A stretch of DNA of 64,000 bases from NCBI GenBank assembly GCA_964490725.1, contig CAZBDU010000014.1, forward strand, positions 8,866 to 72,865. Reading direction: 5' to 3'. Within the stretch, counting starts at the first letter, position 1. Each line of letters starts with the position of its first letter. A program made the position numbers and the translations under genes. Below, piece by piece: positions 1 through 64,000 of the stretch. The DNA comes from an uncultured Spirochaetaceae bacterium. GTDB lineage: Bacteria > Spirochaetota > Spirochaetia > SZUA-6 > DRHE01. Below the pieces are notes generated by a model. That model was given only the letters and a program-made list of their open reading frames with translations. It searched no databases and was not told the origin of the DNA.

Positions 1-126
1 GCCACCACCGCCGCCGGCAAGGCCAGAGCCACGAAGGAGCCCTCAACGCGGCTACGTACTCCCTGTCGGGGTTGAATGGTCGTTCCTTTCTTCATATACT
101 CATCTATGGAGAAAGGGAGAAAGCGG

Positions 127-399
127 ATGGCATTGAACATCAAGAATCCGGTGGTAGAGCGGCTTGCGGCTGAGGTGGCACGTCTCGCCGGCGAGTCCAA
201 GACGGAGGCGGTACGGCGGGCCCTCGAGGAGCGCAAGGCGCGGCTTGCGTATCGAAGGGCGGACGGCGATCGACAGGCCAGGCTGCAGCGGTTTCTCGAG
301 AACGAGGTATGGCCGTCGGCGCCCGCCGGTGAGCTCGGCCGGCGCCTGCCCCGCAGCGCTGAGGAAGAGATCCTGGGCTACGGACCGGAGGGCGTGTGA
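127..399 (+). CDS. vapB: Type II antitoxin, VapB/FitA-like
   Basis: ATG at 127 follows a GGAGAAAGGGAG SD. N-terminus MALNIKNPVVERLAAEVARLAGESKTEAVRRALEE is typical of VapB-type antitoxins. Stop overlaps the downstream PIN gene start (GTGTGA). Confidence 0.6.
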   Translation: MALNIKNPVVERLAAEVARLAGESKTEAVRRALEERKARLAYRRADGDRQARLQRFLENEVWPSAPAGELGRRLPRSAEEEILGYGPEGV

Positions 400-782
400 T
401 CCTCGACAGCTCGGCTATCGTCGCCATCGTGATGCGCGAACCTGAGTTCGAACCCCTACTGGAGAGACTGGCCTCTGACCCGAACCCGGGGATCGGCGCC
501 CCGACGCTGGCCGAAACCGCGGTCGTGCTTTCAGCGCGGCTGCGAAGGGACGCCCGCTCCCTCCTTTCACGGCTACTGTCCGAGGCGTCGATCGCGGTGG
601 TGCCCTTCGGCGAAGCACACTTCGGCGCGGCAGTAGAGGCGTGGTTGAGGTTTGGCAAGGGCAGACATCCCGCGGCGCTGAACTTCGGAGACTGCCTGTC
701 CTATGCGGTGGCCAGGCTCGCCGACGCGCCGCTGTTGTGCGTCGGGAATGACTTTGCCAAGACCGACATCCCCCTCGCGTAG
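396..782 (+). CDS. vapC: PIN-domain toxin VapC
   Basis: Starts (V)ILDSSAIVAIV and continues LNFGDCLSYAVA, the acidic PIN signature layout. 4-nt overlap with the antitoxin. Confidence 0.8.
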   Translation: MILDSSAIVAIVMREPEFEPLLERLASDPNPGIGAPTLAETAVVLSARLRRDARSLLSRLLSEASIAVVPFGEAHFGAAVEAWLRFGKGRHPAALNFGDCLSYAVARLADAPLLCVGNDFAKTDIPLA

Positions 783-814
783 CCCGGCCGTCCCGGGAGC
801 GCGATTTCTTCTCT

Positions 815-1813
815 TCAGATCCCCTGGAAACGGAGCCAGGCCGCAAGCAGGCCGGGGACGTCCAGCAGGTTGGCAAAGGCCAGGATGGAGGCGGCCAGCA
901 ACGCCAGGAACAGCGCCAGGCGGCCGGGATAGAGCACGGCCCAGCGGGCGGCCGCGCGGGGGGCTGGGGGCCGCGAACCTGGCGCGAGCTCGCGCCGGAC
1001 CCTGAGGCCGTACAGCGCCGCGGCCAGCAAGGCCAGGGCCAGAAACAGGCCGCCAAACAGCAGTCGCGGACCGGCTGGGTCACTGCGGCTCCACGCCTCC
1101 AGGCCCGCGGCCAGCCGGAAGAGGAACACGTTCAGCCGCGCCAGGCTTCCGGTGAAGATGAGCGCCCCCAGCATCACCAGGAAGGCGCCGCTGCCGATCC
1201 TGACGGCGCGCAGATACGGCCTGATGCGGGCCATCTGTCTCGCGAACCAGGAGAAGAAGGCCCCGGCCAGGAGGAAAGGCGTGCCCAGCCCCAGGGAGTA
1301 CACCGCCAGCAGCAGGGTCCCGTGGGCCACCTTCCCGGAAGCGCCGGCCAGGAAGAGAATGGAGGCCAGGATGGGCCCGACGCAGGGGGTCCATCCGGCC
1401 CCGAAGGCCAGCCCCAGCAGGCCCGCCCCCAGGGCGCCCCGCGGCCGCTTGCGGAGGTGAAACCGGCGTTCGACGTTCAGCACCTTCCAGAAGTCGAAGA
1501 TGAAGTTCAGGCCGAAGAACACCACCACCGCCCCGGCAACCCGATTGATCGTCTGCTGGGCGCCGCTCAGGGCCAGACCTGCGCTGCTGAACAGGGCCCC
1601 GAGGGCCATGAAGACCAGGGAGAAGCCGGCCACGAAGAACAGGGTGCGCAGGAACACACCGCGGCGCGAGGCCCCCTGCCCGGTCAGCTCGCCGTAGGAG
1701 ATTCCCCCCAGGAAGCTGAGGTAGGAGGGGATGATGGGCAGAATGCAGGGAGATACGAAGGAAGCCACCCCGGCAACGAAGGCGATGAGCAGCGAGACAT
1801 TGTCGGCGAACAC
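815..1813 (-). CDS. ccdA: CcdA/DsbD-family thiol-disulfide electron transporter with extra C-terminal TM segments
   Basis: Motif VASFVSPCILPIIP plus a second WTPCVGPIL Cys motif. GTG at 1813 is preceded by AGGAG. I trimmed the track ORF because its 5' end would overlap the upstream TlpA gene. Confidence 0.8.
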   Translation of the reverse strand: MFADNVSLLIAFVAGVASFVSPCILPIIPSYLSFLGGISYGELTGQGASRRGVFLRTLFFVAGFSLVFMALGALFSSAGLALSGAQQTINRVAGAVVVFFGLNFIFDFWKVLNVERRFHLRKRPRGALGAGLLGLAFGAGWTPCVGPILASILFLAGASGKVAHGTLLLAVYSLGLGTPFLLAGAFFSWFARQMARIRPYLRAVRIGSGAFLVMLGALIFTGSLARLNVFLFRLAAGLEAWSRSDPAGPRLLFGGLFLALALLAAALYGLRVRRELAPGSRPPAPRAAARWAVLYPGRLALFLALLAASILAFANLLDVPGLLAAWLRFQGI

Positions 1814-1842
1814 TGGAGTCTCCTGATTGCGGCCTCGCGGCT

Positions 1843-2421
1843 CTACCGCCCGCTCTGGTCCAGGGACACTCCTTCGTAGGAGACGCCGTCCTTCAAGACC
1901 GTCCGGAAGGTGGCGATCATCTCCGGGGTATCCCACTCTCTGGCCCCGATGGCCCTGGCGAAGATCTTGCCGTTGCGGTCGATCAGGTAGGTCGTGGGAA
2001 TGCTGCGGGCTCCATACTGGGCCCCCACCATCCCCGTGCGGTCCATCAGCACCGTGAAGTCCAGCCCCAGCTCCTTCATGAACCGGCGTACCTGGTCGTT
2101 GGACTCCTGGAGGTTCACGGCCACGATCTGCAACCCTTCACCGCGAAGCTGCTCGTGCACCCTCTGCATGGACGGCATCTCCGACCTGCACGGGCCGCAC
2201 CAGGTGGCCCAGAAGTTCAGGAAGACCACCTTCCCGCGGTAGGAGCCGAGCGTTCGGGTTACTCCGTCCAGGTCCTTCAGCTCGAACTCCACCGGGTCCA
2301 GCGGCTTCCTGGCCACCTCGACGGCCTGGGACATCAGCCGCTCCTGAACCGTTTCGGCGGTAGCCAGGCCTGCCCCCAGGGCCACAGCCAGCGCCGCCAA
2401 CACGAAAACCTTTCCGTTCAT
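1843..2421 (-). CDS. TlpA/ResA-like membrane-anchored thioredoxin-fold thiol:disulfide oxidoreductase
   Basis: Signal/anchor MNGKVFVLAALAVALGA and active site WATWCGPCRSEMP. ATG at 2421 is preceded by GAAGGAGAGGG. Confidence 0.85.
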   Translation of the reverse strand: MNGKVFVLAALAVALGAGLATAETVQERLMSQAVEVARKPLDPVEFELKDLDGVTRTLGSYRGKVVFLNFWATWCGPCRSEMPSMQRVHEQLRGEGLQIVAVNLQESNDQVRRFMKELGLDFTVLMDRTGMVGAQYGARSIPTTYLIDRNGKIFARAIGAREWDTPEMIATFRTVLKDGVSYEGVSLDQSGR

Positions 2422-2512
2422 CGATAGATCCCTCTCCTTCACTGGAATTCCGCCCGCCGTCGCGGGCTGGATCGCGGAATCAAGCGCGACCCGTCGAGCG
2501 CACGGCGGCGGG

Positions 2513-2842
2513 CTAGATCAGGAGAGATCCTTTCTGCAGGTAGAGGGGAGCCGCCGGTGCGGAGGGTGCAGGCCCCCGCTGAAGAGCCAGTTCCACAGGG
2601 GCGGTCCGGACAGCTCCGGCGCCTGCCGGCAACGCCTGCAGCGCCGGCGCTGGATGCCTGTGGATCTCGATCAGGGTTTGCTGGGGAGCACCGGCGGTAA
2701 AGGTGCATCCCGGAGCTTCCGCGCCGCTCATCGGGCTCTGCCCCTGCCGCTCGTAAGGGCAGGCAGCCATGCCGCCCTGCAGTCCCGAGGCCAGGAGCGC
2801 TGCCAGCAGAAGGAGAACGGGTGCGGAACGCGCCGATCTCAT
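2513..2842 (-). CDS. Hypothetical small secreted protein
   Basis: MRSARSAPVLLLLAALLASG looks like a signal peptide and there are two Cys (CPY..PGC). Lies between the ATPase stop and tlpA. No clear SD. Confidence 0.3.
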   Translation of the reverse strand: MRSARSAPVLLLLAALLASGLQGGMAACPYERQGQSPMSGAEAPGCTFTAGAPQQTLIEIHRHPAPALQALPAGAGAVRTAPVELALQRGPAPSAPAAPLYLQKGSLLI

Positions 2843-2858
2843 GACCAATGTATGGTAA

Positions 2859-5111
2859 TCAGCCGCCGGGCCTACCGTCAAGGGGCACGCTCCGATACGC
2901 AGCGGGAAGCAGCTGGCCCAGGAAGGAGCTGGCCAGCACCGCGCTCACGCTGGCCGCCATGGCGGCCATGGCCCACACCGGGTGCACCAGGCCCGTGATC
3001 GCCGCCGGGATCCCGACGCCGTTGAAGGAAAAGGCCAGAATGAGGTTCCGCACCGTTCGGCGGTAGGAGGCTGCCCCGATGTGGTAGGCGTCCATGACCG
3101 CCGTCAGCCGCTCCCCCAGGAGGACGACGTCCGAGGACTCGATGGCGATGTCCGTGCCGGCGCCCACGGCGATGCCCACGTCCGCCTGCATGAGGGCCGG
3201 GGCGTCGTTGATTCCGTCCCCCACGACGGCTACTCGCTGGCCCCGCTCCTGGTATCCGCGCACCGCTTCAACCTTGCCGCCGGGGAGCACCCCGGCGCTC
3301 ACCTTCTCGATACCCAGCTCGCCTGCCACCGCGCGCGCGGTGCGCAGGTTGTCTCCGGTGATCATCATCGGCTCCAGGCCGGCTTTCCGTACCCGTCGGA
3401 TCGCTTCGCGGGCGTCGGGCTTCGGAGCATCGGCAATGCCGATCAGCCCGGCGAGCCGTCCTCCCACGGCCACTCCAACCACGGTCCTGCCGGCTTCTTC
3501 CAGGCGTGCGGCTGCCTCCCGCCCCCGGGAAAGCTCCACTCCGGCCTGCTGCAGGAAGCGGAAGGAACCTGCCAGCACCGGCCGTCCGGCCAGGACGGCG
3601 CTCACCCCCTGCCCCGGGGCGGCGCGAAAGTCCTGGACCGCGCCCCACTGCAGCGCCTCCGAGCGGGCCCGGCTCACCACGGCGCCTGCCAGGGGATGCT
3701 CGGAAGGCTCCTCCACGGCGGCCGCCAGCCGCAGCACTTCCCGCGGGTCCCGGGCCGCGAGGGGGAGCACCTCCGTCACCTCCGGTCTGCCTGCGGTGAG
3801 GGTGCCGGTCTTGTCGAAGATGACCCCCGAAAGCTCCCTCATGACCTGGAACGCCTCCGGAGAGCGCATCAGCACGCCCTTGCCTGCAGCCTCTGCGGAG
3901 CCCCGGATCATCGCCAGGGGCGCGGCCATGCCCAGAGCGCACGGGTACCCCATGACCAGCGCCGCCAGGGCGGCGTAAAGCGCCCGGCCGGGCAGGGCCG
4001 CGCCGGTCACGAGCCAGACGCCGAGCGTCCAGGTAAGGAGCGCGACACCTGAGGCGGCCAGCACCCCCGGCACGTAGTAGCGGAGCACCCGGTCGGTGAG
4101 ATGCAGGATGCCCGGCTTCATGGCCCGGGCTTCCTCGATATGCCGGGCCACCTGCCGCAGGAAGCTCTGCTCGCCCGTGCGGGTCACCTGGATCAGCAGG
4201 CTGCCGTTCCCGTTGATGGAGCCGCCGATCACCTCGTCTCCGGCTTGCCTTTCCACCGGCATGGACTCGCCGGTGACGATGCTCCCGTCGACCGCCGAGC
4301 TGCCCTCCAGGATCCGCCCGTCCACCGGGATCCGTTCTCCCGGGCGCACCCGGACCGTATCCCCGGGACGAACCGCGGCGGCGGGCACCTCCTTTTCCCG
4401 GCCGTCCCGGACCACCCGGGCGGTCTCGGGCTCCAGGCTGAGGAGCCTGCGCACAGCGTCGGACGCCCGCGCCCTCACCAGCTTGGCTACGTAGCCCGAG
4501 AGAATGTGGTAGCCCGTCACGAAGGCGGCGACGGCGAAGAAGTCCGGCGCGGGGAAGCGGAACGCCGCCGGTATACCCGGCAGCACGGCGGCCGCCAGGC
4601 CCAGCACGCCTCCGCCCAGGCCGGCGAAGGCGGCCGCCTCCAGCAGCACGTGCTGATTCAGGATGCCCCGCTGGAGGGACCGGACGGCCATCTTCAGGAT
4701 GGACCATCCAGGCCCGAGGGCGGTCCCGAGGGCCAGCGCCGCCATGGGCCAGCGGAACCAGGGCCGGGACAGCCCGAGCCAGCGCAGCAGCATCATCGCG
4801 ACCACGAGACCCACGAAGCCAGCCGCCACGACCAGCCGCCGCCGCTCCTCTTCCAGCTCCTGCCGCTGCTGCTCGAAGGCGCGCACCTTGTCGGGGTCGC
4901 GCACGGTGTAGCCGAGCTCCCTCAGCAGCACCTCCAGGCGGACGGGGCTGCTCTGCTCCGGGTCGTATTCGACCAGCGCCTCCTCGTGGGCCAGGCTCAC
5001 GTGCGCGCGCCGCACTCCGCTCTCCCGCTCCAGGGCCCTGCGGATGGTCTCGGTGCAGAACGAGCAGGACATGCCGCCGATCTTGAGCTGCAGCCTTCGG
5101 CGCGGACTCAC
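2859..5111 (-). CDS. P1B-type heavy-metal ATPase with an atypical TM6 motif (YPC instead of CPC)
   Basis: HMA domain GMSCSFC, plus TGES, DKTGTLT and [12 protein letters not shown]6 reads GYPCALGMAAP, with the YPC codons at 3939-3947. GTG start at 5111 overlaps the MerR stop (GTGA). Confidence 0.9.
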   Translation of the reverse strand: MSPRRRLQLKIGGMSCSFCTETIRRALERESGVRRAHVSLAHEEALVEYDPEQSSPVRLEVLLRELGYTVRDPDKVRAFEQQRQELEEERRRLVVAAGFVGLVVAMMLLRWLGLSRPWFRWPMAALALGTALGPGWSILKMAVRSLQRGILNQHVLLEAAAFAGLGGGVLGLAAAVLPGIPAAFRFPAPDFFAVAAFVTGYHILSGYVAKLVRARASDAVRRLLSLEPETARVVRDGREKEVPAAAVRPGDTVRVRPGERIPVDGRILEGSSAVDGSIVTGESMPVERQAGDEVIGGSINGNGSLLIQVTRTGEQSFLRQVARHIEEARAMKPGILHLTDRVLRYYVPGVLAASGVALLTWTLGVWLVTGAALPGRALYAALAALVMGYPCALGMAAPLAMIRGSAEAAGKGVLMRSPEAFQVMRELSGVIFDKTGTLTAGRPEVTEVLPLAARDPREVLRLAAAVEEPSEHPLAGAVVSRARSEALQWGAVQDFRAAPGQGVSAVLAGRPVLAGSFRFLQQAGVELSRGREAAARLEEAGRTVVGVAVGGRLAGLIGIADAPKPDAREAIRRVRKAGLEPMMITGDNLRTARAVAGELGIEKVSAGVLPGGKVEAVRGYQERGQRVAVVGDGINDAPALMQADVGIAVGAGTDIAIESSDVVLLGERLTAVMDAYHIGAASYRRTVRNLILAFSFNGVGIPAAITGLVHPVWAMAAMAASVSAVLASSFLGQLLPAAYRSVPLDGRPGG

Positions 5112-5533
5112 AGCCGCCCCTTGGTCGGGCCGGAATGTCCCCGTCCGCCGCCAGAGGGTCGATCGCTGCGCCCAACGTAGCAGCCCGACAGATTCGCGCA
5201 CCGGCAGGTGAGCCCGTGCCTCAGAATGCTCCGCATCCGCTCGACGTTTTTCGCCAGCCGGTCCAGGTCCCGAAGCTTGCGGCGCGCCAGGTCGCGGCAT
5301 TCCCGGGAGGGATCCTCTCCGGAACGAAAGCTCCCCAGGAGGACCTTGATCTCCTGGAGGTTGAAGCCCAACCCCTGGGCAGCCCTGACCGCCTGGAGCG
5401 CCTCCAGCGTGCCAGGCCCGTACGCTCGCTGGCCGCTCGCACGCGGAGTCGCCGGCAGAACCCCGATGCTCTCGTAGTAGCGGATCGCGGATGCCGGGGT
5501 GCCGCTGCGTTCCGCCACCTCGCCTATCTTCAT
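5108..5533 (-). CDS. MerR-family metal-responsive transcriptional regulator
   Basis: MKIGEVAERSGTPASAIRYYESIGVLP helix-turn-helix. C-terminal Cys cluster LTCRCANLSGC. First gene of the ATPase operon. Confidence 0.85.
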   Translation of the reverse strand: MKIGEVAERSGTPASAIRYYESIGVLPATPRASGQRAYGPGTLEALQAVRAAQGLGFNLQEIKVLLGSFRSGEDPSRECRDLARRKLRDLDRLAKNVERMRSILRHGLTCRCANLSGCYVGRSDRPSGGGRGHSGPTKGRL

Positions 5534-5595
5534 GACTTCGCCTCGCTTGCCTTCAAGTTGTACGTTCGCCCCAGCAAAGGTCAAGGAGGACGACC

Positions 5596-6650
5596 ATGAT
5601 GTCACGATGGGTGAGTCGAACAAGCGCGGCCGCAGCGGCGGCGATGCTGCTGCTGGCGGGGGCGCTGCCCCGGCAGGCGGACGCCGGCGCGGCCCGGGAA
5701 CAGTCGGTGCGAGCGCGGGCCGGCGCGGTCCCGTTGGGTCAGCCCCGCACCGGCGCCGAGGTGGACGTGAAGCAGGAGCCCGGCAAGACGGTGTACTGGA
5801 TCCTGCCGGGACCGCGGCGCCTGGGGGCCGAGGAGTGGGGCACCCCCGAGCGTCCCCGGGCGCTGCTGCCGCCGGTGCTGGCGAAGGCCCGCGCGCTGCC
5901 GCCGCCCCTGAACCGGTCGGTGCCGGAGCTGCTGCGGAAGCTTCCGATCCTGGGCGGACTACCCCTCGGGGCTCGGGAGACGAGCCCGGACGGGAGTCTT
6001 TTTACCACGACCAAAGGCCCCACCGCGGTGAGCGATTCCGGCCGCATCGTCAGCGGCCAGTTCCACGTGACCTACGTCGACCGGCAGCCCTACGACCTTG
6101 GCGGCCCGCTCACGCAGACGAAGGACCGGGTGGAGGCCAGCGCTGAGTTCACCGACCCCCAGGGCAACCGCTACCGGCTGATCGTGGACAGGCTGTGGCA
6201 GCCGCCCATTCCTGGATGGGAAACCGGTGGGGGGGTGCTGACGGGCGCCTGGATCCACGGCGGCAGCGCCACCGAGTCGCCGCTGTTCCCACGCGCGTTC
6301 GCTTACGGCGCCTTCTGGGCCCTGGGGCGAGTCGTGGTGAACGGTGAGGTGGTGAACCAGGAGCAGTGGATCCACTTCATGACCACCCAGACGGTACGGG
6401 ACAAGGACTACCGGCTGGCCACCCAGGACGAGCTTCCCCTGGACCCCCGGGACACGATCGCGGGGCAGATCCATCACGCGCACATCGTGGTGCGGCCTGT
6501 GGCCAACACCCCCGGCGGGCCGGTGTTCGAGCCGGTGCACACGGCCTTCACCCTGTCGAACGGCCAGAAACAGCCCTTCCTGCACATCATGTTCGAGCAG
6601 AACACGATCGTTCGCGGGCCCTTCAGGGACTGGGCTCCCACCGGGTCTGA
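5596..6650 (+). CDS. Secreted protein of unknown function; probably the N-terminal part of a frameshifted gene
   Basis: AAGGAGG SD and signal peptide MMSRWVSRTSAAAAAAMLLLAGALPRQADA. Composition is protein-like up to ..FEQNTIVRGPFRDWAPTG. After about 6650 this frame becomes Arg/Gly-rich nonsense while the +1 frame carries a cupredoxin domain. Confidence 0.5.
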
Positions 6651-6661
6651 ACGGGCCGGCA

Positions 6662-7237
6662 GTGCCGGCCCGGACCGTGGCGAGAGGGACGGCCGTGGTC
6701 GTGAAAGGCACGGAGTTCGCTTACAATCCCGACAGCATCACCCTGCAGGCCGGCAAGCAGGCCACCGTCAGGTTCGAGAATCGGGGCACCCTGGCGCACA
6801 ACCTGGTGATCGGCGACCTCGGGGTGGCGACGGACACGATCCAGCCGGGAAGCGCCGCCACCAGCACCTTCGTGCCTTCTCGAACGGGGACGTTTCGCTT
6901 CTGGTGCAGCGTGCCGGGCCACCGGGAGGCCGGAATGGAGGGAGAGCTGCACGTGACACCTTGGCCCCCGGGGGGAGGGCAGCTTCGGAGGGAAAGACAG
7001 GGGAGACTCGCCGGACAGGCGGCGCGGCGCCGTGCTGCCATCCGAAGAGCCGGACTCATCTGGAGCCAACGGGGCCTTGAGGCCGGGGCCGCGGAGACGG
7101 AGGCAGACAGCGTCCGCGGTCCCGGCGTGGAGGCACGCCTGGATCTACGGTCGCTCGTTCACACGCTGTTTTCAAGTCTTGCACTGGCCGTTAGCAGAGC
7201 ACGTCGAAACAGCGCACCTGCCATGGCTCTGCGGTAA
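6662..7237 (+). CDS. Cupredoxin (type-1 copper, plastocyanin/azurin-like) domain ORF, likely the C-terminal part of the preceding gene
   Basis: VVVKGTEFAYNPDSITLQAGKQATVRFENRGTLAHNLVI...FWCSVPGHREAGMEGELHV shows the His..Cys..His..Met ligand pattern. It has no signal peptide of its own. Beyond about 6960 the tail is low-complexity and runs into the low-GC island. Confidence 0.6.
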   Translation: MPARTVARGTAVVVKGTEFAYNPDSITLQAGKQATVRFENRGTLAHNLVIGDLGVATDTIQPGSAATSTFVPSRTGTFRFWCSVPGHREAGMEGELHVTPWPPGGGQLRRERQGRLAGQAARRRAAIRRAGLIWSQRGLEAGAAETEADSVRGPGVEARLDLRSLVHTLFSSLALAVSRARRNSAPAMALR

Positions 7238-8022
7238 TCGCTGGAAGATCGTACGTCGGAAATGGGATTGATTCTACGCTCTATTGCTTCCACAGCCTGC
7301 TTCAAGACCTCTTCGGTCCATGCATTGCCGGACAAGACCTCCTCAATCTCGTAAACCCTGATGACAGTCGGGCCAACTGAAGCGAAGGCCGCCCTGACTT
7401 CCTTTCTCCCGGTCAAACATATCGCAACTCCAACCAGAGACAAATCGACGCCCCGGGTCCTTCCCAGTTTCAAGTAGCAGGAGGAACCAGACGGTTCAAA
7501 TGGTGGCAGATCGATACTTTCAACCATCTCCCCGCGTCGCAGATTCGTTGTTCCGGGACCTACCAAGAATTCCTCGATCCGCAGTCTCCTCCTTCCCTTG
7601 AGGCTCACGAGGTTCAAGCAGGCGTCGAAGATCAACAGAGGTGGTACAGTGTCTGCCGCCGGCGACGCGTTGCAGATATTTCCGGCCAACGTGGCCCGGT
7701 TCCTTATTTGCACTGAACCCACTGTCATGGCGGCTTCTGCCAGAGCCCGGTAGTCCTGCGAAATGGCCGCATTGGCTGCGATCTGGGACATCGTCGCGGC
7801 GGCTCCTATTCGCAGGCCACCCTTGCGCAAGGGCGTGATCGCCTTGAGGGTTTCCAGCCTGCTTATTCCTATCACGAGCTCGACATCGATCGTGTCTTTG
7901 CGAAGGCCAACCAGCAGATCCGTACCCCCTGCCATGATGCGGGCGTTCTGCCCATGTTTCTGAAGGTATCTGCAAACGTCTTCGACGCTCTTGCATTGCA
8001 CGAAAGCGAAAGTGCTACTCAT
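7159..8022 (-). CDS. Molybdenum hydroxylase FAD-binding medium subunit (CoxM/XdhB-like)
   Basis: MSSTFAFVQCKSVEDV..IMAGGTDLLV..ATLAGNICNASPAADT match FAD_binding_5 / CO dehydrogenase flavoprotein motifs. Confidence 0.85.
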   Translation of the reverse strand: MSSTFAFVQCKSVEDVCRYLQKHGQNARIMAGGTDLLVGLRKDTIDVELVIGISRLETLKAITPLRKGGLRIGAAATMSQIAANAAISQDYRALAEAAMTVGSVQIRNRATLAGNICNASPAADTVPPLLIFDACLNLVSLKGRRRLRIEEFLVGPGTTNLRRGEMVESIDLPPFEPSGSSCYLKLGRTRGVDLSLVGVAICLTGRKEVRAAFASVGPTVIRVYEIEEVLSGNAWTEEVLKQAVEAIERRINPISDVRSSSDYRRAMAGALFRRALLTASARLENSV

Positions 8023-8129
8023 CGGCGGTAATTCTTCGATTTGACACGATTTCAACAATCGTCAGCATGTTCTTTCATGAACCAGGAGCGCGCCTGTGCT
8101 TGTTCTCTACAGGGGCTCTCCCTGGACTG

Positions 8130-8825
8130 CTACTTGTCGGCAAACCACTTCAGCAGCGAATTCATGGCCCGGAATATGTGATCTTTGACTCGCTTTTCCG
8201 CCAATACTTTGTTTCGCGCCAGACAGGCTTCGTAGATTCCCACATGATCCTCATGGTTCACAGCAAGCTGCTGCAGGAAATGGTGTGAGATCACCATATA
8301 TCGACTGATGTTGTTTCGCAGCTGGACAATCATGCCGTTGAGGGTGTCCCACTCGGATGGCTCATAGAGCATGGTATGGAATTGGGTATTCAATTCGAGA
8401 AAGCTCACAATATCATCGTCATCACCGGTATCAGCGAGTTGCTTGAGGACCTTCTCGACGTCGCTCAGGTGTTTGTCCGTATAAGCGGGTACAGCGGTCC
8501 GAATAGCCAGGCCTTCCAGAACGGCCCGAATGTTGTATATCTCGTTGATTTCTGACTCGGACAATTCGGTTACCGTGACACCCCTTTTGTATACACGTTT
8601 CACCAGACCTTCCGATTCCAGCACCCCCATTGCCTGACGCACGGGCATCCGACTCATATTCAGCAATTCCGCGATCATTTCCTCATCGATCGCCTGTCCC
8701 GGGGGAAGAACACCCGTGATGATCGCCTTGCGAAGAGCGGCGGTGGCGTATGACTCAGCCTTGAAAGCACGGCCGAAATCACTATTCAGCACGCGGTGAA
8801 GCCTCTCTATGTCGACTCCTTCCAT
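8130..8825 (-). CDS. GntR-family (FadR/FCD-type) transcriptional regulator
   Basis: IAELLNMSRMPVRQAMGVLESEGLVKRV winged helix-turn-helix plus an alpha-helical C-terminal domain. ATG at 8825 is preceded by AAGGAG. Confidence 0.85.
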   Translation of the reverse strand: MEGVDIERLHRVLNSDFGRAFKAESYATAALRKAIITGVLPPGQAIDEEMIAELLNMSRMPVRQAMGVLESEGLVKRVYKRGVTVTELSESEINEIYNIRAVLEGLAIRTAVPAYTDKHLSDVEKVLKQLADTGDDDDIVSFLELNTQFHTMLYEPSEWDTLNGMIVQLRNNISRYMVISHHFLQQLAVNHEDHVGIYEACLARNKVLAEKRVKDHIFRAMNSLLKWFADK

Positions 8826-8849
8826 GAATCGGGACTCCTTCGTTTTCCT

Positions 8850-8871
8850 ATGATCTATGATCATAGATCAT
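8850..8871. promoter_or_regulatory. 22-bp perfect palindrome ATGATCTATGATCATAGATCAT in the divergent GntR/hydroxylase promoter region
   Basis: Read directly; the sequence equals its own reverse complement. A related half-site ATCATAGAT recurs at 8999-9007, just upstream of the 2Fe-2S subunit gene. Confidence 0.55.
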
Positions 8872-9023
8872 AATAGCAATATAAAGCATAGCGCGAATTG
8901 GGTCAAGCAGGAAAGAAAAGCAATTATACACCCAAGAAAGTCAGTGAAACGAGACATTCATGACTTGACAGAACGCCGATGATAATCAAAGATCAGTAAT
9001 CATAGATATGTCATCCTGGGGTC

Positions 9024-9557
9024 GTGATTTCCAGTATGAATGATCTGGCAAGAACAACAACAGTGAAGATCAAGGTGAACGGAAGGTGGCATACCTTGAC
9101 CGTCCCGGCTGACAAGAACCTTGCGAAAGTACTGCGGGAAGACCTTCAGCTTACCGGAACAAAACTGAACTGCGAGCAGGGTGAGTGTGGAGTCTGTACG
9201 GTGCTTCTGGATGGCGAAGCCGTCAATTCCTGTTTGGTCCTGGCCGCGGGTATCGACGGGGGAGAAATAATGACAATCGAAGGGTTGGAACAAGAGGGGC
9301 GGCTTGATCCACTTCAACAGGCTTTCATGGAGAGGGATGCTTCGCAGTGCGGTTTCTGCACACCCGGGATGATCATGGCAGCGAAGGCGCTACTGATGCA
9401 CAACGAGAATCCAAGTCGCGAGGAGATCAAGACAGCCCTGGAGGGAAACTACTGCAGGTGTACTGGATATGCAAGCATCGTGGAGGCCGTACAATTGGCG
9501 GCGCGAGCCTACCGTGAGAGGCAAGGGCGGCAGCGCTCGCAGCCGATGCACAGATGA
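9024..9557 (+). CDS. Molybdenum hydroxylase [2Fe-2S] small subunit (CoxS/XdhC-type)
   Basis: NCEQGECGVCTVLLDG and CGFCTPGMIMAA..CRCTGY Fe-S motifs. The start could be GTG 9024 or ATG 9036. Confidence 0.9.
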   Translation: MISSMNDLARTTTVKIKVNGRWHTLTVPADKNLAKVLREDLQLTGTKLNCEQGECGVCTVLLDGEAVNSCLVLAAGIDGGEIMTIEGLEQEGRLDPLQQAFMERDASQCGFCTPGMIMAAKALLMHNENPSREEIKTALEGNYCRCTGYASIVEAVQLAARAYRERQGRQRSQPMHR

Positions 9558-9754
9558 GCCTCTTGCATCCGGGAGGAAGAAAACGGGCAGAATTACAGGT
9601 CTGAGCGTCCCAACGGAGAATGGCGCAAGCGCCACCGCCTGGATTCCTGGTTTCTGCCTTTCCAGTGAAGGTTGCCCAGGCTGCGTCCGGACGGTGCAGG
9701 GCAGCGGCCATAATCGGTGAATGACAACGAATCAACTACATCGGAGGTTCTTAG

Positions 9755-10966
9755 ATGAATCAGGCTTGGAAAACAGAGGATTGGTGGGTGAGCGCTTACA
9801 ACTACATACCAGAAGTCAGAAAGCAGCTGCCCCATCTGCCCGAACGGGTGCGATTTCATGATGTCACTCTCCGGGATGGAGAGCAGACCCCAGGGGTGGT
9901 CTTTCGGAAGGAAGAAAAGGTTCGAATCGCCCGGTTGCAGGATGAGGCCGGGGTGGACCGTATCGAAGTGGCGCTGCCGGCCATATCTGCCGAGGACGTC
10001 GAAGCGGTAAAGGCAGTCATGGCGGTTCGACCCAAAGCTGAGGTTTTTGTCCTGAGCCGGGCTACGGAAAGCGACCTAGATTTGGCCGTGGAATGCGGAG
10101 TGGACGGGATCATACTGGAGGTTCCTCTGGGCACTCCCAGACTAACCTATCAGTTCAAGTCGTGGACGCGGGAGGACGTGCTCAATCGCACCCGTCACGC
10201 TTTGGAATACGCCCGAAAGAAACACCTGCAGATAGTCCTGTTTCCCATGGATTCCACCAGGGCAGAACCGGATTTCTTTGAACGGTACCTCGAGAGTATC
10301 GCCAAGGGCCCGAAACCCGATGCGGTTGCTCTGGTAGACACCACGGGTTGCCTGATCCCTCAGGCGGCGATGCACATGGTGCGTATGATCCGAGATCTGA
10401 CGGGTGCAGTCGCTGAAATCCATACCCACAACGATTTTGGCCTTGGCGTTTCCACCTCGATGGCTGCTGTGGCAGCGGGAGCCGAGGTCGTTCATGCCAG
10501 CGTGGCCGGAATCGGGGAACGTACCGGCAACGCCCCACTGGAGCTGGCGGCGGTGGCGATCAAGACCCTCTATAACCTTGAAATGGGTATCGATCTCTCC
10601 AGACTTGCGGTTCTCGGAAGAGCGGTGGCAGAGATGGCCAGGATCGATATCCCTGCGAGCAAACCGATTATAGGAGAGCTGGCCTTTACCCGGGAATCCG
10701 GGATGGGATTGAACCTCGTCAAAGAGGCGCCTCTCGCTCTGTTTGCCATCCACCCCAGGCTCGTCGGGCGGGAAGCGCAGTACGTGCTGGGCAAGAAAAG
10801 CGGTGTTGCGTCGGTGGAAATGAAGTTGAAGGACCTGGGTCTGGCGGAACTGTCCGACGAACAGAAAATGGAAGTGGTACAGCGGGTCAAGAAGACAGGC
10901 ATTGAGAAGAAGGGCCTTGTTACGGACGAGGAGTTTCGCAAGATCGTCGATGAGGTGAGGGGATAG
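9755..10966 (+). CDS. DRE-TIM metallolyase (homocitrate / isopropylmalate / citramalate synthase-like, HMGL-like domain)
   Basis: FHDVTLRDGEQTPGV...EIHTHNDFGLGVSTSMAAVAAGA..GIGERTGNAPLE. Confidence 0.8.
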   Translation: MNQAWKTEDWWVSAYNYIPEVRKQLPHLPERVRFHDVTLRDGEQTPGVVFRKEEKVRIARLQDEAGVDRIEVALPAISAEDVEAVKAVMAVRPKAEVFVLSRATESDLDLAVECGVDGIILEVPLGTPRLTYQFKSWTREDVLNRTRHALEYARKKHLQIVLFPMDSTRAEPDFFERYLESIAKGPKPDAVALVDTTGCLIPQAAMHMVRMIRDLTGAVAEIHTHNDFGLGVSTSMAAVAAGAEVVHASVAGIGERTGNAPLELAAVAIKTLYNLEMGIDLSRLAVLGRAVAEMARIDIPASKPIIGELAFTRESGMGLNLVKEAPLALFAIHPRLVGREAQYVLGKKSGVASVEMKLKDLGLAELSDEQKMEVVQRVKKTGIEKKGLVTDEEFRKIVDEVRG

Positions 10967-11009
10967 GTTCTTTCAGGAGAAGATTCTTCGTTCGAACGCG
11001 AGGCAAGAG

Positions 11010-13259
11010 ATGGGCGAAAAGGCGAAAGCGGTCCCGTACTTGCAGAAAGGAAGTAGAGAAAGGGTTACCGGTGCCACCAGGTTCATCGATGATCTGGAGA
11101 TCCCACACGTCCTTCACGGCAAGTTCGTGCGACTGAGCTGCGGCCGAGCCAAAATAAGGCAGATCGATCTCAGTAGAGCCGCGGATATTCCTGGCGTGGT
11201 TCGAATTTTCACCTTTAACGACTTTCCTGAGGGCGTACCGCGTTACGGTCCTCTGGTGATGGACCGGCCGGTCCTGGCGGATGGAATTGCCAAGTACACT
11301 GGGGACCCGGTAGCTCTCGTTGTCGGCGAGAGTGAACAGGATGCCCTGGAGGGAGCCCGTGCGGTCGCAGTTGATTACCAGATGCTGCCGCCAATCCTCA
11401 CCCGGGAAGCCGCTCTCTCCCCAGAGCTTGCCCTTGTTCACGATCCGGAGATGCGACCGGACAGTGTGTGGAAGAATACAAACATCATGGACGAATGGGA
11501 CTACCGATGGGGCAAGGTGGAAGGCAAGGAGCAGGGCTGTGCATTAGTGCTGGAGAACATCTACCGTTCACCCTTCGTCCATCACTTCGCGCTGGAAACC
11601 CACTGTTCAATCGGACTTCCCGACAGCGAAGGGGTCACGGTGCTGAGCGCAGTTCAACACCCTTTTCTGGTCCGCCGGGTCGTGGCCACGATGCTCGGGC
11701 TGCCCCAGTCAAAGGTCCGGGTTCAGTCCATCGATATGGGAGGGGCATTCGGCTGCAAAGGATATCCTCAGCTGGAACCGGCTACGGCTCTCTTCGCCTG
11801 GCTGATGCAAAGGCCGTTGAAGATTCATTTGTCGGCGGAAGAGTCCTTTATCATGGCGCAGCGTGAAGCGGCCTATATTCACATACGTACCGGCTTTGAT
11901 CCTCAAGGGATGATCGTATTTCAGGACATAGAAGCCGATTTCCTTGTAGGAGCCTATGCAGACATAAGTCCGCGGGTGATATCCAAATCCTGTTTGCACG
12001 CGACCGGGCCATACCGAACGCCGAACGCCAGAATCAGGGCCAGAGGGCTTTTCACGACAACACCTCCCACGACGGCTTTTCGAGGTTTTGGAAACACTCA
12101 CACCGTTGCGGCTCTTGAAATCCAGATGAATGAAGCGGCTGCCCGGCTGAATATGGATCCCCTGGAGCTACGGCGGAGAAACATGCGTCGCAGAGGAGAT
12201 CTCATCGTAGCCAGGGAGCTGCCGGTGGACGGGGATTGGGCCGGTGCTCTGCAAATGGCAGCGGACGCTATTGGCTGGCACACGCCAAAACCAGAAGGCC
12301 ACGGGCGTGGGATAGCCTTCGGAATGAAAAGCTCGATACCTGGATCGGCGTCATCTGCCCGGGTGAGCCTGAATGCGGATGCCAGTGCAACCGTATACGT
12401 AGGTACCACTGAAATGGGTCAGGGCACCCGTACGGCCTTGTCCCTGATTGTCAGCAAAGCGCTGGACATGCCTCTGGAGAGGATATCCATCCAGATCGGC
12501 GACACCGGTGTGGTTCCTCATGACACAATCACTGCATCCAGCCGGTCCGTGGTCAATATGGGCAACGCACTGACGGCAGCCTGCGCCAGCATCAAGAAGC
12601 AGCTCAAGACGATCGCAGCTGAAGTTTTCGGTGTGGAAGAGGAACAGGTGAAATTCGAAAGGGGGCAAATCCTTGCGGGCGATCGGGAAATCCCTTTGGC
12701 GACGCTCATGAGAAAGAAGTTTGGCTTGTACAGATCCGAAATCGCAGGAGAGGGTACTTTTCAAGGCAAGAGCGACGCATCTCACCCCCTGGGAGGTCCT
12801 GCGCCCTTTTTCGAGGCTGTGGCCAACGCCGTGGAGCTTCATGTCGACTCGGAAACGGGCCAGGTTGTGCTGGACAAGCTCGTCCACGTAACAGACGTGG
12901 GAAAGGCGATCAATCCAAGACGGGCTTCCGGGGTTGACGAAGGGGGGAACATCATTGGGGTAGGCGTTTCTCTTTCAGAGCAGCTGCTATACGATCGCTC
13001 GGGAGGCATCGTCAACGGCAGCTCTTTGGACTACCGTATTCCCACCGTAGCCGATATTCCCGAACAGATGATCAGTTTGTTTCAGGAGAATCACGATGGG
13101 CCCGGTCCACAGGGTGCAAAAGGTCTGGGGGAGGGAGGCATCCTTGCGGTCGCTCCGGCGATCTGCGGAGCTCTTTTCGACTGCACCGGGATCTTGTTCA
13201 CCGAGATTCCTCTTACCCCGGAGAAGATATGGCGGGCCATGAGCAAACAGGATCGCTAA
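11010..13259 (+). CDS. Molybdopterin-binding large subunit of a xanthine dehydrogenase / aldehyde oxidase-family hydroxylase
   Basis: 749 aa. N-terminal a/b hammerhead (VTGATRFIDDLEIPHVLHG), then GGAFGCKG and TEMGQGTRT motifs. Confidence 0.9.
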   Translation: MGEKAKAVPYLQKGSRERVTGATRFIDDLEIPHVLHGKFVRLSCGRAKIRQIDLSRAADIPGVVRIFTFNDFPEGVPRYGPLVMDRPVLADGIAKYTGDPVALVVGESEQDALEGARAVAVDYQMLPPILTREAALSPELALVHDPEMRPDSVWKNTNIMDEWDYRWGKVEGKEQGCALVLENIYRSPFVHHFALETHCSIGLPDSEGVTVLSAVQHPFLVRRVVATMLGLPQSKVRVQSIDMGGAFGCKGYPQLEPATALFAWLMQRPLKIHLSAEESFIMAQREAAYIHIRTGFDPQGMIVFQDIEADFLVGAYADISPRVISKSCLHATGPYRTPNARIRARGLFTTTPPTTAFRGFGNTHTVAALEIQMNEAAARLNMDPLELRRRNMRRRGDLIVARELPVDGDWAGALQMAADAIGWHTPKPEGHGRGIAFGMKSSIPGSASSARVSLNADASATVYVGTTEMGQGTRTALSLIVSKALDMPLERISIQIGDTGVVPHDTITASSRSVVNMGNALTAACASIKKQLKTIAAEVFGVEEEQVKFERGQILAGDREIPLATLMRKKFGLYRSEIAGEGTFQGKSDASHPLGGPAPFFEAVANAVELHVDSETGQVVLDKLVHVTDVGKAINPRRASGVDEGGNIIGVGVSLSEQLLYDRSGGIVNGSSLDYRIPTVADIPEQMISLFQENHDGPGPQGAKGLGEGGILAVAPAICGALFDCTGILFTEIPLTPEKIWRAMSKQDR

Positions 13260-13441
13260 TGTATGTGTACTTCAATTCCCGAAGCGAAGCGGATTCTGCA
13301 GCAGTAATACAGACCAGGAGGAGGAATGGAATGAACAGGTCGCTGATCTTCGCATTCTCGGGGTGGTGAGGGCCTGCAAATGTGGGAACTTGCCTGGCGA
13401 CAAGTGGAGAAGTCGTACACTACAAAGACAAGGAGGAGACT

Positions 13442-14704
13442 ATGAGTGACGAACTACACCGTATAGAAGAGGCGAATAGTGCCAAAGGCCTCAAGAAAGT
13501 CGCTCTGTTCATGGGCTTGATGGGACCTGCCTGGCTGGCAATTGCACTGAACATCGGCGGTGCAACCGTTACGACATCCGCTGTGCTCGGTTCAAAGACC
13601 GGATTCAAGTTTCTTTGGGCAATGATCCCGGAAATATTCGCCATTTGGGTCATGTGTATCTTGTTTGTAAGGCTTTCAATCGTCACGGGGCTCGGGCCTG
13701 TAGCTGCTGCCCGGAAGTACTTGGGCAAGGCCGCCGGTTGGATCACGGCGGTATCCGTATTTATTGTGAATATCGTATTCCACGCGCTAATGTACGCATT
13801 GATCGGCGCTGCAGTGGCTGCAATATTTGGAGTCGATCCAAGGCTTGCAGCTGCGATCGGATTCGGATTCGTTTTGATCATCGTATTCAGCCCCAGGAAA
13901 GCCAGCTACATAAGGGCTATTGAGACAGTTCTGCGTGTGCTCGTCTGGGTTCTTCTAGCCTCCTTTGTCGTCGTGTTGTTCATGGTCAAGATTGACTGGG
14001 GCGGTTTTCTCCGGGGGTTCATTCCGAGCATGCCGGCAGGATCCGGCGAGGCAATCAGCCTCATAGGCGTATTGGGAGCGGCCATCGCCATTAATGTGCC
14101 GGTGCTGGCCGCTTATGGAGCCACTCAGCGCAAGTGGCGGCATCAATCGCGGCAGTTGAGCGTGTTCGAGCTTACCTACACGAACGTCATTCTGCTTATC
14201 GTGCAATTCGTGATTATCATGGTTTTCGGCTCAACTCTGTTCTTGACGGGCGATGTGCCGGGCGGCGCAATTGGAGCAGCAAAAGCGCTTGAACCCTTCG
14301 CAGGACGGGCATCGGTTTACCTGTTTGGGATCGGACTTCTCGGCGCGGTTTTCACCAGCATGGTATCGCAGGTACTCATTTCCGGTTTTCTCATTTCTGA
14401 CGTGTTTGGCTGGGAAGTGGACGCGAGCTCTACTCGATTCAAGATTTCCGAGCTGGTCGTAACTTTTCTGGGATTCAGCGCTCCCTTATTTGGATGGAAC
14501 GCTTTCTCCATAGTGGTGTATGGGTCTGGCTTCAACATCACCTTCGCGCCGGTTCTGGTAGTCTTCTGGCTTGTCATGGCCAATCGGGACAGCGTGATGT
14601 CCCAGCTGAAGGCTCGACCGTGGTTGAATGTCAGTGTGATCATTGGCACTGCAATAGCTCTTGTTTCGACTGTTCGATACTGGGTCGGAATCTTCGGGGG
14701 GTGA
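13442..14704 (+). CDS. Nramp-related polytopic membrane transporter; the canonical DPGN metal motif is not evident
   Basis: AAGGAGGAG SD and about 11 hydrophobic segments. N-terminus LMGPAWLAIALNIGGATVTT resembles the Nramp family TM1 but with altered residues. Confidence 0.55.
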   Translation: MSDELHRIEEANSAKGLKKVALFMGLMGPAWLAIALNIGGATVTTSAVLGSKTGFKFLWAMIPEIFAIWVMCILFVRLSIVTGLGPVAAARKYLGKAAGWITAVSVFIVNIVFHALMYALIGAAVAAIFGVDPRLAAAIGFGFVLIIVFSPRKASYIRAIETVLRVLVWVLLASFVVVLFMVKIDWGGFLRGFIPSMPAGSGEAISLIGVLGAAIAINVPVLAAYGATQRKWRHQSRQLSVFELTYTNVILLIVQFVIIMVFGSTLFLTGDVPGGAIGAAKALEPFAGRASVYLFGIGLLGAVFTSMVSQVLISGFLISDVFGWEVDASSTRFKISELVVTFLGFSAPLFGWNAFSIVVYGSGFNITFAPVLVVFWLVMANRDSVMSQLKARPWLNVSVIIGTAIALVSTVRYWVGIFGG

Positions 14705-14866
14705 TTGAGCGAACGGCATTCCTCGGAACGGCAATCGACCTCTTTCTGAGAGAGCTTCAAGGCGGGAGGATTCACCGGCATCCTGCCGTCCTCCCGCTTC
14801 ATTGGAGCTCATTCATGTTTGTCCCCTCGAGTTTCCAGACTTTCAGCATAGAAGGAGAAGGAAATA

Positions 14867-16792
14867 ATGTTTGAACACCTGTTCTCCCCGGCAAAGATTG
14901 GAAGCTTGGGAGTGCCCAACCGTCTTGTCGTACCGGCGATGGTACTCAATTACTGTCAGGAGGATGGCTTCCCGACCGAACGCTATCTGGAGTACCACGA
15001 GGCGAAAGCCAAGGGTGGCTGGGGATTGATAATCACTCAGGACTACGCCATCGAGCCGAAAGGAAAGGGCTACACCCACATTCCAGGGCTTTGGGCCGAC
15101 GAACAAATCGAGCCTCATTCCGAGCTTACCCGGAGGGTGCACAGATGCGGCGGGAGGATCGCCGCTCAGATCTATCACGCAGGAAGGCAGACGAATCACG
15201 AGATCATCGGAACCCAGCCGGTGGCGCCTTCACCGATCCCATGTCCGGCCAAGAAGGAGATGCCTCGCGAGCTTGCGATTCTTGAAATAGAGCGCCTGGT
15301 CGAGAGGTTCGGTGACTGTGCCCTGAGAGCAAAAAAGGCAGGATTCGACGCGCTGGAAATCCACGGCGGTCACGGTTATCTGATCGCTCAGTTCCTGTCC
15401 GCCTACTCTAACAAACGCGGAGACAAGTATGGGGGAAACCTCTACAATCGCGCCAGATTCGCACTGGAAGTCATTGCCGATGTCCGGGCCAAGGTGGGGG
15501 AGGACTTTCCATTGATCTTTCGTTTTTCCGGAGACGAGTACATCCCGGGCGGAAGAACCATTGAAGAGACCAAGGCGATTGCCATGATGCTGCAGGAAGC
15601 CGGCGTGGATGCTCTTCACATAACCGCAGGGGTGTACGGGAGCAGGCACACAATTGTACCTCCGGCTCGCATGGCCCACGGCGTGAATGTGCATCTTGCC
15701 GCTTCGGTAAAAGGCGCAGTCTCTGTGCCTGTCATCGCGGTTGGCTGGATCAACGATCCGTTCATAGCCGAGGCGATCGTCGCTTCCGGAGAGGCAGCCT
15801 TCGTGGCCATGGGGAGAGCCTCGTTGGCCGACCCCGAGTTGCCGAACAAGAGCCTGGCGCGCAGGTTCGAGGACATCATCTACTGCATCGGCTGTATGCA
15901 GGGATGTACGGAAAAGATCCGTAAACAAGGAGCTCCCGGCGGCTGCATGCTGAATCCTCGGACCGGCAGAGAGAAAGAGTACACGGTCACGCCTGCCGAG
16001 AAAAGAAAGAGAATATTCATCGCTGGCGGCGGCGTTGCCGGCATGGAAGCCGCCATCGTGGCGGCGCAGCGAGGGCACGAAGTTCACCTTTTTGAGAAAG
16101 AGGAGAAGCTCGGCGGGCAGTTTGCCCATGCAGCTGTTGCGCCAGGAAAAGGCGAGATCGGCAGCTTCATTGCCTGGCAGCAGACACAACTGGGCAAGCT
16201 GGGTGTATCCATTCATCTGGGATCAGAACTTGGTGTTGAAACCGTTCGATCGGGACACCCCGACGCAGTGATCGTGGCAACGGGCAGCAAGCCTGTGGTT
16301 TCTGAAATCCCTGGAGCCGATCTGCCCCATGTTGTCAACGCCGTGGATGTTCTTGCCGGCAAGGTCGCTGTCGGAGAACGGGTGGTTATTGTTGGCGGAG
16401 GGATGGTCGGGTCGGAGACCGCGAATCATCTGGCCAATCACGACAAGAGCGTCACAATTGTCGAGACCCAATCGGAGATCGCCACCGACGAAGAGACCAA
16501 CAGCAGAATACTTCTGCTGAAGGACCTGGAGGAGCGCAGGGTCAACGTCTTGACCGGCGTCTCCGTCAAGAAGTTCCTGAGAGACTATGTAATTGCGGAA
16601 AGGGAAGGAAACGAGCTCAGACTTGGACCAGCGGACAGCGTCGTCCTGGCGCTCGGCTCGAAATCCGACAACCAGGTGTTGAAGGAATTGGAAGGCAGAG
16701 TGCCCGTCCTTCGCTGCATCGGTGATGCTCTGGAGGTACGCAAAGCGCTGGAGGGTATCGAGGAAGGATACAAGGTGGCGCTGGAGATATAG
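14867..16792 (+). CDS. Old-yellow-enzyme family FMN/Fe-S/FAD oxidoreductase (2-enoate or 2,4-dienoyl-CoA reductase-like)
   Basis: OYE TIM-barrel N-terminus (VVPAMV..HGGHGYLIAQFLS), a CIGCMQGC Fe-S motif, and a C-terminal GGGVAGMEAA dinucleotide-binding domain. Confidence 0.85.
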   Translation: MFEHLFSPAKIGSLGVPNRLVVPAMVLNYCQEDGFPTERYLEYHEAKAKGGWGLIITQDYAIEPKGKGYTHIPGLWADEQIEPHSELTRRVHRCGGRIAAQIYHAGRQTNHEIIGTQPVAPSPIPCPAKKEMPRELAILEIERLVERFGDCALRAKKAGFDALEIHGGHGYLIAQFLSAYSNKRGDKYGGNLYNRARFALEVIADVRAKVGEDFPLIFRFSGDEYIPGGRTIEETKAIAMMLQEAGVDALHITAGVYGSRHTIVPPARMAHGVNVHLAASVKGAVSVPVIAVGWINDPFIAEAIVASGEAAFVAMGRASLADPELPNKSLARRFEDIIYCIGCMQGCTEKIRKQGAPGGCMLNPRTGREKEYTVTPAEKRKRIFIAGGGVAGMEAAIVAAQRGHEVHLFEKEEKLGGQFAHAAVAPGKGEIGSFIAWQQTQLGKLGVSIHLGSELGVETVRSGHPDAVIVATGSKPVVSEIPGADLPHVVNAVDVLAGKVAVGERVVIVGGGMVGSETANHLANHDKSVTIVETQSEIATDEETNSRILLLKDLEERRVNVLTGVSVKKFLRDYVIAEREGNELRLGPADSVVLALGSKSDNQVLKELEGRVPVLRCIGDALEVRKALEGIEEGYKVALEI

Positions 16793-16829
16793 CACAAACG
16801 CTTGACTGTTGCTCGGCCCGGGCCGAGGC

Positions 16830-17000
16830 CGTTCCGGCCTTTTCGATCGCAGCCCGCCAGGCCCTCTCCCAATACATCGCTCGGCCCCTCTGTCCCTGAA
16901 GAAAATCGACAGACCTTCTGCCCGGCGCACGGTAACGTTTGGCCTCTGATGCAGCGTGCCGGGCCACCGCCAGGCCGCCATGGGCGGAGGAGCTTCACCT
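16830..17000 (+). pseudogene. Decayed cupredoxin C-terminal fragment, paralog of 6860-6960
   Basis: acgtttggcctctgatgcagcgtgccgggccaccgccaggccgccatggg aligns with acgtttcgcttctggtgcagcgtgccgggccaccgggaggccggaatgga at 6885-6935. The TGG of FWC has become TGA, and at least one indel breaks the ..CSVPGHRQAAMG..EELHL reading frame. Confidence 0.5.
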
Positions 17001-17309
17001 CGCGCTGCGGCCCGGGCTGAGGCAACCGGGGCTGCAGAGGAAGGCAGGGATGGGAGGCGTTTGCCTGCCTGGCACAGGGTCAGTATGTTTGGGTGGATGC
17101 CACGGGGTGGTTTCGGGCGAGGACATCTCTACGGGCTGCCTGCGAGCGATCGGGTCGCCGAGGGCGAATCGCTTGCTGGCGCTCTCGCCGGCGGCCGCGC
17201 TGCCGGGCCAAAGGAGCGCCCAGGGCACGTCCTTCAACCCGGAGGCGGAAAAACCCGCGCCGTCTATCTGCTCGAAGAAAACGGGTGCCGTGCCATCGGC
17301 GCCCCCGCG

Positions 17310-17343
17310 GGATGATCCAGGATAACGGATGATCCAGGATAAC
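17310..17343 (+). repeat. Perfect 17-bp tandem duplication (GGATGATCCAGGATAAC x2) directly upstream of an SD
   Basis: Read directly. It is followed by GAAGGAG and then GTG at 17358. Confidence 0.9.
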
Positions 17344-17357
17344 GAAGGAGCTCTACA

Positions 17358-17936
17358 GTGAAGACGAGAAGGTTTCTGACGGTCGCGGTGTCTGCGGCGG
17401 CTCTGGCCTTGATTGCCGCCGCCTCTGGCTGGTCGCAGTCCTCCGGGGAGGAGCACGCTGCCTCCGTCGAGACGGTCATGGCCGAGATCAGACAGCAGCT
17501 CGACCTGGGCCCGAACGATCGAGTAGACCCGGCGAAGGTCCCGGACGATCTGCTGGAGCAGCTGGGAGAGGCGGTCATGAGCGTGATGGTCCCGAACGAG
17601 CGGCAGCACGAGTTCATGGACCGGATGATGGGCGGAGAGGGTTCCGCGAGCCTGGCCGCCGCGCACCGGTGGATGGGCTACCGGTACCTGACAGGCGGGT
17701 ACGCTGCCGCAGGAGGCGGGGCCTACGGCGGGATGATGGGCTCCGGCATGATGGGAGGCGGCTACGCAGGCCGGTGGGGCATGATGGGTGACCCTGAAGC
17801 TCCCTATGGCTCGATTCCCTATAGTTCGCCCGAGCAGATCGTCAAGCGCAGGTACGCCGAGGACCAGATCACCCGCGAGCAGTACCAGCAGATGATGAAG
17901 GACCTGCAGGAGGCCCCGCAGGCCGGCGGGCAGTGA
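17358..17936 (+). CDS. Secreted Met/Gly-rich protein with a C-terminal SHOCT domain
   Basis: Signal peptide MKTRRFLTVAVSAAALALIAAASG. Contains MDRMMGGEG..GGMMGSGMMGGGYAGRWGMMG. C-terminus EQIVKRRYAEDQITREQYQQMMKDL is SHOCT-like. Confidence 0.7.
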   Translation: MKTRRFLTVAVSAAALALIAAASGWSQSSGEEHAASVETVMAEIRQQLDLGPNDRVDPAKVPDDLLEQLGEAVMSVMVPNERQHEFMDRMMGGEGSASLAAAHRWMGYRYLTGGYAAAGGGAYGGMMGSGMMGGGYAGRWGMMGDPEAPYGSIPYSSPEQIVKRRYAEDQITREQYQQMMKDLQEAPQAGGQ

Positions 17937-18034
17937 CAATCCGCGCGGCCGGGCGGTCCGAGAAGCCGCCGCCGGCGAAGAACGACAGGATGTTCCAGGG
18001 AAGCCGCCCGACTTTGAGGAGGTTCAGTCATGCA

Positions 18035-18376
18035 ATGGAGAGACCCCTCCGCGCCGAGGGGGCGCTGCGGGTGATTGTCCGCCGCGCTCCCTCACCGGGC
18101 CAGGTGGTGCTGGCCGGCGTGGGGGGCTCCGAGGAAGCAATGCGGCAGATTCTTGACCCGGACAGCCCCTGGAAGGCGGAGGTGGGGCTGGCGATCAAGG
18201 CGGCCGCGGAAAAGTCCTACGAGGTGCTGAACCAGATGATTGGGAAGGAGGTTCCTTTGAGGACCCGGCAGGAGTTCCTCGTGCGCTCTCCGGTTTTCCT
18301 CCAGCCCTCCCTGGAGCAGGTCCGGCGCTACCTGGAGGAGAACCACGGGATCAGGGAGTTCAAGGTGAAGCAGTAG
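18035..18376 (+). CDS. Hypothetical protein (113 aa, no Cys)
   Basis: GAGGAGG SD before ATG 18035. Composition is protein-like (..AIKAAAEKSYEVLNQMIGKEV..LEQVRRYLEENHGIREFKVKQ). I do not recognise a family. Confidence 0.5.
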   Translation: MERPLRAEGALRVIVRRAPSPGQVVLAGVGGSEEAMRQILDPDSPWKAEVGLAIKAAAEKSYEVLNQMIGKEVPLRTRQEFLVRSPVFLQPSLEQVRRYLEENHGIREFKVKQ

Positions 18377-18393
18377 GCGCGGTCGCCCGCGGT

Positions 18394-18456
18394 TTGTCCT
18401 GTCGCTCCAGCGGCAGTATGTTCGTGACATCTGGTTGTACCCCAGGGGGGTGGGGT
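18394..18456 (+). promoter_or_regulatory. Promoter (TTGTCC-N17-TATGTT) plus operator copy S1 TACCCCAGGGGGGTGGGGT (18438-18456)
   Basis: Read directly. The operator lies 15 nt after the -10 box and 22 nt before ATG 18479. Confidence 0.65.
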
Positions 18457-18478
18457 GATGGTTGAATGGAGGGTAGGT

Positions 18479-19594
18479 ATGGCGGTCAAGGATCCCGTCT
18501 GCGGCATGGAGATGACTCCCGAAGAGGCGATCTCCGAGGCGGAACATCAGGGCACCACGTTCTACTTCTGCTCGGAGGGGTGCCGTGACAGGTTCATGAA
18601 CGAGCATCCCTTTGACCGGCCCCGCCGCCGGTACGAGCTGGTCATCATCGGCGGGGGCCCGGCGGGGCTCACCGCGGCGGTGTATGCCGCCACCATGAAA
18701 ATCGACACATTGCTGGTCACCCGGGACATCGGGGGGCAGGCGGTGGACAGCACGAAGATCAAGAACTACATGGGCTACGACTTCATCACCGGTCCGGAGC
18801 TCACGGCCAGGTTTCGCGATCAGCTCCTGCACTCGAACTACGTGGATCACCTGCTCGGAGAGGTCGAGGTGGTGGAAGAGGCAGAGGAGGGCGGCTTCAC
18901 CGTCACGACCTCGGCCCTGGTCTCCTTTCACGCCGCCTGCGTGATCGTCGCCACCGGAATGACCAGGCGAACCCTCGGCGTGGCCGGCGAGGAGAAGTTC
19001 CAACGGCGGGGAGTATTCTACGGGAACGTGCAGGACTACTCCTTCGTGGCCGGCCGGGACGCCGTGGTCATCGGGGGCGGCAACTCCGCCCTGCAGCTCG
19101 TGGAGGACCTGCACACGGTGGCCCGCCGCATCACGCTGCTTTCGGATTTCGACCTCACCGCGGACGCAGGCCCGGTAGAGCAGGTGCGCCGCTACCGCAA
19201 CCTCACCGTCCGAGAGAACGTCAAGGTGCTGGAAATCTCCGGAGGGGAGGTGGTGGAGGAAGTGTCCTTCCGGGCCAGGGGCACGGACCGGGAAGAGCGC
19301 GAGCCCGCGCGAGGCGTATTCATCGCCATCGGGCTCAAGCCCAGCTCCGGGGTGGTGTCGTCCCTGGTGAAGTGCAACGATCGCGGTGAGATCGAGATCG
19401 ACGCCGACTGCTCCACCTCCAGACCGGGGATCTTCGCCGCGGGAGACGTCAGTACGGCTTTCGGCAAGAGGATCATCATCGCCTCCGGCGAAGGGGCCAA
19501 GGCGGCCCTGGCCGCTCGCCGGCACATTCTGGCTTTGAGGAAGGCATCCCCAGGCAGCGCAGCGGTCCCGGCGGGCGGCAGGGATTCGGTGTAG
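18479..19594 (+). CDS. YHS/TRASH domain fused to a thioredoxin-reductase-like FAD/NAD(P) oxidoreductase lacking the redox CxxC
   Basis: N-terminus MAVKDPVCGMEMTPEEAISEAEHQGTTFYFCSEGCRDRF. Then VIIGGGPAGLTAAVYA, GGGNSALQ and GIFAAGDV. Where TrxR has CATC, this protein has VFYGNVQDY. Confidence 0.85.
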   Translation: MAVKDPVCGMEMTPEEAISEAEHQGTTFYFCSEGCRDRFMNEHPFDRPRRRYELVIIGGGPAGLTAAVYAATMKIDTLLVTRDIGGQAVDSTKIKNYMGYDFITGPELTARFRDQLLHSNYVDHLLGEVEVVEEAEEGGFTVTTSALVSFHAACVIVATGMTRRTLGVAGEEKFQRRGVFYGNVQDYSFVAGRDAVVIGGGNSALQLVEDLHTVARRITLLSDFDLTADAGPVEQVRRYRNLTVRENVKVLEISGGEVVEEVSFRARGTDREEREPARGVFIAIGLKPSSGVVSSLVKCNDRGEIEIDADCSTSRPGIFAAGDVSTAFGKRIIIASGEGAKAALAARRHILALRKASPGSAAVPAGGRDSV

Positions 19595-19664
19595 TCGCTG
19601 CGGGGCTTGTCCGCATCGGAGCCTCGAGCTCCAGATGCCTCCAGATCCGAGGGAAAACTCGCCC

Positions 19665-19725
19665 TTGACTTCCAGAACAAGCGGGTCTATATTTCTAATA
19701 AGGATACCCCACGGGGGTGGGGTAT
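19665..19725 (+). promoter_or_regulatory. Promoter (TTGACT-N17-TATATT) plus operator copy S2 ATACCCCACGGGGGTGGGGTAT (19704-19725)
   Basis: Read directly. The operator starts 10 nt after the -10 box; ATG is at 19756. Confidence 0.75.
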
Positions 19726-19755
19726 CGAACGAGGCGGCGTGAACGGAGGACGAGG

Positions 19756-20262
19756 ATGGCCGAAGAGACGGGGATCGTGCTGAGCTCCACCGGCGGGAAG
19801 GCGCGGATACGGCTGAATCGCAAGTCCGAGTGCAGCACCTGCGGCGGCTGCTTTTTCAGCAAGACCGAGCGTTTCATGGTCGCGGAAGTGGAAGACACCC
19901 TGGGCGTACAGCCGGGGGACAGCGTCATGATCGCCAACCGGACCAGCGCCACCAAGGCGGGGTTCCTGCTGTACGTGCTGCCTCTGTTCGTGCTGGTAGG
20001 GGGCTACGCCGCAGGGACGGCGGTTGCGGGCGCCCTGGGCGCCACCGGGACCGACGGCTGGGGAATAGCGGCCGGATTCGTGCTGATGGCGCTGGGGTAC
20101 TTCGTGCTCTACCGGGCCCAGAAGAGGGCCGCCCGCAGGGGACCGGGCCCCATGAGGCTCGTCCGTTTGGTGAGCGGGGCGGCTCAGCGGCGCCCAAACC
20201 GGGCAGAGGCGCCGGGGAAGAGAGGCCGCGGCGAAGCGCAGGCTTCCGAAGCGGGATCATGA
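19756..20262 (+). CDS. RseC/MucC-family (SoxR-reducing-system-like) membrane protein
   Basis: Cys cluster SECSTCGGC in the N-terminal beta domain followed by two TM helices (GFLLYVLPLFVLVGGYAAG, GIAAGFVLMALGYFVLY). Same architecture as E. coli RseC. Confidence 0.7.
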   Translation: MAEETGIVLSSTGGKARIRLNRKSECSTCGGCFFSKTERFMVAEVEDTLGVQPGDSVMIANRTSATKAGFLLYVLPLFVLVGGYAAGTAVAGALGATGTDGWGIAAGFVLMALGYFVLYRAQKRAARRGPGPMRLVRLVSGAAQRRPNRAEAPGKRGRGEAQASEAGS

Positions 20263-20281
20263 GGAGCATTGGGAGGATTGC

Positions 20282-20635
20282 ATGGACGACGGAATTCACG
20301 TGCTGACGAAGAGCGCGGCGATTGCGGTGCCGCAGTCAGTGGAAGGGCAACGGAGCCTGCTGGAGGCCGCTTCCGGCATCGAAGGAGTGCAGGAGTCGCA
20401 CCTGGCGAAGGGCGAGCTGGTGGTTTCCTACGTAGCGGAGGCGGTCAGTCTCAGGATCGTGGAAGCCGAGCTGCAGAACCGGGGCTTCGAGCTCCGCCCC
20501 GTTCCCGCGAAGCGCAAGGGGTTTTTCGCCCGCTTTCTGGAGCGGACGGCGGAGAGCAACTACAGGTCCTTCGGGAGCGAGCCGCTGGACTGCTGCACGC
20601 TGCATCAGAAGAAGGCCCCGCAGCAGCGCTCCTGA
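20282..20635 (+). CDS. Hypothetical protein with an HMA-like fold lacking CxxC and a C-terminal ..GSEPLDCC motif
   Basis: GGGAGG SD. Pattern ..GIEGVQESHLAKGELVVSY..IVEAELQNRGFEL resembles a ferredoxin-like HMA fold. The only cysteines are the C-terminal CC pair. Confidence 0.5.
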   Translation: MDDGIHVLTKSAAIAVPQSVEGQRSLLEAASGIEGVQESHLAKGELVVSYVAEAVSLRIVEAELQNRGFELRPVPAKRKGFFARFLERTAESNYRSFGSEPLDCCTLHQKKAPQQRS

Positions 20636-20752
20636 GGGGCGGCAAGCGGTTTCGTTGGGCGCCTGCGGCCGCAGGGCTTGAGGTCCTCCCGGGTCCGCAG
20701 GCCGATTGAAGACGGGGTCCGAGAGAGGATAGGAACGGTGAAGCAGGCGGTG

Positions 20753-21496
20753 ATGACCGGCGCGTTCCAGCGCAGGGTTGCCCGGAAGAGCTGTCCGGCG
20801 TGCGGCGCCCGGATTCCGGGCCCCGGGTACACGCAGCACGGAGTGACCTACTGCTGCGAGAAGTGCTACTTCCGCGACCGGTTCCTGGGCGATGCGGTCA
20901 GGCACATCGAGGGCGCGTACCTGGCCACTATCGAAGCGTTGGTGGAAGCGATCGACGCGCGGGAGCACGAGGTGGGGAGCCACTCGTTCCGGGTCACGCA
21001 GTTCGCCATGGTGCTGGCGAGGCGGATGCGGATCAGCGGCAGGTCGCTGGTGACCATCTACTGCGGGTCTTTGCTGCACGACATCGGCAAGATCGGCATT
21101 CCCGACGCGATTCTCCACAAGCCCGCTGCCCTGAGCCGGGAGGAAGAGGCGGTCATGCACACCCACCCGGAGATCGGGTACCGGATCATCGGGCACATCG
21201 GCTACCTGGCCGGGGCGGCCGAGATCATACGTACCCACCACGAGCACTTCGACGGCTCCGGGTACCCCCGGGGGCTGCGAGCCGCGCAGATTCCCCTGGG
21301 AGCCCGCATTTTTGCGGCCTGCGACACCCTGGATGCGCTGACGGTGGACCGCCCGTACCGAACGGCCGAGCCCTTTCGCGCCGCCCTGGCGTACGTGCAG
21401 TCGGCCGCGGGGACGTTGTTCGATCCCGAGGTAGCGGCGGAGATGGCGGCGGCCCAGGAGGAGATGTCGCCCTATGTGGGCCGAATCATGCTCTGA
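20753..21496 (+). CDS. HD-GYP phosphodiesterase with an N-terminal Cys-rich TRASH/YHS-like module
   Basis: N-terminus SCPACGARIPGPGYTQHGVTYCCEKCYFRDRF. Then HSFRVTQFA..LLHDIGKIGIPD..HHEHFDGSGYPRGL (HD and GYP motifs). Confidence 0.85.
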   Translation: MTGAFQRRVARKSCPACGARIPGPGYTQHGVTYCCEKCYFRDRFLGDAVRHIEGAYLATIEALVEAIDAREHEVGSHSFRVTQFAMVLARRMRISGRSLVTIYCGSLLHDIGKIGIPDAILHKPAALSREEEAVMHTHPEIGYRIIGHIGYLAGAAEIIRTHHEHFDGSGYPRGLRAAQIPLGARIFAACDTLDALTVDRPYRTAEPFRAALAYVQSAAGTLFDPEVAAEMAAAQEEMSPYVGRIML

Positions 21497-21605
21497 AGCC
21501 TGCCTGCCCGCGCCGCTCCCGGGAGGCGGGGCAGCGCCTGGCTGCCGGCATCCCAGGGCGTTCGCGAACGCTGTCTATCTCTACAGAGGAAGGAGGTGAT
21601 GATTC

Positions 21606-21749
21606 GTGACGCAGGATCCGGTCTGCAAGATGCAGGTGGACGAGGAGAAGGCCGCCGCCAAAGCGGAGCACATGGGCAAGACCTACTACTTCTGCTCCGA
21701 AGGGTGCAAGAAGGCCTTCGAGGCGGACCCCCACAAGTACATGCACTGA
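21606..21749 (+). CDS. Stand-alone YHS/TRASH domain protein (47 aa; below the ORF-track size cutoff)
   Basis: GGAGG lies 9 nt upstream of GTG 21606. Translation is VTQDPVCKMQVDEEKAAAKAEHMGKTYYFCSEGCKKAFEADPHKYMH, ending at the stop codon. Confidence 0.7.
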   Translation: MTQDPVCKMQVDEEKAAAKAEHMGKTYYFCSEGCKKAFEADPHKYMH

Positions 21750-22126
21750 GTGCATCGTGCGTGAACGGGGCAGGGGAGGAGCGGTGAGGCTGCGGCGCTG
21801 CACCGGCAGCGGCCGCGCCCGCCCTCCTTTCCTGGCGAGTACGGCTGGCGGTCCGGCGATCGGCCTCGAAGGAGGCCGCGACAGGAGGACAGCGGATAAG
21901 AGGCGCAAGGTTCCAGCGGGACCCGGCATGCGGCCGGCGGATGAACCGCAACAGGGTCCTGTGCCGCGATCCGCTGCGGCCGGCGGGAGGTGCTTCTGTG
22001 CTGCCCCTTGTGCCAGGCGGAGTTCGAGGCGGATCAGCGGCGCTTCCTCGCGGAAGCCCGGCGGCCTGGCGGGACCCCCTTCGGGCGGCGGAGGAAGCTG
22101 CCGTACGGTGGAGCACGAGTGGAGTG

Positions 22127-23992
22127 ATGAAGACGGACCAACAGAACAAACGTTCTTTTCAGATAGGGGCCGTGGTGATGCTGTTTGTGGGCCTCATGGC
22201 CTTCCAGTGGCTGGCCCAGCAGAGCCAGACGACGCAGCTCGCCTACAGCGAGTTCAAGCGCTACCTGGCTGACGGCAAGATTCGGGAGGTGGTCATCTCG
22301 CCGGCGGAGATCCGGGGCAAGCTGGTGATGCCCGGCGGCGAGGCGGGACAGGCATTTCGCACCAACCGGGTGGAGGACCCCGGGCTGGTGCAGGAGCTTC
22401 AGGACAGAGGCGTGAAGTTCTCCGGAGCTCCCGACCGGTCGTTTCTTGGAGGGCTCCTGGGCTGGATCCTGCCGGTGGCCGCCTTGCTTCTGGTGTGGAG
22501 GTTCATGATGCGGCGGATGGGGGATGCCGGCAAGGGAATGCTCGGCAACGTGGGGCAGAGCAAAGCACGCCTGGTGGCCGAAGCCTCCGCCTCGAAGACC
22601 ATTTTCGCCGACGTGGCGGGGATCGACGAGTCCCGGGAGGAGCTTGAGGAGGTCGTGGAGTTCCTGCGCAACCCTCGCAAGTTCCAGCAGCTGGGCGGCA
22701 GAATTCCCAAGGGTGTGCTGCTGGTGGGTGCGCCGGGCACGGGCAAGACCCTTCTGGCCAGAGCGGTTGCCGGCGAGGCGGGGGTGCCCTTCTTCAACAT
22801 CTCGGGAAGCGAGTTCGTGGAGATGTTCGTGGGCGTGGGCGCCGCCAGGGTTCGTGACCTGTTCAAGCAGGCGGCCACCCGAAGCCCCTGCATCGTGTTC
22901 ATCGACGAGCTGGATGCCCTCGGCAAGGCGCGGGGGTTCAACCACTTCGGCGGGCACGACGAGCGGGAGCAGACGCTGAACCAGCTGCTGGTGGAGATGG
23001 ACGGGTTCGACGCCCGCAGCGGCGTGATCATCATAGCAGCCACGAACCGGCCGGAGATCCTGGATCCTGCGCTGCTGCGTCCCGGTCGATTCGACCGCCA
23101 GGTGGCGGTGGACCGACCGGATGTCGTCGGGCGCGAGGCCATCCTGGCCATCCACGCCCGCAAGATCAAGCTGGCTCCCAAGGTGAACCTGCGGACCCTG
23201 GCGGCGCAGACGCCAGGATTCGTCGGCGCGGACCTGGCGAACATCGTCAACGAGGCGGCGCTGCTGGCGGCGCGGCGGGACAAGAAGCAGGTCGGCATGG
23301 CCGAGCTGGAGGAGGCCATCGAGCGAGTGGTGGCGGGGCTTGAGAAGAAGAACAGACTCATCGGCGCCGAGGAGAAGCGGGTCGTGGCCTACCACGAGGC
23401 CGGACATGCAGTGACCAGCGCGCTTCTGCCTCACGCGGATCCGGTGCACCGCATCTCGATCGTGCCGCGGGGCGTGGCCAGCCTCGGTCACACGATGCAG
23501 CTGCCCACCGAGGAGCGCTACCTGATGAGCAAGAGCCAGCTGGAAGACCAGCTGGCGGTGCTGCTGGGCGGGCGTGCCGCGGAGGAGCTTGCCTGCGGAG
23601 AGATCACCACCGGGGCGCAGAGCGACCTTGCCCAGGCCACGGCGATCGCCCGGGCGATGGTGGAGGAGTACGGCATGAGCGAGCGGATGGGGCTGGCCAG
23701 CTACCAGCACCAGGGAAGCCCCTTTCTGACGGGCGGGGGAGGCATGGCCGGCGAAAAGGAGTACTCCGACAGGGTGGCCGGGGAAATCGATGAGGAAGTG
23801 AAGGGTATCCTGGACCGGGCGCGGGCCAGAGCCCAAGGCATCCTGGTGGACCACCGGGAGCTGCTGGAGGGCGTGGCCTCCAGGCTGCTGGAACGGGAGG
23901 TGCTGAGCGGGGAGGAGCTTGGCCGCCTGGTGGGCCAGGAGCGCCGGGCGGCGGCGGTGGCCGGGTCAAGGCAGGGCCCGCCGAAGGCCTAG
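22127..23992 (+). CDS. ftsH: ATP-dependent zinc metalloprotease FtsH
   Basis: Two N-terminal TM segments, Walker [20 protein letters not shown], the SRH region and HEAGHAV zinc motif. I take the start at [10 protein letters not shown]. Confidence 0.95.
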
Positions 23993-24005
23993 GAGGGTGG
24001 AGTCC

Positions 24006-24707
24006 ATGGAGGAACGGATCAAGCACATCCTGAAGGAGCGCACGGCCGCCATCTACAGGCGACGGGCGCGGAACTACGATCTGACGGCAAACCTCTACTA
24101 CCTGCTGGGGTTTCGCGAATGGAGGCAGCGCCTGATGGCGGTCCGGGAGCTCGAGCTGAGGGACGGAGACACGGTCGTGGAGATCGGCTGCGGCACCGGG
24201 CTGAACTTCGCCCTCTTCCAGGAGAGAATCGGTCCCGGGGGGCGTATCATCGGCGTGGACCTGACCGCGGAGATGCTGCAGCAGGCCGCGGAGAGGGTGG
24301 AGCGGCAAGGCTGGAGGAACGTCCAGCTCGTGCAGTCCGACGCCGCTTCCTACCGCCTTCCGGCCGCAGTGCAGGGCGTGTTCTCCAGCTACGCCCTTTC
24401 TCTGGTGCCCGAGTGCGGGTCGGTTGTCGAGGCCGCGGCGAGAAGCCTCGCTGCGGGCAGGCGCATGGTGGTGCTCGACCTGAAGGTCCCGGACGGCATG
24501 CCCGGGTGGCTGCTCGGCCTGGTGCTCCCCCTGGTGCGCCCCTTCGCCGTGACCGAGGAGTTCGTGCGGCTTCGCCCCTGGGAGACGATCCGCTGGGCGT
24601 TCCTGCGCAGTCTGGAGAGCGTGGCGGAGCACTCTCTGTACCTGGGCGTCGCCTACATCCTGCGCGGAGAGCGGAGTGTGCGGCCGGCGAGGGTTGGACC
24701 GGGCTGA
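24006..24707 (+). CDS. Class I SAM-dependent methyltransferase
   Basis: VVEIGCGTGLNFALF, followed by GVDLTAEML. Confidence 0.8.
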   Translation: MEERIKHILKERTAAIYRRRARNYDLTANLYYLLGFREWRQRLMAVRELELRDGDTVVEIGCGTGLNFALFQERIGPGGRIIGVDLTAEMLQQAAERVERQGWRNVQLVQSDAASYRLPAAVQGVFSSYALSLVPECGSVVEAAARSLAAGRRMVVLDLKVPDGMPGWLLGLVLPLVRPFAVTEEFVRLRPWETIRWAFLRSLESVAEHSLYLGVAYILRGERSVRPARVGPG

Positions 24708-24805
24708 AGGAGGCGCATCCCATGTTGAGGGAGCTCGCGAAGGTCCGGTAGACCCCGGGCGAGGGGTTTCGTCGCTGGTTCTGCGACGAGCACTTCGATC
24801 TGATC

Positions 24806-25303
24806 GTGTGGTACGAGGACGAGGCGCAGGCGGATGCGGGCCTGCCGACGGGCTTTCAGCTCTGCTACGACAAGACGGGGCAGGAGAGGGCTCTGACCTG
24901 GCGTCGCGGCGGGAGCCTCCCCCACGAGGCTGTCGATGCGGGCGAGGTTGCGGGCCGTGCGAGAATGGCGCCGGTGCTGTGCGACGGGGGGCAGCTCCAG
25001 GAGGAGGTCATCGAGACGTTTCGCGAACAGAGCTCGAACATGCACGCCCTCATCGTTACCCTGGTGTGCGCCGAAGGCGAAATTCCCGGAACCGACCTCT
25101 TCATACCCTTCAACGCCGTGGAGGCCAACCTGGACCGGCTTCCCCGCAAGGACGCGCCGGTCGCGCTCTATTGCCGAAGCGGCAGCATGAGCACGGCGGC
25201 GGCGCGGACGCTGGTCTCGCTGGGCTACAGCAACGTCATGGAGCTGGATGGGGGCTTCAACCCCTGGAAGCGAGCCGGCCTCCCGCTGGCACGGAATCGC
25301 TGA
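24806..25303 (+). CDS. Rhodanese-domain protein; the reading frame is open from 24752 and is in frame with a 9-codon mini-ORF at 24722 ending in TAG
   Basis: C-terminus APVALYCRSGSMSTAAARTLVSLGYSNVMELDGGFNPW shows the rhodanese active-site loop. The N-terminal part ..GFRRWFCDEHFDLIVWYEDE.. lies before the first candidate start (GTG 24806). Confidence 0.6.
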   Translation: MWYEDEAQADAGLPTGFQLCYDKTGQERALTWRRGGSLPHEAVDAGEVAGRARMAPVLCDGGQLQEEVIETFREQSSNMHALIVTLVCAEGEIPGTDLFIPFNAVEANLDRLPRKDAPVALYCRSGSMSTAAARTLVSLGYSNVMELDGGFNPWKRAGLPLARNR

Positions 25304-25377
25304 CGGATCGGGCCGGCGTCCACCCGGGCAGGTCGCAGGCGCGGGCCTCGACCTGTCGGGGGCCGGCCGGGCCTCTT

Positions 25378-25809
25378 TCAGCCGCACGCTTCGCCGCGAT
25401 CGGCCCGGGCGGGAGAGCCGGCGACTTCGATCGGAAGCTCTCGCACACGTTTCTCCTCATCTACACGAAACGCTTTGAGCTCCCCGGTTAGCAGGGAGTA
25501 GATCAGGTAGACGAAGCGGAGATCGTTGGCCCAGCTCAGGTCCTCCTGCGACATTCGCGCCGGGGTGGAGGGATGGCTGTGGTACACGCCGATGAGCTCC
25601 AGACCCGCTTCCCGCGCCCGGCCGAGCACGGCGAACTGCTCCTGCGGATCGAAGCGGAAGTGCTCCGGACTGCGGTCCAGGTTGCGCATGGGGAACATCG
25701 CCCGCACCTCGGCGCCGACGCCGGCCAGGTAGCCGCACACCTCCACCTCCGGTTCGGCCCGGGCGCTGCCGGCGATGCGGCTATGGATCTCCTCCGGCAG
25801 CCGGATCAC
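25378..25809 (-). CDS. JAMM/MPN+ metalloprotease (Mec+/HcyD/QbsD-like sulfur-carrier C-terminal hydrolase)
   Basis: EVCGYLAG...GVYHSHPSTPARMSQED gives the E...HxHx7Sx2D motif. GTG start overlaps the MoeB-like stop (GTGA). Confidence 0.85.
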   Translation of the reverse strand: MIRLPEEIHSRIAGSARAEPEVEVCGYLAGVGAEVRAMFPMRNLDRSPEHFRFDPQEQFAVLGRAREAGLELIGVYHSHPSTPARMSQEDLSWANDLRFVYLIYSLLTGELKAFRVDEEKRVRELPIEVAGSPARADRGEACG

Positions 25810-26645
25810 CGGTGCTCCTGAGCCGCCGGGGCCGCTGCCCTGTCCAGGTTCAGGTCGCAGGCGGGCTCCGCGTAGTCCTCGAGCGCTGTGATGGTGGGCC
25901 GCTCTCCGCACACGGCGCAGCCCGGATTTCGCCGCACCTCCACGCGTCGATGCTCCATGCTGAGGGCGTCCACGAACAGGATCCTGTTCACCAGCAGCTC
26001 GCCGATCGCCAGCAGGTACTTCAGGGTCTCCGCCGCCTGGATGGTGCCCAGCATTCCCGCCACGGCCCCCAGCACCCCCGCCTCGCTGCAGGTGGGCACG
26101 GCCCCGGGCGGGGGAGGGGACTCGAACACGCAGCGGTAGCAGGCGCTGCCCGGAACGTGGGTCATGGTCTGGCCGGCGAAGCGCAGGATCCCCGCCTGGG
26201 AGAATGGCTTGTCCAGGAGCACGCAGGCGTCGTTGACCAGGAACTTGGAGGCGAAGCTGTCGGTGCCCTCGACGATGAAGTCGTAGTCGCGAAACAGCTC
26301 CAGGGCGTTTTCGGCCGTGACCCGTTCGTCGTAGGCTCGAACGGAGACGTCCGGGTTGAGCTGCTGCAGCTTGGCGCGGGCGGACTCCACCTTGGGCTCG
26401 TCCAGGTCGGGGGTGAAGTGCAGGATCTGCCTCTGCAGGTTGCTCAGCTCCACTCGATCCGCGTCGGCGATTCCCAGGGTGCCGACCCCCGCCGCCGCCA
26501 GGTAGTAGGCGATGGGCGAGCCCAGCCCACCGGCGCCCACCACCAGAACCCGGGCGTTGAGCAGCTTCTCCTGCCCCTGGCCGCCGACCTGCGGCAGCAG
26601 AATGTGGCGGCTGTAGCGAACGATCTGCTCCTCTGTAAAGTTCAT
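25806..26645 (-). CDS. ThiF/MoeB/MoeZ-family E1-like adenylyltransferase (copy 1)
   Basis: MNFTEEQIVRYSRHILLPQVGGQGQEKL..VVGAGGLGSP, plus CYRC and CAVCG zinc motifs. Confidence 0.9.
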   Translation of the reverse strand: MNFTEEQIVRYSRHILLPQVGGQGQEKLLNARVLVVGAGGLGSPIAYYLAAAGVGTLGIADADRVELSNLQRQILHFTPDLDEPKVESARAKLQQLNPDVSVRAYDERVTAENALELFRDYDFIVEGTDSFASKFLVNDACVLLDKPFSQAGILRFAGQTMTHVPGSACYRCVFESPPPPGAVPTCSEAGVLGAVAGMLGTIQAAETLKYLLAIGELLVNRILFVDALSMEHRRVEVRRNPGCAVCGERPTITALEDYAEPACDLNLDRAAAPAAQEHR

Positions 26646-27904
26646 CTCTTCATCTCCTCGAGTCCATCTAGAGCCTGCCGGAAATCTTCGATGATGTCCT
26701 GGGGGTTCTCGATCCCCACCGAGATGCGGATCAGATCGTCGCTCACGCCGGCGCGGACCATCTCCTCCCGCGTGCAGTCGTGGTAGATCGTAGAGGCGGG
26801 ATGGATCACCAGCGTCTTGGCGTCCCCCAGGTTGGCCAGGTTGCTGGCCAGGCGCAGGCGGTCGATCAGGCGGAAGCAGCGCTCCCGCGAGCCCAGCCGT
26901 GCGGTGAGCAGCGCCCCGTAGCGGCCGCCGAGCTGGCGGGTGGCGGCCTCAAAGCCGCGATCGCCCTTGAGCCCGGGGTAGCGCACGGCCTCTACCCCGG
27001 GATGCGACTGCAGGAACTCCGCCAGGGCCAGCGCGTTGCTGCAGTGGCGCTCCATGCGGAGAGCCAGCGTCTCCAACCCCAGGCAGTGCAGGTAGGCGTT
27101 GAACGGCGAGAGAATGCTCCCCGTATGCTGAACCACCAGCCGTCGGGCCAGGCTGAGGAAGGCCATCTCCGCGCCCACCCGGCCGGCGGCGACCTGTAGC
27201 TCCGGGTTTTGGACAGCCGACCAGTCGAACAGCCCCGTGTCCACCAGCACTCCGCCGATGCTGTTCCCGGAGCCGCTGATGTACTTCGTGGAGGAGTGCA
27301 CCACCAGGCTGGCGCCGTGCTCCCGGGCCGGGCTCAGGTAGGGCGTGGTGAGGGTGCTGTCCACCACTACCGGCACCCGTCGCCGGGAAGCGAGGGCGGC
27401 GATACGCCCCAGATCCGGTACGTCCAGCCCAGGGTTGCCCAGGCTCTCCACGAACACGAGCCGCGTACGTTCCGACAGCGCGGCCTCCAGGGCCGGCAGG
27501 TCCAGCGGGTCCACGTAGCGGGTGTGCACCCCGTAGCGGCGGAACAGGCGGTTGAGGAGGGTCAGGGTCCCGCCGAACAGACCGGGGCTGGAGACCACCT
27601 CCTCACCGGGGCCGCACAGGGCCAGCAGCACGGTGGTTATGGCCGCCATGCCGGAGGCGGTGGCCACCGCGCCGATCCCTCCCTCCAGCGCGGCCATGCG
27701 GCGTTCGAAGGCGGCCACCGTGGGGTTTGAGATGCGCGAGTAGACATGGCCGTAGCTTCTGCCCTCGAACACCTCCGCCAGCTCCTGGGCGGTCTCGTAG
27801 GCGAAGGCGGCGGTCTGGTAGATGGGGACCGAGGTGGCCCCGCCATGCTCGGCCGGTTCGAAGCCGCTGTGAATCGCTCTGGTCTCGAAGCGCCAGTCCT
27901 GCAC
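26642..27904 (-). CDS. metY: O-acetylhomoserine (thiol)-lyase / sulfhydrylase, PLP-dependent
   Basis: ..FETRAIHSG..YSRISNPT..HSSTKYISGSG. I chose GTG 27904 because GGAGG lies 9 nt upstream and this start avoids overlap with the ThiS-like ORF. Confidence 0.9.
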   Translation of the reverse strand: MQDWRFETRAIHSGFEPAEHGGATSVPIYQTAAFAYETAQELAEVFEGRSYGHVYSRISNPTVAAFERRMAALEGGIGAVATASGMAAITTVLLALCGPGEEVVSSPGLFGGTLTLLNRLFRRYGVHTRYVDPLDLPALEAALSERTRLVFVESLGNPGLDVPDLGRIAALASRRRVPVVVDSTLTTPYLSPAREHGASLVVHSSTKYISGSGNSIGGVLVDTGLFDWSAVQNPELQVAAGRVGAEMAFLSLARRLVVQHTGSILSPFNAYLHCLGLETLALRMERHCSNALALAEFLQSHPGVEAVRYPGLKGDRGFEAATRQLGGRYGALLTARLGSRERCFRLIDRLRLASNLANLGDAKTLVIHPASTIYHDCTREEMVRAGVSDDLIRISVGIENPQDIIEDFRQALDGLEEMKR

Positions 27905-27908
27905 CCGG

Positions 27909-28175
27909 TCACGCCTCCGCCGGCCGGGGGAGGGCTCCACCCGCCGCGCCTTGCGCCGGCAGCGGCGCCGAGCCTCCACCCATGAAGTAGAGAAAGTCCA
28001 CCCTGTCCCGGTCCTTCACGAGGGTGGAGCCGTACTCCGCCCTTTTCAGGATCGTCCCGTTGAGCTGGACCGATACCATGTCGGGCATCTTCACCTCCTT
28101 GAGCCGCAGCAGGTCCACCACGGACAGCTCCTCGGGCTTTAGGCTTTCTTCTTTGCCGTTTATGACCAGCCTCAT
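27909..28175 (-). CDS. ThiS/MoaD/CysO/HcyS-like sulfur-carrier protein with a 20-residue extension after the Gly-Gly
   Basis: MRLVINGKEESL...DRVDFLYFMGGG is followed by SAPLPAQGAAGGALPRPAEA before the stop. AGGAGG SD. Confidence 0.75.
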   Translation of the reverse strand: MRLVINGKEESLKPEELSVVDLLRLKEVKMPDMVSVQLNGTILKRAEYGSTLVKDRDRVDFLYFMGGGSAPLPAQGAAGGALPRPAEA

Positions 28176-28180
28176 CTCGT

Positions 28181-29104
28181 TCAATCCTCCTGAAAAAGGA
28201 AGGTGCTCAGGTAGCGCTCGCCAGTGTCCGGCAGAAGCGCCACGATCGTTTTCCCCCGGTGCTCCCGGCGGTTCGCCAGCTCCAGGGCGGCGTGCACCGC
28301 CGCCCCCGAGGAGATCCCCACCAGCAGGCCCTCCTCCCGCATCAGCCGGTGCGCCATGTCGAAGGCGTCCCGGTCCTGCACCTGCAGCACCCCGTCGATG
28401 ACTGAGCGGTCGCACACCCCCGGCAGGAAGCCGGCGCCGATGCCCTGAATCAGGTGCGGGCCCGGCGCCCCGCCGGAAAGCACGGCGCAGGAGGCCGGCT
28501 CCACCGCGAAGGTGAGCAGCCCCGGCTTCCGGGGCTTCAGCGCCTGCGAAACCCCCGTCAGGGTGCCGCCGGTGCCGACTCCGGCCACGAAGATGTCCAC
28601 CCCGCCGTCGGTGTCGCGCCAGATCTCTTCGGCGGTGAGCCGGTGAGCCTGGGGGTTCGCCGGGTTGTCGAACTGCCTGAGGATCAGCGAGTTGGGAAAC
28701 CGGCGATGCAGCTCCTCCGCCCGTTCGATGGCCCCCTGCATGCCCAGATGCCCGGGAGTGAGCTCGACCTCTGCGCCCAGACCGCGCAGCAGGCTGGGTC
28801 GCTCGCGGCTCATGGTCTCCGGCATGGTCAGAACCACCCGGTAGCCGCGTACCGCCGCCACCAAAGCCAGGGCGATGCCAGTGTTGCCGCTGGTGGGCTC
28901 GATGAGCACGGTATGGCGATCGATCAGCCCGCGGCGCTCGGCATCCTCGATCATGGACAGCCCGATGCGGTCCTTCACCGAGCCGCCGGGGTTGCGGGAC
29001 TCCAGCTTGCCCACCACGGTGGCCCCGCAGCCTCCCGCCACCCGGCCGAGCTCCACCAGCGGCGTGTTGCCGATCAGCTCGCAGACGTCCCGGGCGATGC
29101 GCAT
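28181..29104 (-). CDS. Cysteine synthase (CysK/CysM family, PLP-dependent)
   Basis: [36 protein letters not shown]. Confidence 0.9.
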
Positions 29105-29116
29105 CTTCCGGCCCCC

Positions 29117-29530
29117 TCAAATGGTGTAGGTGAGCTTGCCGGAGGCGTGCTGCCGGGCCAGGATCAGCTCTTCCAGGCTGATGTCCAGGGTCTCTTCCAG
29201 ACGGTCCTCCAGGCGTTTCCAGAAAAACCCCAGTGCGCCCTGCCGCTGCGCGCCGGAGACGACCTCCGGCCTTCCCTCCAGCACCGACAGAATCTCCAGC
29301 ACCCGGATCTGGCCGGGGTGCCTGGCCAGGGAATACCCTCCCCGGGAACCGCGAAAGCTCTGGACCAGAGCTGCCTTCTTGAGGATGACCAGAAGCTGTT
29401 CCAGGTAGTGCTGGGGAATCTCGTGCGGCTCCGCCAGATCCCGAATCTGGACCGGTCCCCTGCTGAGATTCATTCCCAGCTCGAGCATGGCCGTCAGCCC
29501 GTACACCGCCTTGGAGGAAATCCCGAACAT
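29117..29530 (-). CDS. Rrf2-family transcriptional regulator (CymR/IscR-like)
   Basis: MFGISSKAVYGLTAMLELG..IPQHYLEQLLVILKKAALVQSFRGSRGGYSLA. Confidence 0.85.
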   Translation of the reverse strand: MFGISSKAVYGLTAMLELGMNLSRGPVQIRDLAEPHEIPQHYLEQLLVILKKAALVQSFRGSRGGYSLARHPGQIRVLEILSVLEGRPEVVSGAQRQGALGFFWKRLEDRLEETLDISLEELILARQHASGKLTYTI

Positions 29531-29598
29531 GGCTCCACCTCTCCCGTGTCCCACGTTGATGGGCAGACGGTCCCGTGTCAAGGACTTCCCCTGCGCCG

Positions 29599-29823
29599 TC
29601 ACTTCTGGATCAGAAGGCGGTAGATGCCGTCGCTCACCTTCTGCCGTTCCAGCACCGCGTAGCCCTGCTCGGCCGCGCTCTTGGGTACGTTGTCCAGGGG
29701 CTCGCCTTCCGACAGCAGCACCTCCAGCCGGTCTCCCGGGCTCAGCTTCTCCAGCTCCAGCTTGGTCTTGACGAACGTCATGGGGCAGTGCTCCCTGGTA
29801 ATGTCAAGCTTGAACAGCGCCAT
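29599..29823 (-). CDS. TusA/SirA-family sulfurtransferase (copy 1)
   Basis: 74 aa. LDITREHCPMTFVKTKLELEKL contains the active-site Cys motif. Confidence 0.8.
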   Translation of the reverse strand: MALFKLDITREHCPMTFVKTKLELEKLSPGDRLEVLLSEGEPLDNVPKSAAEQGYAVLERQKVSDGIYRLLIQK

Positions 29824-29853
29824 AGTCTTTCGAACGCGCTCCTTCGCCGCAGC

Positions 29854-30426
29854 CTAGATGAACACGACCTCGCCGTTTCGCGAGTACTCCAGGAACTTGG
29901 CCACCCCCAGAACCTCCTTCACCTCGGGAATGAAGGTCTCCCTGCCCATCCCCAGGATGTTCATGGACATGTCGCAGGCGTAGAGGTTTACCCCCAGCGC
30001 CAGGGAGGCGTCGATCAGCTCCTGCAGGGTGGCCACGTTGCGCTTCTTCATCAGCCGGGTCATGATCTTGCTGCTCAGGCCGCCGAGGTTGAGACGGCTC
30101 ATTGGGAGGTTGCGCCTCCCGCCGGCCATCCAGTTGAAGAGGCGGGCCATCAGTCCCTTGCCAGCCAGGCTGCGGCCTTGCCTGGCCTTGATGACGTTCA
30201 GGCCCCAGAAGGTGAAGAAGATGTTGACCTTGTAGGCCTGCGCGGCGGCCCCGCTGGCCAGCGTGAAGGCGGCCACCGCCTTGTCGAAATCGCCGCCGAA
30301 GGCGATGATCGACAGCTTCTTCTCCAGTTTGGGGACGCCGCTGGCCTCGAGCTCCTCCCGGACCAGCGCCCTTATCTCCTCCCGGTAGTCCTGCCGGGTA
30401 GGTGATTCTTGGAGTTGAGTGCTCAT
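29854..30426 (-). CDS. DsrE/DsrF-like (DsrE2-type) sulfur-relay family protein
   Basis: KLSIIAFGGDFDKAVAAFTLASGAAA..FFTFWGLN..LYACDMSM. Lies directly upstream of the TusA gene, a common pairing. Confidence 0.7.
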   Translation of the reverse strand: MSTQLQESPTRQDYREEIRALVREELEASGVPKLEKKLSIIAFGGDFDKAVAAFTLASGAAAQAYKVNIFFTFWGLNVIKARQGRSLAGKGLMARLFNWMAGGRRNLPMSRLNLGGLSSKIMTRLMKKRNVATLQELIDASLALGVNLYACDMSMNILGMGRETFIPEVKEVLGVAKFLEYSRNGEVVFI

Positions 30427-30491
30427 GAATCCCTCCTGGGTGGTTTCTGCCGCCAGCCGGATCCCGGCGCGGGCTATCTACCACCTGTTCA

Positions 30492-30568
30492 AGTGTACCG
30501 CCGCGGGTGGGTTCATGTCAACTATCTAGCGTGACAAACTTGACAAGGAACTTCAGAAGAGCAATACT
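30492..30568. promoter_or_regulatory. Back-to-back divergent promoters for the dsrE-tusA... operon and the sulfite reductase gene
   Basis: Minus strand: TTGACA (30521-30516)-N18-TACACT (30497-30492). Plus strand: TTGACA (30540-30545)-N17-AATACT (30563-30568). Confidence 0.5.
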
Positions 30569-30634
30569 TCTGTTGCTGTTGCTCGCCTGGACAGACGAAG
30601 GGCAGAGGAAAGGGGAGCCTGGGGAGGAACCGCC

Positions 30635-33043
30635 ATGGAAGCGATCCACTACCGCTTGCCCAGCGCGTACGTTGAAGAGATTGCGCGATTGGAGGAACGA
30701 ACGGAGGCGTTCCTGAAGGGGAACCTGAGCGCCGGGGAGCTCAAGTCCCAGCGCGTTCCCTTCGGAATCTACGAGCAGAGGAAGGGCGGAACGTTCATGG
30801 TTCGTGTCCGCTGCCCCGCCGGGATCGTCACCCCCCGGCAGCTCCTGCGCGTCTCCCGGCTGGCCGCCGCGCACGGGGGCGGCACGGTCCACCTCACCAC
30901 CCGCCAGGAGATTCAGATCCACGATCTTGCTCTTCCGGCAGCGGTCCGCGTGATTGGGGAGCTGGCGGTGGCCGGCCTTTCCACCCGGGGCGGAGGAGGC
31001 AACACCGTGCGGAACATCACCGCCTCCCCCGACGCCGGCATCTCGCGCGCCGAAGCGTTCGACGTGGCCCCCTATGCCGTGGAGCTCACCTCGCGGCTGA
31101 TCGAAGAGGAGGACTCCTGGCGTCTTCCCCGCAAGCTCAAGATCTCCTTTTCCGGCGGCGACGCCGACGATTGCTGGGCCGGCGTGGCGGACCTGGGGTT
31201 CCTGGCCCGGCTGCGAGAGGGAGAGAGGGGGTTCAAGGTCTTCATCGGCGGCGGGCTGGGCGCCCGGCCGGCACCCGCACGCGGGCTGTACGATTTCCTG
31301 GCGGATGGGGAGGTCTACAACGTCGTGCGGGCCGCCAGGAGCCTGTTCGCCCGCCACGGCGACCGCAGGAACCGGCACCGGGCGCGGCTGCGCTTCCTGT
31401 ACCAGCAGTTGGGGGAGGCGCGCTTCCGCGCTGCCTTCCAGGAGGAGCTTCAGCGCGTTCGCGCGCAGGGGGTGCCGCCCCTGGCACTCAGGGAAATAGA
31501 GAATCGCCCGGCCGGAAGGCCCCGGCGGAGCGGGGCGGCCGCGTCCTTCGGGGGCGGGTCCTCCGGCCGTGACTACGAGCGATGGCGCAGCCGCTACGTG
31601 TGCCCGCAGAAACAGGAGGGGCTGTTTGCCGTGCTCCTTCCCGCACCCCTGGGCTTGCTGGAGGCGCAACAGGTGGAACGGCTGGCCTCCTTCCTCAAGC
31701 CGAGGGGGGACAACGTGGTGCGCATCACCCGGGAGCAGAACCTGCTGCTCAGAAACTTCTTGGCGGAGGATCTTCCGGCGCTGTATCGATTCCTGCAGGG
31801 ATGCCTGGAGGTGGATCGGCCCCCCCTGCTGGCCAGGATGATCTCCTGCGCCGGAGCGGCCACCTGCCAGCTGGGGATCTGCAACTCCCGCGCCGCCATG
31901 GAGGCGATCGTGGCGCGTCTTCAAGGCTGCGGGGCCGAGCTGGACGCGGTGCAGGAGCCGGCGCCGATCTACATGTCGGGGTGCCCCAACTCATGCGGCC
32001 TGCACCACCTGGCCGCCCTGGGACTGTACGGCAAGGCGGGAAGGAGCGGCGACAGGCTGTATCCCGCCTACGTGGTGGTCTTGGGCGCCTGCACGGGAGC
32101 CGCAGGGACCGTGCTGGCGCAAAGGGCAGGAGAGGTAGCGGCCAGGGACGTTCCGGCGTTCGTGGAGGAGGTGATTCGGGACTACCTGTCGGTCGGCGCC
32201 GGTTACCGCAGCTTCGCCGACTATACGCGCGTAGCGGCCGGCCGCGTCCGGCGGATCCTCGAACGCTACGCCCGCTTTCCCGCCTTCCGGCAGGACCTGG
32301 CCTACTATGTCGACTGGGGGACCGAAGCGCCCTTCTCCCTCCAGGAGCGAGGCACGGGCGAGTGTTCCGCCGGCCTCCTGGATCTGATCGAGCTGGACGT
32401 CAAAGCCGTAGAGGCCGCGCTGGAGGAGCTGCGCAGCCGCCCGGAGCGGGCCGGGCACAGGGCCGAGCTGCTGCGTGCCCTGGTCTTCCACGCCTCGCGG
32501 ATGCTCATCCCCGCTCGGGGAGAGGAGGCACGGGACGGGCAGGAGGTCTTCGACGCCTTCATCCGGCACTTCATCGAGACCGGGCTGGTGAGCCGCAGAT
32601 TCCTGGACATCGTCGTGCCGGCCAGAAGAGGCATTCTGCCGGAGCTGGAGGAGCTGGAGAAGGAAGTTCAGGAGCTGGCCGAGCGGGTGCTTCTTCTCTA
32701 CCGGATCATGGACGACCACTTGCAGTTCCCGGAGCAGGAGCCGCAGGACGGGGAGGCTGGCGGGCCATTCGAGGGCGCCGCCGAGGTGCGGGGAAGGGAG
32801 GGAACGCCGGCCGCCGATGTATTCATGGATCTGAGAGGGGTGGCCTGTCCCATCAACTTCGTGAAGGTCAAGCTGCGGCTGGCGACGATGGCCAGGGGAG
32901 AGTCGCTGGAGGCGTGGCTGGATGACGGGGAACCGGTGCGGAACGTTCCCCGTTCGGCGGCAGAGGAGGGGCACGCGGTGCTGAGGACAAGCCGCGTAGG
33001 TCAGCACTGGAGCGTGGTCATCAGGAAGGAGCGCGAAGAATGA
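30635..33043 (+). CDS. Assimilatory-type siroheme/[4Fe-4S] sulfite reductase fused to a C-terminal TusA-like domain
   Basis: NIR_SIR repeats with SCAGAATCQLGIC and SGCPNSCG Cys clusters. C-terminus MDLRGVACPINFVKVKLRLATM...VIRKE is TusA-like. Confidence 0.85.
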   Translation: MEAIHYRLPSAYVEEIARLEERTEAFLKGNLSAGELKSQRVPFGIYEQRKGGTFMVRVRCPAGIVTPRQLLRVSRLAAAHGGGTVHLTTRQEIQIHDLALPAAVRVIGELAVAGLSTRGGGGNTVRNITASPDAGISRAEAFDVAPYAVELTSRLIEEEDSWRLPRKLKISFSGGDADDCWAGVADLGFLARLREGERGFKVFIGGGLGARPAPARGLYDFLADGEVYNVVRAARSLFARHGDRRNRHRARLRFLYQQLGEARFRAAFQEELQRVRAQGVPPLALREIENRPAGRPRRSGAAASFGGGSSGRDYERWRSRYVCPQKQEGLFAVLLPAPLGLLEAQQVERLASFLKPRGDNVVRITREQNLLLRNFLAEDLPALYRFLQGCLEVDRPPLLARMISCAGAATCQLGICNSRAAMEAIVARLQGCGAELDAVQEPAPIYMSGCPNSCGLHHLAALGLYGKAGRSGDRLYPAYVVVLGACTGAAGTVLAQRAGEVAARDVPAFVEEVIRDYLSVGAGYRSFADYTRVAAGRVRRILERYARFPAFRQDLAYYVDWGTEAPFSLQERGTGECSAGLLDLIELDVKAVEAALEELRSRPERAGHRAELLRALVFHASRMLIPARGEEARDGQEVFDAFIRHFIETGLVSRRFLDIVVPARRGILPELEELEKEVQELAERVLLLYRIMDDHLQFPEQEPQDGEAGGPFEGAAEVRGREGTPAADVFMDLRGVACPINFVKVKLRLATMARGESLEAWLDDGEPVRNVPRSAAEEGHAVLRTSRVGQHWSVVIRKEREE

Positions 33044-33116
33044 AGGAAATGCTGGATGCGTTTCGCGCCCGGCTCGAAGGCAGCGAGGCCCAGGAGGTCG
33101 TACGCTGGGCCGTACC

Positions 33117-33235
33117 TGGTCCCTCGTATACTCCGGTTTCGATCCAGAGCATGAGGATCTGCGCGAAGCGCTTTGCACGCTGGGCAACGGGTTTTTCGCC
33201 ACCAGGGGCGCGGCGCCGGAGTCGCGTGCCGCACC
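33117..33235 (+). pseudogene. N-terminal stub of a GH65-family (kojibiose/trehalose phosphorylase-like) gene
   Basis: WSLVYSGFDPEHEDLREALCTLGNGFFATRGAAPESRA matches, from memory, the conserved N-terminal box of actinobacterial GH65 proteins. There is no start codon and no gene body. Confidence 0.35.
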
Positions 33236-33237
33236 AG

Positions 33238-33600
33238 TCAGTCCAGGCTGCGCGTGGTCTCTTCTGATCGGTCGAAGCTCCGAACCGCCTCCCGAAGCGG
33301 CAGGCCAAGCTCCTCTTCCACCAGACGCCGAGCCTCCGCAAAGCCGAAGGGCGGGACGTGCTCCTGCAGCCTTGCCAGAGCCGCGACGTACCGGCGGGGA
33401 AGCACATCCGGGCGGGTGCTCAGGATCTGCCCGAGCTTGACGAAGCTGGACCCAGGCCCACCAGCTGAGGTACCAGCCGCCCGGGAATCGATGAAGCCGC
33501 CTGCCGCCGTTCGTCCAGCCGACGGAATTTCCTGAACGCCAGGGCCGCCCCGGCGAGCGCCTTCAGGACCCTCCACCTGGATATTCCGGCCGCGCTCATC
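33238..33600 (-). pseudogene. N-terminal stub of a UbiB/ABC1/AarF-kinase gene, frameshifted and truncated
   Basis: FVKLGQILSTRPDVLPRRYVAALARLQEHVPPFGFAEARRLVEEELG is the ABC1 signature. The upstream part (..RWRVLKALAGAALAFRKF..) lies in another frame. The ORF ends after about 110 aa where it meets the GH65 stub. Confidence 0.55.
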
Positions 33601-33651
33601 TCCGCCTTTCGCTCGCCCAGATCTTGCGCGGCTCCGACGGAGCCTTGCACG

Positions 33652-34992
33652 TTACCGTCCCGCCAGCGGCAGGCCCAGCATGAGGTGCTCCCGAATGCTG
33701 GCGAATCTGCGTACGATGCCGCTTGGGTCGGTCACCTCCGCATGAAAGCCCGTCCCGCCGATGCGGTCCAGGGCCTCCACGCCGGACCCATAGGCGACCG
33801 GCAGGTACTCCAGGACGCCGATACGCCGCAGGTGCGCCACCCGACGGAATAGCGCCTCCACGCCCGCAAGCCCATCGTAGCGGCATTCGATGCCCTGATT
33901 GTCCTCCCCGTCGCTCAGCACGATCAGGTACCACGCGGGGGTGCGGTTCTCCCGGACCAGGACTTGCAGATCGTCGAGGGCGCGCCACACCGCCCGGAAG
34001 ATCGCGGTAGAGCCGCCCGCTTCCAGAAGGTTCGCTGGACGCATCAGGGAGACTCTCGCCTCAGGGCTGTAGCCCTGGCGAAGGGAACCGTGGAGAACGG
34101 TCACGTTTTCGTTGAAAGCCCTGAGCCCTACCCGGAGCCGAGGGCCGACGGGGATGGTGCGCAGGAAGACGCGCAGGGCCTGTTTGGCGGCCTTCAGAGG
34201 GCCGCCCTCCATCGAGCCCGACACGTCGATGAGGAGGTATACCACCCGCGTATCGCGCTCCACCTCGATCTCCGGGGGAAGCACGGCAGGCTCGGATTCA
34301 TCCTGCCGGGAGGTCTGTTCCGGATCCGGGGGCCACAGGCGATCCAGAGTGGGCGCAAACGAAGCATCCAGGCCCCGCAGATGCCAGTCATAGCCGGCAT
34401 TCGCGCCGGCCGCCGGGCCTCGCCTGCCCAGGATGGCGTTGGTCATCTCCCCGCACAGCAGAGAGTCCGCCGTGGCGGAGAAGGCGCCGGTCATGAAGGG
34501 GCCGTGCAGCCCCAGCCGCTCCCTGACCATCCGACACTGGAACACCAGGTGAAGGCCCTTGCGGAGCTTGAAGCTGCGTCCCGCCAGCCGGATCTTGACG
34601 GTTTCGTTTACCAGGTACACCTCTCCGTGGGGACTGTTGTTCCAGTAGCGGCCCGTCTCTTCGATGAAAGCCTCCTCCACGAGGCGATCCAGAAGCGCCC
34701 GGAACTCCAGCTCCTCCTCGGTCCAGGGCCCCCTCCGCATCACCTCGGTTTCCAGGTCGAAGCGGAGGTCTTCCAGAGAACGGGGCGTACCGTCCACATG
34801 GGTGAACGCGCCCGCGCTGCAGTCCCGCACCGCCTGGGGCGCGGTAAACAGGAACGGCCCCCAGGGGTCGTAGCCGGAGGTGTCCCGCACCCTTACGACC
34901 GCTCGCCTGCCCCGCCGGCCGCCGGCCCGCTTGGGCGGGCGGGTGCCTGTGCGCCGTTCAACGCCGGTTCGTATGTCCGATATCATGCTCAT
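33652..34992 (-). CDS. Unknown N-terminal domain (paralogous to the upstream gene) fused to a C-terminal vWA domain
   Basis: GGAAGGAG SD. vWA MIDAS motif LLIDVSGSMEGGPL ... VLSDGEDN. The N-terminal roughly 115 aa align with the C-terminus of the 35011-36246 product. Confidence 0.8.
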   Translation of the reverse strand: MSMISDIRTGVERRTGTRPPKRAGGRRGRRAVVRVRDTSGYDPWGPFLFTAPQAVRDCSAGAFTHVDGTPRSLEDLRFDLETEVMRRGPWTEEELEFRALLDRLVEEAFIEETGRYWNNSPHGEVYLVNETVKIRLAGRSFKLRKGLHLVFQCRMVRERLGLHGPFMTGAFSATADSLLCGEMTNAILGRRGPAAGANAGYDWHLRGLDASFAPTLDRLWPPDPEQTSRQDESEPAVLPPEIEVERDTRVVYLLIDVSGSMEGGPLKAAKQALRVFLRTIPVGPRLRVGLRAFNENVTVLHGSLRQGYSPEARVSLMRPANLLEAGGSTAIFRAVWRALDDLQVLVRENRTPAWYLIVLSDGEDNQGIECRYDGLAGVEALFRRVAHLRRIGVLEYLPVAYGSGVEALDRIGGTGFHAEVTDPSGIVRRFASIREHLMLGLPLAGR

Positions 34993-35010
34993 CGTCTATC
35001 TCCTTCCCGT

Positions 35011-36246
35011 CTACGCCGACCGCTCGGCCGGACCCCTCACGGGCTTGAAGCCCCGGCCCAGCATGGCGTTGGACATGGCTCCGCACAGGAGGGTGACTCG
35101 CTTGGAGTCGAAGTTGTCCACCAGAACGGGACCCTCCAGGCCGGCCAGGTCGCGGAGCATCGGACAGGCCCAGACGATGTCCTGCCCGCGCCGAAACCGG
35201 TACGACCTGCCGCCCACCCGCATCCGCCCGCTGCTCAAGGCCTTGAACACCGGCGGGTGAGGGCTGATGTTCCAGAACGAAGCCATCCGGTGCAGCACCC
35301 CCTGGGACTCGAGCTCCTGCACCGCCTGGAGGTACTCCAGGTCCGCGGGCTGCCAGGGCCTGCCGCGCATCACCTCGTAACGGATGTCGCGCTCCAGATC
35401 CTGGAGCCGCCCCTCCCGTTCGTAGCGGGCCCTGGCGACCGGGTCGGTCATCAGGAAGGCGTCCACCGGGTCCGGCTCTCCCTCGTCCCGGGCCAGTGAG
35501 CCGGTAACCCCCGGCCGGACGAGCTCCTGGGCGATCAGGATCCACAGGCGGAATATCCCCCTGTGCAGCTCCGCCCCCCACAGACGCTCCTCCGCGGTCA
35601 CGGAGGCCGGGCTGCGGCTGTAATCGGCCGCCAGAGCCACCGCGACGCTCGACCTGGCGCGCAGTCTGGCGCGCAGCCTGGGGAGGTTCCCTCTTTCCTC
35701 CCCGCCCAGGCGGAGGTCCAGCTCGAAGGTCTCCTCCAGTCTCTGGCAGGCCGCCTGGAGGCTGTCCAGAGGCTCGGCCAGAAACGCGTCGCTCACCAGC
35801 TCATGGGGGTCCAGCGGGTGCGGCTGCATAGGGTGGGCCATCTCGATGCGGGCCTGCTCCAGGAGCTGGAAGAGCTCGTGGTAGAGCCCGGCGGCCAGCC
35901 GCGCCCGGCGTTCGCTCCGGCGCACCACCCGCCTCCCGTGGCGCCCGGCGACGCGGATGCCCGCCGTCCGGGCAGGCGCCGCGATAGTCAAGAGGCCGAA
36001 AGTGTCGGCCAGAGCTCTCACGACGCCGGCTGCCGCCAGGCAGAGTGCCGCCTGCACGGAGCGGTCCTCCGCCGGGACGGCCTGGAGCTCCCCCCTGACC
36101 ACGTTCAGCTCGCATGCGAGCTCCCGGTAGGCTTCCAGCCTGGCCCTCGCCGCCTGACCCGCCTCTTGCGCACCGCCGGCGTGAGCGCGCGCCATGCTTG
36201 CCAGCCATTCACTGAACCTCGCGATCAGTCGCTGAAGCGCGGTCAT
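35011..36246 (-). CDS. Hypothetical protein: helical N-terminal half plus the same unknown Cys/Met-containing domain
   Basis: GGAGGGG SD before ATG 36246. C-terminus DIRYEVMRGRPWQPADLEYL..FWNISPH..GGRSYRFRRG..WACPMLRD..LLCGAMSNAMLG aligns with DLETEVMRRGPWTEEELEF..YWNNSPH..AGRSFKLRKG..FQCRMVRE..LLCGEMTNAILG in the next gene. Confidence 0.7.
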   Translation of the reverse strand: MTALQRLIARFSEWLASMARAHAGGAQEAGQAARARLEAYRELACELNVVRGELQAVPAEDRSVQAALCLAAAGVVRALADTFGLLTIAAPARTAGIRVAGRHGRRVVRRSERRARLAAGLYHELFQLLEQARIEMAHPMQPHPLDPHELVSDAFLAEPLDSLQAACQRLEETFELDLRLGGEERGNLPRLRARLRARSSVAVALAADYSRSPASVTAEERLWGAELHRGIFRLWILIAQELVRPGVTGSLARDEGEPDPVDAFLMTDPVARARYEREGRLQDLERDIRYEVMRGRPWQPADLEYLQAVQELESQGVLHRMASFWNISPHPPVFKALSSGRMRVGGRSYRFRRGQDIVWACPMLRDLAGLEGPVLVDNFDSKRVTLLCGAMSNAMLGRGFKPVRGPAERSA

Positions 36247-36319
36247 GTTGCGTCCCCTCCGGTCCTCCCGGGCCGGCACTCGCACGGTTCGTGCCAGGAG
36301 AGTCTCTCGAGCAGGCAGG

Positions 36320-36384
36320 ACACCCCACCGGGGAGGGGTATCGTACCTTTCTACAAACATAACTGCGGAACGGTCGGTTGTCAA
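36320..36384 (-). promoter_or_regulatory. Promoter (TTGACA-N17-TATGTT) plus operator copy S3 (minus-strand ATACCCCTCCCCGGTGGGGTGT, 36341-36320)
   Basis: Read directly on the reverse strand: -35 at 36384-36379 and -10 at 36361-36356. The operator lies 14 nt downstream and ATG 36246 lies 73 nt further. Confidence 0.7.
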
Positions 36385-36513
36385 GACCAGCGCTGACGAG
36401 GATCGTACAGCGCCGTCAACCAGCCGTAGCAGAAGGCGGGAATATACTTGTCACGCTTGTTGTCCCTCGTCTTCACCCCCCGGCCCTTGCCCGGCTCGGA
36501 GCGTCAGGGCGAG

Positions 36514-36582
36514 TACCCTACCCCCCAGGGGTGCACTTTGGGTCCACCTTGATTGTATAACACACGGCAGAGGAAACTGCAA
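36514..36582 (-). promoter_or_regulatory. Second upstream promoter-like element (TTGCAG-N17-TATACA) plus operator copy S4 (minus-strand CACCCCTGGGGGGTAGGGTA, 36533-36514)
   Basis: Read directly. The site sits about 190 bp upstream of S3, in the gap after the copA stop. Confidence 0.5.
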
Positions 36583-36700
36583 GAGCAGGATAGCCAGCGA
36601 GGCGAGGAAGCAGGGTTTCTCTTCCGCCTGGGAAATCGCCGCGGAGCCCCCTGCCTCTAGACAGCTCGCCCAGCGGCAGGCGTTGCCGCGGCAGTCTCCG

Positions 36701-39673
36701 TCAGCCCGTGTACCTCGCTGGTTCGCTCTGGAAGCGCTCCCGGCATGTCTCGGAACAGAAGGAGTAAGTCTTGCCGGCGTGCTCGATCCGAGCTGCCGCC
36801 GCGGCGGGGTCGATGGTCATGCCGCAGACCGGGTCCTGGACCCCGTTGTCTCCTGCCCGAACCCGGTGCTGGCCTTCGCTCACCTCCACGCGCACCTCCG
36901 TCTCCGCGGCGACGCTCCTCCTGGCTTCGGGAAGGCTGGAACTGCGGTACCGGCGCAGGCGGTTGGCGTTCATCACTACCGACAGCGAGCTGGCCGCCAT
37001 GGCGGCCGCGGCGATCATGGGGCTCAGCAGGATGCCGAACAGCGGGTAGAGGACGCCCGCGGCGATGGGGATGCCGATGGAGTTGTAGGCAAAGGCGAAG
37101 AACAGGTTCTGGCGAATGTTGCGCATGGTCGAGCGGCTGAGCGTGAAGGCCGTGACCACCCCTTCCAGCTCTCCGGAGATCAGCGTGATGTCCGAGGACT
37201 CGATGGCAACGTCCGTTCCGGTGCCGATGGCCAGCCCTACGTCGGCCTGCGCCAGGGCAGGGGCGTCGTTGATCCCGTCGCCAACCATGGCGACGAGCTT
37301 TCCCTCCCCCTGCAGCCTTCTCACCTCGAGGGCCTTGTCCTCCGGCAGCACCTCGGCCAGCACTCGGGTGATCCCCACCTGCCGGGCAATGGCCTCGGCG
37401 GTGCGGCGGTTGTCACCCGTGATCATCACCGCCTCCAGCCCCAGCATCCGGAGCGCCCGGATGGCCGCCGCGGAGTCCTCCTTCACGGTGTCGGCCACGG
37501 CAACGACGCCGGCGGCTCTTCCGTCCACGGCGACGAACATCGGCGTCTTGCCTTCCCCGGCCAGCCGGTCCGCCTCGGCTTCCAGGCCGCCGGCCTCCAC
37601 GCCGGCATCCGCAAGAAGCCTGCTGTTTCCCACCAACACCTGGCGGCCGTCTACCGCCACGCTGATCCCCTTTCCGGTGATGGACTGGAAGTCCTTCGGC
37701 TCGGCCAGCGGCAGGCCCTGCGCCTCCGCCGCCTCGATGATCGCCTGCCCGAGGGGATGCTCGGACGTCCGTTCCGCGGAGGCTACCAGTCGCAGAAGCT
37801 GTTCCCGGTCCAGGCCGTTCTGCGCCACGATCACGTCTGTCAGGGCGGGTTTGCCCCGGGTGATGGTTCCCGTCTTGTCCAGGACCAGGGTGCGCAGCTT
37901 GTGAGCCGTCTCCAGGGCCTCGGCCGAGCGGATCAGGATGCCGCTCTGCGCCCCCTTGCCGGTGGCCACCATGATGGACAGAGGCGTGGCCAGCCCCAGG
38001 GCGCAGGGGCAGGCGATGATGAGCACTGACACCGCGCTTACCAGGGCGAAGGTGAAGGCCGGCTGCGGGCCGAATACGAACCAGACCACGAAGGCGGCGA
38101 TGGCGATGAACATCACGGCGGGCACGAAGTAGCTGGAGACCAAATCCGCCAGGCGCTGGATGGGCGCCTTGGAGCTCTGCGCCTCCTCCACCAGGCGGAT
38201 GATCTGGGCCAGCATCGTGTCCCTGCCGATCCGGGTGGCCCGGTAGCGGAAGGAGCCAGTCCCGTTGATGGTGGCGCCGATCACCGTGTCCCCTTCGCCC
38301 TTGCGCACGGGGATGCTCTCGCCGGTGACCATGGACTCGTCGACCGTCGAGCTCCCCTCCAGGATCTCGCCGTCTATGGGCACCTTCTCTCCGGGGCGCA
38401 CCAGCACCACGTCTCCCACTTGCACCTCTTCCAGGGGGATGTCCTGCTCCTGGCCGCCGCGAACCACCCGGGCGGTCTTGGCCTGCAGCCCGATCAGCTT
38501 GCGGATGGCCTCTCCGGTGCCTCCCTTGGCGATGGCCTCCAGGAGACGTCCCAGGAGGATGAGCGTGATGATCACCCCCACCGCCTCGTAGTAGACGTGC
38601 TGCAGCCTCTCCGGCAGGATCCCCGGCGCCACCGTTGCCACCAGGCTGTAGGTGAAGGCGGCCAGGCTCCCCACGGTGATGAGGCTGTTCATGTCCGCGC
38701 TGCGGTGGGCCAGGGTGAGCCAGCCGGTGCGGTGGATCGGCCAGCCGCTGAACAGCAGCACCGGCACGATCAGGGCAAGCTGTACCCACCGGTTGAGAAG
38801 GATCGGTGGAACCAGCCTCCCGCCGCCGAAGTCGCCTACCATCACGGCATAGAGAACCGGCAGGGTGAGGACGGCGGCGACGACGAAGCGGCGGGTCAGG
38901 TCGCGCCGCTCCGCCCGGCGATCGTCGGCCTCCCGGTCCTCGGTCTCCGCGCTTCCCGGCCGCTCCCGCTCCCGGATCCGGTATCCGGCCCGGTCGACGG
39001 CCTCCCGCATCTGGTCCACCGAGACCTGCCCCGGATCGTAGTCCACCGTGACCCGCTCTGCCCCGAAGTTCACGCGGGCTCCCTGGACTCCCGGAAGCTC
39101 GTTCAGGAACCCTTCGATGTTGACCGCGCAGGTGGGGCAAGTGACTCCCCCGCCGGCGATGGCGAACTCCACCGTCTCCGGTTTGGCGGTTTCCAGGTGC
39201 GGTCCGACGCCCACTGCCTGGGCGTAGCTGGATTTGCCGTCGCCCGCGCCCGACGGCCCTTCCTGTGCGGTGGTCTCCACGCGCGAGGTCTGCCCGGAAT
39301 CCTCTTCGACGATCAGCGATCCGTGCAGCATGTTCATCCCGCAGGCGAAGGCGAAGACGCCCGTCCGGTCGGGAACGAGCTCCACCGGCGTAACCTGGAA
39401 TGGCGCCAGGTTCTTGCCGACCTTGAAGTCGGGAAAGACGATCCGCGACGAGCAGTCGCTCGCCTCCTGGCGATCGATCAACAGGCGGAGTGGAACCCCC
39501 TTCCGCACCCGGATGGTGTCAGGGGTGTATCCTCCCTTTACGGTCATACGGATTTCCTGGACTCCGCCCTTGACCTGGGCCTGGCTGGCCCTCTTGGGAC
39601 CGAAGAAAAACCAGGAAAGCAGGGCGACGATCAGGGCGCTCCCTGTCACGACCAAGATTTCTGCAACTCCCAT
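36701..39673 (-). CDS. copA: Cu(I)-translocating P1B-1 ATPase CopA with an N-terminal TM anchor, cupredoxin-like domain, HMA domain and C-terminal YHS/TRASH domain
   Basis: GGAAGGAGG SD. HMA domain ([10 protein letters not shown]), then [38 protein letters not shown] and MAASS. C-terminus [35 protein letters not shown]. Confidence 0.95.
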
Positions 39674-39729
39674 CGCGGACGCCTCCTTCCTGCCCGGCGG
39701 CCAGCAGTGCCTGACGCTGCGGAGACTAA

Positions 39730-39790
39730 ATACCCGACCCCCTAATGGTAATTGTGGATAGAATTTAGTGAAAGAGCCGCGGCGAGGCAA
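39730..39790 (-). promoter_or_regulatory. copA promoter candidate (TTGCCT-N17-TAAATT) plus degenerate operator copy S8 (minus-strand TACCATTAGGGGGTCGGGTAT, 39750-39730)
   Basis: Read directly. The site matches about 16 of 21 positions of the consensus from the other copies. The region is locally AT-rich. Confidence 0.45.
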
Positions 39791-39973
39791 CCGGTCTGCA
39801 CGAACGGCAGCTGGAAGTCGGGTTCCGCCGCTGATGTCCGGCGGAGGGAAGCGCTCCCCGCCGGCCGGCGCACGCACCTTGACGGAGATGGCCGCTTATG
39901 AGGGACTTATGAGGGAATAGAGGAGACTCGAGACTTTCGGCGCTAAACCCAAACCCCAGGAGGTATACAACGC

Positions 39974-40258
39974 GTGAATGGATTCGTCGCAGCCCATGGT
40001 GATCCAGAGATTCAGCAGCTGCAGCCCATGCTGGAGCGCATCTGGCGGAGCAAGCAGGAGTTCTCCCAGGGCTCGGGCTCGGCGGATCCGCTGATCCCCT
40101 ATTTCGAAACCCGGATCTCCGACGGAGAGCTGGTAGGGGCTCGCGCCGAGTTCCTTCAGATTGGCAGCGAGGAGGAGCTTTACTACCTCAACATCTTCAC
40201 GGACCATTTCGGCAAGGGAGGGGCCGTGGACACCGTGGGTCAGTGGATCTCCCTGTAG
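39974..40258 (+). CDS. Hypothetical protein (94 aa)
   Basis: GC at third codon positions is clearly higher for this frame than for the overlapping 39896-40366 minus-strand ORF. I do not recognise a family. GTG start. Confidence 0.4.
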   Translation: MNGFVAAHGDPEIQQLQPMLERIWRSKQEFSQGSGSADPLIPYFETRISDGELVGARAEFLQIGSEEELYYLNIFTDHFGKGGAVDTVGQWISL

Positions 40259-40333
40259 GGCGGCGGCGAGAAGCCATCGGACCCGGGGTGGTCTTCTCCT
40301 GAAGGGATCTTGGAGCCAATCACAGGACGCGGG

Positions 40334-40389
40334 TTGACACTTTTCAGGAACTGGACTAAGCTGCATTCCATACCCCAGGGGGGTAGGGT
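40334..40389 (+). promoter_or_regulatory. Promoter (TTGACA-N17-TAAGCT) plus operator copy S5 TACCCCAGGGGGGTAGGGT (40371-40389)
   Basis: Read directly. The operator starts 8 nt after the -10 box. Confidence 0.7.
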
Positions 40390-40448
40390 CAAAATCGCGT
40401 CGCCGCTGAAGCCGGTGTGGGCGAATGTACGTCGAGGAGGGACATGCA

Positions 40449-41441
40449 ATGGAACGCTACAGGCCGGCGTTGGTCGGCCTCTTGGGGGCCTTCGGGCTCC
40501 TGGCAGTCTACTTTCTGGTCCTGATCCTGGCGGAGTCCGCGGAGCACGCGCTGGAGCAGCTCGCGCAGCTCGGGTTTTGGATCACCCTCCTGGCCGCAGG
40601 GTTCGGCCTGCAGCTGGGGCTGTACGCCTTCGTCCGCGGCCGGCTGCGGCGGCGCCGCGCTACGGCGGAGGTGGCGGCCACCGGCGGCCTGTCCACCGGC
40701 GCCATGATCGCCTGCTGCGCGCACCACCTGGTGGATGTGCTGCCCGTCCTGGGGCTGACCGCGGCGGCGATCTTTCTGACGCGCTACCAGCTGGGATTCC
40801 TCGTGCTGGGAGTAGGGGCCAACCTGCTCGGGGTCGTGGTGATGCTGGGGATCATTCAGCGCCACGGGCTGTACCAGCCGGGAGGCTGGCTGCGCGGGCT
40901 GTTCAGTTTCGACATGCGGCGCCTGCGCAACCTCACCGCCGTTCTGGCCTCCGTGGCGGTGGCGGTCACGTTCCTGCTGGTGAGCGAGCAGGCCGGGGCA
41001 GCCGGCAGCAGCCGGCGGGGGTCGCTGGCTGTGCGCCCGGAGCCTCTTGCCCAGGGCGGGGCCGGTTCGGGCGTTGCGGACGCTGTCTCGCAGGAGGGCG
41101 TCGCGGCGGCCAGGACGCTGGAGGCGCAGGTGGACGGGCGCAACTTCGTCTCCGTGGCGGTGCAGCCGGTGGAGTTCCGGCGCGACGGGCCGGTGACCTT
41201 CGCGGTAAGCCTCAACACCCACCAGGGGGACCTGGGCTTCGACGTGGCCGAGATCGCGTTTCTGGAGGACGACCTGGGCAACCGGTACCTCCCGACGGGC
41301 TGGGACGGCTCCCCGCCCGGAGGACATCACAGGAGGGGGACGCTGCGCTTCCCTTCGCTGGCGCCGGACGCCGGCTTAGTGCGGCTGACCCTCAGGAACA
41401 TCTACCAGATCCCGGAGCGCGTGTTTGAATGGAAGCTTTGA
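40449..41441 (+). CDS. Membrane protein with an intramembrane CCAHH motif and a C-terminal extracytoplasmic domain with a GGHHR motif
   Basis: GAGGAGGG SD. Four predicted TM helices, the third reading GGLSTGAMIACCAHHLVDVLPVLG. Soluble C-terminus ..VSLNTHQGDLGFDVAEIAFLEDDLGNRYLPTGWDGSPPGGHHRRGTLRFP. Confidence 0.7.
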   Translation: MERYRPALVGLLGAFGLLAVYFLVLILAESAEHALEQLAQLGFWITLLAAGFGLQLGLYAFVRGRLRRRRATAEVAATGGLSTGAMIACCAHHLVDVLPVLGLTAAAIFLTRYQLGFLVLGVGANLLGVVVMLGIIQRHGLYQPGGWLRGLFSFDMRRLRNLTAVLASVAVAVTFLLVSEQAGAAGSSRRGSLAVRPEPLAQGGAGSGVADAVSQEGVAAARTLEAQVDGRNFVSVAVQPVEFRRDGPVTFAVSLNTHQGDLGFDVAEIAFLEDDLGNRYLPTGWDGSPPGGHHRRGTLRFPSLAPDAGLVRLTLRNIYQIPERVFEWKL

Positions 41442-41478
41442 TGCAACTGCGAGGACATAGAAGAGCGGGGGAGGGCGG

Positions 41479-42801
41479 ATGGCCCTGCTGAAGACGCGCC
41501 GCATCCGGGGCGGGGTGCATCCTGCCTACCATCGGGAGCTGGCCGCAGAGGAACCGATCCGCAGGGCGGCGGTCCCCGCGCTTCTCACGGTTCCCCTCTC
41601 CCAGCACACCGGGGTGCCCTGCGAGGCGGTGGTGTCCGCGGGAGAGCAGGTGGCGGAGGGGCAGCCGATCGGCCGCGCCTCTGGACGGATCTCTGCGGCG
41701 GTGCACGCCCCGGTGAGCGGCACCGTGAAGCGCGTGGAGCCCGCGCCCCATCCGCTGGGACGGAAGGCCATGGCGGTGCTCATCGAGCCCGACGGCCGGG
41801 AGGACAGGCGCTACCTGGAGCCGCTGGGTGAGGCGGTGGAGACCCTGGCGCCGGAGGCGATCAGGGAGCGGGTGCGGGAGGCGGGGATCGTGGGCCTGGG
41901 AGGGGCGGCTTTCCCGGCACACGTGAAGTACTCTCCCCCCGCGGGCCGGCCGATCGACGTGCTGATCATCAACGGCTGCGAGTGCGAGCCCTACCTGACG
42001 GCGGACTACCGGATCATGGTGGAGCACGCCGCCGATGTGGTGCTGGGAGCCAGGCTGATCGCACACACTCTGGGTGTGGAGCGCATCGTGGCCGCGGTGG
42101 AGGACGACAAGCCGCGGGCCCTGGAGCGCCTGCAGGAGAAGGGAGGACAGGCGCTGCAGTACGCCTCGCTTCCGGCCCGCTACCCCCAGGGGGCGGAGAA
42201 GGTGCTGATCAAGGCGCTGCTGGACCGGGAGGTGCCGCGGGGAGGGCTGCCGCTGGACGTGGGAGTGGTGGTGGCCAACGTGGGTACCGCCCGGGCGGTA
42301 GCGGAGGCGGTTCGGGACGGCAAGCCCCTGATCGAGCGGGTGGTGACGGTCACCGGTGGCGGGGTGAGGCGGCCGGGCAACTTCCTGGCCCGCATCGGCA
42401 CGCCCTTCTCCGCGCTGCTGGAAGAGGCCGGCGGCCTGACCGGGCCCGCAGGCAAGCTGGTGATGGGTGGGCCCATGATGGGGGTGGCGCAGCTTTCGCT
42501 GGAGACGCCGGTGGTGAAGGGCACCTCCGGTCTCCTGGTGCAGCCAGCCGGGGAGGCGGCCACCGATGGGCACCTGCCCTGCATCCGCTGCGGCCTGTGT
42601 GTGCGGGCCTGCCCGATGGGGCTGCTTCCCTCCACGCTGTCGGTAATGGGGGAAGCCCGCCGCTGGGAGCTGGCCGAAGGCTACGGGGTGTTCGACTGCA
42701 TCGAGTGCGGCTGCTGCACCTACGTCTGTCCGGCCAAGCGTCCCATCGTGCAGTGGGTCCGGGAGACCAAGCTGCATCTGCGGGCCGCAAAGAGCAAGTA
42801 G
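41479..42801 (+). CDS. rnfC: Rnf complex subunit C
   Basis: GGVHPAYHRELA.., NAD/FMN-binding GLGGAAFP, and two ferredoxin motifs CIRCGLCVRACP and CIECGCCTYVCP. Confidence 0.9.
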   Translation: MALLKTRRIRGGVHPAYHRELAAEEPIRRAAVPALLTVPLSQHTGVPCEAVVSAGEQVAEGQPIGRASGRISAAVHAPVSGTVKRVEPAPHPLGRKAMAVLIEPDGREDRRYLEPLGEAVETLAPEAIRERVREAGIVGLGGAAFPAHVKYSPPAGRPIDVLIINGCECEPYLTADYRIMVEHAADVVLGARLIAHTLGVERIVAAVEDDKPRALERLQEKGGQALQYASLPARYPQGAEKVLIKALLDREVPRGGLPLDVGVVVANVGTARAVAEAVRDGKPLIERVVTVTGGGVRRPGNFLARIGTPFSALLEEAGGLTGPAGKLVMGGPMMGVAQLSLETPVVKGTSGLLVQPAGEAATDGHLPCIRCGLCVRACPMGLLPSTLSVMGEARRWELAEGYGVFDCIECGCCTYVCPAKRPIVQWVRETKLHLRAAKSK

Positions 42802-42802
42802 A

Positions 42803-43774
42803 ATGGCTGAAGAGAAGCTTCCCGTCCTGACCGTTTCCTCCTCACCCCACGCCCGGGGGCCCGAATCGGTGCGCCGCATCATGGCCAGCGTGCTGGTCTG
42901 TCTGCTGCCGGCGGTGGTCTACAGCGTGGTTCGGTTTGGCGCCCACGTGGCGCTCATGTACGCAGTGGCCGTGGCCACCTGCCTGGCGGCGGAGGCAGGG
43001 GCGGTGCGTCTGCGCGGGCGCCCCTTCACCCTGGGCGACCTGAGCGCCGTGGTGACGGGGGTGTTGCTGGTGATGACCCTGCCACCTCGGTTTCCTATCT
43101 ACGGGGTGGTCCTGGGCGCCGCCGTGGCGATCGTGATCGGCAAGCAGATCTTCGGAGGCCTGGGGCACAACATCTTCAACCCCGCGCTGGTGGGGCGGGC
43201 CTTCCTGGCCGCCACCTACCCGGTGTTCATCTCGGACTTCTCCCTGGCGGCGGACGCCACCACCGGGGCCACGCCGCTGGCCGCCGCCAAGTTCGACGGG
43301 GTGTCCACGCCGCTCCAGGGATTGTTCCTGGGCACCGTGAGCGGCTCGGTGGGAGAGACCAGCGCGCTGCTGCTCCTGGCCGGCTCGGTGTACCTGTTCG
43401 CCCGCGGCTACCTCAAGTGGCGGATTCCGCTTGCCATCGCAGTGACTGTCGCGATCCTCGGCCAGGCATTTCACTTCCTCGCGCCCCAGCGCTATCCCGA
43501 TGCATTGCATCACCTCCTGGCCGGGGGTCTTTTTCTGGGGGCTCTCTACATGGCGACCGACCCGGTCACCTCGCCCCTGAGCGCGCGGGGCGGGGTGATC
43601 TTCGGCGTCGGCATCGGAATACTGGTGGTGGTGATCCGGCTGTTCGGAGGGCTGCCCGAGGGGATGATGTACGCGGTGCTCCTGATGAACTCAGGCGTGC
43701 CCCTCATCAACAGGGGCACCAGGCCGCGCATCCTGGGAGAGCGGCCGCCTGCGGCCGCGGGAGGCCGACGGTGA
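42803..43774 (+). CDS. rnfD: Rnf complex subunit D
   Basis: Polytopic NqrB/RnfD-type protein with the ..YMATDPVTSP.. motif. Confidence 0.9.
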   Translation: MAEEKLPVLTVSSSPHARGPESVRRIMASVLVCLLPAVVYSVVRFGAHVALMYAVAVATCLAAEAGAVRLRGRPFTLGDLSAVVTGVLLVMTLPPRFPIYGVVLGAAVAIVIGKQIFGGLGHNIFNPALVGRAFLAATYPVFISDFSLAADATTGATPLAAAKFDGVSTPLQGLFLGTVSGSVGETSALLLLAGSVYLFARGYLKWRIPLAIAVTVAILGQAFHFLAPQRYPDALHHLLAGGLFLGALYMATDPVTSPLSARGGVIFGVGIGILVVVIRLFGGLPEGMMYAVLLMNSGVPLINRGTRPRILGERPPAAAGGRR

Positions 43775-43788
43775 GCGCCGCAGGCGGC

Positions 43789-44397
43789 ATGAAAGTGCGC
43801 GGCGCCAACCGGGTGCGGATGGTGGTGGTTCTCACCGTAATCGCCCTGGTCTCCGGGGGAGTGCTGGCTCTGACCTACCTGGTGAGCAGCCCGGCCATCC
43901 AGGCGAACCAGGCGGAATCCCTGCGCAGGTCCATCTACGAGGTGGTCTCCGGCGTGTCGAAGTACCAGGAGAAGAGCCGCGACGGGATGACCTACTTCGA
44001 GTGCCGGGACGCGGCGGGAAAGCTGGCCGGCTACGCCCTGCCGGCTGAAGGCAACGGCTACCAGGGCACCATCCGGCTCATGATCGGCGTGAGCGCGGAC
44101 CTGGCGACCATCACCGGGCTGGAGGTGTTGGAGCAGGTGGAGACCCCCGGCCTGGGCGGCAGGATCGGGGAGAAGGCCTTCCAGGATCAGTTCCGGGGAC
44201 TGCCCACCCAGCCGCCCATCACCTACGTGAAGAACAAGAAGCCCCAGGGGCCGGCGGAGATCCAGGCCATCACCGGCGCCACCATCTCCACCCGGTCCAC
44301 CGTGGCCATCGTGAACCGCAAGCTGGAGGAGGCCAGGCGAGTCCTCGCCGGGGCCGGCGGGGTGGCCGCGGCGGGCGGGCAGGGAAAGGACCGGTAA
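43789..44397 (+). CDS. rnfG: Rnf complex subunit G (FMN-binding)
   Basis: N-terminal TM anchor, then ..QAITGATISTRS.. flavinylation motif. GTG 43771, which overlaps the rnfD stop, is an alternative start. Confidence 0.85.
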   Translation: MKVRGANRVRMVVVLTVIALVSGGVLALTYLVSSPAIQANQAESLRRSIYEVVSGVSKYQEKSRDGMTYFECRDAAGKLAGYALPAEGNGYQGTIRLMIGVSADLATITGLEVLEQVETPGLGGRIGEKAFQDQFRGLPTQPPITYVKNKKPQGPAEIQAITGATISTRSTVAIVNRKLEEARRVLAGAGGVAAAGGQGKDR

Positions 44398-44399
44398 CC

Positions 44400-45098
44400 A
44401 TGGGCGACCGACTGCTGAAGCAAGGACCGCGCCGCAGGGGACTTTTGGAGCTGGCCAAGGGGTTCTGGCGGGAGAACCCCGTGCTGGTGACGGTGCTGGG
44501 CCTGTGTCCCACCCTGGCGGTGACCACTTCCGCGGTGAACGCCCTCACCATGGGGCTGGCGGTGGTGTTCGTGCTCACCGCCTCCAGCGCGATCGTCTCC
44601 CTGATCCGGAATCTTGTGCCCAGACAGGTGCGGATCGCCTCCTTCATCCTGATCATCGCCACCTTCGTAACCATGGTGGACCTGTTTCTGAAGGCCTACT
44701 TTCTGCCTCTCAGCCGGGCGCTGGGACCGTACGTGCCGCTGATCGTGGTGAACTGCATCATCCTGGGACGGGCGGAGTCCTTTGCCTCCAAGAACGGGGT
44801 GGGCCTGTCCATCCTGGACGCCCTGGGCATGAGCCTGGGGTTCACCGCCACCCTCATCGTCCTGGGAGGGATCCGGGAGGTGCTGGGGCAGCGCACCTTC
44901 TTCGGGCTTTCGGTGCTGGGCCAGGGCTTCGAGCCCTGGGTCATCATGATCCTTCCGCCGGGGGCGTTCATCACCCTGGGCTTCCTGCTGGGGGGGAAGA
45001 ACCTGATCGATCGCACTCGCCGGCGCCGGAAGGAGGAGCGGGAGGCTGCAGCCGGCGCCGGCGCGGCGCAGCCGGCGGAGGAGAAGCGGCCGGCATGA
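44400..45098 (+). CDS. rnfE: Rnf complex subunit E
   Basis: ..NPVLVTVLGLCPTLAVT.. is typical of RnfE/NqrD. Confidence 0.9.
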   Translation: MGDRLLKQGPRRRGLLELAKGFWRENPVLVTVLGLCPTLAVTTSAVNALTMGLAVVFVLTASSAIVSLIRNLVPRQVRIASFILIIATFVTMVDLFLKAYFLPLSRALGPYVPLIVVNCIILGRAESFASKNGVGLSILDALGMSLGFTATLIVLGGIREVLGQRTFFGLSVLGQGFEPWVIMILPPGAFITLGFLLGGKNLIDRTRRRRKEEREAAAGAGAAQPAEEKRPA

Positions 45099-45117
45099 GG
45101 GTGGAGGAGAGCGAGCG

Positions 45118-45696
45118 ATGGGGTTGATCCTGATCTTCATCTCCGCGGTGCTGGTGAACAACTTCGTTCTCAGCTACTTCCTGGGCATCTGCCCGTTCCT
45201 GGGCGTGTCCGGGAAGATCGACTCCGCGGTGAGCATGGGCATGGCAGTGACCTTCGTGCTCACCCTGACGGCGGCCATCACCTGGTTGATCAACCGCTAC
45301 ATCCTGGTGGCGCTGGGCCTTCCCTTTCTGGAGTACGTGTCCTTCATCATCGTGATCGCCGCGCTGGTCCAGTTCGTGGAGATGTTCATCCGCAAGACCA
45401 GCAAGGCCCTCTACGACGCGCTGGGGATCTTTCTGCCCCTGATCACCACCAACTGCGCCATTCTGGGGCTGGCCCTGTTCGGGGCCCTGCGGGAGTACGG
45501 GTTTATCCAGAACGTGGTGTTCGGCATCGGGGCGGGGGGTGGATTCACCCTGGCGCTGGTGATCATGGCGGGCATCCGCGAGCAGCTGGAGCTGGCGGAC
45601 GTCCCTGAGTCCCTGAAAGGGGCGGCCATCACGCTGATCATCGCCGGGCTGCTGGCCCTGGCGTTCATGGGCTTCGCCGGGCTGATCTCGGCGTGA
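45118..45696 (+). CDS. rnfA: Rnf complex subunit A
   Basis: ..VLVNNFVLSYFLGICPFLGVS.. is typical of RnfA/NqrE. Confidence 0.9.
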   Translation: MGLILIFISAVLVNNFVLSYFLGICPFLGVSGKIDSAVSMGMAVTFVLTLTAAITWLINRYILVALGLPFLEYVSFIIVIAALVQFVEMFIRKTSKALYDALGIFLPLITTNCAILGLALFGALREYGFIQNVVFGIGAGGGFTLALVIMAGIREQLELADVPESLKGAAITLIIAGLLALAFMGFAGLISA

Positions 45697-45766
45697 AGAC
45701 CTTTGGCGGGCCGCAGCCCGCTCCCCGGTTCGGCGCCGGGGCGGGTGGCGGCGAGAGAGGTTCGTG

Positions 45767-46633
45767 ATGACGATATTGATTGTTTCCCTGGGAAGCATGG
45801 GCGGCATCGGGCTGATCCTGGCCCTGCTGCTGGTCCTGGCGGACCGGCAGCTGGCCGTGAAGGAAGATCCCAGGTTCGAGGAGGCGCTGTCCATCCTTCC
45901 CGGGCTCAACTGCGGCGCCTGCGGCTATCCGCAGTGCTCCGTGTATCTGTCCGCGGTCATGGGCGAGCAGGCGGAGGCCAACCTGTGCAAGCCGGGAGGG
46001 CCGGAGGTGGCCGCGAGACTTGCCGGGTTCCTGGGCGTCGAGGCGGGGACCGTCACCCAGGAGGTGGCGCGGGTGTGCTGCAGCGGCGGCGACCGCGAGG
46101 CGGTGCGCACCCGGGTCTACAACGGCGTGAAGAGCTGCGCCGCGGCCAACCTGGTGGGCGGAGAGAAGGCCTGCCTTTATTCATGCCTGGGCTACGGGGA
46201 CTGCGTGGACTCCTGCCCCTTCGACGCCATCCACATGGGGGAGAACTGCCTGCCGGTGGTGGACCTGGCGAAGTGTACGGGATGCGGCAACTGCGTGGTG
46301 GCCTGCCCGCGGGACATCATTACCCTGGCGGGCTACGAGGAGGCGGTCCACGTGTACTGCATCTCCCGGGACCGGGGGGCGGAGGTGCGCAAGATCTGTA
46401 GCGCCGGCTGCATCGCCTGCAAGCTCTGCGAGAAGGACGACACCACCGGGGCCGTGAAGATCGTGGACAACCTGGCGGTGATCGACTTCTCGGTGCACCC
46501 TGCCCCGGTGGACTCGATTCGCCGCTGTCCCACCAAGGTGATCCGCGTCTCGGAGCCGGTGCCAGGTTTCCAGCCGCGGCGGGCCGAGGCCGCGGCAGCC
46601 GTCGGCGGGCAGGGAGGCCGCAAAGAATCATAG
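45767..46633 (+). CDS. rnfB: Rnf complex subunit B (polyferredoxin)
   Basis: N-terminal TM segment, LPGLNCGACGYPQC, and ferredoxin motifs CLGYGDCVDSCP and CTGCGNCVVACP. Confidence 0.9.
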   Translation: MTILIVSLGSMGGIGLILALLLVLADRQLAVKEDPRFEEALSILPGLNCGACGYPQCSVYLSAVMGEQAEANLCKPGGPEVAARLAGFLGVEAGTVTQEVARVCCSGGDREAVRTRVYNGVKSCAAANLVGGEKACLYSCLGYGDCVDSCPFDAIHMGENCLPVVDLAKCTGCGNCVVACPRDIITLAGYEEAVHVYCISRDRGAEVRKICSAGCIACKLCEKDDTTGAVKIVDNLAVIDFSVHPAPVDSIRRCPTKVIRVSEPVPGFQPRRAEAAAAVGGQGGRKES

Positions 46634-46654
46634 AGGAAGCGAGGAGGTATCGAG

Positions 46655-46969
46655 ATGAGGATACTGACCGTTTTGTTGTCGTGCCTGGTCCTTCTGGGCG
46701 CGGCGTCCGTCGTGTACGGGCACGAGGGTGAGGAGCACGAGGCACCTCAGAAGGTCACGAGCGCCGTCATGAGCGGCTCTCACGACGAGGGGCAGGCCGG
46801 GGGCGAGGAGGAGCACTCCGAGGCGGTGGAGGCGGACTTTCAGACCATCCGGCAGGAGGTGTCTGCCTCCACTGCGTTCATCGTCATCAAGGCGCTGGCC
46901 CTGGCGGCGGCAATCGCGGGGATCGGGCTGGTGTATCTGACCCGCCGCAGGAGCGGAGAGACAAGATGA
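46655..46969 (+). CDS. Small secreted His/Glu-rich protein with a C-terminal TM anchor
   Basis: AGGAGG SD and a signal peptide. Contains HEGEEHE..SGSHDEGQAGGEEEHSE. C-terminal helix AFIVIKALALAAAIAGIGLVYL. Confidence 0.6.
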   Translation: MRILTVLLSCLVLLGAASVVYGHEGEEHEAPQKVTSAVMSGSHDEGQAGGEEEHSEAVEADFQTIRQEVSASTAFIVIKALALAAAIAGIGLVYLTRRRSGETR

Positions 46970-47979
46970 GCGCCGGCGACGCGTCTGAAGGCAAGGAGTG
47001 GAGACTCACAGACTTCGACTACGAGGTGCCGGAAAACGCCGAGCGGTTCGGCTACAGCGTCGGGGGAGTCACCCTGGTGGGACTGCTTCTGCTCATCCTC
47101 ACCGGGATCATCATGACCTTCTTCTACACCCCGACGGTGGATGAAGCGCGGGGGAGCGTCCTGGCCCTGAGCTCTCACCCGGGAGGACTGTGGTTGCGCT
47201 CGTTCCACCGCTGGACTGCAGAGGCGGTGATCTTTCTGCTGATCCTGCACATTACCAGGGTGGTGTTCACCGGGTCTTACCGCGGCAGGCGTACGCTGAA
47301 CTGGCTTTTCGGTGTGCTGCTGCTGTTCGTGACCATGGGATTCTTCTTCTCCGGGACCGTGTTGAAGTGGGATCAGGAGGGATACGAGGCGTACCAGCAC
47401 GCCGTGGAGGCCATGGAGCTGGTCCCCCTGGTGGGGGCCGCGCTGGCTTCGGTCATAACCGGCCTCCCCGCGGTGGCGCGATTCTACGCCACCCACACGC
47501 TGGTGCTCCCGGCCCTGCTTCTCCTGCTTCTTACCCCGCACCTGGTGCTGATGAAGCTGAACGGGCTTTCAACCCTGCCGGGGGAAAGCTCGCCGCGGAC
47601 CAGCTCCTTCTTCCATCATCTGAAGCGAGTGCTGGCCTTCAGCCTGATCGTCTACGGAGTGATGGCGTTTCTGGCCGCCCTGTTTCCGGCCAGCCTGTAT
47701 CCCGGGCCGTACACCGGCGTTGAGATGACCAAGCCGCCGTGGGCGTTCCTGGTCCTTTACGCTCTGGAGGATTGGATCGGCCTCAAGGCGCTGCTGGTGG
47801 CTCCGGTGGTGCTTCTGGTGGGGCTGGTCGTGATCCCCTTCATCGACCGCAGAGCGTCCCTGAGCTCAGCGGCGCGGAAGCTCATCGTCTGGGGCTACGT
47901 TTTCGTCGCCGCCGTGGTGATCTTTCTGATCGTCTACGTCGGCCTCACCCCGCCGGTGACCCATCTGGGCATGGATTGA
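46966..47979 (+). CDS. Di-heme cytochrome b (bc1/b6-type N-terminal domain homolog)
   Basis: His pairs SFHRW-x-LILH (H-x13-H) and ATHTLVLPALLLLLLTPH (H-x14-H) in TM helices. ATGA overlap with the upstream gene. Confidence 0.8.
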   Translation: MSAGDASEGKEWRLTDFDYEVPENAERFGYSVGGVTLVGLLLLILTGIIMTFFYTPTVDEARGSVLALSSHPGGLWLRSFHRWTAEAVIFLLILHITRVVFTGSYRGRRTLNWLFGVLLLFVTMGFFFSGTVLKWDQEGYEAYQHAVEAMELVPLVGAALASVITGLPAVARFYATHTLVLPALLLLLLTPHLVLMKLNGLSTLPGESSPRTSSFFHHLKRVLAFSLIVYGVMAFLAALFPASLYPGPYTGVEMTKPPWAFLVLYALEDWIGLKALLVAPVVLLVGLVVIPFIDRRASLSSAARKLIVWGYVFVAAVVIFLIVYVGLTPPVTHLGMD

Positions 47980-48539
47980 TGGGGAAGCGGCTGCGCTTGT
48001 TCGGGTTGAGAGGGGCTCCCCGCGCCGGCGGCTCCGGCCGCGGGGAGTCCCTCCGCGAGGAGCGCATCCGGAGCCGGCCCGCCGACGGTGAGCCCGCGGA
48101 GGTGGTTGCCGTTCACGGCGGGAGGGCTATCCTGCGGCTGGCCGCCGGCTCGGGATGCGAGAAGTGCCGCCTGTGCAGGCGGGTCTCCTCAGAGGAGATG
48201 GCCCTGTCGGCGCGCTGCGATCCCGGGCTCCGGCCCGGGGACCGCGGAACGGTATTCGTGGATCCGGCGGTGCGGGTCCGGGCCGCGCTGGTCCTGTTCT
48301 TGGCCCCCCTGGCGGCGCTGGTGGGCGGCTACTTCGCCGGCGCCATCCTGGCCCGCGTGACCGGCCTGGGAGGAGGCGGAGAGCTCCTGCCGGCGCTGGT
48401 AGGGCTGGCCTCTCTGGCGGCCAGCTTCCTGCCGATTCATCGCTACGACCGTCGCAAGCGGTCGGACCCGCGGTTTGCCCTCCATTTCTGGGTCACCGGG
48501 CGGTCTTCGGTGGGCGCAGAGGCGTACCGCGGCGATTGA
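47979..48539 (+). CDS. RseC/MucC-family membrane protein (copy 2)
   Basis: ..AEVVAVHGGRAILRLAAGSGCEKCRLC.. followed by two TM helices. TGATG overlap with the cytochrome b stop. Confidence 0.65.
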   Translation: MGKRLRLFGLRGAPRAGGSGRGESLREERIRSRPADGEPAEVVAVHGGRAILRLAAGSGCEKCRLCRRVSSEEMALSARCDPGLRPGDRGTVFVDPAVRVRAALVLFLAPLAALVGGYFAGAILARVTGLGGGGELLPALVGLASLAASFLPIHRYDRRKRSDPRFALHFWVTGRSSVGAEAYRGD

Positions 48540-48596
48540 GCCGATCGAGGCGATCGGGTTGAGCTAGGTGACGATATTTCACAGGAGGAGGTTTCC

Positions 48597-49277
48597 ATGC
48601 AGAACGCAATCGCAGAGGGTATTCACTGGGTGGGAGTGCATTTCCCCACGCCCCCGGGGGCGGCGCTGAACGCTTATCTGATTCAGGACCAGGAGGTGGC
48701 GCTGATCGACACCACCGCCCCGGCCACTGCGCCGGCGGTGCTGGAGAAGGTGAAGGCCCTGGCCGACCCAAGGGAGATCCGGCACATCGTGCTGACCCAC
48801 GCGGACCTGGACCACGCCGGCGGGCTGGCGGCCTTCCTGCGGGAGGCGCCCCAGGCCCAGGTACACGTCAGTGAGTTCGAGGCCAAGAGCCTTCCCATGT
48901 GGGGCGTGAAGGCCTCCGTGCACATCACCGGCGAGGGGGACAGGCTCTCCCTGGGCAGGCATACCCTCCGCTTCATCCAGACTCCCTACATCTGCACGCC
49001 CGGCCACCAGCTCCTGTTCGAGGAAAGCGAGGGGATCCTCTTTTCGGGGGACCTGTTCGCCCAGATCGGCCCGGTGGAATGGACCCTCTTCTCCGAGGGC
49101 GACAGGTCGGAGCTGCTGAAGAAAGTCCAGGCCATGAAGCTCGGCGTGACCGACTACCCGCGGCAGGCCATCGAGAAGATCAGGGACCTGCCGGTGCGAA
49201 TCATCGCCTCGGGGCATGGCCAGCTGCTGAGCGACAACGTGCAGCGCTACATGAAGGAGCTGAGCGGCCAGGCCTAG
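48597..49277 (+). CDS. Metallo-beta-lactamase-fold protein (resembles the FprA N-terminal domain)
   Basis: GGAGGAGG SD. ..IHWVGV....NAYLIQDQEVALIDT..VLTHADLDHAGG. Confidence 0.8.
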   Translation: MQNAIAEGIHWVGVHFPTPPGAALNAYLIQDQEVALIDTTAPATAPAVLEKVKALADPREIRHIVLTHADLDHAGGLAAFLREAPQAQVHVSEFEAKSLPMWGVKASVHITGEGDRLSLGRHTLRFIQTPYICTPGHQLLFEESEGILFSGDLFAQIGPVEWTLFSEGDRSELLKKVQAMKLGVTDYPRQAIEKIRDLPVRIIASGHGQLLSDNVQRYMKELSGQA

Positions 49278-51526
49278 CCGGCAGAGCCGGGGGGTGCGCC
49301 GTCGGGGACGCCTTCTTCGCCTAGCGAGCGCACGTATTCCTCGATCTCCGCGATACGGACGATCGAGAGCATCTCGGCGGCAACCCTCTCGGCCCGCTCC
49401 AGGCTGTTGGCCGCCAGCCGGCTGCGAACCTCCGGGATGCGTCGCGGGTCCACGCTCAGCTTGCGGATCCCCAGCCCGCTGAGAAAGAGGGTCATGGAGG
49501 GATAGGAGGCCGCGTCTCCGCATACCGAGAGCTCAGAGATGCGTTCCCCGACCCCGTCGGCGATCCTTTTCAGGGCGCGCAGCACCATGGGGTGATGGCT
49601 CAGGTACAGCTTCCCGAGCCGTTCGTTGGTGCGGTCCACCGCCAGCAGGTACATGACCAGGTCGTTGGTCCCTATGGACAGGAAGTCCGCCTCCTGCGCC
49701 AGCTCGGAGATTGCCTCCACCGCGGAGGGCAGCTCCACCATCGCTCCGACCCTCGCCCGGGCGTTGTGCTCCACGCCCTGTTGCGCCAGCTCCCGCTGGC
49801 AGCGGTGCAGCTCATCGCGCGCCTCCAGGTACTCGTCCACCGAGGAGATCATGGGAAACATGATCCCCAGCCGCACTCCGGCTCCGGCGCCCGCGCGGAG
49901 CATGGCGCGGAGCTGATCGCGGAACAGGTCCCTGCGAGAGAGGGAGAAGCGGATCCCGCGCACTCCCAGGAAGGGGTTGGATTCGCGCTCCCAGGTGGGC
50001 ATGAGCTTGTCGCCTCCCAGATCGAAGGTGCGCAGAATTACCTCCTCCTCCGGCATGGCGCGCACGATCTCCCGGTAGATCAGGGTCTGCTCCTCTTCCG
50101 AGGGAAAGTCGTAGCGCAGAATGAAGGGAAACTCGCTGCGGTACAGCCCGATGCCGTCGGCCCTGCAGGCGGCGGCACCCTCCAGCTCCGACAGGAGGTT
50201 GATGTTGGCCATCACGCGGATCCCCATCCGGCGCACGGCCTTTTTCTCCTTCACGGTGCATGCCGGAGATACGACGGAGGCCGTCAGCCTGTCGAACCGC
50301 TCCTTCAGTTGTTGCTGCGGCTCGATATGGAGCCTGCCGCCGCTGGAGTCCAGGAGGACAAACGTACCGGGGGGCAGGTCCTCAAGGCGGGGGTCCTGCG
50401 TTGCCAGAACCGGAATGCCCAGCGACCGGGCCAGGATGGTGATGTGGGCTGTGGTGGTGGCTCCCCGGAAGACGATCCCTTCCACGTTCTGGACGGCAAG
50501 CTTCACCATTTCCGAGGGGAACAGCTCGGAGGTGAGAACGATATGCCCCCGATAGTCCGCCAGCTCCTCTTCGATGCCCTCCAGATTGGTGAGAATCCTG
50601 TGGCCCACGTCCCGCACGTCCTGGGCCTTCTGCTGGAGCCGGGGCTCCGTCAGGCGGGTGAACCGGTCGACGTACCGGTTCACCACCTCCACCACCGCGG
50701 CCGCCGGAGTCATCCCCTCCCGGATCCGACGCAGCATCTTCCCGGTGAAGTCCTCATCCTTGAGCATGAGCAGATGAGAGCTGAAGATGAAGGAAGCCAG
50801 GTCCTGCGAATCCAGCTCGATTCGTGACTGCAGCATCTCCAGCTGCTTTTGCGAGGCCTCCACGGCGTGCAGGAACCCCTGCTCGGGGGACTGCCCGGGG
50901 GGCAGGCCTGAGGGAGTCTGCTCGTGGATCGCATACAGATCGGCCAGCCGGAACAGCTGCCCCAGGGCCACGCCGTCGGACACGCTGAGGCCGGTGATCA
51001 GGGTCGGAACCTCCCTGGTAAGCGCCGGCCGGGCGTGCTCCCTGTCCCGCATCTCGATCAGCACGGTGGCGTTCTCCATGGTGGCCGCCAGGTGAGAGGC
51101 GATGGCCTTGAGGGCGTTCAGGTGTTCCTCGTCCAGACCCTCCGGCTGCCGGTTCTCCAGGGCGATCCCGCCGATGAGCACCGGTCCCCTGCGGATGGGA
51201 ACGGCTGCGATCCTGCGCCGGCCTCCCGCGCGGTCGGGCTGCTCGCCGATGCGGGGGCTCCGCTCTCTGAGCGCCTCGGCGATGACGCCCGTGCCCTCCC
51301 GTATCTCCTCCGCGACCAGACCGCCGCGTCCGCCGGAGGTAGCGGAGAACAGCAGGTCCCCGCGCTCCTCGTCCACCAGCAGCACCGTGCAGCTGTCGGC
51401 CTCCAGGAATGAGGCCACCCCGTCGGCCACCTCCCGGAGGAACCCCTCGATGCTTCCCCTCTTCTCGAAGAGGCTGGATAGGCGGCCCAGGATCTGCGCC
51501 AGGTGGATCTTGTGGGGTTTCTTCAT
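49274..51526 (-). CDS. ptsP: GAF-domain phosphoenolpyruvate-protein phosphotransferase (Enzyme I-Ntr type)
   Basis: N-terminal GAF domain followed by PEP-utilising enzyme domains (..GGATTTAHITILARSLGIPV.., ..FLSIGTNDL..). Confidence 0.9.
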   Translation of the reverse strand: MKKPHKIHLAQILGRLSSLFEKRGSIEGFLREVADGVASFLEADSCTVLLVDEERGDLLFSATSGGRGGLVAEEIREGTGVIAEALRERSPRIGEQPDRAGGRRRIAAVPIRRGPVLIGGIALENRQPEGLDEEHLNALKAIASHLAATMENATVLIEMRDREHARPALTREVPTLITGLSVSDGVALGQLFRLADLYAIHEQTPSGLPPGQSPEQGFLHAVEASQKQLEMLQSRIELDSQDLASFIFSSHLLMLKDEDFTGKMLRRIREGMTPAAAVVEVVNRYVDRFTRLTEPRLQQKAQDVRDVGHRILTNLEGIEEELADYRGHIVLTSELFPSEMVKLAVQNVEGIVFRGATTTAHITILARSLGIPVLATQDPRLEDLPPGTFVLLDSSGGRLHIEPQQQLKERFDRLTASVVSPACTVKEKKAVRRMGIRVMANINLLSELEGAAACRADGIGLYRSEFPFILRYDFPSEEEQTLIYREIVRAMPEEEVILRTFDLGGDKLMPTWERESNPFLGVRGIRFSLSRRDLFRDQLRAMLRAGAGAGVRLGIMFPMISSVDEYLEARDELHRCQRELAQQGVEHNARARVGAMVELPSAVEAISELAQEADFLSIGTNDLVMYLLAVDRTNERLGKLYLSHHPMVLRALKRIADGVGERISELSVCGDAASYPSMTLFLSGLGIRKLSVDPRRIPEVRSRLAANSLERAERVAAEMLSIVRIAEIEEYVRSLGEEGVPDGAPPGSAG

Positions 51527-51646
51527 GGGTCAAACATAGGTAGGGGGCTACCGGCGGGTCAACCGTTCCGGCGCCGGACCCGGCCGGTGGCGCCACCACG
51601 ATCGAGCCCCGGGCCGCCGCCAGAGAGAACGCCGCGGCCGGGCGGA

Positions 51647-51666
51647 CCGTGGGGGTTCCCCCACGG
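51647..51666 (-). terminator. GC-rich hairpin CCGTGGGG-GTTC-CCCCACGG downstream of the tusA/thiF operon; no U-tract
   Basis: Read directly as a perfect 8-bp stem with a 4-nt loop, 60 nt after the TusA stop. Confidence 0.35.
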
Positions 51667-51725
51667 CGCCCGGCACGCAGCTCGATACGGGGCTCGTTCG
51701 GACCGGCGGCCTGAGGCGCATCCCG

Positions 51726-51977
51726 CTACTCCGCCACCTTGCGGACGAAGATGCTCCAGGCCGAGGGCGCCTGCTGGCGGACCGCCAGCACCTGCTGGCC
51801 GGCCAGCTTCAGGCTGTGAGGCACGTTTTCCACGGCCGTCGCGTTGTCCACGGTGATCTTCAGCACCTGGCCGATCTGCATCTCCTCCAGGGTGATGCGG
51901 CTCTTGACGAACGTGTAAGGGCAGACCTCACCCCTGAGATCCAGGTCGAAGTCTGCCACGATCTGCTCTTCCGCCAT
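51726..51977 (-). CDS. TusA/SirA-family sulfurtransferase (copy 2)
   Basis: LDLRGEVCPYTFVKSRITLEEM. Confidence 0.8.
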   Translation of the reverse strand: MAEEQIVADFDLDLRGEVCPYTFVKSRITLEEMQIGQVLKITVDNATAVENVPHSLKLAGQQVLAVRQQAPSAWSIFVRKVAE

Positions 51978-52016
51978 TCGCTCTTTCCTCCCTGTTCCGG
52001 CGAACCGGCGCGAGTC

Positions 52017-52838
52017 TCACGGGCAGGCCGCCTTTCCCCCCTGCCCGCAGGCCGCGGGTTGCTCCACGTCGGCTATCTCCCTCATCGTGGGCCGCTCGCC
52101 GCACGCCGGGCAGTCCGGGTCGCGGGGCACCGCCACGCAGGTGTAATCCATCGTCAGGGCGTCCACGAACAGCATCCTGTCCACCAGAAGCTCGCCGATG
52201 CCCAGCAGGTACTTGAGCGCCTCCGCCGCCTGGATCGTACCCAGCATTCCGGCCACGGCGCCCAGCACGCCCGCTTCCGCGCAGCTTGGCACCGATCCGG
52301 CCGGGGGCGGGGTCTGGCAGACGCAGCGGTAGCAGGCGCTGCCGGGCACGTGGGTCATGGTCTGCCCGCAGTAGCGCAGGATGCCGGCCAGGGAGAAGGG
52401 CTTTCCCAGGAGCACGCAGGCGTCGCTGATCAGGAACTTGGCGGGGAAGTTGTCCGTACCTTCCACCACGAAGTCGTAGTCCCGGAGGATGCCCGCAATG
52501 TTGGCCGCGGTGAGCCGGCCGGGATGCGTTCTCACCGCCACCTCCGGGTTGAGCTGGCGCAGCTTGGCCCTGGCGGAGTCTACCTTGAAGGCGCCCACGT
52601 CCGGGGTGAAGTGCAGGATCTGGCGCTGCAGGTTGCTCAGGTCCACCGTGTCGCCGTCTGCGATCCCCAGGGTTCCCACCCCTGCGGCGGCCAGGTAGTA
52701 GGCGGCAGGCGAGCCCAGCCCGCCGGCGCCTGCCACCAGGACCCGGGACTGCTGCAGTCTCCTCTGCCCTTTTCCGCCGACGTCGGGCAGCAGGATGTGC
52801 CGGCTGTAGCGGACGATCTGCTCTTCCGTGAAACCCAA
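52017..52838 (-). CDS. ThiF/MoeB-family E1-like adenylyltransferase (copy 2; close paralog of 25806-26645)
   Basis: (M)GFTEEQIVRYSRHILLPDVGGKGQRRL..GAGGLGSP..CYRC..CPACG. I chose TTG 52838 because GGAG lies 7 nt upstream and the N-terminus then matches the paralog. Confidence 0.9.
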   Translation of the reverse strand: MGFTEEQIVRYSRHILLPDVGGKGQRRLQQSRVLVAGAGGLGSPAAYYLAAAGVGTLGIADGDTVDLSNLQRQILHFTPDVGAFKVDSARAKLRQLNPEVAVRTHPGRLTAANIAGILRDYDFVVEGTDNFPAKFLISDACVLLGKPFSLAGILRYCGQTMTHVPGSACYRCVCQTPPPAGSVPSCAEAGVLGAVAGMLGTIQAAEALKYLLGIGELLVDRMLFVDALTMDYTCVAVPRDPDCPACGERPTMREIADVEQPAACGQGGKAACP

Positions 52839-52854
52839 GGCCACGCTCCAAGTC

Positions 52855-52874
52855 TACCCCAGGGGGGTGGGGTA
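52855..52874 (-). promoter_or_regulatory. Operator copy S6 TACCCCAGGGGGGTGGGGTA, 17 nt upstream of the thiF-2 start
   Basis: Read directly. It matches the plus-strand consensus exactly, so it is inverted relative to the gene it precedes. I found no clear -35/-10 pair upstream. Confidence 0.6.
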
Positions 52875-53062
52875 GCGCAAGCCCGGTATGCCCGACGCCG
52901 CGGCCGCAGGGGCGCGGCAGCGCCGGAATCCTCCTGCCTCGCGGTCTGGGCGGGCCGCACCCCTCCGCGCCGGGCTGTGGGCCGGAGGGACGCCGGCAGG
53001 CAGGTCCGCGCTTCCGGCGGGGCTGCGGTCCTCGCCCTGCGGCGGCCCTCCACAGGGCAGGC

Positions 53063-53458
53063 TCAGAAGCTGTAGGCGTCCACCGGCCGGGCGCCTCCGC
53101 CCTGGACCTGGATAAGAACCCCGTGGGGGAGACAGGCGATCCACTGTCCGGGACGGCTGACCGCGTCGCTGCGCACGCAGATCTGACGGGGACAGGAAGA
53201 ACGGATCACCCGGGCTTCCCCGTCGGCTATGGCCACCACGCAGCTGCCCGGGGGCCCGGCGCCGGCGAAAACCCTGTCCTCCCGCAGCGGGAAGATCCAC
53301 TCCCCCTGGGCAGAGCGGATGGTCACCTCAGGGTCGCGCGAGGGCCTGGCGTAGGCTCCGGCGGCCGAGAGGACCACCACCGCTGCGGCCAGCAGGACGG
53401 CGGCCAAGTCGAGGGGCCGAAGCCGCGGCCGCCACCGTCCGCGCCGGGCAGGAGGCAT
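53063..53458 (-). CDS. NusG domain II-containing membrane-anchored protein (DUF1312-like)
   Basis: TM anchor LDLAAVLLAAAVVVLSAAG, then ..VIRSSCPRQICVRSDAVSRPGQWIACLPHGVLIQV. Confidence 0.6.
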   Translation of the reverse strand: MPPARRGRWRPRLRPLDLAAVLLAAAVVVLSAAGAYARPSRDPEVTIRSAQGEWIFPLREDRVFAGAGPPGSCVVAIADGEARVIRSSCPRQICVRSDAVSRPGQWIACLPHGVLIQVQGGGARPVDAYSF

Positions 53459-53459
53459 G

Positions 53460-54101
53460 TCAGCGGCCACCGGCGCCTCGCGGCTGGCTTCCCTGCTTGC
53501 GGGCCACAACAAGCCTGACCACGTCCAGAAAGAGGTGCTCCGCCCGCTCGATCTGGAACCCCGCCGCGGCAATGTTGCTCTGGGTCTCCCGGAGCATGGA
53601 GGTGCCCAGGGCGCGCACGCTGTAGACGTCCATCAGGCGCAGGAAGAGGTTCACCAGGGGGCTCTCGCTTTTCATGTGCTCCAGGAACACGGCCCGGCCC
53701 GCCGGTTGGAGGACCCGGTACACCTCCCTGAGGCCCTGCAGCGGGTCCGGGACGGTGCAGAAGACGAAGGTGCTGATCACGGTTGCGAAGGTGTCGTCCG
53801 CGAAGGCCAGCTCCTGCACGTCCATTTCCAGGAGCTTGACGTTGGCCAGGCCCAGGCGTTCTTTCTTCTCCGCCGCCTTCTCCAGCATGCCGGGACTGAA
53901 ATCCACGGCCGTCACGTCGGTTCCCGGGGGGTAGTGAGGCAGGTTCTTCCCCGTGCCCACCCCGACCTCCAGCACCGGGCCGCGCACCAGGGACAGCGCC
54001 CGCTGCCGGAGGCGCCGGAAGAGGAGCCCCTCGACGATGCCCTCCATCCGGTCGTAATGCCGCGCTGCGCGGTCGTACTTCTCGATCGTGCTCGTTTCCA
54101 T
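53460..54101 (-). CDS. Class I SAM-dependent methyltransferase (UbiE/Methyltransf_11-like)
   Basis: VLEVGVGTGKNL..AVDFSPGMLEKA..ADDTFATVISTF. Confidence 0.85.
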   Translation of the reverse strand: METSTIEKYDRAARHYDRMEGIVEGLLFRRLRQRALSLVRGPVLEVGVGTGKNLPHYPPGTDVTAVDFSPGMLEKAAEKKERLGLANVKLLEMDVQELAFADDTFATVISTFVFCTVPDPLQGLREVYRVLQPAGRAVFLEHMKSESPLVNLFLRLMDVYSVRALGTSMLRETQSNIAAAGFQIERAEHLFLDVVRLVVARKQGSQPRGAGGR

Positions 54102-54204
54102 GCTCCCGTGCTCCTGGAGGAACCGCGCCGGCAGCCTGCGGAAGGGCAGGCGGCACGTCCCGGTCGCCTAATAACCTACTGCCCAACAAGCGGGCGCGGC
54201 AAGG

Positions 54205-54260
54205 TTGACTGACCGTGCGCGGCGGCAGTATACTCAAGATACCCCAGGGGGGTGGGGTGT
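54205..54260 (+). promoter_or_regulatory. Promoter (TTGACT-N18-TATACT) plus operator copy S7 ATACCCCAGGGGGGTGGGGTGT (54239-54260)
   Basis: Read directly. The operator starts 4 nt after the -10 box. Confidence 0.75.
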
Positions 54261-54374
54261 TCAAGAGGGCGGTCCCGGATTTTCGGGTCCCCTGGTCTGC
54301 GGCCGTCCTCCATGGTGTCGTGGACCCGCTGCCGCCCGGGCGGGACCGGAGCGGGGGCGGACAGGGAGGCGCAC

Positions 54375-55484
54375 GTGGTGCCGGTGGCCAGGCAGAATCT
54401 ATGGCATGACAGAGTCAAAGCGCTGATGAGCGTTGGCGGAGTGGTCCTCAGCGTCTTCCTGATCTTCACGATGTACGGGGTGTACAGAGGGATCAACGGC
54501 GTGATGGAGGACATGGTTTTCGGGACCGGAGCGGACCTGTGGATCACTCAGGAAGGGACCAGCGGCTCGGTGCACAGCCCCTCGGTGCTTCCCGCCGGCA
54601 TCGGTGCGCGGCTTGCGGGCATTGCCGGGGTCGCGGAGCACGCGCCGCTCATTCGCACGGCGGTGAGCTACCGCGACGGCGGCGGGGAGACCGCGCTGCT
54701 GTTCCTCAACGGCTATCGGACCACCGGGAGCCTCGGCGGACCCTGGAGCGTCGTGGCCGGGAAGCGCAGCCCGGGACCGGGGGAGGTTCTGCTGGATCGC
54801 TCCTTTGCGGGCAGGCAGGGGCTGCGCATCGGCGGGCGCATCACCCTGAGGGGGCAGCAGTACCAGATTGCCGGACTGACGGAGCGGACCAACATGATGG
54901 TGGGCTTCTTCGTTTTCCTGCGGTATCAGGACGCCGCTCGCTTTCTGCCTGCAGGGCTGACCAACAGCCACCTGGTGCGGCTCCAGCCGCGAGCCGGCGC
55001 CGCGGAGGTGCGCGCCCGGATTCTGCAGCGCCTCGAGGGGGTCAGCGTTCGCACGAGCCGGCAGATCGCCGCCGCCTACAAGGAGGAGGTGGTCGGCAGC
55101 TTTCTCCCGATCCTGCTGGTGCTCAGCCTGGTGGCTCTCGTGGTGGGGGTCCTGGTGGTGGGGTTGCTGATATACATGCTGACCGTCGAGAAGAGCAGGG
55201 AGTACGGGATCATCAAGGCCATGGGAGGTACCAACGCTCAGCTGTACCGGATCGTGCTCTCCCAGTCTCTCATCGTGTCGGTGGGGGGCTACGTTCTGGG
55301 AGCCGCGACGTCGTTCCCCCTGATGGCGCTCATCCGCAGCGCGGTTCCCGAGTTCCTGGCGGTGCTGGATCCCAGGCTTGTCCTCATGGGGCTGCCGCTG
55401 TTCGTTCTCACTGGAATCGCCGCCTCCCTCATCCCGGTGCGGCGGATCGCCGGGATCGACCCGGCCGTGGTGTTCAAGCGCTGA
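54375..55484 (+). CDS. FtsX/MacB-type ABC transporter permease
   Basis: (V)VPVARQNLWHDRVKALMSVGGVVLSV, a large periplasmic loop, then three C-terminal TM helices with ..EYGIIKAMGGTN... GGGAGG lies 5-8 nt before GTG 54375/54378. Confidence 0.8.
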   Translation: MVPVARQNLWHDRVKALMSVGGVVLSVFLIFTMYGVYRGINGVMEDMVFGTGADLWITQEGTSGSVHSPSVLPAGIGARLAGIAGVAEHAPLIRTAVSYRDGGGETALLFLNGYRTTGSLGGPWSVVAGKRSPGPGEVLLDRSFAGRQGLRIGGRITLRGQQYQIAGLTERTNMMVGFFVFLRYQDAARFLPAGLTNSHLVRLQPRAGAAEVRARILQRLEGVSVRTSRQIAAAYKEEVVGSFLPILLVLSLVALVVGVLVVGLLIYMLTVEKSREYGIIKAMGGTNAQLYRIVLSQSLIVSVGGYVLGAATSFPLMALIRSAVPEFLAVLDPRLVLMGLPLFVLTGIAASLIPVRRIAGIDPAVVFKR

Positions 55485-55522
55485 AGAGCGCAGATCGTGC
55501 GAGGGGTCCGTGTGAGGGGTCG

Positions 55523-56371
55523 ATGATGCAGCCGGCCAGGATGATCGAGCTGGACAGGGTAACCAAGACCTACGGCGCCGGTCATACGGCGGTCCATGCC
55601 CTGCGGGAGGTCAGCCTCCACGTCGAGCGGGGAGAGATCGTCCTGGTCATGGGCCCCTCGGGATCGGGGAAGACGACGCTTCTGCAGACAGTGGGCGCCC
55701 TGCTGCGGCCCACCTTCGGGGCGGTCCGGGTGGCCGGCGCGGACCTCGGTGCGCTCAAGGCGGCCGCCCTTGCGCGGCTGCGCCTGGGTACCTTCGGCTT
55801 CATCTGCCAGAGCCACAACCTCCTTGCGTCGCTGTCAGCGCTGCAGAACGTCGAGCTGCCCCTGGACCTGGCCGGGCGCAGGGGCGGCTTCGCACGGGAG
55901 AAGGCGCAGGGCCTGCTGCGGCAAATGGGTCTCTCCGGGAGAGCCCACCACCTTCCCGCGCAGCTCAGCGGCGGGGAACAGCAGCGGGTGGCGGTGGCCC
56001 GGGCCCTGGCGAACGATCCGCCGGTCCTGCTGGCCGACGAGCCAACCGCCAGCCTGGACTCCAAGAGCGGCTACGACGTGGTGGAGACGATCCGCCGGCT
56101 GGCCCGCGAGCGCGGGAGCACGGTGCTGATCGTGACCCACGACGCCCGCATCAAGAACCTGGCGGATCGGGTTCTGTGGCTGGAGGACGGGCGCCTGCGG
56201 CTGGAGCGGGCCGCCGCCGGGACGGCGGTGGACCCGGTCTGCCTGATGGTGGTCGATCCAGCGGGCGCCGCGTACCGCTGGGAGCGGCTCGGGAGGCGGT
56301 ATTACTTCTGCTCGGGGGAGTGCCGGGACCGTTTCCAGGCCCATCCCGAGCGCTTCGACTACGGGGCGTGA
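55523..56371 (+). CDS. MacB/LolD-type ABC ATPase with a C-terminal YHS/TRASH domain
   Basis: GPSGSGKTTL, LSGGEQQRVAVARAL and LLADEPT motifs. C-terminus VDPVCLMVVDPAGAAYRWERLGRRYYFCSGECRDRFQAHPERF. Confidence 0.9.
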   Translation: MMQPARMIELDRVTKTYGAGHTAVHALREVSLHVERGEIVLVMGPSGSGKTTLLQTVGALLRPTFGAVRVAGADLGALKAAALARLRLGTFGFICQSHNLLASLSALQNVELPLDLAGRRGGFAREKAQGLLRQMGLSGRAHHLPAQLSGGEQQRVAVARALANDPPVLLADEPTASLDSKSGYDVVETIRRLARERGSTVLIVTHDARIKNLADRVLWLEDGRLRLERAAAGTAVDPVCLMVVDPAGAAYRWERLGRRYYFCSGECRDRFQAHPERFDYGA

Positions 56372-56489
56372 AGCCCGCAGCCCGCCTGGCTGCCCGCGCC
56401 CAGCCGGGACGGCCCGGGGGGGGTTGGGGGGGCGGTGCGGGCGGCTCGAGTTGACAGCCCAAAACCCTTCCGTATACGCTTTGAACGGT

Positions 56490-57758
56490 ATGAAGCGCGG
56501 CTCACCGGCGCCGGCCGGACAGCGGAAGCGTCCCAAGACCGCCTCGCCAGGCTCCGGGGAACGGAAGCGGGAGCGGCGCACCGGCGCGGAAGGCGACGCC
56601 CTGTCTGAGCGCTCCGTCGCGTTCCTGCGCAACCTGATCCTCAGCTCCGTGGACGGAGTGATCGCCGCCGACATGACCGGCAAGATCCTCATCTTCAACG
56701 AGGGCGCGGCATCCATCCTGGGCTACAGTCCGGAAGAGGGCAGGAGGCTGAACATTCGCAGCCTGTACCCGGGCCAGGGAGCGCGCCGGGTGATGGGGAA
56801 GCTGCGCGGCGAGGAGTTCGGCGGGAGCGGCAAGCTGCGCTCCTATTCCGTGGAGCTGCGCAGCAAGAGCGGCGAGCTGATCCCCATCAGCCTGAACGCC
56901 TCCATCGTGCGCGAGGGCGGACGTGAGGTGGCTACCATCGGCTTCTTCCACGACATGCGGGAGGCCATCCGCATGAAGCGAGAGCTGGAGCAGACCCAGC
57001 TGCAGCTCCTGCAGTCCGAGAAGATGGCCTCGCTGGGCAAGCTGGCCGCCGGCGTGGCCCACCAGCTGAACAACCCCTTGAACGGCATCACCCTGTACAC
57101 GCGCCTGGTGATGGAGGAGTACGAGCTGCAGGACGACGTGCGCAAGGACCTGAGGCGGGTGCTGCGCGACGTGGAGCGCTGCCGCCGGACGGTGCGGGAG
57201 CTGCTGGAGTTTGCCCGCCAGACCCGGCAGGAGGTACGTCCCCAGGACGTGAACCGGGCCATCTCCAGGACCCTGTTCCTGCTGGAGAACCAGTCCCTGT
57301 TCCAGAACATCGAGATCCAGCGGCAGCTCGGCTCCTCCCTGCCGCAGGTACCGATGGACATCCAGCAGATCGGGCACGTGCTCATGAACCTCATCCTCAA
57401 CGCCGCCGAGGCGATCGACGGCAGGGGCAAGCTGGTGGTGCGCTCCTACACCGCTCGCGGCGGGGATCGGGTGTGCATCGAGATCTCGGACACCGGTCCC
57501 GGGATCCCCAAGGAGGTGCTCCCCCACATCTTCGAGCCCTTCTACACCACCAAGGAGCAGGGCAAGGGCACCGGGCTGGGGCTGAGCATGGTGTACGGGA
57601 TCGTGAAGAATCACCACGGCAGCATCCGGGTGGCCAGCACACCGGGCCAGGGGGCAACCTTCACGGTGGAGCTGCCGGTGGACCCCGAGGCCGGCGAAGA
57701 GGGGGGCGGCGCAGCGGACGGCGGCGGGGCGCCGAGAGGCGGAGCGGACCGTGGCTGA
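56490..57758 (+). CDS. Cytoplasmic PAS-domain sensor histidine kinase
   Basis: PAS domain (..VDGVIAADMTGKILIFNEGAASILGY..), H-box LAAGVAHQLNNPLN, and N, G1 and G2 boxes (..NLILNAAEA.., DTGPGI, GTGLGLS). No TM segment is evident. Confidence 0.85.
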   Translation: MKRGSPAPAGQRKRPKTASPGSGERKRERRTGAEGDALSERSVAFLRNLILSSVDGVIAADMTGKILIFNEGAASILGYSPEEGRRLNIRSLYPGQGARRVMGKLRGEEFGGSGKLRSYSVELRSKSGELIPISLNASIVREGGREVATIGFFHDMREAIRMKRELEQTQLQLLQSEKMASLGKLAAGVAHQLNNPLNGITLYTRLVMEEYELQDDVRKDLRRVLRDVERCRRTVRELLEFARQTRQEVRPQDVNRAISRTLFLLENQSLFQNIEIQRQLGSSLPQVPMDIQQIGHVLMNLILNAAEAIDGRGKLVVRSYTARGGDRVCIEISDTGPGIPKEVLPHIFEPFYTTKEQGKGTGLGLSMVYGIVKNHHGSIRVASTPGQGATFTVELPVDPEAGEEGGGAADGGGAPRGGADRG

Positions 57759-59304
57759 GAGGAACGAAGCCAGGACCGGGAAGGAGCCGCGGGAAGCGGT
57801 GAAGGAACCCTTGAGGGTCCTGGTGGTGGACGACGAGGAGGACACCCGCGACGGCTGCCAGCGGATCCTCTCGCGGATGGGCTACCACACCTCCACCGCC
57901 CCCCGGGGAGACACGGCCCTGCAAATGCTTCAGGAGCGGCCCGCGGAGATCGTTCTCCTGGATCTGAAGATGCCGGGGCCCGACGGAATGGAGGTCCTGC
58001 GCTGCATCCGCGAACGTCACCAGGAGACGCTGATCGTCGTCATCACCGGCTTTGCCACCGTGGAGCTGGCCATCGAGGCCATGAAGCTGGGAGCCTACGA
58101 CTTCATCGCCAAGCCCTTCGACCCGGACGGGCTGCGGATCGTGGTCAGGCGAGCCGAGGAGCGCATCCGGCTGAGCCGCGAGGCGGAACGGTTGGCCGAG
58201 GAGCGCCGCCGGACCCTCAACGACCTGGGCGCGGAGAAGAGCCGCACGCGGACGGTGATCGAATCGCTTCCCACCGGCGTGGTGGTGACCAACGTGGAGG
58301 GCAGGGCCGTGTTGGTCAACCCCGCCTTCCTGCAGCAGGTGGGCCTGCCTGCCGACACCGCGCCGGGCCAGCCCATCAAGGCTTACGTGAAGGATGCGGG
58401 GCTTTGCGACCTGGTGCTGGAGATCTCCCGGGGGAATATCACCCACCTGGAGGAGATCCCCGCCTGCGAGTTCACCACCGCCGGTGGAAGGCACCTTCTG
58501 GGCCGGGGGCGGCCGGTGGTTTCCGAGAGCGGCGAGTGTCTGGGTGCGGCCATGACCGTGGCGGACATCACGGTGCTGCGGGAGCTTGACCGGCTGAAAT
58601 CGGAATTCGTGGCGGAAGTGTCCCATGAGCTGCGCTCTCCGCTTTCCACCATTCACGAGCAGCTTGCCCTGGTGGCGCGGGACATCGCGGAGGGGAAGTC
58701 GACGGAGGACCTGCCAATCCTGCTGCGCGCCCTGGAGAAGACCCACGAGCTGATCTCGCTGGTGGGGGACCTGCTCGATCTTTCGCGTATCGAGTCGGGC
58801 ACGGCCTACCGGGAGGCCCGCCCTCTGCGCCTGGAGGAGCTGCTGGGCGGCGTGGTCGGTTTCCTCAAGTCCAGGGCGGAGACCCGCCGGCAGAGCCTAT
58901 CTCTGGAGCTGCCGGAGCAGCCGCTGCCCGAGTTGAAGGCTGACCCCTTTGCCCTGGAGAGCATCTTTGGGAACCTGGTCAGCAACGCCATCAACTACAC
59001 CCAGGAGGGCGGCAGGATCAGGGTGAAGGTAAGCCGCCGGGACGGGCAGGTCGCGGTGGCAGTGACCGACAACGGCATGGGGATAGAGCCCGGGCATCTG
59101 GAACGAATTTTCGACCGCTTCTACCGGGTGAAGAACGAGAAGACCCGCAACATCCGCGGCACCGGGCTGGGACTGCCCATCGTGAAGGGCCTTCTGGAGG
59201 CCCTGGGCGGAACCATCAAGGTGAAGAGCACTCCCGGCAAGGGGAGCACCTTTACCGTGACGATTCCCCTGAAGGAGGCCCCCCGGCAGGGAGTCAGGGA
59301 ATAG
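57751..59304 (+). CDS. Hybrid receiver-PAS-histidine kinase
   Basis: REC domain VLVVDDEEDT..IVLLDLKMPGPDG..DFIAKP, then PAS, then EVSHELRSPLSTI and DNGMGI..GTGLGLPI. GTG overlaps the upstream stop. Confidence 0.85.
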   Translation: MAERNEARTGKEPREAVKEPLRVLVVDDEEDTRDGCQRILSRMGYHTSTAPRGDTALQMLQERPAEIVLLDLKMPGPDGMEVLRCIRERHQETLIVVITGFATVELAIEAMKLGAYDFIAKPFDPDGLRIVVRRAEERIRLSREAERLAEERRRTLNDLGAEKSRTRTVIESLPTGVVVTNVEGRAVLVNPAFLQQVGLPADTAPGQPIKAYVKDAGLCDLVLEISRGNITHLEEIPACEFTTAGGRHLLGRGRPVVSESGECLGAAMTVADITVLRELDRLKSEFVAEVSHELRSPLSTIHEQLALVARDIAEGKSTEDLPILLRALEKTHELISLVGDLLDLSRIESGTAYREARPLRLEELLGGVVGFLKSRAETRRQSLSLELPEQPLPELKADPFALESIFGNLVSNAINYTQEGGRIRVKVSRRDGQVAVAVTDNGMGIEPGHLERIFDRFYRVKNEKTRNIRGTGLGLPIVKGLLEALGGTIKVKSTPGKGSTFTVTIPLKEAPRQGVRE

Positions 59305-59364
59305 GTTCCGGCTCAGCCCGCTCCTCGCCGCCTCATTCCCGGACAAGGCCACCGCTCCGGCCCG

Positions 59365-61383
59365 TCAGCTGCTTCCGTCGCCCCGGGCTGCCTGCTCCCG
59401 GGCGCGCTTCCTGGCCTCTCTCTTCTCGGCGTGGCTCAGCCTGCGGTACGGCTCGATTCCCAGCCTCTTGGCGGTGTGGTCCTTGCCCAGGTAGAAGTTG
59501 AGCCACGAAGGGGTCTGCCACAGAGCCCAGTTGCAGGGGGGCGCGATGTGATCCTCGATCTTCTCCTGCTCCTTGAAGACCTTCAGCCTGTCGTAGGCCT
59601 GCACCCAGATGCATTGCCGCTCGCCCGGGTACACTTCGCACCATCCCTCGTAGCTGCCGCCGCAGGGTCCGTTGCGCTGCTGCTTCGGGCACTGCGACAT
59701 GGGGCAGACGTAGGCCACGTCGAAGAGGCCGCAGTCCCCGCAGTTCATGCAGTCGAACATCACCACCTTGGCGAGGTGCTCGAAAAAGCCGAAGGTCTTG
59801 CGGGAGCGCGGCCTGGCGTCGATGCGCGCGGCCACGGGGCGCAGCATGCGGAACAGCGCGCTCTTCTCGTTGAACAGGACGCTGTGCGCCACCCGGGACA
59901 TGCGGTACACCGTGGGGGCCCGCCCCCTGGCCGTCCGGGGCGCCGGGGCGTCGGTGTTCAGCCCCGTGCGCTCGTCCTTCTGGAAGAAGTAGAAGCCGTT
60001 TTCTTGTGGATAGTCGAACTCCCGAACCAGGTCCTCCCAGCCCGAGGCCAGCCGCTCACCCTCGTCGACGATGTACTCCACGTTCTCGTAGCTGATTCCG
60101 TGGCCCCCGATGTGCGCGCCGGCGCAGCCCATCCCCTTGGCGATGGCGTACTGCCTGGCCGCCCGCAGGAGCCGGGCGCCCTTGCCCTTGTCATCGGCCT
60201 TGGCCTCCGCGGCGGTTTCCGCCAGCAGCTTGTCCGTGACCACGCAGCCCGGCACACCATTTGCGTTCATGAGCCTGGCCGCCCCGTGGGGCAGCACGTA
60301 GACGTTGGCCAGCACCGGGATGGAGAGGCCCTGGAGCTTCAGCCACTGCAGGACCTCGTGGACCTTGCGGGCGTCGTAGCCGACCTGGGTGATGATGAAC
60401 CGCGCCCCGCTGTCGATCTTCTTCTTCAGCTTGGCGTACTGGCCCATGATCTCCGACTCCCGCTGCTTGAACGGAGACACGCACGCGCCGGCGAAAAGCT
60501 CCGTGCCCGCCAGGGTGATGGTCTTGTTCATCACCTTGTGCTCCAGGCCGCGGTTCATCTCCTCCACCAGCCGCAGCACGTTGGGTGGGTCCAGGTCGAA
60601 GACCGGCTTGGGGGTGCCCTCGAAGGCCTCCGTGGAGGGATAGTCGCCGGAGAGGATCAGGACGTTCCGCACTCCTTCGGCGGCCACTCCGTAGAGCATG
60701 CTCTCGATGGTGTTGCGGTTCTTGTCGCGGCAGGCCAGGTGCACCAGCGGCTCCATGTTGGAGCGCTTGATCTGGGCGCAGAGCATCTCGGTGGACAGGG
60801 CGGGATTGCCGCCGGGGTTGTCGGTCACGCTGATGGCGTGCACCCTTGCTCCGGCCGCGGCCCTGGCCACGTTGTCGATCAGCTTCTCCTGCTGGATCTC
60901 GAAAGCGCCCCGGCCCGGGATCTGCTCCCAGGTCACGCAGAACACCTCGGGATCCAGGATGGCTTCACGCAGGAGGTTCGCCTTTCTCCGGAGGCCCCGG
61001 TCCATCGCCTCGCGCAGCCCCGCCGCCTCCAGGGAGGCCTGCTTTGCCTCTCCGGAAGCCAGGGCGAGGTAGTCCTCGGCCTCCATCCGCATGGCTTCCT
61101 CGGTGGTCCACCTGCGGCCGATGTCCACCACCACGAGGGGGATGTGCTTGGTGATCCACCCAGAGCGCAGCTTCTGGTGCAGGCGGAACGAGGTTCCCCG
61201 TGGCTCCAGGTGCCCCAGCAGGACGGCGTCGGGCCGGTCGCGCCGGGCTACGGCCAGTCCCTCCTGCTCGTTCGCGGCCTGATCCACCTGGAATCCGTCC
61301 TCCAGCAGCCGGGCCGCCGACTCGCGGAAATCCGCCTCACTCGCTATGACCAGCACTTTGCGTCTGGTTTGACCGTTGTCCAT
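59365..61383 (-). CDS. Degenerate receiver domain + methylenetetrahydrofolate reductase (MetF-like) + C-terminal Cys-rich MetV-like domain, as one fusion protein
   Basis: REC-like KVLVIASEAD..PDAVLLGHLEP, with Gly where the phospho-acceptor Asp is expected. MTHFR core ..HLACRDKNRN..LILSGDYP... C-terminus FDCMNCGDCGL..VCPMSQCPKQQRNGPCGG. Confidence 0.8.
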   Translation of the reverse strand: MDNGQTRRKVLVIASEADFRESAARLLEDGFQVDQAANEQEGLAVARRDRPDAVLLGHLEPRGTSFRLHQKLRSGWITKHIPLVVVDIGRRWTTEEAMRMEAEDYLALASGEAKQASLEAAGLREAMDRGLRRKANLLREAILDPEVFCVTWEQIPGRGAFEIQQEKLIDNVARAAAGARVHAISVTDNPGGNPALSTEMLCAQIKRSNMEPLVHLACRDKNRNTIESMLYGVAAEGVRNVLILSGDYPSTEAFEGTPKPVFDLDPPNVLRLVEEMNRGLEHKVMNKTITLAGTELFAGACVSPFKQRESEIMGQYAKLKKKIDSGARFIITQVGYDARKVHEVLQWLKLQGLSIPVLANVYVLPHGAARLMNANGVPGCVVTDKLLAETAAEAKADDKGKGARLLRAARQYAIAKGMGCAGAHIGGHGISYENVEYIVDEGERLASGWEDLVREFDYPQENGFYFFQKDERTGLNTDAPAPRTARGRAPTVYRMSRVAHSVLFNEKSALFRMLRPVAARIDARPRSRKTFGFFEHLAKVVMFDCMNCGDCGLFDVAYVCPMSQCPKQQRNGPCGGSYEGWCEVYPGERQCIWVQAYDRLKVFKEQEKIEDHIAPPCNWALWQTPSWLNFYLGKDHTAKRLGIEPYRRLSHAEKREARKRAREQAARGDGSS

Positions 61384-61406
61384 CGTCTCTCTCCGGTTTG
61401 ATGCGT

Positions 61407-61796
61407 TTAGATCTTGAGCAGTCTCTTCAGGCTCGCGACGATCTGCTCGGCGGAAGCCGGCTTGGGCAGATACTCGTCCGCATTCATGGTCATCCCATCG
61501 TAGTGGGAGTAGCGCGTGGAGGGCACCTTGGAAGCCACCGCCGTCAGCAGGATCACGGGAATGCGCGCGTACTTCGGGGCTTCCTTCAGCTGCGCGCACA
61601 CCTGGTAGCCGTCCTTGCCGGGCATCATCACGTCCAGCACGATCGCGTCCGGCGGGCTGGCCTCCACCTTGGCCAGCCCCTCCTCTCCGTCGTAGGCCAC
61701 CTCCACGGCGAAGCCCGCCCGTTCGAGATTGACCTTGAGCACCGAGACGAAGTCCGGCTCGTCGTCCACCACCAGGATCGTCTTTTGCTCGCTCAT
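61407..61796 (-). CDS. Single-domain CheY-like response regulator
   Basis: ILVVDDEPDF..DAIVLDVMMPGKDG..EYLPKP, with intact acidic pocket, Asp and Lys. Confidence 0.9.
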   Translation of the reverse strand: MSEQKTILVVDDEPDFVSVLKVNLERAGFAVEVAYDGEEGLAKVEASPPDAIVLDVMMPGKDGYQVCAQLKEAPKYARIPVILLTAVASKVPSTRYSHYDGMTMNADEYLPKPASAEQIVASLKRLLKI

Positions 61797-61812
61797 GTTG
61801 GAACCCCCTTCT

Positions 61813-62706
61813 TCAGCTTTCCGCAGGCTGCGGACCGACAGGGATTTCGGATCCCAGGATCTCCGGCACTCTGGCTTCCCAGCCCACCGTGGACAGCACG
61901 ACTCCCGCGGCCCCCTCTCTGCGGAGGGCCGCCACCATCTCCGCGGCGATGCGCACGCACTCCCGGGAGGCCTCTTCGGCGTCCTGGATGCGTTCGATCA
62001 CTGCGGCGGGCAGGTGGATCTTCCCGCTGTGGGCGGCGATGTAGCGGGCCATGCCCAGGGACTTGAGAAGGAGGACGGTGGGCACCACTTTCAAGCCCCT
62101 GGCCGCCTCCATCAGCGCGCGCACATGAGCCAGGTCGAAAACCGGGGAGGTGACGAAGTAGGCCGCGCCCCGCTCCGCCTGAGCCTTCATCTCCTCCACG
62201 GCGGCCGCCAGCTCCTTGCCCGGGAGTCCCGCCCGGACGCTGGCGCCCGTAAGGAAGCGGGGCGCCCCGGCGAGCTCGCCCCCGGCCATGTCCCGGCCCT
62301 GCCCCAGCCCCCGGATCGTCTCCAGGAGCTCGGTCACCTGGAGATCGTTGACCTCCTGCGCCTGATGATGGTCCCCCAGCCGGGCCTCCTCGGCGCTGCT
62401 CACCAGGAGATTGCGCACACCGAGAGCGCCGGCGGCGAGGAGGTCTGCCTGCAGAGCCAGCCGGTTGCGGTCGCGGCAGCAGACTTCCATGAGGGTTTCC
62501 AGGCCCTGCCGCTGCAGAAGCGCCGCCACACCTAGTGCGCTCATCCGCAGGACGGCGGCGGTCATGTCCGGCACCAGCAGGGCATCCACATGGCCCTCGA
62601 GCTGAGTCGCCTTGTCGAGCATGCCGGCCACGTCGATGCCTTTGGGCGGCGTGATTTCGGCCAGGACCAGGAACTCTCCCCTGTCCAACTTGTCTTTCGG
62701 GTCCAT
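61813..62706 (-). CDS. Methylenetetrahydrofolate reductase-like protein (second MetF-family paralog)
   Basis: ..LAEITPPKG..EVCCRDRNRLALQADLLAAGALGVRNLLV..AYFVTSPVFD.. parallels the MTHFR core of the neighbouring fusion protein. Confidence 0.7.
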   Translation of the reverse strand: MDPKDKLDRGEFLVLAEITPPKGIDVAGMLDKATQLEGHVDALLVPDMTAAVLRMSALGVAALLQRQGLETLMEVCCRDRNRLALQADLLAAGALGVRNLLVSSAEEARLGDHHQAQEVNDLQVTELLETIRGLGQGRDMAGGELAGAPRFLTGASVRAGLPGKELAAAVEEMKAQAERGAAYFVTSPVFDLAHVRALMEAARGLKVVPTVLLLKSLGMARYIAAHSGKIHLPAAVIERIQDAEEASRECVRIAAEMVAALRREGAAGVVLSTVGWEARVPEILGSEIPVGPQPAES

Positions 62707-62975
62707 CCGAACGCCTCCTTCCACCTGACCCTCCGCCCGATGCTCCTGCCCGGGCCGGGCTACGCCCCCGGGTCTGTCCCTCGCCGCCGCGCTGCGCAGG
62801 CGGGTGCCTGAGTCGACCGGCACGGCGAGGGTGAGCCGCTGATTTCAGGAAATCGGAGTTTTACCACCGCGGCGGCGCCATTCTACGCCCTCCCTGGAGG
62901 ATTTGCAAGCACTCGAAGAAAACCGACCGCGGTCCTCGGTTGCCGCAGCCGCCGTCCCTGACCTATGATGGGCTC

Positions 62976-63734
62976 ATGCTCGATCTGCGCGGGGGCCACG
63001 CCGCGGAGCCGGTCGTTCTCTACCGTGACGACAGTGTGGTGGTGGTGGACAAGCCGCCGGGGACCATGGTGCACCGCAATACCTGGGAGCCGCGGATCGA
63101 AAGCTGCGTGGAGATCCTGGGGAGGCGGTTGGGCAAGGCTGTGCTTCCCGTGCACCGCATCGATCGCGCCACCTCCGGGGCGGTGGTGTTCGCGCTGGAC
63201 AGCCGGGCCGCCGCCGCCCTGGCCGGGCAGTTCCGGCTGCGATCGGTGGCCAAGACCTATCTGGCGATCGTACGCGGGCACCTGGAGCATGCCGTGGAGG
63301 TGGACCATCCCATCCGGCAGCCGGAGCGGGTGCTGCCGGCGCGCTCCACCGTGACACCCCTGGCAAGGGCGGTGTTTCCCGAGCCCGCCGGCATCTACCA
63401 GGAGGCGTGGTACAGCCTGGTGCGGGTGGATCTGCACACGGGGCGCAGCCACCAGGCGCGCCGGCACCTTCGACACCTGGGCCACCCGGTGATCGGCGAC
63501 AGGCGCTACGGAGACAGGGCCCAGAACCGCTTCTTCGCCGGCCGCTTCGGCACGACGGAGATGTTCCTGCGGGCCTACTCGCTGAGCTTCGCGCACCCGG
63601 TGAGCGACCGGGGCGTGGAGGTGTGCACCGGCGTTCCCGGGCGCTGGAGGGAGGTGGCCGCGGCGGTAGGGCTGCCTGTTCCGGCGGAGCTGCTGCGGTC
63701 CGCCGGGGTCCGCCTCCTGGGGGCTACCGCGTGA
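62976..63734 (+). CDS. RluA-family pseudouridine synthase (TruC-like)
   Basis: VVVDKPPGTMVH..PVHRIDRATSGAVVFA..GRSHQARRHL. An upstream TTG 62940 start is possible. Confidence 0.85.
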   Translation: MLDLRGGHAAEPVVLYRDDSVVVVDKPPGTMVHRNTWEPRIESCVEILGRRLGKAVLPVHRIDRATSGAVVFALDSRAAAALAGQFRLRSVAKTYLAIVRGHLEHAVEVDHPIRQPERVLPARSTVTPLARAVFPEPAGIYQEAWYSLVRVDLHTGRSHQARRHLRHLGHPVIGDRRYGDRAQNRFFAGRFGTTEMFLRAYSLSFAHPVSDRGVEVCTGVPGRWREVAAAVGLPVPAELLRSAGVRLLGATA

Positions 63735-64000
63735 GCGCCGGATTGGCGGCGGATGCCGGCGGCGGGGGACCTCCGCCCCTGCTCTGCATGTCTGGGGGGA
63801 CCGTAAGGTTCGGCAACATCGTTGCCCTGGACCGTGTGGATTTCCGGGTCATGCCCGGGGAGATCGTCGGGCTGCTGGGCTCCAATGGCGCCGGAAAGTC
63901 CACGCTGGTGAAGGCGCTGATCGGATTTCACAGGCTCGACGGCGGGGAGATCCGCTTGCAGGGCGAGGCGATGCAGCTGTGGTCCCCACAGGAGGCCAGG
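63731..64000 (+). CDS. ABC transporter ATP-binding protein, 5' partial (continues beyond the window)
   Basis: GTGA overlap with the upstream stop. Walker A LLGSNGAGKSTLVKAL. Confidence 0.7.
   Translation, partial: MSAGLAADAGGGGPPPLLCMSGGTVRFGNIVALDRVDFRVMPGEIVGLLGSNGAGKSTLVKALIGFHRLDGGEIRLQGEAMQLWSPQEAR

What the first reader, a model, noticed from the sequence alone, without database searches (positions are those of the whole stretch)
18394..54260. Eight copies of one 19-22 bp G/C-rich pseudo-palindrome, seven behind recognisable promoters: a large putative metal regulon with no matching repressor gene in the window
Sites, written in the orientation of the gene they precede:
- S1 18438 TACCCCAGGGGGGTGGGGT
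- S2 19704 ATACCCCACGGGGGTGGGGTAT
- S3 36341(-) ATACCCCTCCCCGGTGGGGTGT
- S4 36533(-) CACCCCTGGGGGGTAGGGTA
- S5 40371 TACCCCAGGGGGGTAGGGT
- S6 52855 TACCCCAGGGGGGTGGGGTA
- S7 54239 ATACCCCAGGGGGGTGGGGTGT
- S8 39750(-) TACCATTAGGGGGTCGGGTAT (degenerate)

Seven of the eight lie 4-20 nt downstream of a TTGACx-N17/18-TAxxxT promoter, which is the classic position for a repressor. All are intergenic. As I recall it, the motif resembles the TACCC-N4/5-GGGTA type operators of CsoR/RicR, and CstR uses similar sites. The downstream genes are copA, YHS proteins, RseC, an unknown vWA operon, a CCAHH membrane protein with rnf, thiF-tusA and an ABC exporter. No DUF156/CsoR-like ORF is visible anywhere in the 64 kb.
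Basis: partly seen in the sequence, partly recalled or inferred. Interest (0 to 1): 0.85.

Follow-up and report, generated by a model that had tools for sequence, protein, structure and literature searches.

The report
Expanded CsoR copper-repressor regulon island
Seven strong copies and one weak copy of a textbook CsoR copper-repressor binding site sit at promoters across a 36-kb gene island, and the repressor gene lies just 7 kb outside the window, so this is a known type of switch controlling an unusually broad gene set.

Summary
Seven near-identical 20-bp boxes (TACCCCA-N6-TGGGGTA) lie at the stated coordinates. None is expected by chance, all are intergenic, and similarity is confined to the box and the promoter hexamers. 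The eighth box, upstream of copA, is degenerate and not significant on its own.

The CsoR attribution is supported:
- The box fits the published CsoR operator type, a G-tract pseudopalindrome with TAC/GTA dyads.
- A scan of 185,579 species genomes with the box gave 60 loci. In 33 of them the box lies directly beside csoR, copZ or copA.
- All but one of the 20 csoR-family genes extracted from those loci carry the Cu(I) ligand set C-H-C.

The window itself holds no csoR. A canonical one (146 aa, PF02583, Y-C…H-x3-C) lies 7.2 kb upstream of window position 1. It sits on an assembly contig identical to the window where they overlap.

What is unusual is the breadth of targets:
- copA
- a YHS-flavoprotein
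- rseC, an LDCC protein and an HD-GYP protein
- an unknown protein plus vWA pair
- an uncharacterised "CCAHH" membrane protein followed by rnfCDGEAB, cytochrome b and rseC
- thiF-tusA
- a MacB-type ABC exporter with a YHS domain

Verdict: an ordinary mechanism with an unusually large, clustered regulon. Regulation itself is inferred and was not tested.

The parts
18438..18457 (.). S1, a CsoR-type operator (TACCCCAGGGGGGTGGGGTG). It lies 15 nt after a TTGTCC-17-TATGTT promoter-like site (18394-18422) and 21 nt before the ATG of the YHS-flavoprotein gene.
   Evidence: 30.2 bits. Hexamers were read.
19705..19724 (.). S2, a perfect palindromic operator (TACCCCACGGGGGTGGGGTA). It lies 11 nt after the TTGACT-17-TATATT promoter at 19665-19693.
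   Evidence: (30.9 bits).
36321..36340 (.). S3, an operator 15 nt after the TTGACA-17-TATGTT promoter (36384-36356, minus strand). It lies 74 nt before the start of the unknown 411-aa gene.
   Evidence: (24.0 bits).
36514..36533 (.). S4, a second operator 193 bp upstream of S3. It lies 20 nt after a TTGCAG-17-TATACA site (36582-36554, minus strand) that has an upstream TG.
   Evidence: (27.3 bits).
39731..39750 (.). S8, a degenerate box (TACCATTAGGGGGTCGGGTA). It lies 11 nt after TTGCCT-17-TAAATT (39790-39762, minus strand) and 57 nt before the copA ATG. It is a weak candidate only.
   Evidence: (14.1 bits, within the chance range).
40371..40390 (.). S5, an operator 8 nt after TTGACA-17-TAAGCT (40334-40362). 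It lies 55 nt before the CCAHH membrane protein gene.
   Evidence: (29.1 bits).
52855..52874 (.). S6, a perfect palindromic operator 16 nt upstream of the thiF start (TTG at 52838, GGAG ribosome-binding site at 52846-52849). No promoter is recognisable. It may act as a roadblock inside a longer minus-strand operon.
   Evidence: (32.1 bits).
54240..54259 (.). S7, an operator 5 nt after the TTGACT-18-TATACT promoter (54205-54234) of the ABC exporter. On the minus strand it forms the spacer of a possible divergent promoter, TTGAAC-17-TATCTT.
   Evidence: (30.2 bits).
18479..19594 (+). Target 1: a YHS domain fused to a thioredoxin-reductase-like flavoprotein. The CxxC redox motif is replaced, as read from the translation.
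19756..21496 (+). Target 2: rseC (19756-20262), an LDCC-motif metal-binding protein (20282-20635) and an HD-GYP protein with a Cys-rich N-terminus (20678-21496). Whether ftsH, the methyltransferase and the rhodanese downstream belong to this unit is unknown.
33652..36246 (-). Target 3: an unknown 411-aa protein (35011-36246) and a vWA-domain protein (33652-34992).
   Evidence: A homologous pair follows a csoR-family gene in L143.
36701..39673 (-). Target 4: a CopA-type P1B ATPase with cupredoxin-like, HMA and C-terminal YHS domains.
40446..48539 (+). Target 5: the CCAHH membrane protein (40446-41441), rnfCDGEAB (41479-46633), a 104-aa His/Glu-rich membrane protein, cytochrome b (46966-47979) and rseC (47979-48539). 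The gap between the CCAHH gene and rnfC is 37 nt with no terminator, so co-transcription is inferred.
   Evidence: The Rnf subunit names are read from the translations and were not scanned against Pfam.
51726..52838 (-). Target 6: thiF/moeB-like gene (52017-52838) and tusA (51726-51977).
   Evidence: ThiF and TusA Pfam hits were seen on the paralogues.
54375..56371 (+). Target 7: a MacB/FtsX-type permease (about 54375-55484) and an ABC ATPase with a C-terminal YHS domain (55523-56371).

Best explanation
The boxes are operators for a Cu(I)-sensing CsoR repressor. Its gene lies on the same contig, 7.2-7.7 kb upstream of window position 1.

**Mechanism (inferred).** In low copper, apo-CsoR sits on each G-tract pseudopalindrome; published work shows two tetramers per operator. 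The boxes begin 5-20 nt after the -10 hexamer, so they cover the transcription start or the early transcribed region and block initiation or promoter escape. When Cu(I) binds the Cys47/His72/Cys76 site, CsoR leaves the DNA and seven or eight transcription units are derepressed together.

**Predicted targets.** These are copper efflux (CopA and a MacB-type ABC exporter with YHS), copper-binding proteins (YHS and LDCC proteins), a membrane redox block (CCAHH protein, Rnf, cytochrome b, RseC), a ThiF-TusA sulfur relay, and an unknown protein plus vWA pair.

**Shown.** The sites, their positions, their identity with csoR- and cop-linked boxes elsewhere, and the presence and ligand set of the regulator.

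**Inferred.** Binding, copper response, operon extents, and what the non-efflux targets do.
For: 1. Seven sites score 24-32 bits against a best of 18 bits in shuffles. All are intergenic in a region that is about 90% coding.
2. Each site except S6 follows a sigma-70-like -35/-10 pair with a 17-18 nt spacer.
3. The box fits the published CsoR operator definition (PMC3902906).
4. A scan of GTDB species genomes with TACCCCANGGGGGTNGGGT gave 60 loci.
   - In 33 the box directly abuts csoR, copZ or copA.
   - 20 carry a csoR-family gene within the 8-kb locus (E <= 1e-3).
   - Several of the remaining loci have the match inside long open reading frames, as chance matches would.
5. Of the 20 csoR-family genes extracted from those loci, all but one (L061) have the C…H-x3-C ligands.
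6. A csoR gene lies at L062 positions 44-484. L062 positions 7719-18500 are identical to window positions 1-10782.
7. The same protein is recorded on an NCBI contig of 89,615 bp. That is the contig length recorded for two window proteins.
8. This protein scores 93 bits on PF02583 (cut-off 22.8) and conserves Y46, C47, H72 and C76.
9. Relatives show the same promoter-operator architecture.
   - In L153 a box follows the csoR promoter, and further boxes precede a YHS gene and a CBS-CGL pair.
   - In L151 a G/C pseudopalindrome follows the promoter of the closest csoR homologue (62% identity), which has the same csoR/ATPase/SHOCT synteny.
   - In L073 a near-identical box overlaps the -10 hexamer upstream of a CCAHH homologue.
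10. Target genes co-localise with csoR, copA and YHS genes in other organisms: 80 loci with CCAHH relatives, and csoR followed by an unk411 homologue and a vWA gene in L143.
Against: - No binding or expression data exist.
- The DNA upstream of csoR is not available; only 43 nt lie before the ATG on the assembly contig. Autoregulation in this organism therefore could not be checked.
- S8, at copA, the canonical target, is the weakest site and is at chance level by score.
- S6 has no promoter.
- The rest of the genome was not available, so a second CsoR-family paralogue that might own some or all of the boxes cannot be excluded.
- Linkage of Rnf to a CsoR box or to the CCAHH gene was not seen in any of the 80 related loci. 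That part of the regulon rests on a 37-nt gap alone.
- Homologues of the unknown 411-aa gene in five other loci have no box.
Confidence: 0.8

Rival explanations
1. The boxes belong to a different CsoR-family paralogue encoded elsewhere in the genome, for example a persulfide-sensing CstR. The island would then respond to reactive sulfur species rather than to copper, or to both.
For: Published cst operators, such as ATATACCCTTATGGGGTATAT, resemble CsoR boxes, so the operator sequence alone does not discriminate (PMC8643695). thiF-tusA is a target. TusA, DsrE, rhodanese and sulfite reductase genes fill the island. In L153 a box precedes a CBS-CGL pair.
Against: The only family member found on the contig has the histidine that CstR lacks (x-C-H-C). 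Exact matches to the box elsewhere sit beside C-H-C CsoR genes and cop genes. Most targets carry copper-binding domains: YHS, HMA, LDCC and the CopA signature.
Confidence: 0.1
2. The palindromes act in the RNA, as 5'-UTR hairpins that stabilise transcripts or attenuate them, and are not protein-binding DNA sites.
For: The boxes fall at or just after the predicted transcription starts. Several fold into 7-10 bp hairpins (S2, S3, S7).
Against: The fold differs between sites: S4 and S5 pair differently, S8 forms no such hairpin, and most z-scores are unremarkable. The G-rich strand is the sense strand at six sites but the antisense strand at S3 and S6, so loop sequences differ. No Rfam family matches. 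The same box elsewhere marks csoR and cop promoters.
Confidence: 0.03
3. The boxes are a dispersed repeat (REP or MITE-like element) or chance G/C-rich palindromes with no shared function.
For: The genome is 68% G+C, so G/C-rich words are common.
Against: No matches are expected in shuffles. Similarity stops at the box edges. All sites are intergenic and lie next to promoter-like sites.
Confidence: 0.01

Closest known systems
Streptomyces lividans CsoR and its three type-2 operators (csoR, copZA1, copZA2) (PMC3902906)
   Same: The operator is a G-tract pseudopalindrome with conserved TAC/GTA dyads. The repressor belongs to the same Pfam family and has C-H-C ligands. The published model has two tetramers per operator, released by Cu(I).
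   Different: Here there are seven or eight operators, not three. The box is the longer form, TACCCCA-N6-TGGGGTA, and S4 and S5 also contain an inner TAC-N9-GTA. Most targets are not cop genes. csoR is not adjacent to any target seen here. The helix α1 motif reads R-L-R-N where the published motif is R-L-x-R.
[quoted passage not shown]
   Same: The repressor type and the box type are the same. Dual sites in one upstream region, as with S3 and S4, are common in that study.
   Different: That study found that csoR and copA make up more than 90% of CsoR-regulated promoters. Here copA has the weakest box. The strong boxes serve YHS, RseC, Rnf, ThiF-TusA, ABC and unknown genes. S3 and S4 are 193 bp apart and each has its own promoter, whereas the published spacings are 26-51 bp.
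Mycobacterium tuberculosis RicR regulon (PMC3944814)
   Same: A CsoR paralogue controls several dispersed promoters through one palindromic motif. The five published loci (ricR, lpqS, mymT, socAB, Rv2963) mostly lack classical cop genes.
   Different: None of the target genes is shared. The RicR loci are scattered, whereas these are clustered within 36 kb. The organism here is an uncultured high-GC bacterium.
CstR persulfide sensors of Staphylococcus, Enterococcus and Streptococcus (PMC8643695)
   Same: The protein family is the same and the operator is similar. The targets include sulfur-transfer genes of the TusA, rhodanese and DsrE kinds.
   Different: CstR has x-C-x-C ligands and does not respond to Cu(I). 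The regulator found here has x-C-H-C, and most targets carry copper-binding domains.

Membership tests
CsoR type-2 operator (DNA site) | G/C-tract pseudopalindrome flanked by inverted TAC/GTA dyads | tested here: met
   The consensus is TACCCCAGGGGGGTGGGGTA. S2 and S6 are perfect 7-6-7 palindromes with outer TAC…GTA dyads. S4 and S5 contain an inner TAC-N9-GTA, and in S4 the outer 5' dyad reads CAC. The definition is taken from PMC3902906.
CsoR type-2 operator (DNA site) | Lies at or overlaps the promoter of the regulated gene | tested here: met
   The box starts 5-20 nt after a -10-like hexamer at seven of eight sites. S6 is the exception.
CsoR type-2 operator (DNA site) | The same box is linked to csoR, copZ or copA in other genomes | tested here: met
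   In 33 of 60 exact-match loci from GTDB species genomes the box directly abuts csoR, copZ or copA. 20 loci hold a csoR-family gene within 8 kb.
CsoR type-2 operator (DNA site) | Bound by apo-CsoR and released by Cu(I) | not testable with these tools
   This needs EMSA, ITC or footprinting with the contig's CsoR.
CsoR/RcnR family, Cu(I)-sensing group (the regulator at L062 44-484) | Matches Pfam PF02583 above the gathering score | tested here: met
   93.3 bits against a cut-off of 22.8. The precomputed PF02583 assignment for P0009 agrees.
CsoR/RcnR family, Cu(I)-sensing group (the regulator at L062 44-484) | x-C-H-C ligand set (Mtb C36, H61, C65) with the preceding Tyr | tested here: met
   Y46, C47, H72 and C76 are invariant in the alignment with Mtb CsoR and five homologues. 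The classification is from PMC8643695.
CsoR/RcnR family, Cu(I)-sensing group (the regulator at L062 44-484) | R-L-x-R DNA-contact motif in helix α1 | tested here: inconclusive
   The sequence reads R-L-R-N before IEGQ. The first Arg is kept and the fourth position is Asn, while Mtb CsoR has R-L-K-T. The motif is described in PMC3902906.
CsoR/RcnR family, Cu(I)-sensing group (the regulator at L062 44-484) | csoR next to copA/copZ and autoregulated | tested here: inconclusive
   csoR is convergent with an HMA-less P-type ATPase and a SHOCT gene, and the closest homologue has the same synteny. The region upstream of csoR is not available, with only 43 nt on the contig. Homologues in L153 and L151 do have a palindrome behind their promoter.
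CstR (persulfide-sensing CsoR paralogue) | x-C-x-C ligands, lacking the Cu(I)-ligating His | tested here: not met
   The regulator on the contig has His72. A second paralogue elsewhere in the genome could not be searched for.

The most novel reading that the evidence does not exclude
In this uncultured high-GC bacterium, CsoR has been expanded from a copA switch into the master regulator of a clustered copper island of about 36 kb. On this reading the island couples copper sensing to three further functions:
- a membrane redox module (an uncharacterised CCAHH/CrdA-like membrane protein, Rnf, cytochrome b, RseC and a YHS-flavoprotein);
- a ThiF-TusA sulfur relay;
- an unknown protein plus vWA pair.

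This would imply a copper-defence strategy not yet described. Examples are electron-driven handling of copper at the membrane, or sulfur-based sequestration or repair. The CCAHH family would be a new class of copper-handling membrane protein.
Probability: 0.25. Interest if true: 0.65.

Novelty: new member of a known kind. Interest (0 to 1): 0.45.

Why it matters
**What is ordinary.** The switch itself is ordinary: a CsoR repressor acting on CsoR boxes.

**What could matter.** CsoR regulons described so far are small and centred on csoR and copA, which make up more than 90% of regulated promoters in gut Firmicutes (PMC4938975). The multi-locus RicR regulon of M. tuberculosis is the main exception.

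Here seven strong boxes mark genes nobody has tied to copper:
- an Rnf complex with two RseC proteins and a cytochrome b;
- a TrxR-like flavoprotein with a YHS domain;
- a ThiF-TusA pair;
- a rare protein plus vWA pair.

If copper induction is confirmed, these become candidates for how anaerobes protect or rebuild redox and sulfur chemistry under copper stress.

**A separate lead.** The CCAHH membrane protein has no Pfam or NCBIfam family. It has invariant Cys-Cys-x-His and Gly-Gly-His-His motifs. It is fused to HMA or YHS domains in some relatives, and it recurs beside csoR, copA and YHS genes in many metagenomes.

Tried and rejected
**Searches that found nothing**
- tblastn with Mtb CsoR, B. 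subtilis CsoR, RcnR and FrmR found no CsoR in the window. A 25-sequence profile against six-frame ORFs also found none in the window, but it did find csoR in the left flank.
- The exact-protein look-up of that CsoR, meant to fetch its upstream DNA, returned 'not on record'. The cluster look-up gave no accession or organism. Autoregulation and taxonomy therefore stay open.
- The window's genome is not among the GTDB species representatives, because no locus reproduced the window's sites. A genome-wide count of boxes was therefore impossible.
- The flanks contain no further box. These are 7.7 kb to the left (L062) and 7.8 kb to the right (L148).
- Rfam gave no match.

**Explanations considered and dropped**
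- RNA hairpins were considered and rejected.
- A mobile-repeat explanation was rejected by the flank alignment.
- In-window regulators were considered as owners of the box and set aside:
  - Rrf2 (29117-29530) sits inside the cysteine-synthesis operon.
  - MerR (5108-5533) pairs with its own ATPase, and MerR sites lie between the -35 and -10 hexamers.
  - GntR (8130-8864) lies in the low-GC island.
  - None of these is linked to a box.
- The 455-bp copA-unk411 spacer was checked for a decayed csoR, because L143 has a csoR-family gene in that slot. No trace was found.

**Comparisons that did not carry over**
- Homologues of the 411-aa protein in L144-L147, L149 and L150 have no box or csoR.
- csoR-linked CCAHH loci from lower-GC organisms, such as L071, lack this box form.
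- None of the 80 CCAHH loci links the gene to rnf.

Full report
**1. The observation**

The window is about 68% G+C, apart from an island of 52-57% G+C at 8-16 kb. The pattern TACCCCNNNNNNGTNGGGT has 7 matches on 6 sites, with none in 100 dinucleotide-preserving shuffles. The symmetric form TACCCCANNNNNNTGGGGTA, allowing up to 3 mismatches, recovers S1-S7.

A weight matrix built from the seven sites scores them 24.0-32.1 bits. The best score in 20 shuffled windows is 18.1 bits, and nothing else in the 64 kb exceeds 12.6 bits. S8, upstream of copA, scores 14.1 bits. That is within the chance range, so only its position speaks for it.

An alignment of the eight sites with 50-nt flanks shows similarity only in the 20-bp box and the promoter hexamers. 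The boxes are therefore not copies of a mobile repeat.

**2. Gene map**

Candidate ORFs were picked by third-position G+C content. They were annotated with Pfam and NCBIfam and with independent gene calls on identical assembly contigs.

| Site | Downstream genes |
|---|---|
| S1 | YHS domain fused to a thioredoxin-reductase-like flavoprotein (18479-19594) |
| S2 | rseC, an 'LDCC motif putative metal-binding protein' (NF040898), and an HD-GYP protein |
| S4, S3 | an unknown 411-aa protein and a vWA protein (36246-33652, minus strand) |
| S8 | copA with cupredoxin-like, HMA and YHS domains |
| S5 | a membrane protein with the motif MIACCAHH, then rnfCDGEAB, a small membrane protein, cytochrome b and a second rseC |
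| S6 | thiF-tusA |
| S7 | a MacB/FtsX permease and an ABC ATPase with a C-terminal YHS domain |

On this map the stretch 17.4-56.4 kb is about 90% coding, and all eight boxes are intergenic.

**3. Promoters**

The strict consensus scan reports promoters only for S2, S3 and S7. Reading the sequence gives the following:

| Site | -35, spacer, -10 | Gap from -10 to box |
|---|---|---|
| S1 | TTGTCC-17-TATGTT | 15 nt |
| S2 | TTGACT-17-TATATT | 11 nt |
| S3 | TTGACA-17-TATGTT | 15 nt |
| S4 | TTGCAG-17-TATACA, with an upstream TG | 20 nt |
| S5 | TTGACA-17-TAAGCT | 8 nt |
| S7 | TTGACT-18-TATACT | 5 nt |
| S8 | TTGCCT-17-TAAATT | 11 nt |

S6 has no promoter. It lies 16 nt from the thiF start, downstream of a NusG_II-domain gene and a methyltransferase gene on the same strand.

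S7 also forms the 17-nt spacer of a possible minus-strand promoter, TTGAAC-17-TATCTT, facing that methyltransferase. One box may therefore serve both divergent units, with S6 as a second block further down. This last point is inference.

**4. What the box is**

The published description of CsoR operators fits. They are G-tract pseudopalindromes in which a TAC/GTA inverted repeat is essential, with two tetramers bound per operator (PMC3902906).

As an independent test I scanned one genome per species (185,579 species) for TACCCCANGGGGGTNGGGT, which gave 60 loci. Local tblastn gave these results:
- 20 loci hold a csoR-family gene within the 8 kb fetched (E <= 1e-3), usually 20-120 bp from the box.
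- In 33 loci the box directly abuts csoR, copZ or copA.
- The hosts include Actinomycetota, Bacillota, Spirochaetia and Pseudomonadota.
- In several of the remaining loci the match lies inside a long ORF with high third-position G+C, as expected for the chance background.

Of the 20 csoR-family genes extracted from those loci, all but one (L061) carry the Cys…His-x3-Cys set. The literature assigns that set to Cu(I) sensors (x-C-H-C). Persulfide-sensing CstR is x-C-x-C and is not released by Cu(I) (PMC8643695).

**5. The missing repressor**

The window has no CsoR-family ORF. The Logan assembly of run SRR14802574 holds contigs identical to parts of the window.

Contig L062 overlaps window positions 1-10782 with no mismatch and extends 7.7 kb further left. 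A profile search of its six-frame ORFs hit L062 2-481 at E = 1.9e-28. The gene (ATG at position 44, stop at 484) encodes 146 aa:
- It contains …[30 protein letters not shown]…RQHLNGCV….
- It has a 45-aa Gly/Ala/Pro-rich tail that contains Cys-Cys.
- It scores 93 bits on PF02583.
- It conserves Y46, C47, H72 and C76.

So csoR lies on the window's own contig, about 26 kb from S1.

csoR is convergent with an HMA-less P-type ATPase and a SHOCT gene. Its upstream DNA could not be fetched, so autoregulation is untested here. The 7.8 kb to the right of the window holds neither a csoR nor a box.

**6. Relatives**

- **L151/L152.** The closest CsoR homologue (62% identity) has the same csoR/ATPase/SHOCT synteny. 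A TTGACG-17-TATCTT promoter is followed 7 nt later by ACACCCCCACCCGGTGTGT.
- **L153.** This is an NCBI MAG of 69% G+C, with a homologue at 55% identity. TTGACA-17-TACGTT is followed 8 nt later by TACCCCCCTGGGGT, upstream of csoR. TACCCTACCCCCCTGGGGTG lies upstream of a YHS gene. TATACT is followed 16 nt later by TACCCCACCGGGGTGAGGTT, just before a cystathionine-β-synthase-like and γ-lyase-like gene pair.
- **L143.** In a second MAG, a csoR-family gene (C…H-x3-C) sits between a gene running off the contig end and the homologues of the 411-aa and vWA genes. In the window that slot, between copA and unk411, is 455 bp and holds only the S4 and S3 promoter-operator units.
- **L073.** This 48% G+C contig has TTGACA-17-TATTAT overlapping ACCCTAGGGGGGTAAGGTA, about 350 bp upstream of a CCAHH homologue. 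A second box lies elsewhere on the contig.

The promoter-operator architecture and the link between these target families and CsoR thus recur. The exact target set does not:
- Other homologues of the 411-aa gene lack boxes.
- None of the 80 CCAHH loci carries rnf.

**7. Mechanism and confidence**

The best-supported reading is classical CsoR repression at seven or eight promoters, relieved by Cu(I). I put this at 0.8.

The main rival is that a second CsoR-family paralogue, possibly sulfur-sensing, owns the boxes. I put this at 0.1, because the rest of the genome could not be searched and sulfur-relay genes are among the targets.

RNA hairpins are unlikely. The folds are inconsistent, two sites have the opposite strand orientation, and Rfam has no match. 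Repeat or chance explanations are excluded.

**8. Comparison and novelty**

The system works like, and by the tested criteria belongs with, CsoR repressor-operator systems.

It differs in scale and content. Published CsoR regulons are dominated by csoR and copA (PMC4938975). The five-locus RicR regulon is the known multi-target case (PMC3944814). A full-text search found ten papers that mention both CsoR and the Rnf complex, and none is about such a link judging by title and abstract; I did not read them.

I rate it a new member of a known kind with an unusually broad, clustered target set. Interest is moderate.

**9. Side finding: the CCAHH protein**

The CCAHH protein has no Pfam or NCBIfam match. 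All 53 database relatives are unnamed or 'hypothetical', apart from two domain-level labels (MFS family permease, YHS domain-containing protein). A few are fused to HMA or YHS domains.

Invariant residues include M-I-A-C-C-x-H in a transmembrane helix, and T-H, W and G-G-H-H in the C-terminal domain. The AlphaFold model has a mean pLDDT of 84. It shows several N-terminal helices followed by a β-sandwich domain. The best PDB match of that domain is the H. pylori copper-resistance protein CrdA, at a borderline E = 5e-4.

Among 80 metagenomic loci with relatives, 11 hold a csoR-family gene, 13 a full-length copA, and at least 27 hold small YHS or HMA genes.

Noticed in passing
window 40446-41441 (+); relatives L063-L142, P0129-P0181: An uncharacterised membrane protein family with invariant MIACCxH, NTH, W and GGHH motifs. 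It has no Pfam or NCBIfam model. Some relatives are fused to HMA or YHS domains, and the family recurs beside csoR, copA and YHS genes. The modelled C-terminal β-domain weakly resembles H. pylori CrdA (E = 5e-4).
   Followed up: partly
window 33652-36246 (-); L143 2157-5290: The unknown 411-aa protein belongs to a very rare family, with 8 proteins among 5.8 billion clusters. Its C-terminal ~110 aa resemble the N-terminal part of the adjacent vWA protein, by reading the translations. One relative carries this region fused to a Ser/Thr kinase. In one MAG the gene pair directly follows a csoR-family gene.
   Followed up: partly
window 36247-36700: The 455-bp spacer between copA and the 411-aa gene holds two complete promoter-operator units (S4, S3) 193 bp apart. 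A 32-codon ORF lies between them (GTG at about 36484, MKTRDNKRDKYIPAFCYGWLTALYDPRQRWS). In L143 the slot upstream of the homologous gene pair holds a csoR-family gene. No csoR remnant was detected here.
   Followed up: partly
L062 44-484 (7.2-7.7 kb left of window position 1): The CsoR has an unusual 45-aa Gly/Ala/Pro-rich C-terminal tail containing Cys-Cys. Its closest homologues (91-113 aa) lack this tail. Its gene is convergent with an HMA-less P-type ATPase and a SHOCT mini-protein, and that synteny is conserved in L151/L152.
   Followed up: partly
window 18479-19594 (+): The YHS-flavoprotein matches thioredoxin reductase and AhpF models. Where those enzymes have the redox-active CxxC it reads GVFYGNVQDYSF, so it probably does not reduce disulfides. 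It may instead be ferredoxin-NADP-reductase-like.
   Followed up: no
window 25378-33267: A box-free sulfur block lies between the regulon units. It has DsrE-like, TusA, Rrf2 regulator, CysK-like, ThiS, O-acetylhomoserine sulfhydrylase, ThiF and JAB genes on the minus strand. This looks like a protein-thiocarboxylate route to cysteine or homocysteine. It faces a sulfite reductase fused to TusA on the plus strand, with strong divergent promoters at 30492-30568.
   Followed up: no
window 815-5533 (-): A second metal system without a CsoR box: a MerR-family regulator (5108-5533), an HMA P-type ATPase (2859-5111), a thioredoxin/AhpC-like protein and a DsbD-like membrane protein. Together with the ATPase beside csoR, the contig carries three P-type ATPases.
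   Followed up: no
window about 8000-16800: An island of lower G+C (52-57% against about 68%). It carries a GntR/FCD regulator, a three-subunit molybdopterin dehydrogenase (Fer2, FAD-binding and MoCo subunits), an HMGL-like enzyme, an Nramp transporter and an OYE-type flavoenzyme. It is possibly horizontally acquired.
   Followed up: no
window 54238-54266 (-): S7 forms the spacer of a possible minus-strand promoter, TTGAAC-17-TATCTT, facing the methyltransferase, NusG_II, thiF and tusA gene string. One operator may therefore control both divergent units.
   Followed up: no
L153 15597-15650: In a 69% G+C MAG, a CsoR-type box sits 16 nt after a TATACT hexamer. It lies directly before a cystathionine-β-synthase-like (PALP-CBS) and Cys_Met_Meta_PP gene pair. 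This is a second hint that CsoR boxes reach sulfur metabolism in this group.
   Followed up: no
window 39974-40258 (+): A 94-codon ORF with a good AGGAGG ribosome-binding site lies between the copA promoter and the S5 promoter. It has no family match.
   Followed up: no
window 49274-51526 (-); L073, L082: A PtsP-like protein with a PEP-utilising enzyme region and an N-terminus that looks GAF-like (read from the translation, not scanned against Pfam). It lies between the rnf block and thiF-tusA and has its own promoter-like site (51562-51533). Homologues sit next to CCAHH genes in two metagenome contigs.
   Followed up: no

Follow-up and report, generated by a model that had tools for sequence, protein, structure and literature searches.

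The usual account of cytoplasmic copper handling in bacteria comprises a sensor, the chaperone CopZ and the pump CopA, joined in some species by storage proteins. We have analyzed a window of 64,000 nucleotides (the whole stretch of DNA under study) from an uncultured Spirochaetaceae bacterium, in which two genes, here called A and B, lie next to copA. Like the CsoR-regulated copZA-type operons, which comprise CsoR, the P1B-1 ATPase CopA and CopZ, the A-B operon has a GC-rich pseudo-palindromic box just past a sigma-70 promoter, and it adjoins copA and, in other genomes, a csoR gene of the x-C-H-C type. The products of A and B are probably cytoplasmic, which is a further likeness. They differ from CopZ and HMA proteins in that neither matched HMA in Pfam at E-values up to 1 and neither contains MxCxxC, but C-x-M and C-x-x-M instead. 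The A-B operon also differs from the copZA type in that it consists of two large proteins with an apparently new domain in common, termed D, and in that the regulator gene is located outside the window.

In Streptococcus pneumoniae, CupA and the N-terminus of CopA contain a cupredoxin-like Cu(I) chaperone domain with a Cys and CxMxM site. Domain D resembles the CupA-type chaperones in its mixed Cys/Met pattern, in facing the cytoplasm and in being part of a copper-resistance operon. It differs in its predicted topology, in occurring as a pair of paralogues and in the lack of a Cupredoxin_1 hit; neither A nor B matched this Pfam family, whereas the neighbouring CopA has such a domain, carrying CGMNM.

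Gene B encodes a canonical vWA domain with a full MIDAS, as do cytoplasmic proteins such as TerY of the Ter stress cluster, CoxE, BatA/B and the C-termini of ChlD and CobT. A weak TerB-like N-terminal domain in longer B orthologues adds to the likeness with Ter. In contrast to the MoxR-vWA and TerY-P systems, no MoxR/AAA+, PP2C or kinase gene flanks A-B in the window or at loci L001, L015 and L016, and a kinase is seen only as a fusion to D1 in another lineage. Unlike in the known vWA systems, the vWA domain is dispensable in D pairs and is missing from those of Chloroflexota.

The effector-associated (EAD) and Death-like adaptors of bacterial conflict systems place one domain on two adjacent gene products. 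A-B is alike in that D is C-terminal in the first protein and close to the N-terminus of the second, an arrangement that implies docking of the two products via D. However, D has no Pfam EAD match, no NTPase or effector accompanies it, its context is metal homeostasis, and its copies are a fixed set of two distinct paralogues, D1 in A and D2 in B. Searches of A and B against the PADLOC defence models and the PHROGs phage families identified no family, with PHROGs matches only at E>0.04.

The A-B operon and its upstream boxes

Genes A and B are located on the minus strand, 18 nt apart, each with its own Shine-Dalgarno sequence (Table 1). The start of A is an ATG at 36246 with GGAGGGG ahead of it, in agreement with the N-termini of aligned homologues, and the ATG of B has GGAG 7 nt ahead. 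A longer version of A from a TTG start (35011-36384) was rejected because it overlaps with its own promoter. The gap between the two genes contains neither a promoter nor a terminator. With the short gap, nothing interrupting it, and the pairing kept at all homologous loci, the two-gene operon proposed in an earlier sequence-only reading is well supported. The promoter proposed upstream of A, TTGACA-N17-TATGTT, is the sole hit of the promoter scan in 33200-36800. Equivalent promoters are located upstream of the A homologues in L002, L010, L015 and L016; together with the window, the layout of a promoter followed by a box is thus found ahead of A-B operons in five lineages. The A-B operons of the L003 type are without the box. 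No relevant Rfam match was obtained in 33100-36800.

The 18-mer box is present in seven copies in the window, as compared to 0.23 expected by chance. We presume that it is a CsoR operator, based on its likeness to published operators and on the genomic context. Copy S3 meets the layout of a CsoR operator, being a GC-rich inverted repeat just past the promoter; binding of CsoR and derepression by copper are inferred. Other copies are located ahead of genes for a YHS-flavoprotein, an FtsX/MacB permease and a membrane protein, and the genes marked by the box include copA-linked and YHS-domain genes. Upstream of copA, a box-like site, TACCATTAGGGGGTCGGGTA, follows TTGCCT-N17-TAAATT at 39731-39750.

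The sequence-only reading had also suggested that a second box, S4, with a promoter-like element of its own guards the operon, making it the only unit in the window with two operator copies. S4 is a true box copy that matches the box at 40372-40389 in inverted orientation at 17/18 positions (repeat I20). It is located 193 bp upstream of S3, and S3 and S4 are the sole boxes less than 200 bp apart in the window. The promoter-like element (TTGCAG-N17-TATACA), however, is weak and fails the promoter scan, and the link of S4 to the A-B operon is uncertain. Instead of guarding A-B, S4 might be tied to an upstream gene that has since decayed, or might serve as a second promoter. The 31-codon ORF downstream of S4 is possibly the 5' remnant of a lost gene formerly under S4, as inferred here. 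Counterparts of this ORF and of a frameshifted UbiB-like fragment downstream of the operon were absent from every fetched locus.

Table 1. Features of the A-B locus and their positions in the window.
Feature	Position	Strand	Basis
Gene B, 446 aa: basic N-terminal tail, D2, linker, MIDAS vWA	33652..34992	-	ORF
vWA domain of B, MIDAS complete (DVSGSM ... GGSTA ... SDGED)	33673..34260	-	Pfam, Foldseek, conservation
D2, B residues 45-192, 'FQCRM' type; SPH, C-R-M, LCGEM motifs	34417..34860	-	Alignments
Gene A, 411 aa: all-helical N-terminal domain and C-terminal D1	35011..36246	-	ORF
D1, A residues 253-400, 'WACPM' type; SPH, C-P-M, LCGAM motifs	35047..35490	-	Pairwise and multiple alignments
A residues 1-243, bundle of seven long helices (predicted)	35518..36246	-	AF2, pLDDT mostly >90
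Box S3, CsoR-type, ACCCCACCGGGGAGGGGT on plus strand	36322..36339	.	16 nt downstream of -10 hexamer
A-B operon promoter TTGACA-N17-TATGTT	36356..36384	-	Sigma-70-like, 10/12 positions match
31-codon ORF between S4 and A promoter	36381..36476	-	Read from sequence
Box S4, second copy, ACCCCTGGGGGGTAGGGT on minus strand	36515..36532	.	Box match
copA, P1B ATPase with Cupredoxin_1, HMA and YHS domains	36701..39673	-	Pfam hits; immediately upstream of A

Proteins A and B and their shared domain

Proteins A and B had been suggested to share a domain of about 115 amino acids, C-terminal in A and N-terminal in B. The homology is real, with 36% identity over 163 columns between residues 254-407 of A and 37-194 of B (BLASTP, E=6e-27). 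The domain is longer, however, at about 148 amino acids, and although it is C-terminal in A, it starts near residue 45 in B rather than at the extreme N-terminus. All of the sequence blocks listed for it (EVMR..PW, WN.SPH, GRS[YF], C[PR]M.R and LCG.M.NA..G) were found and are kept in 16 homologues, and both Cys residues are placed near a Met as described, in the form of C-x-M and C-x-x-M. No family was identified for D in Pfam, NCBIfam, PADLOC or PHROGs (the latter only at E>0.04) or by Foldseek against the PDB, and a profile of the D alignment gave nothing below E=1 against PDB sequences. This confirms the placement of D outside the families of these resources. D is also rare, with 65 representatives among 1.84 billion clusters. 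By these searches, D is a previously undescribed domain bearing Cys and Met. In the AF2 models, its predicted topology starts with three helices, after which come a beta-hairpin and a meander. The D2 region (B residues 30-172) was modelled with a pLDDT of 73-93, and the C-terminal LCGxM motif (LCGEM in B) falls in a low-confidence part of both models.

The helical bundle of A has no Pfam or NCBIfam hit and no known relative, and the AF2 model of A (mean pLDDT 81.6) gave a best Foldseek E-value of only 0.54 against the PDB. The model of B (mean pLDDT 75) matched vWA and integrin I-domains in the PDB with E-values down to 6e-10 and target TM-scores up to 0.75; this Foldseek search returned nothing besides vWA-type hits and left the D2 region unmatched. 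B also scored above the curated cut-offs for Pfam VWA (PF00092; E=7e-7, 30 bits versus 23.8) and VWA_2 (28 bits versus 27), and the MIDAS residues DxSxS...T...D are kept in all eight B homologues. Thus, the vWA/MIDAS domain that had been claimed for B holds. Longer B orthologues contain an N-terminal extension, absent from B of the window, which is weakly TerB-like. It matched TerB (PF05099) or DUF533 with E-values of 1e-4 to 1e-2 in four of six members, below the curated cut-off, and the best PDB match was weak (2ou3, E=0.05). Proteins A and B match just 8 clusters each, in the case of A among 5.8 billion. Both proteins look soluble.

D pairs and copper genes across genomes

The genome scan for D loci used a D1-only alignment as the query. 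The first locus set, obtained from the genome-collection scan and protein look-ups (L001-L040 and the window), contained 35 loci, approximately 34 of which had a D pair. In 56 of 56 loci, the pair consists of two adjacent genes on the same strand, D1 (WACPM) followed by D2 (FQC[RQ]M). The two domains are old paralogues. In L073, D1 and D2 seemed to be fused into one protein, but the junction contains two Ns from scaffold joining and the case was discarded. Depending on the lineage, D is accompanied by helical-bundle, vWA, TerB-like, zinc-ribbon, Ser/Thr kinase or YHS domains. In Chloroflexota, where the pairs are without vWA, the zinc ribbon is N-terminal on D1, and the minimal locus encodes two small D proteins and nothing else. 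The accessory domains are variable, and we therefore consider the D1:D2 pair to be the functional core. Many of the source samples of D pairs are metal-rich hydrothermal or sulfidic. A transposase is located near the pair in L002.

P1B ATPases were identified at 16 of the 35 loci of the first set and at another 8 metagenome loci, csoR at 9 loci and fusions of an ABC ATPase to YHS at 11 loci. In Chloroflexota, in Spirochaetota and in the window, D pairs have csoR, Cu-type P1B ATPases and YHS-ABC exporters as neighbours, and these genes are often on the same strand as the pair and no more than a few hundred bp from it. Co-occurrence with copA or csoR, put forward earlier as a check, is thus strongly confirmed across phyla, and the sequence-only interpretation was supported wherever it could be checked. 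In L001, the order is copA-csoR-A-B and the CsoR protein has x-C-H-C, the Cu(I)-sensor signature of CsoR (PMC11672702). Further CsoRs were found near the D pairs of L019, L025, L032, L034, L043 and L053. No csoR gene was identified in the 64-kb window by tblastn with three CsoR/RcnR sequences or with an HMM built from nine CsoRs. Approximately half of the adequately flanked loci, such as the 20-kb L023 and L039, contain no copA, csoR or YHS gene, and L041, which encodes the kinase-D1 variant, sits among sulfur-metabolism genes. A literature search for CsoR together with vWA or von Willebrand returned nothing relevant. Since the D pairing recurs in copper-resistance clusters of several phyla, we consider it a candidate for a new copper-handling module.

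Ligand-like residues and the role of the D1:D2 pair

Among 97 distinct D sequences, the ligand-like residues are present in 84 (C1), 83 (M1), 92 (C2) and 83 (M2), so each position is kept in approximately 85-95%. Two results that would have refuted a metal-binding role, a lack of conservation of these residues in homologues and a match of D to a known non-metal family, were not obtained. In a divergent subfamily, C1 and M1 have been lost together and one member has gained YHS. Members of this subfamily have Leu or Ile in place of Met, and the Met residues might therefore be merely hydrophobic. The His of the SPH motif is not universal, yet at least one partner has it in 49 of 49 non-redundant pairs: (H,F) in 26, (F,H) in 13, (H,H) in 10 and (F,F) in none, as compared to approximately 6.9 (F,F) pairs expected (Fisher p=4e-6, uncorrected for phylogeny). 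The retention of Cys and Met, their joint loss and the compensatory His are better explained by a ligand set than by a hydrophobic core. Cu(I) binding by D1:D2 is an inference; there are no direct metal-binding data and spatial clustering of the residues has not been established.

We propose, with confidence evenly poised, that A and B form a cytoplasmic heteromeric complex that is repressed by CsoR, induced by copper and able to bind Cu(I) via D1:D2, the binding being inferred and not shown. Cu(I) would free a CsoR-family repressor, encoded outside the window, so that the two proteins are produced jointly. D1 and D2 would form a pseudo-symmetric heterodimer, in which Cys thiolates, Met thioethers and His at or near the interface would bind Cu(I), and the dimer would serve to buffer, sense or pass on cytoplasmic copper, working alongside CopA. 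In this lineage, A may contribute its helical bundle and B its vWA domain as add-on scaffolds for oligomerisation of the complex or its docking to a partner. More tentatively, and with confidence somewhat short of even, D1:D2 could represent a new fold and a heterodimeric Cu(I) input module with a composite Cys/Met/His site at a pseudo-symmetric interface. It would serve as a cytoplasmic copper sensor or buffer that evolution has wired to varied outputs, among them vWA scaffolds, Ser/Thr kinases, zinc ribbons and domains of the TerB-like or YHS type.

The highly variable accessory domains, Ser/Thr kinase fusions included, could instead suggest that D1:D2 is a metal-free protein-protein adaptor or regulatory scaffold, by which the nearby exporters (CopA, YHS-ABC) are controlled or assembled, or a relay to variable outputs such as kinase and vWA, with Cys and Met in structural roles. 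The obligate pairing resembles the logic of homotypic adaptors, vWA is a classic interaction module, and the Leu/Ile replacements in the divergent subfamily agree with this explanation. We nevertheless consider it unlikely, given that both Cys and both Met are strictly retained in the two paralogues across phyla, that the divergent subfamily drops Cys and Met jointly, that His compensates between partners, and that neither EAD nor Death-like adaptor families of Pfam were matched. The neighbourhood offers some support for cysteines in D that are redox- or persulfide-reactive and respond to the thiol or reactive-sulfur stress accompanying copper stress, without binding copper: among the sulfur-metabolism genes close to the pair are those for NIR_SIR-TusA, ThiS and a Cys/Met PLP enzyme in the window, DsrE/DsrH in L008, and Prismane along with a Cys/Met PLP enzyme in L041. 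Neighbours that recur also include TlpA-like redoxins and flavoprotein oxidoreductases. The persulfide sensor CstR is itself a member of the CsoR family. However, the adjacent CsoRs are mostly x-C-H-C and not x-C-N-C as in CstR, the boxes stand ahead of copA-type and YHS genes, and a dithiol switch would not predict a conserved Met beside each Cys, which makes a purely redox role quite unlikely.

The predicted order of three helices, beta-hairpin and meander would also fit a winged-helix-like nucleic-acid-binding domain, and the Arg-rich N-terminal tail of B and the zinc ribbon preceding D1 in Chloroflexota would suit a role of A and B in regulating the copper island at the level of transcription or RNA. 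This is very improbable, since no HTH family was matched in Pfam or the PDB, the D region is without a Foldseek match, and islands that encode CsoR hardly need two more regulators. Finally, the gene remnants on both sides of the operon (the 31-codon ORF and the UbiB-like fragment), the transposase in L002 and the great rarity of the family might point to unrelated mobile cargo, such as a defence or conflict system, that lies beside copA by chance. With no match in PADLOC or PHROGs, a GC content equal to that of the flanks, a box conserved in five lineages and recurrent linkage to copA and csoR in several phyla, we find this scarcely credible.

If D1:D2 is a Cu(I) input module, copper homeostasis in bacteria would have a component that has so far gone unrecognised and is spread over Chloroflexota, Spirochaetota and other phyla. 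Copper-resistance operons of at least three phyla thus contain a conserved module of two proteins whose fold is unknown, with a distinctive Cys-Met signature, obligate pairing and fusions to domains of signalling proteins. Should Cu(I) be bound or sensed by the pair, this would define a new class of chaperone, buffer or sensor and would account for unannotated genes in many copper islands.

Layout and domains of the A-B operon

The genes of proteins A and B are arranged head to tail with a gap of 18 nt. Translation of A starts at an ATG at position 36246, where the N-termini of the homologues align; a longer ORF with a TTG start (to 36384) was rejected because it would cross A's own promoter. 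The sequence-only reading had described a region common to the two products, and BLASTP of A against B confirmed that it is real (36% identity over 163 columns, E=6e-27; A 254-407 corresponds to B 37-194). This domain of approximately 148 aa, here called D, had been left without a family, which agrees with our searches: neither D nor the helical part of A had a matching model in Pfam, NCBIfam, PADLOC or PHROGs, no PDB sequence matched the D profile below E=1, and the best Foldseek match of the A model reached only E=0.54. Relatives numbered 8 for A and 8 for B among 5.8 billion protein clusters, and the D profile retrieved 65 proteins from 1.84 billion representatives.

The predicted structure of A displays seven long helices in residues 1-243, with pLDDT mostly >90. 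For B, the vWA/MIDAS domain that had been inferred from the DVSGSM motif was supported by a Pfam VWA match exceeding the curated cut-off (E=7e-7), by matches of the B model to integrin I-domains and other vWA structures (Foldseek, E down to 6e-10) and by a complete MIDAS (DVSGSM, GGSTA, SDGED). We regard B as a true member of the vWA/MIDAS proteins.

Pairing and residue conservation of the D domain

Every fetched locus (29 from species-representative genomes, 36 from metagenomes and several more obtained via exact-protein look-ups) was scanned with local HMMs. Two adjacent D genes on the same strand were identified in every locus with enough room, the first encoding the D1 type found in A (motif WACPM) and the second the D2 type found in B (FQC[RQ]M). 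The order D1 to D2 was observed in 56/56 loci and never reversed. An apparent D1-D2 fusion in locus L073 was discarded on account of a scaffold gap.

The minimal system consists of two proteins of approximately 170-200 aa each. D1 is joined to a helical bundle in A-type proteins, to a small zinc ribbon in Chloroflexota and to a Ser/Thr kinase in a kinase variant (L007, L041), and D2 is joined to vWA in B-type proteins or to a weak TerB-like domain plus vWA in long B forms. Thus, based on the minimal form and the varying attachments, we conclude that the D1:D2 pair is the core, and we regard the helical and vWA parts present in the window as additions specific to its lineage. A third D subfamily, which is divergent (L031 8933-9679, L060 8872-9564 and the protein P0053), sometimes adjoins a D1-D2 pair; P0053 carries it as a fusion with a YHS domain (E=4e-15).

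Residue conservation was counted over 97 distinct D sequences. The first conserved Cys (C1) was present in 84/97 and the Met two residues after it (M1) in 83/97; the second Cys (C2) was found in 92/97 and the Met three residues after it (M2) in 83/97. The exceptions belong to one divergent D subfamily that has exchanged C1 and M1 jointly for Pro and Leu. The His of the SPH motif was present in 66/97, with Phe in 30. Among 49 non-redundant D1/D2 pairs, the combination was (H,F) in 26, (F,H) in 13 and (H,H) in 10, and (F,F) was never observed, as compared to approximately 6.9 such pairs expected under independence of the positions (Fisher p=4e-6, uncorrected for phylogeny). Therefore, no pair is without at least one His, as would be expected of a composite site in a pseudo-symmetric heterodimer.

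Operators and the copper neighborhood

The 18-mer box ACCCCAGGGGGGTGGGGT, a GC-rich 5-3-5 inverted repeat that we take to be of the CsoR operator type, occurs in seven copies in the window at <=3 mismatches versus 0.23 expected by chance. Two copies, S3 and S4, lie upstream of A. The TTGACA-N17-TATGTT promoter that had been assigned to A together with S3 was recovered as the sole promoter-scan match in the region, with S3 located 16 nt downstream of its -10 hexamer. The proposal of a second promoter-like element with S4 held only in part: S4, 193 bp upstream of S3, is a real copy of the box and matches the one at 40372 in inverted orientation at 17/18 positions, but the TTGCAG-N17-TATACA element beside it is weak. 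The data do not choose between three readings of S4: it may serve A-B as a further promoter-operator upstream of the first, act as a cooperative second site or be what remains of the control region of a gene since lost. Locus L002 likewise has two boxes, 270 bp apart, one of them abutting a divergent gene.

The stop codon of a 31-codon ORF (VKTRDNKRDKYIPAFCYGWLTALYDPRQRWS) falls within the -35 hexamer of that promoter. This ORF, without a relative among the fetched loci, resembles a gene remnant of which only the 5' end is left, possibly a methyltransferase N-terminus. Since a UbiB/ABC1-kinase-like pseudogene, with its motif ...LGP/SFVKLGQILSTRPDVLP... split over two frames, lies on the other side, gene remnants are present on both flanks of the operon.

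Features of the window around the A-B operon and the 18-mer boxes
Feature	Position	Strand	Remarks
Gene A	35011-36246	minus	411 aa; ORF; GGAG-type ribosome-binding site
Gene B	33652-34992	minus	446 aa; ORF; GGAG-type ribosome-binding site
A promoter	36384-36356		
S3	36322-36339		
S4	36515-36532		
Box	18439-18456		precedes YHS + pyridine-nucleotide-disulfide-oxidoreductase fusion gene 18479-19594
Box	19706-19723		precedes RseC/MucC-like gene 19717-20262
Box	40372-40389		precedes membrane-protein gene 40425-41441, weak Cation_efflux match
Box	52856-52873		precedes unannotated ORF 51928-52851, minus
Box	54241-54258		precedes FtsX/MacB permease gene 54252-55484
31-codon ORF	36381-36476	minus	between S4 and A promoter
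UbiB/ABC1-kinase-like pseudogene	33238-33650	minus	frameshifted, truncated, directly downstream of B
copA	36701-39673	minus	
94-aa ORF	39974-40258	plus	opposite strand to copA, between copA and box at 40372; no Pfam match
NIR_SIR sulfite/nitrite reductase with C-terminal TusA sulfurtransferase (fusion)	30635-33043	plus	near Cys/Met PLP enzyme and ThiS-like gene
Low-GC stretch	8001-16000		GC content 0.52-0.57 vs ~0.68 elsewhere; may be a foreign island

The five copies besides S3 and S4 define a putative wider regulon, and a promoter-like element upstream of copA also has a related site after it. The layout of promoter and box was also observed upstream of the A homologues in L002, L010, L015 and L016, and in L015 and L016 copA has a promoter and box of its own. 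L003-type A-B operons have another palindrome instead of the CsoR-type box: upstream of the A homologue in L003, L004 and L006 (approximately 240-290 in L003), TTGATT-N17-TATGCT is followed by TGTAGAGACCATACA, a sequence that suggests a different regulator in this lineage.

In the window, A-B comes directly after copA. CopA is a P1B ATPase with three different metal-binding modules, an N-terminal Cupredoxin_1, an HMA and a C-terminal YHS domain, of which the Cupredoxin_1, with its Cys...CGMNM pattern, is CupA-like. The expected co-occurrence of D with copA or csoR across genomes was borne out. In a first set of 35 loci (L001-L040 and the window; approximately 34 carry the D pair), 16 contained a P1B ATPase, 11 an ABC ATPase fused to YHS and 7 csoR, and the metagenomes added 8 ATPases and 2 csoR genes. 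In many loci these genes and the D pair share a strand and are separated by a few hundred bp at most. The gene order in L001 is copA-csoR-A-B. The copper link has exceptions, as no copper gene was seen in some long loci (L023, L039) and the 64-kb window has no csoR gene. An FAD-dependent oxidoreductase-like gene (approximately 340-400 aa, weak DAO match) recurs in Spirochaetota as well as Chloroflexota beside copA and D pairs (L015, L016, L019, L024, L025, L030, L032, L034, L035, L037 and L040); genes for TlpA-like redoxin and Lgt are recurrent neighbors too.

Proposed role of the D1:D2 pair

We propose that a CsoR-family repressor would keep the A-B operon off until Cu(I) rises, upon which A and B would be produced together. 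D1 and D2 would then heterodimerize and bind Cu(I) through their Cys thiolates, Met thioethers and the surviving His, and the bound Cu(I) may be buffered, sensed or passed to CopA, with the helical bundle and the MIDAS vWA domain possibly scaffolding or docking the complex. That the operon is a member of a copper-responsive regulon is in our judgment very likely, and a heteromer of A and B is probable; direct binding of Cu(I) by D1:D2 is an inference that we hold only tentatively.

Other explanations have to be weighed against the same observations, namely the operon structure, the position and conservation of the operator, the pairing rule, the copper-island context and the residue conservation. 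A-B could be a non-metal adaptor or regulator, or mobile cargo unrelated to its neighbors. A thiol or reactive-sulfur-stress module is another candidate. In its favor, the kinase variant in L041 is located among sulfur-metabolism genes; against it, five of the seven CsoRs of the first set carry the x-C-H-C residues that a recent review names as the signature of Cu(I) sensors, x-C-N-C being that of the persulfide sensor CstR (PMC11672702). D could also be a winged-helix-like nucleic-acid binder; its predicted topology begins with three helices and a beta-meander of five strands, continues with a short helix and one further strand and ends in a C-terminal helix, which holds the last motif and is modelled at low confidence.

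As for the proposed copper module, its regulatory logic is that of CsoR-controlled copper efflux operons. When tested for membership, A and B did not qualify as HMA/CopZ proteins, as CupA-like cupredoxins or as parts of MoxR-vWA, TerY-P or defence systems. Literature searches returned nothing on the D domain, the D1/D2 pairing or the copper-island link, and the domain, its obligate pairing and this link appear to be undescribed. We rate A-B as a novel two-protein module within the copper regulon; it is possible, although here we are more hesitant still than about Cu(I) binding itself, that D represents a genuinely new domain class that binds or senses Cu(I).

Follow-up and report, generated by a model that had tools for sequence, protein, structure and literature searches.

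Why would the genes of a complete Rnf complex stand behind a metal-type operator, among membrane proteins that carry candidate metal ligands? We addressed this question for one gene string in a 64-kb (64,000-nt) stretch of DNA from an uncultured bacterium (the window, meaning here the whole stretch analysed). A reading made from the sequence alone had described such an arrangement, and every element that it named was found in place. Our preferred answer, which is tentative and falls somewhat short of an even chance of being right, is that the unit is a copper-responsive operon of a high-GC bacterium, in which Rnf is produced together with copper-handling membrane proteins and sends electrons to copper in the envelope.

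The gene string and its operator

The unit comprises ten tightly packed genes, probably eleven, behind a promoter and operator at 40334-40390, with all of its features on the + strand. The putative sigma-70 promoter, read from the sequence at 40334..40362, consists of a -35 element TTGACA (40334-40339), a 17-nt spacer and a -10 element TAAGCT (40357-40362); the latter is weak (3/6 matches) and was not picked up by a consensus scanner. In agreement with the proposal that a metal operator precedes the unit, a 21-bp CsoR-type (type 2) operator, ATACCCCAGGGGGGTAGGGTC, was assigned at 40370..40390 from its recurrence in the window, its fit to the published rule and its alignment with two operators of a second genome; the stretch ATACCCCAGGGGGGTAGGGT occupies 40370-40389, just 3′ of the promoter. 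CsoR type-2 sites are inverted repeats of the form 5′-TAC-X9-GTA-3′ that bridge G tracts and lie at the promoter (PMC3902906), and the 40370 site, which reads ATAC-CCCAGGGGG-GTA, follows this rule; four other copies in the window have TAC-X14-GTA. With up to 3 mismatches allowed, the operator 16-mer occurs 6 times in the 64-kb window against an expected 0.40, and none of 100 shuffled sequences reached 6. A -35/-10 pair lies just upstream of 5 of the 6 copies, the 40370 site included, and no clear promoter was seen upstream of the copy at 52854.

In the CsoR-copZA regulons of B. subtilis and S. lividans, copA is likewise controlled by a TAC-X9-GTA site with G tracts that lies at the promoter or closely behind it (PMC3902906). 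However, the published regulons comprise efflux and chaperone genes, with none containing rnf found in the literature searched, and the window lacks the csoR gene itself: tblastn with CsoR of B. subtilis and M. tuberculosis and RcnR of E. coli found no CsoR-family (DUF156) gene in the 64 kb. A CsoR-type repressor encoded outside the window would sit on the operator and leave it on binding Cu(I), which would make the unit responsive to copper. That such an arrangement had not been seen described was the view of the sequence-only reading, and in the literature searched we also found no paper that joins rnfABCDGE and CsoR.

Short gaps and overlaps had been noted between the genes, and those measured from the CCAHH gene through rseC (37, 1, -4, 2, 19, 70, 21, -4 and -1 nt) range from -4 to 70 nt. 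Scans of the unit found no internal promoter-like site, convincing terminator or Rfam element, and the layout is consistent with a single transcript. Because the gap after rseC is 57 nt and no terminator-like site was found in it, the unit probably reaches one gene further, to 49277. This last gene (48597..49277), which has a strong RBS, encodes an ODP-family protein of the metallo-beta-lactamase fold (di-iron; PF19583 ODP, E 2.9e-27), and the gene beyond it is convergent.

The rnfCDGEAB set proved complete, as described, with all six subunits identified by profile matches: rnfC (41479..42801; TIGR01945, 521 bits versus a cut-off of 246; Pfam RnfC_N, Complex1_51K, SLBB and 4Fe-4S dicluster domains), rnfD (42803..43774; TIGR01946, 302 versus 207), rnfG (43771..44397, with the gene call taken from locus L006; PF04205 FMN_bind, 61.6 versus 22), rnfE (44400..45098; TIGR01948, 240 versus 213), rnfA (45118..45696; TIGR01943, 259 versus 229) and rnfB (45767..46633; TIGR01944, 78 versus 68.7). 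Five subunits exceed their family cut-offs and RnfG falls marginally below that of TIGR01947 (95.5 versus 102). The FMN attachment motifs are present in RnfD (TGAT at residue 154) and RnfG (ITGATIS), as are the conserved Cys pairs of RnfE (Cys36, Cys119) and RnfA (Cys25, Cys113). RnfB is of the long poly-ferredoxin type with 22 Cys, and its best models are NF041836 (Methanosarcina-type RnfB, 227 bits) and NF005505 (224 bits), both under their own cut-offs. From these genes, the complex is predicted to be an ion-translocating ferredoxin:NAD+ oxidoreductase.

The CCAHH protein and a second genome

The first gene of the unit (40449..41441, with an RBS-supported start) encodes a protein that matches no Pfam or NCBIfam family. 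It had been described as a 4-TM protein with an intramembrane CCAHH and an external GGHHR; the motifs stand, and the number of helices is instead five according to hydropathy and an AlphaFold model (AF2, mean pLDDT 82.8). The helices carry C89-C90-x-H92 of the CCAHH motif (residues 89-93), and an outward-facing beta-sandwich follows with H258, W285, H293 and H294, the last two within GGHH (residues 291-294). At 50% identity this large family, for which Pfam has no model, comprises 3,599 (about 3,600) representatives; its invariants in alignment A1 are C-C-x-H, T-H and G-H-H, so that only C-C-x-H of the CCAHH motif is invariant. The best fold match, H. pylori CrdA, is weak (E 6e-4, TM 0.48 on the target).

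In some relatives an HMA or YHS domain is fused to the protein, and in 5 of 5 independent contexts examined the gene lies among copper genes, which across the five comprise those for P1B-ATPases, HMA or YHS proteins, cupredoxins, CopY-, MerR- or PadR-type regulators, and Cus-like RND or MacB proteins. One of these islands also encodes a DsbD_TM-cupredoxin fusion, a type of protein known to conduct electrons across the membrane. The CCAHH protein appears to belong to a large uncharacterised family of copper-resistance islands, and comparative context supports a tie between the flanking proteins of the unit and copper. Since CCAHH genes of other phyla occur without Rnf, physical coupling of the two is not required.

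The closest RnfB among 5.8 billion proteins lies on a contig, L175, whose RnfB and RnfA are 80% and 89% identical to those of the window, and whose GC content is 55% compared with 68% for the window. L175 carries copA, two copies of the operator, rnfCDGEAB and a CCAHH-family gene (42% identity). Its first operator has the identical consensus ATACCCCAGGGGGGTGGGGTA and lies about 35 nt upstream of a divergent copA; the second lies between the -35 and -10 elements of a promoter that leads into a DUF2933-like ORF, rnfCDGEAB and the CCAHH-family gene. Control of a copper-efflux ATPase gene by this operator is therefore suggested by L175 copA and, in the window, by a degenerate seventh copy (39750-39731) that precedes copA. 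Gene order differs between the two genomes, and because operator, Rnf, CCAHH and copA are repeated in L175, their linkage is not an accident of one genome; the operator-rnf-CCAHH link was seen in these two genomes only. Of the flanking genes that might be kept with rnf in a relative, the CCAHH gene is retained in L175, and the link of the cytochrome b to rnf was seen in the window alone; the available sequence of L175, a contig that ends 500 nt after the CCAHH gene, does not contain the cytochrome b module.

The cytochrome b module and RseC

Downstream of rnfB lies a di-haem cytochrome b (46966..47979) of the fused b6 plus subunit-IV type (PF00033 and PF13631 matches). The H-x13-H and H-x14-H pairs from which two hemes had been read are H81/H95 and H177/H192, and these four residues, invariant in alignment A3, align with the haem ligands H86, H100, H187 and H202 of cytochrome b6, which supports their assignment as ligands. 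Among proteins of solved structure it is closest to cytochromes b6 (E 3e-34), and it shares with cytochrome b6/subunit IV of b6f and menaquinol:cytochrome c complexes the fold, the four His with their spacing and the P-x-W of the Qo loop. Unlike those complexes, the window has no adjacent gene for a Rieske protein or cytochrome c1/f, Ser replaces the haem-ci Cys35 and PPWA (residues 257-260) replaces PEWY; further, the family has an invariant His145, together with Glu141, in the outer-face cd loop, as well as a secreted partner with an N-terminal His. Rieske and cytochrome c domains were detected neither in the genes of the unit nor in those adjoining the closer homologues of the cytochrome b, and a cytochrome c gene was seen at L173 only, 2.4 kb from the cytochrome b.

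The partner is the small gene immediately upstream (46655..46969), which had been described as a secreted anchored protein rich in HEGEEHE and EEEHSE. Secretion and a C-terminal anchor are predicted as described, whereas the His/Glu richness is not conserved in homologues. The protein has no match in Pfam or NCBIfam profile searches and is a conserved upstream partner of this cytochrome b (L001-L005, L087-L098, L173 and L174). The conserved features are the anchor, a KVT motif and one His that is predicted to be the first residue of the mature protein: the window protein has a predicted signal peptide followed directly by His (VVYG|HEGEE, giving a predicted mature N-terminus HEGEEHE), and a partner with His first after the signal peptide occurs at 42 of 80 cytochrome b loci, while the partners at L087, L088, L089 and L090 do not fit this pattern cleanly. 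An N-terminal His after the signal peptide is documented for secreted proteins that bind Cu(II) or Ni(II) (PMC12537917). The window partner shares this residue with secreted metalloproteins of the histidine-brace type, in which a second conserved His completes the brace; in the small partner no second His is conserved, and the homologue at L002 is without any.

Cytochrome b and small partner form a widespread two-gene module that has no Rieske protein. Copper-type genes lie near 13 of 80 such loci (10 of the 35 loci of at least 8 kb) compared with 0 of 80 control rnf loci; when only P1B-ATPase or CCAHH matches are counted, the numbers are 11 and 0 (Fisher p = 7e-4), and at L136 and L165 CCAHH genes are beside the cytochrome b. 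The idea that the cytochrome b is a conserved attachment of Rnf failed: the module was found in none of 80 rnf loci from genome (species) representatives, it stands alone without rnf in each of the 7 contexts examined for closer homologues and at every one of the 80 metagenome loci, and it is joined to rnf only in this window.

The gene that follows (47979..48539) had been called RseC-like and linked to the SoxR-reducing system. Membership of the RseC/MucC family is supported by PF04246 (63.9 bits versus a cut-off of 24.4), an N-terminal Cys motif C-x2-C-x2-C and two TM helices (~91-120 and 133-151). As an equivalog of the SoxR-reducing RseC of E. coli, the protein was rejected (NF008115, 16.5 bits versus 184). 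RseC adjoining rnf is ordinary and already known; it follows rnfB at four loci (L007, L010, L023, L056), and C. ljungdahlii also has rseC next to its rnfCDGEAB genes, with Rnf depending on RseC for its function or expression (PMC9124969). There, in contrast to the window, rseC is upstream on its own transcript and serves autotrophy (PMC9124969), whereas the window has rseC downstream, two genes inserted between rnfB and rseC, and a proposed copper regulon.

A possible electron path and its alternatives

These results point to a hitherto undescribed link between Rnf and copper defence. With respect to the interpretation offered by the sequence-only reading, the compact unit, the CsoR-type operator and the copper-linked flanks hold, and the conserved attachment of cytochrome b does not. 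Once the operator is released, the CCxH/three-His protein, Rnf, the Rieske-less cytochrome b with its tethered partner, RseC and probably the ODP protein would be made together. Aided by RseC, Rnf would take low-potential electrons from ferredoxin or from NADH and bring them to the outer face of the membrane, where the FMN of RnfG would be exposed, and the cytochrome b would link that face with the quinone pool. Copper may be bound there by His and Cys sites in the CCAHH protein and in the tethered partner, and envelope copper or copper-oxidised groups would be reduced and passed to efflux systems of the regulon (CopA, a MacB-type permease). Metal binding, the whole electron path with its direction, and delivery to envelope copper are all parts that we infer. 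If true, the scheme would amount to an oxygen-independent form of envelope protection. Since Cu(I) is more toxic than Cu(II), it is not obvious that reducing copper would protect the cell, which counts against the proposed direction or acceptor, and repression of Rnf would be odd if this were the sole, housekeeping Rnf of the organism.

A precedent for electron exit exists in M. acetivorans, where a cytochrome from the same gene cluster receives electrons from Rnf (PMC12174285). This cytochrome, MmcA, is like that of the window an extra gene in an rnf cluster, with electrons thought to exit to a carrier in the membrane or to an acceptor outside (PMC12174285), but it is a multihaem c-type protein of an archaeal methanogen and is not metal-regulated, whereas the window has a di-haem b6-type cytochrome with a small tethered partner, linked to rnf in one genome only. 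The Methanosarcina multihaem cytochrome c is the only extra subunit given in a 2025 review of RNF (PMC12174285). Salmonella ScsABCD, the DsbD/CcdA type and the cupric reductase CcoG also illustrate that copper stress or handling needs electrons across or within the membrane. They have no sequence relationship to the unit, and they use thiol-disulfide relays (ScsABCD, DsbD/CcdA) or Fe-S clusters (CcoG), whereas the carriers in the window would be flavins, Fe-S clusters and b haems.

In the most novel form of the proposal, a transmembrane redox machine induced by copper would be built from Rnf, the CCAHH protein and the Rieske-less cytochrome b together with its tether that begins with His; with electrons from ferredoxin, NADH or quinol it would alter the redox state of copper, or of a copper-oxidised group, at the outer face. 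This form strikes us as doubtful. If true, it would provide oxygen-independent detoxification of envelope copper in anaerobes and a new physiological role for Rnf.

Somewhat better placed, though still unlikely, is co-regulation without a shared electron path. Copper damages exposed Fe-S clusters; here Rnf and RseC would maintain ferredoxin, or a specific Fe-S client in the cytoplasm, in reduced form (cf. SoxR in E. coli) or a replacement Rnf would be supplied, and the CCAHH protein and cytochrome b module would handle copper separately. Rsx and RseC together are an established reducing system linked to stress (PMC12174285), a second RseC paralogue heads another operator-controlled operon in the window without rnf, the regulon includes genes for repair or stress (FtsH, HD-GYP and a TrxR-like YHS-flavoprotein without CxxC), and neither the CCAHH protein nor the cytochrome b module was accompanied by Rnf in any other lineage examined. 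However, the window RseC is not the E. coli equivalog, and the packing is tighter than co-regulation needs: of the two genes inserted between rnfB and rseC, the partner gene follows rnfB after 21 nt, and from there to rseC stops and starts overlap; in both genomes the CCAHH gene abuts rnf. RsxABCDGE with RseC of E. coli resembles the unit: there too an Rnf-type complex and a membrane protein of the RseC family act together, as an electron donor linked to stress. It differs in that the E. coli genes are unlinked and SoxRS-induced with cytoplasmic [2Fe-2S] SoxR as client, whereas the window has a compact unit with a CsoR-type operator, a cytochrome b and copper-island proteins.

Energetic support, in which Rnf is induced as an ion pump whose Na+ or H+ gradient drives copper export by the CCAHH protein acting as a secondary transporter, is very improbable. 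Rnf is an ion-translocating enzyme (PMC12174285), and the helical domain of the CCAHH family resembles Cation_efflux (CDF) proteins in 4 of 29 members, but the resemblance is weak (best E 0.0015, 18 bits versus a cut-off of 26.6), cells already keep an ion gradient, and the cytochrome b, its partner and RseC are left unexplained. We give as little weight to an operator for a non-copper sensor of the CsoR family (persulfide CstR-like, or nickel/cobalt), with the unit serving sulfur or redox stress. Persulfide and Ni/Co sensors belong to this family (PMC8643695, PMC5016687), and the regulon includes rhodanese, TusA and ThiF; against this stand the operators before copA in both genomes, that of L175 being identical and directly adjacent, and the abundance of YHS, HMA and cupredoxin domains in the regulon and its relatives. 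The least probable explanation is chance juxtaposition of a housekeeping rnf-rseC operon, with its own promoter and an unrelated inserted cytochrome b module, downstream of a copper-regulated gene: the lack of a copper gene in 80 rnf loci of species representatives and the cytochrome b link confined to the window would fit it, but no promoter-like site was found in the gap of just 37 nt between the CCAHH gene and rnfC, and operator, rnf, CCAHH and copA recur in L175 in another gene order and at another GC content.

An rnf gene string behind a CsoR-type operator

Between 40.3 and 49.3 kb of the window, the + strand carries a compact gene string. It opens with a 330-residue membrane protein bearing a CCAHH motif (40449-41441; no match in family scans), continues with rnfC, rnfD, rnfG, rnfE, rnfA and rnfB (41479-46633, assigned by family scans), and then encodes a 104-residue secreted, anchored protein (the small partner, 46655-46969; again no family match), a cytochrome b (46966-47979; PF00033 and PF13631) and an RseC/MucC protein (47979-48539; PF04246). 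The family scan placed an ODP-type metallo-beta-lactamase-fold protein, of the oxygen-binding di-iron type, 57 nt 3′ of rseC on the same strand (48597-49277); with no terminator after rseC, this odp gene may be the last of the operon. The complete rnfCDGEAB set proposed in the sequence-only reading as part of a compact, operator-controlled unit was thus recovered gene by gene, with intergenic distances of −4 to 70 nt. Inside the unit, a consensus scan detected neither a promoter-like site nor a convincing terminator, and no cis-regulatory RNA matched Rfam between 39.6 and 49.4 kb at E values up to 0.1. Five Rnf subunits exceeded the NCBIfam cut-offs and RnfG was marginal, with its FMN_bind domain present; RnfD and RnfG retain their flavinylation motifs, and RnfA and RnfE their Cys pairs, and judged from these features the Rnf set looks functional. 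GC3 is uniform along the unit (0.84-0.94) and so gives no indication that the cytochrome b module arrived recently by horizontal transfer.

The promoter preceding the string (TTGACA at 40334-40339, a 17-nt spacer and TAAGCT) lies upstream of the operator, ATACCCCAGGGGGGTAGGGT, which begins at 40370, downstream of TAAGCT. The extended consensus, ATACCCCAGGGGGGTGGGGTA, conforms to the pattern published for CsoR operators of type 2, TAC-X9-GTA bridging G tracts (PMC3902906). The operator core, when up to three mismatches are allowed, occurs six times in the window, versus 0.40 expected by chance, and a −35/−10 pair precedes five of the six copies, the one at 52854 having no clear promoter. A degenerate copy, TACCATTAGGGGGTCGGGTA (39731-39750, − strand), stands upstream of the window's cupredoxin-HMA-YHS CopA gene, whose true start is probably the ATG at 39673, which has a good ribosome-binding site, rather than the GTG at 39877 that opens the longest ORF. 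Queries with CsoR, RcnR and CopY (tblastn) detected no CsoR-family gene in the window.

The five further copies define a clustered regulon in the window. Those at 18437-18452 and 19704-19719 are followed, respectively, by a YHS plus TrxR-like flavoprotein lacking CxxC (18455-19594) and by a gene run (19717-25303) opened by a second RseC paralogue and continuing with a 117-aa ORF, HD-GYP, FtsH, a methyltransferase and a rhodanese. The copy at 36519-36534 (− strand) precedes genes for a 457-aa protein of unknown function and a VWA-domain protein (36384-33652, − strand), that at 52854-52869 precedes ThiF and TusA genes (52838-51726, − strand), and that at 54239-54254 a MacB-type FtsX permease (54375-55484). 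An operator-like match in another locus (L009) lacked the extended motif and was taken as chance.

Conservation of the operator, rnf and the CCAHH family

A large protein set contained RnfB relatives of 78-80% identity; four of the clade's RnfB proteins (P0223, P0225, P0226 and P0227) stand at 68-79%. The contig of the closest relative (L175; 8.9 kb, 55% GC) has, in order, a divergent copA, an operator identical to the consensus on the side of copA, another operator placed between TTGACA and TATATT, a 135-residue ORF, a DUF2933-like membrane ORF, rnfCDGEAB at 62-89% identity to the window genes, and a gene of the CCAHH family (motifs CCLHH and GGHHR), 500 nt beyond which the contig ends. The same operator controls copA, and two clearly distinct genomes tie rnf both to this operator and to a gene of the copper-island type. 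Neither cytochrome b, small partner nor CCAHH gene stood beside rnf in any of 80 loci of genome representatives, the best of which was only 56% identical in RnfC, and rnf was near cytochrome b in none of ∼90 cytochrome b loci (80 metagenome loci and seven closer-homologue contexts among them). The expectation that the flanking genes travel with rnf accordingly stands for the operator and the CCAHH gene and fails for cytochrome b, for which the survey was negative in both sets; the rnf link was seen in two genomes and the cytochrome b link in one.

RseC directly beside rnf is common (L007, L010, L023 and L056 among the fetched loci) and known from acetogens (PMC9124969); on the simplest view, insertion of the partner-cytochrome b pair separated rnfB from rseC. 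In the rnf clusters of Ignavibacteria, the 1-2 kb rnfA-rnfB insert, read in L023, encodes a Tat-signal protein and, by sequence reading without a family scan, an ApbE-like protein, and no cytochrome.

The CCAHH protein belongs to a well-conserved family that has no Pfam or NCBIfam model and no significant match, and the new proteins as a whole gave only sub-threshold matches to DUF5643, Cation_efflux and DUF4396 in these databases. A profile search gathered 3,599 representatives at 50% identity. In the family alignment, C89, C90 and H92 of a helix and T257-H258, W285 and G292-H293-H294 of the C-terminal domain are invariant. The AlphaFold model (mean pLDDT 82.8) comprises five helices followed by a beta-sandwich; in a fold search the best solved match of the sandwich, a weak one, was the Helicobacter pylori copper-resistance protein CrdA, the rest being generic Ig-like sandwiches, and the helical domain matched nothing. 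In some members an HMA or YHS domain is fused to the N-terminus, which puts this end of the protein in the cytoplasm and the sandwich outside. The external domain of the sequence-only reading is in agreement with these fusions, while its four transmembrane helices become five in the model.

Copper-type genes were present in all five independent CCAHH contexts (L167, L169/L170, L171, L172 and L136), and rnf in none of them. These genes encode P1B-ATPases, HMA/YHS proteins, cupredoxins, CopY-, MerR- or PadR-type regulators, a Cus-like RND pump, MacB-type permeases and, once, a DsbD_TM-cupredoxin fusion. On two high-GC metagenome contigs (L136, 2925-5695; L165, 619-6389) the CCAHH protein is split into a GGHH sandwich ORF followed by a CCAHH-helices ORF, and the pair sits beside a cytochrome b homologue, near genes for YHS, two MacB-type FtsX permeases, cupredoxin and CopA. 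L136 also encodes a secreted anchored protein beginning GHEGEEEP, 3′ of cytochrome b, and a long ORF in which ABC-ATPase, YHS and methyltransferase-like segments can be read.

Cytochrome b and its N-terminal-His partners

The four haem-ligand histidines of the cytochrome b (H81/H95 and H177/H192) align with their counterparts in cytochrome b6 and share its H-x14-H spacing, which fits its earlier description as a di-haem protein. Ser occupies the position of the haem ci Cys, PPWA replaces PEWY, and the unit contains no Rieske protein or c-type cytochrome. Apart from haem ligands, the positions invariant in the family alignment include K134-W-D-Q-E-G, E141-A142, H145, H218 and E253-x-T-K-P (residues 134-145, 218 and 253-259 of the window protein). 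His145 and Glu141 lie in the outer-face cd loop, where cytochrome b6 instead has Ile and Trp, and they could form a metal or docking site.

The partner is the conserved upstream gene of cytochrome b: the pair was found in all seven contexts fetched for homologues of 56-69% identity, and also in closer metagenome loci. The His/Glu richness remarked on earlier is not conserved among the partners, which share a signal peptide, a His as the first residue of the predicted mature protein, KVT and DFxxI motifs and a C-terminal anchor. In more distant cytochrome b members (35-43% identity) the partners differ in architecture and are encoded either upstream or downstream; they too start His-(G/E/S)-(G/D/E) after the signal peptide, and overall 42 of 80 loci encode a partner with a post-signal N-terminal His. 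No partner belongs to a Pfam family or has a significant NCBIfam match. A conserved His as the first mature residue is documented as a hallmark of secreted proteins that bind Cu(II) or Ni(II) (PMC12537917); because no second His is conserved, the small partner is not a classical histidine brace.

Of 80 cytochrome b loci, 13 have copper-type genes nearby (for loci of 8 kb or more, 10 of 35), compared with 0 of 80 control rnf loci; counting only P1B-ATPase or CCAHH matches, the figures are 11 and 0 (Fisher p = 7e-4). In one close cytochrome b context (L005, 7770-9534) the pair has, immediately upstream of it, genes for a 2Fe-2S thioredoxin-like protein and for an Fe-S protein of the [FeFe]-hydrogenase-like kind, another hint that the module can be connected to low-potential donors in the cytoplasm.

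Possible electron delivery, co-regulation and copper

The known roles of Rnf are those of an energy-conserving ferredoxin:NAD+ pump and of a source of reduced ferredoxin, and in its Rsx form it reduces SoxR. Since the unit is compact, its operator is shared with copA and the link to rnf recurs in two genomes, we regard a putatively copper-controlled Rnf as the core of the finding and the cytochrome b module and RseC as lineage-specific additions; the functional readings are drawn from gene context. Electrons from ferredoxin or NADH might pass through Rnf to the outer face, where the cytochrome b would link them with the quinone pool; copper would be held at that face by the CCAHH protein and the N-terminal-His tether. 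This path is proposed because the FMN of RnfG is exposed, because other transmembrane electron conduits occur in CCAHH islands, and because in Methanosarcina electrons leave Rnf to a cluster-encoded cytochrome (PMC12174285).

The main alternative is co-regulation without a shared path, in which, during copper stress, Rnf and RseC would maintain Fe-S proteins of the cytoplasm in the reduced state; the presence of a second RseC paralogue within the operator regulon argues for it, as does the occurrence of the CCAHH and cytochrome b modules without Rnf elsewhere. Two other readings were set aside, that of a CstR-like persulfide sensor because the operator controls copA, and a Mer-like analogy (CC-membrane protein plus metal-domain flavoprotein) because the YHS-flavoprotein lacks a redox-active CxxC.

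Rnf, RseC beside rnf, CsoR operators and b6-type cytochromes are already known. The searched literature describes no rnf operon under a CsoR-type operator, with rnf and CsoR never named in one paper, and no rnf cluster with a b-type cytochrome, in line with the earlier claim of novelty; a 2025 review gives MmcA as the sole cytochrome of rnf clusters. Nor does that literature describe the CCAHH family or N-terminal-His partners of a Rieske-less cytochrome b. These are two sizeable families without a Pfam model or known function, and each is a candidate to handle copper or to take part in its redox chemistry; the dedicated membrane cupric reductase postulated for Firmicutes has not been found there (PMC13344008). 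If Rnf is indeed controlled by a copper repressor, as its position in two genomes beside a copper-island membrane protein suggests, metal defence would be a further Rnf role, which bears on how anaerobes protect the envelope from copper without oxygen-dependent multicopper oxidases.

Two observations concern the surroundings of the unit. A GAF plus PEP-utilising enzyme (PtsP-like; 49274-51526, − strand) converges on the operon, and a PEP-utilising enzyme with a faint YHS match recurs directly 3′ of the CCAHH gene on an unrelated contig (L167, 9099-11021). At about 8000-16000 the window falls to 52-57% GC, versus 66-70% elsewhere; this stretch, possibly an acquired island, encodes a GntR regulator, a 2Fe-2S and molybdenum hydroxylase pair, an HMGL-like enzyme, an Nramp transporter and an OYE/dienoyl-reductase-like flavoprotein.
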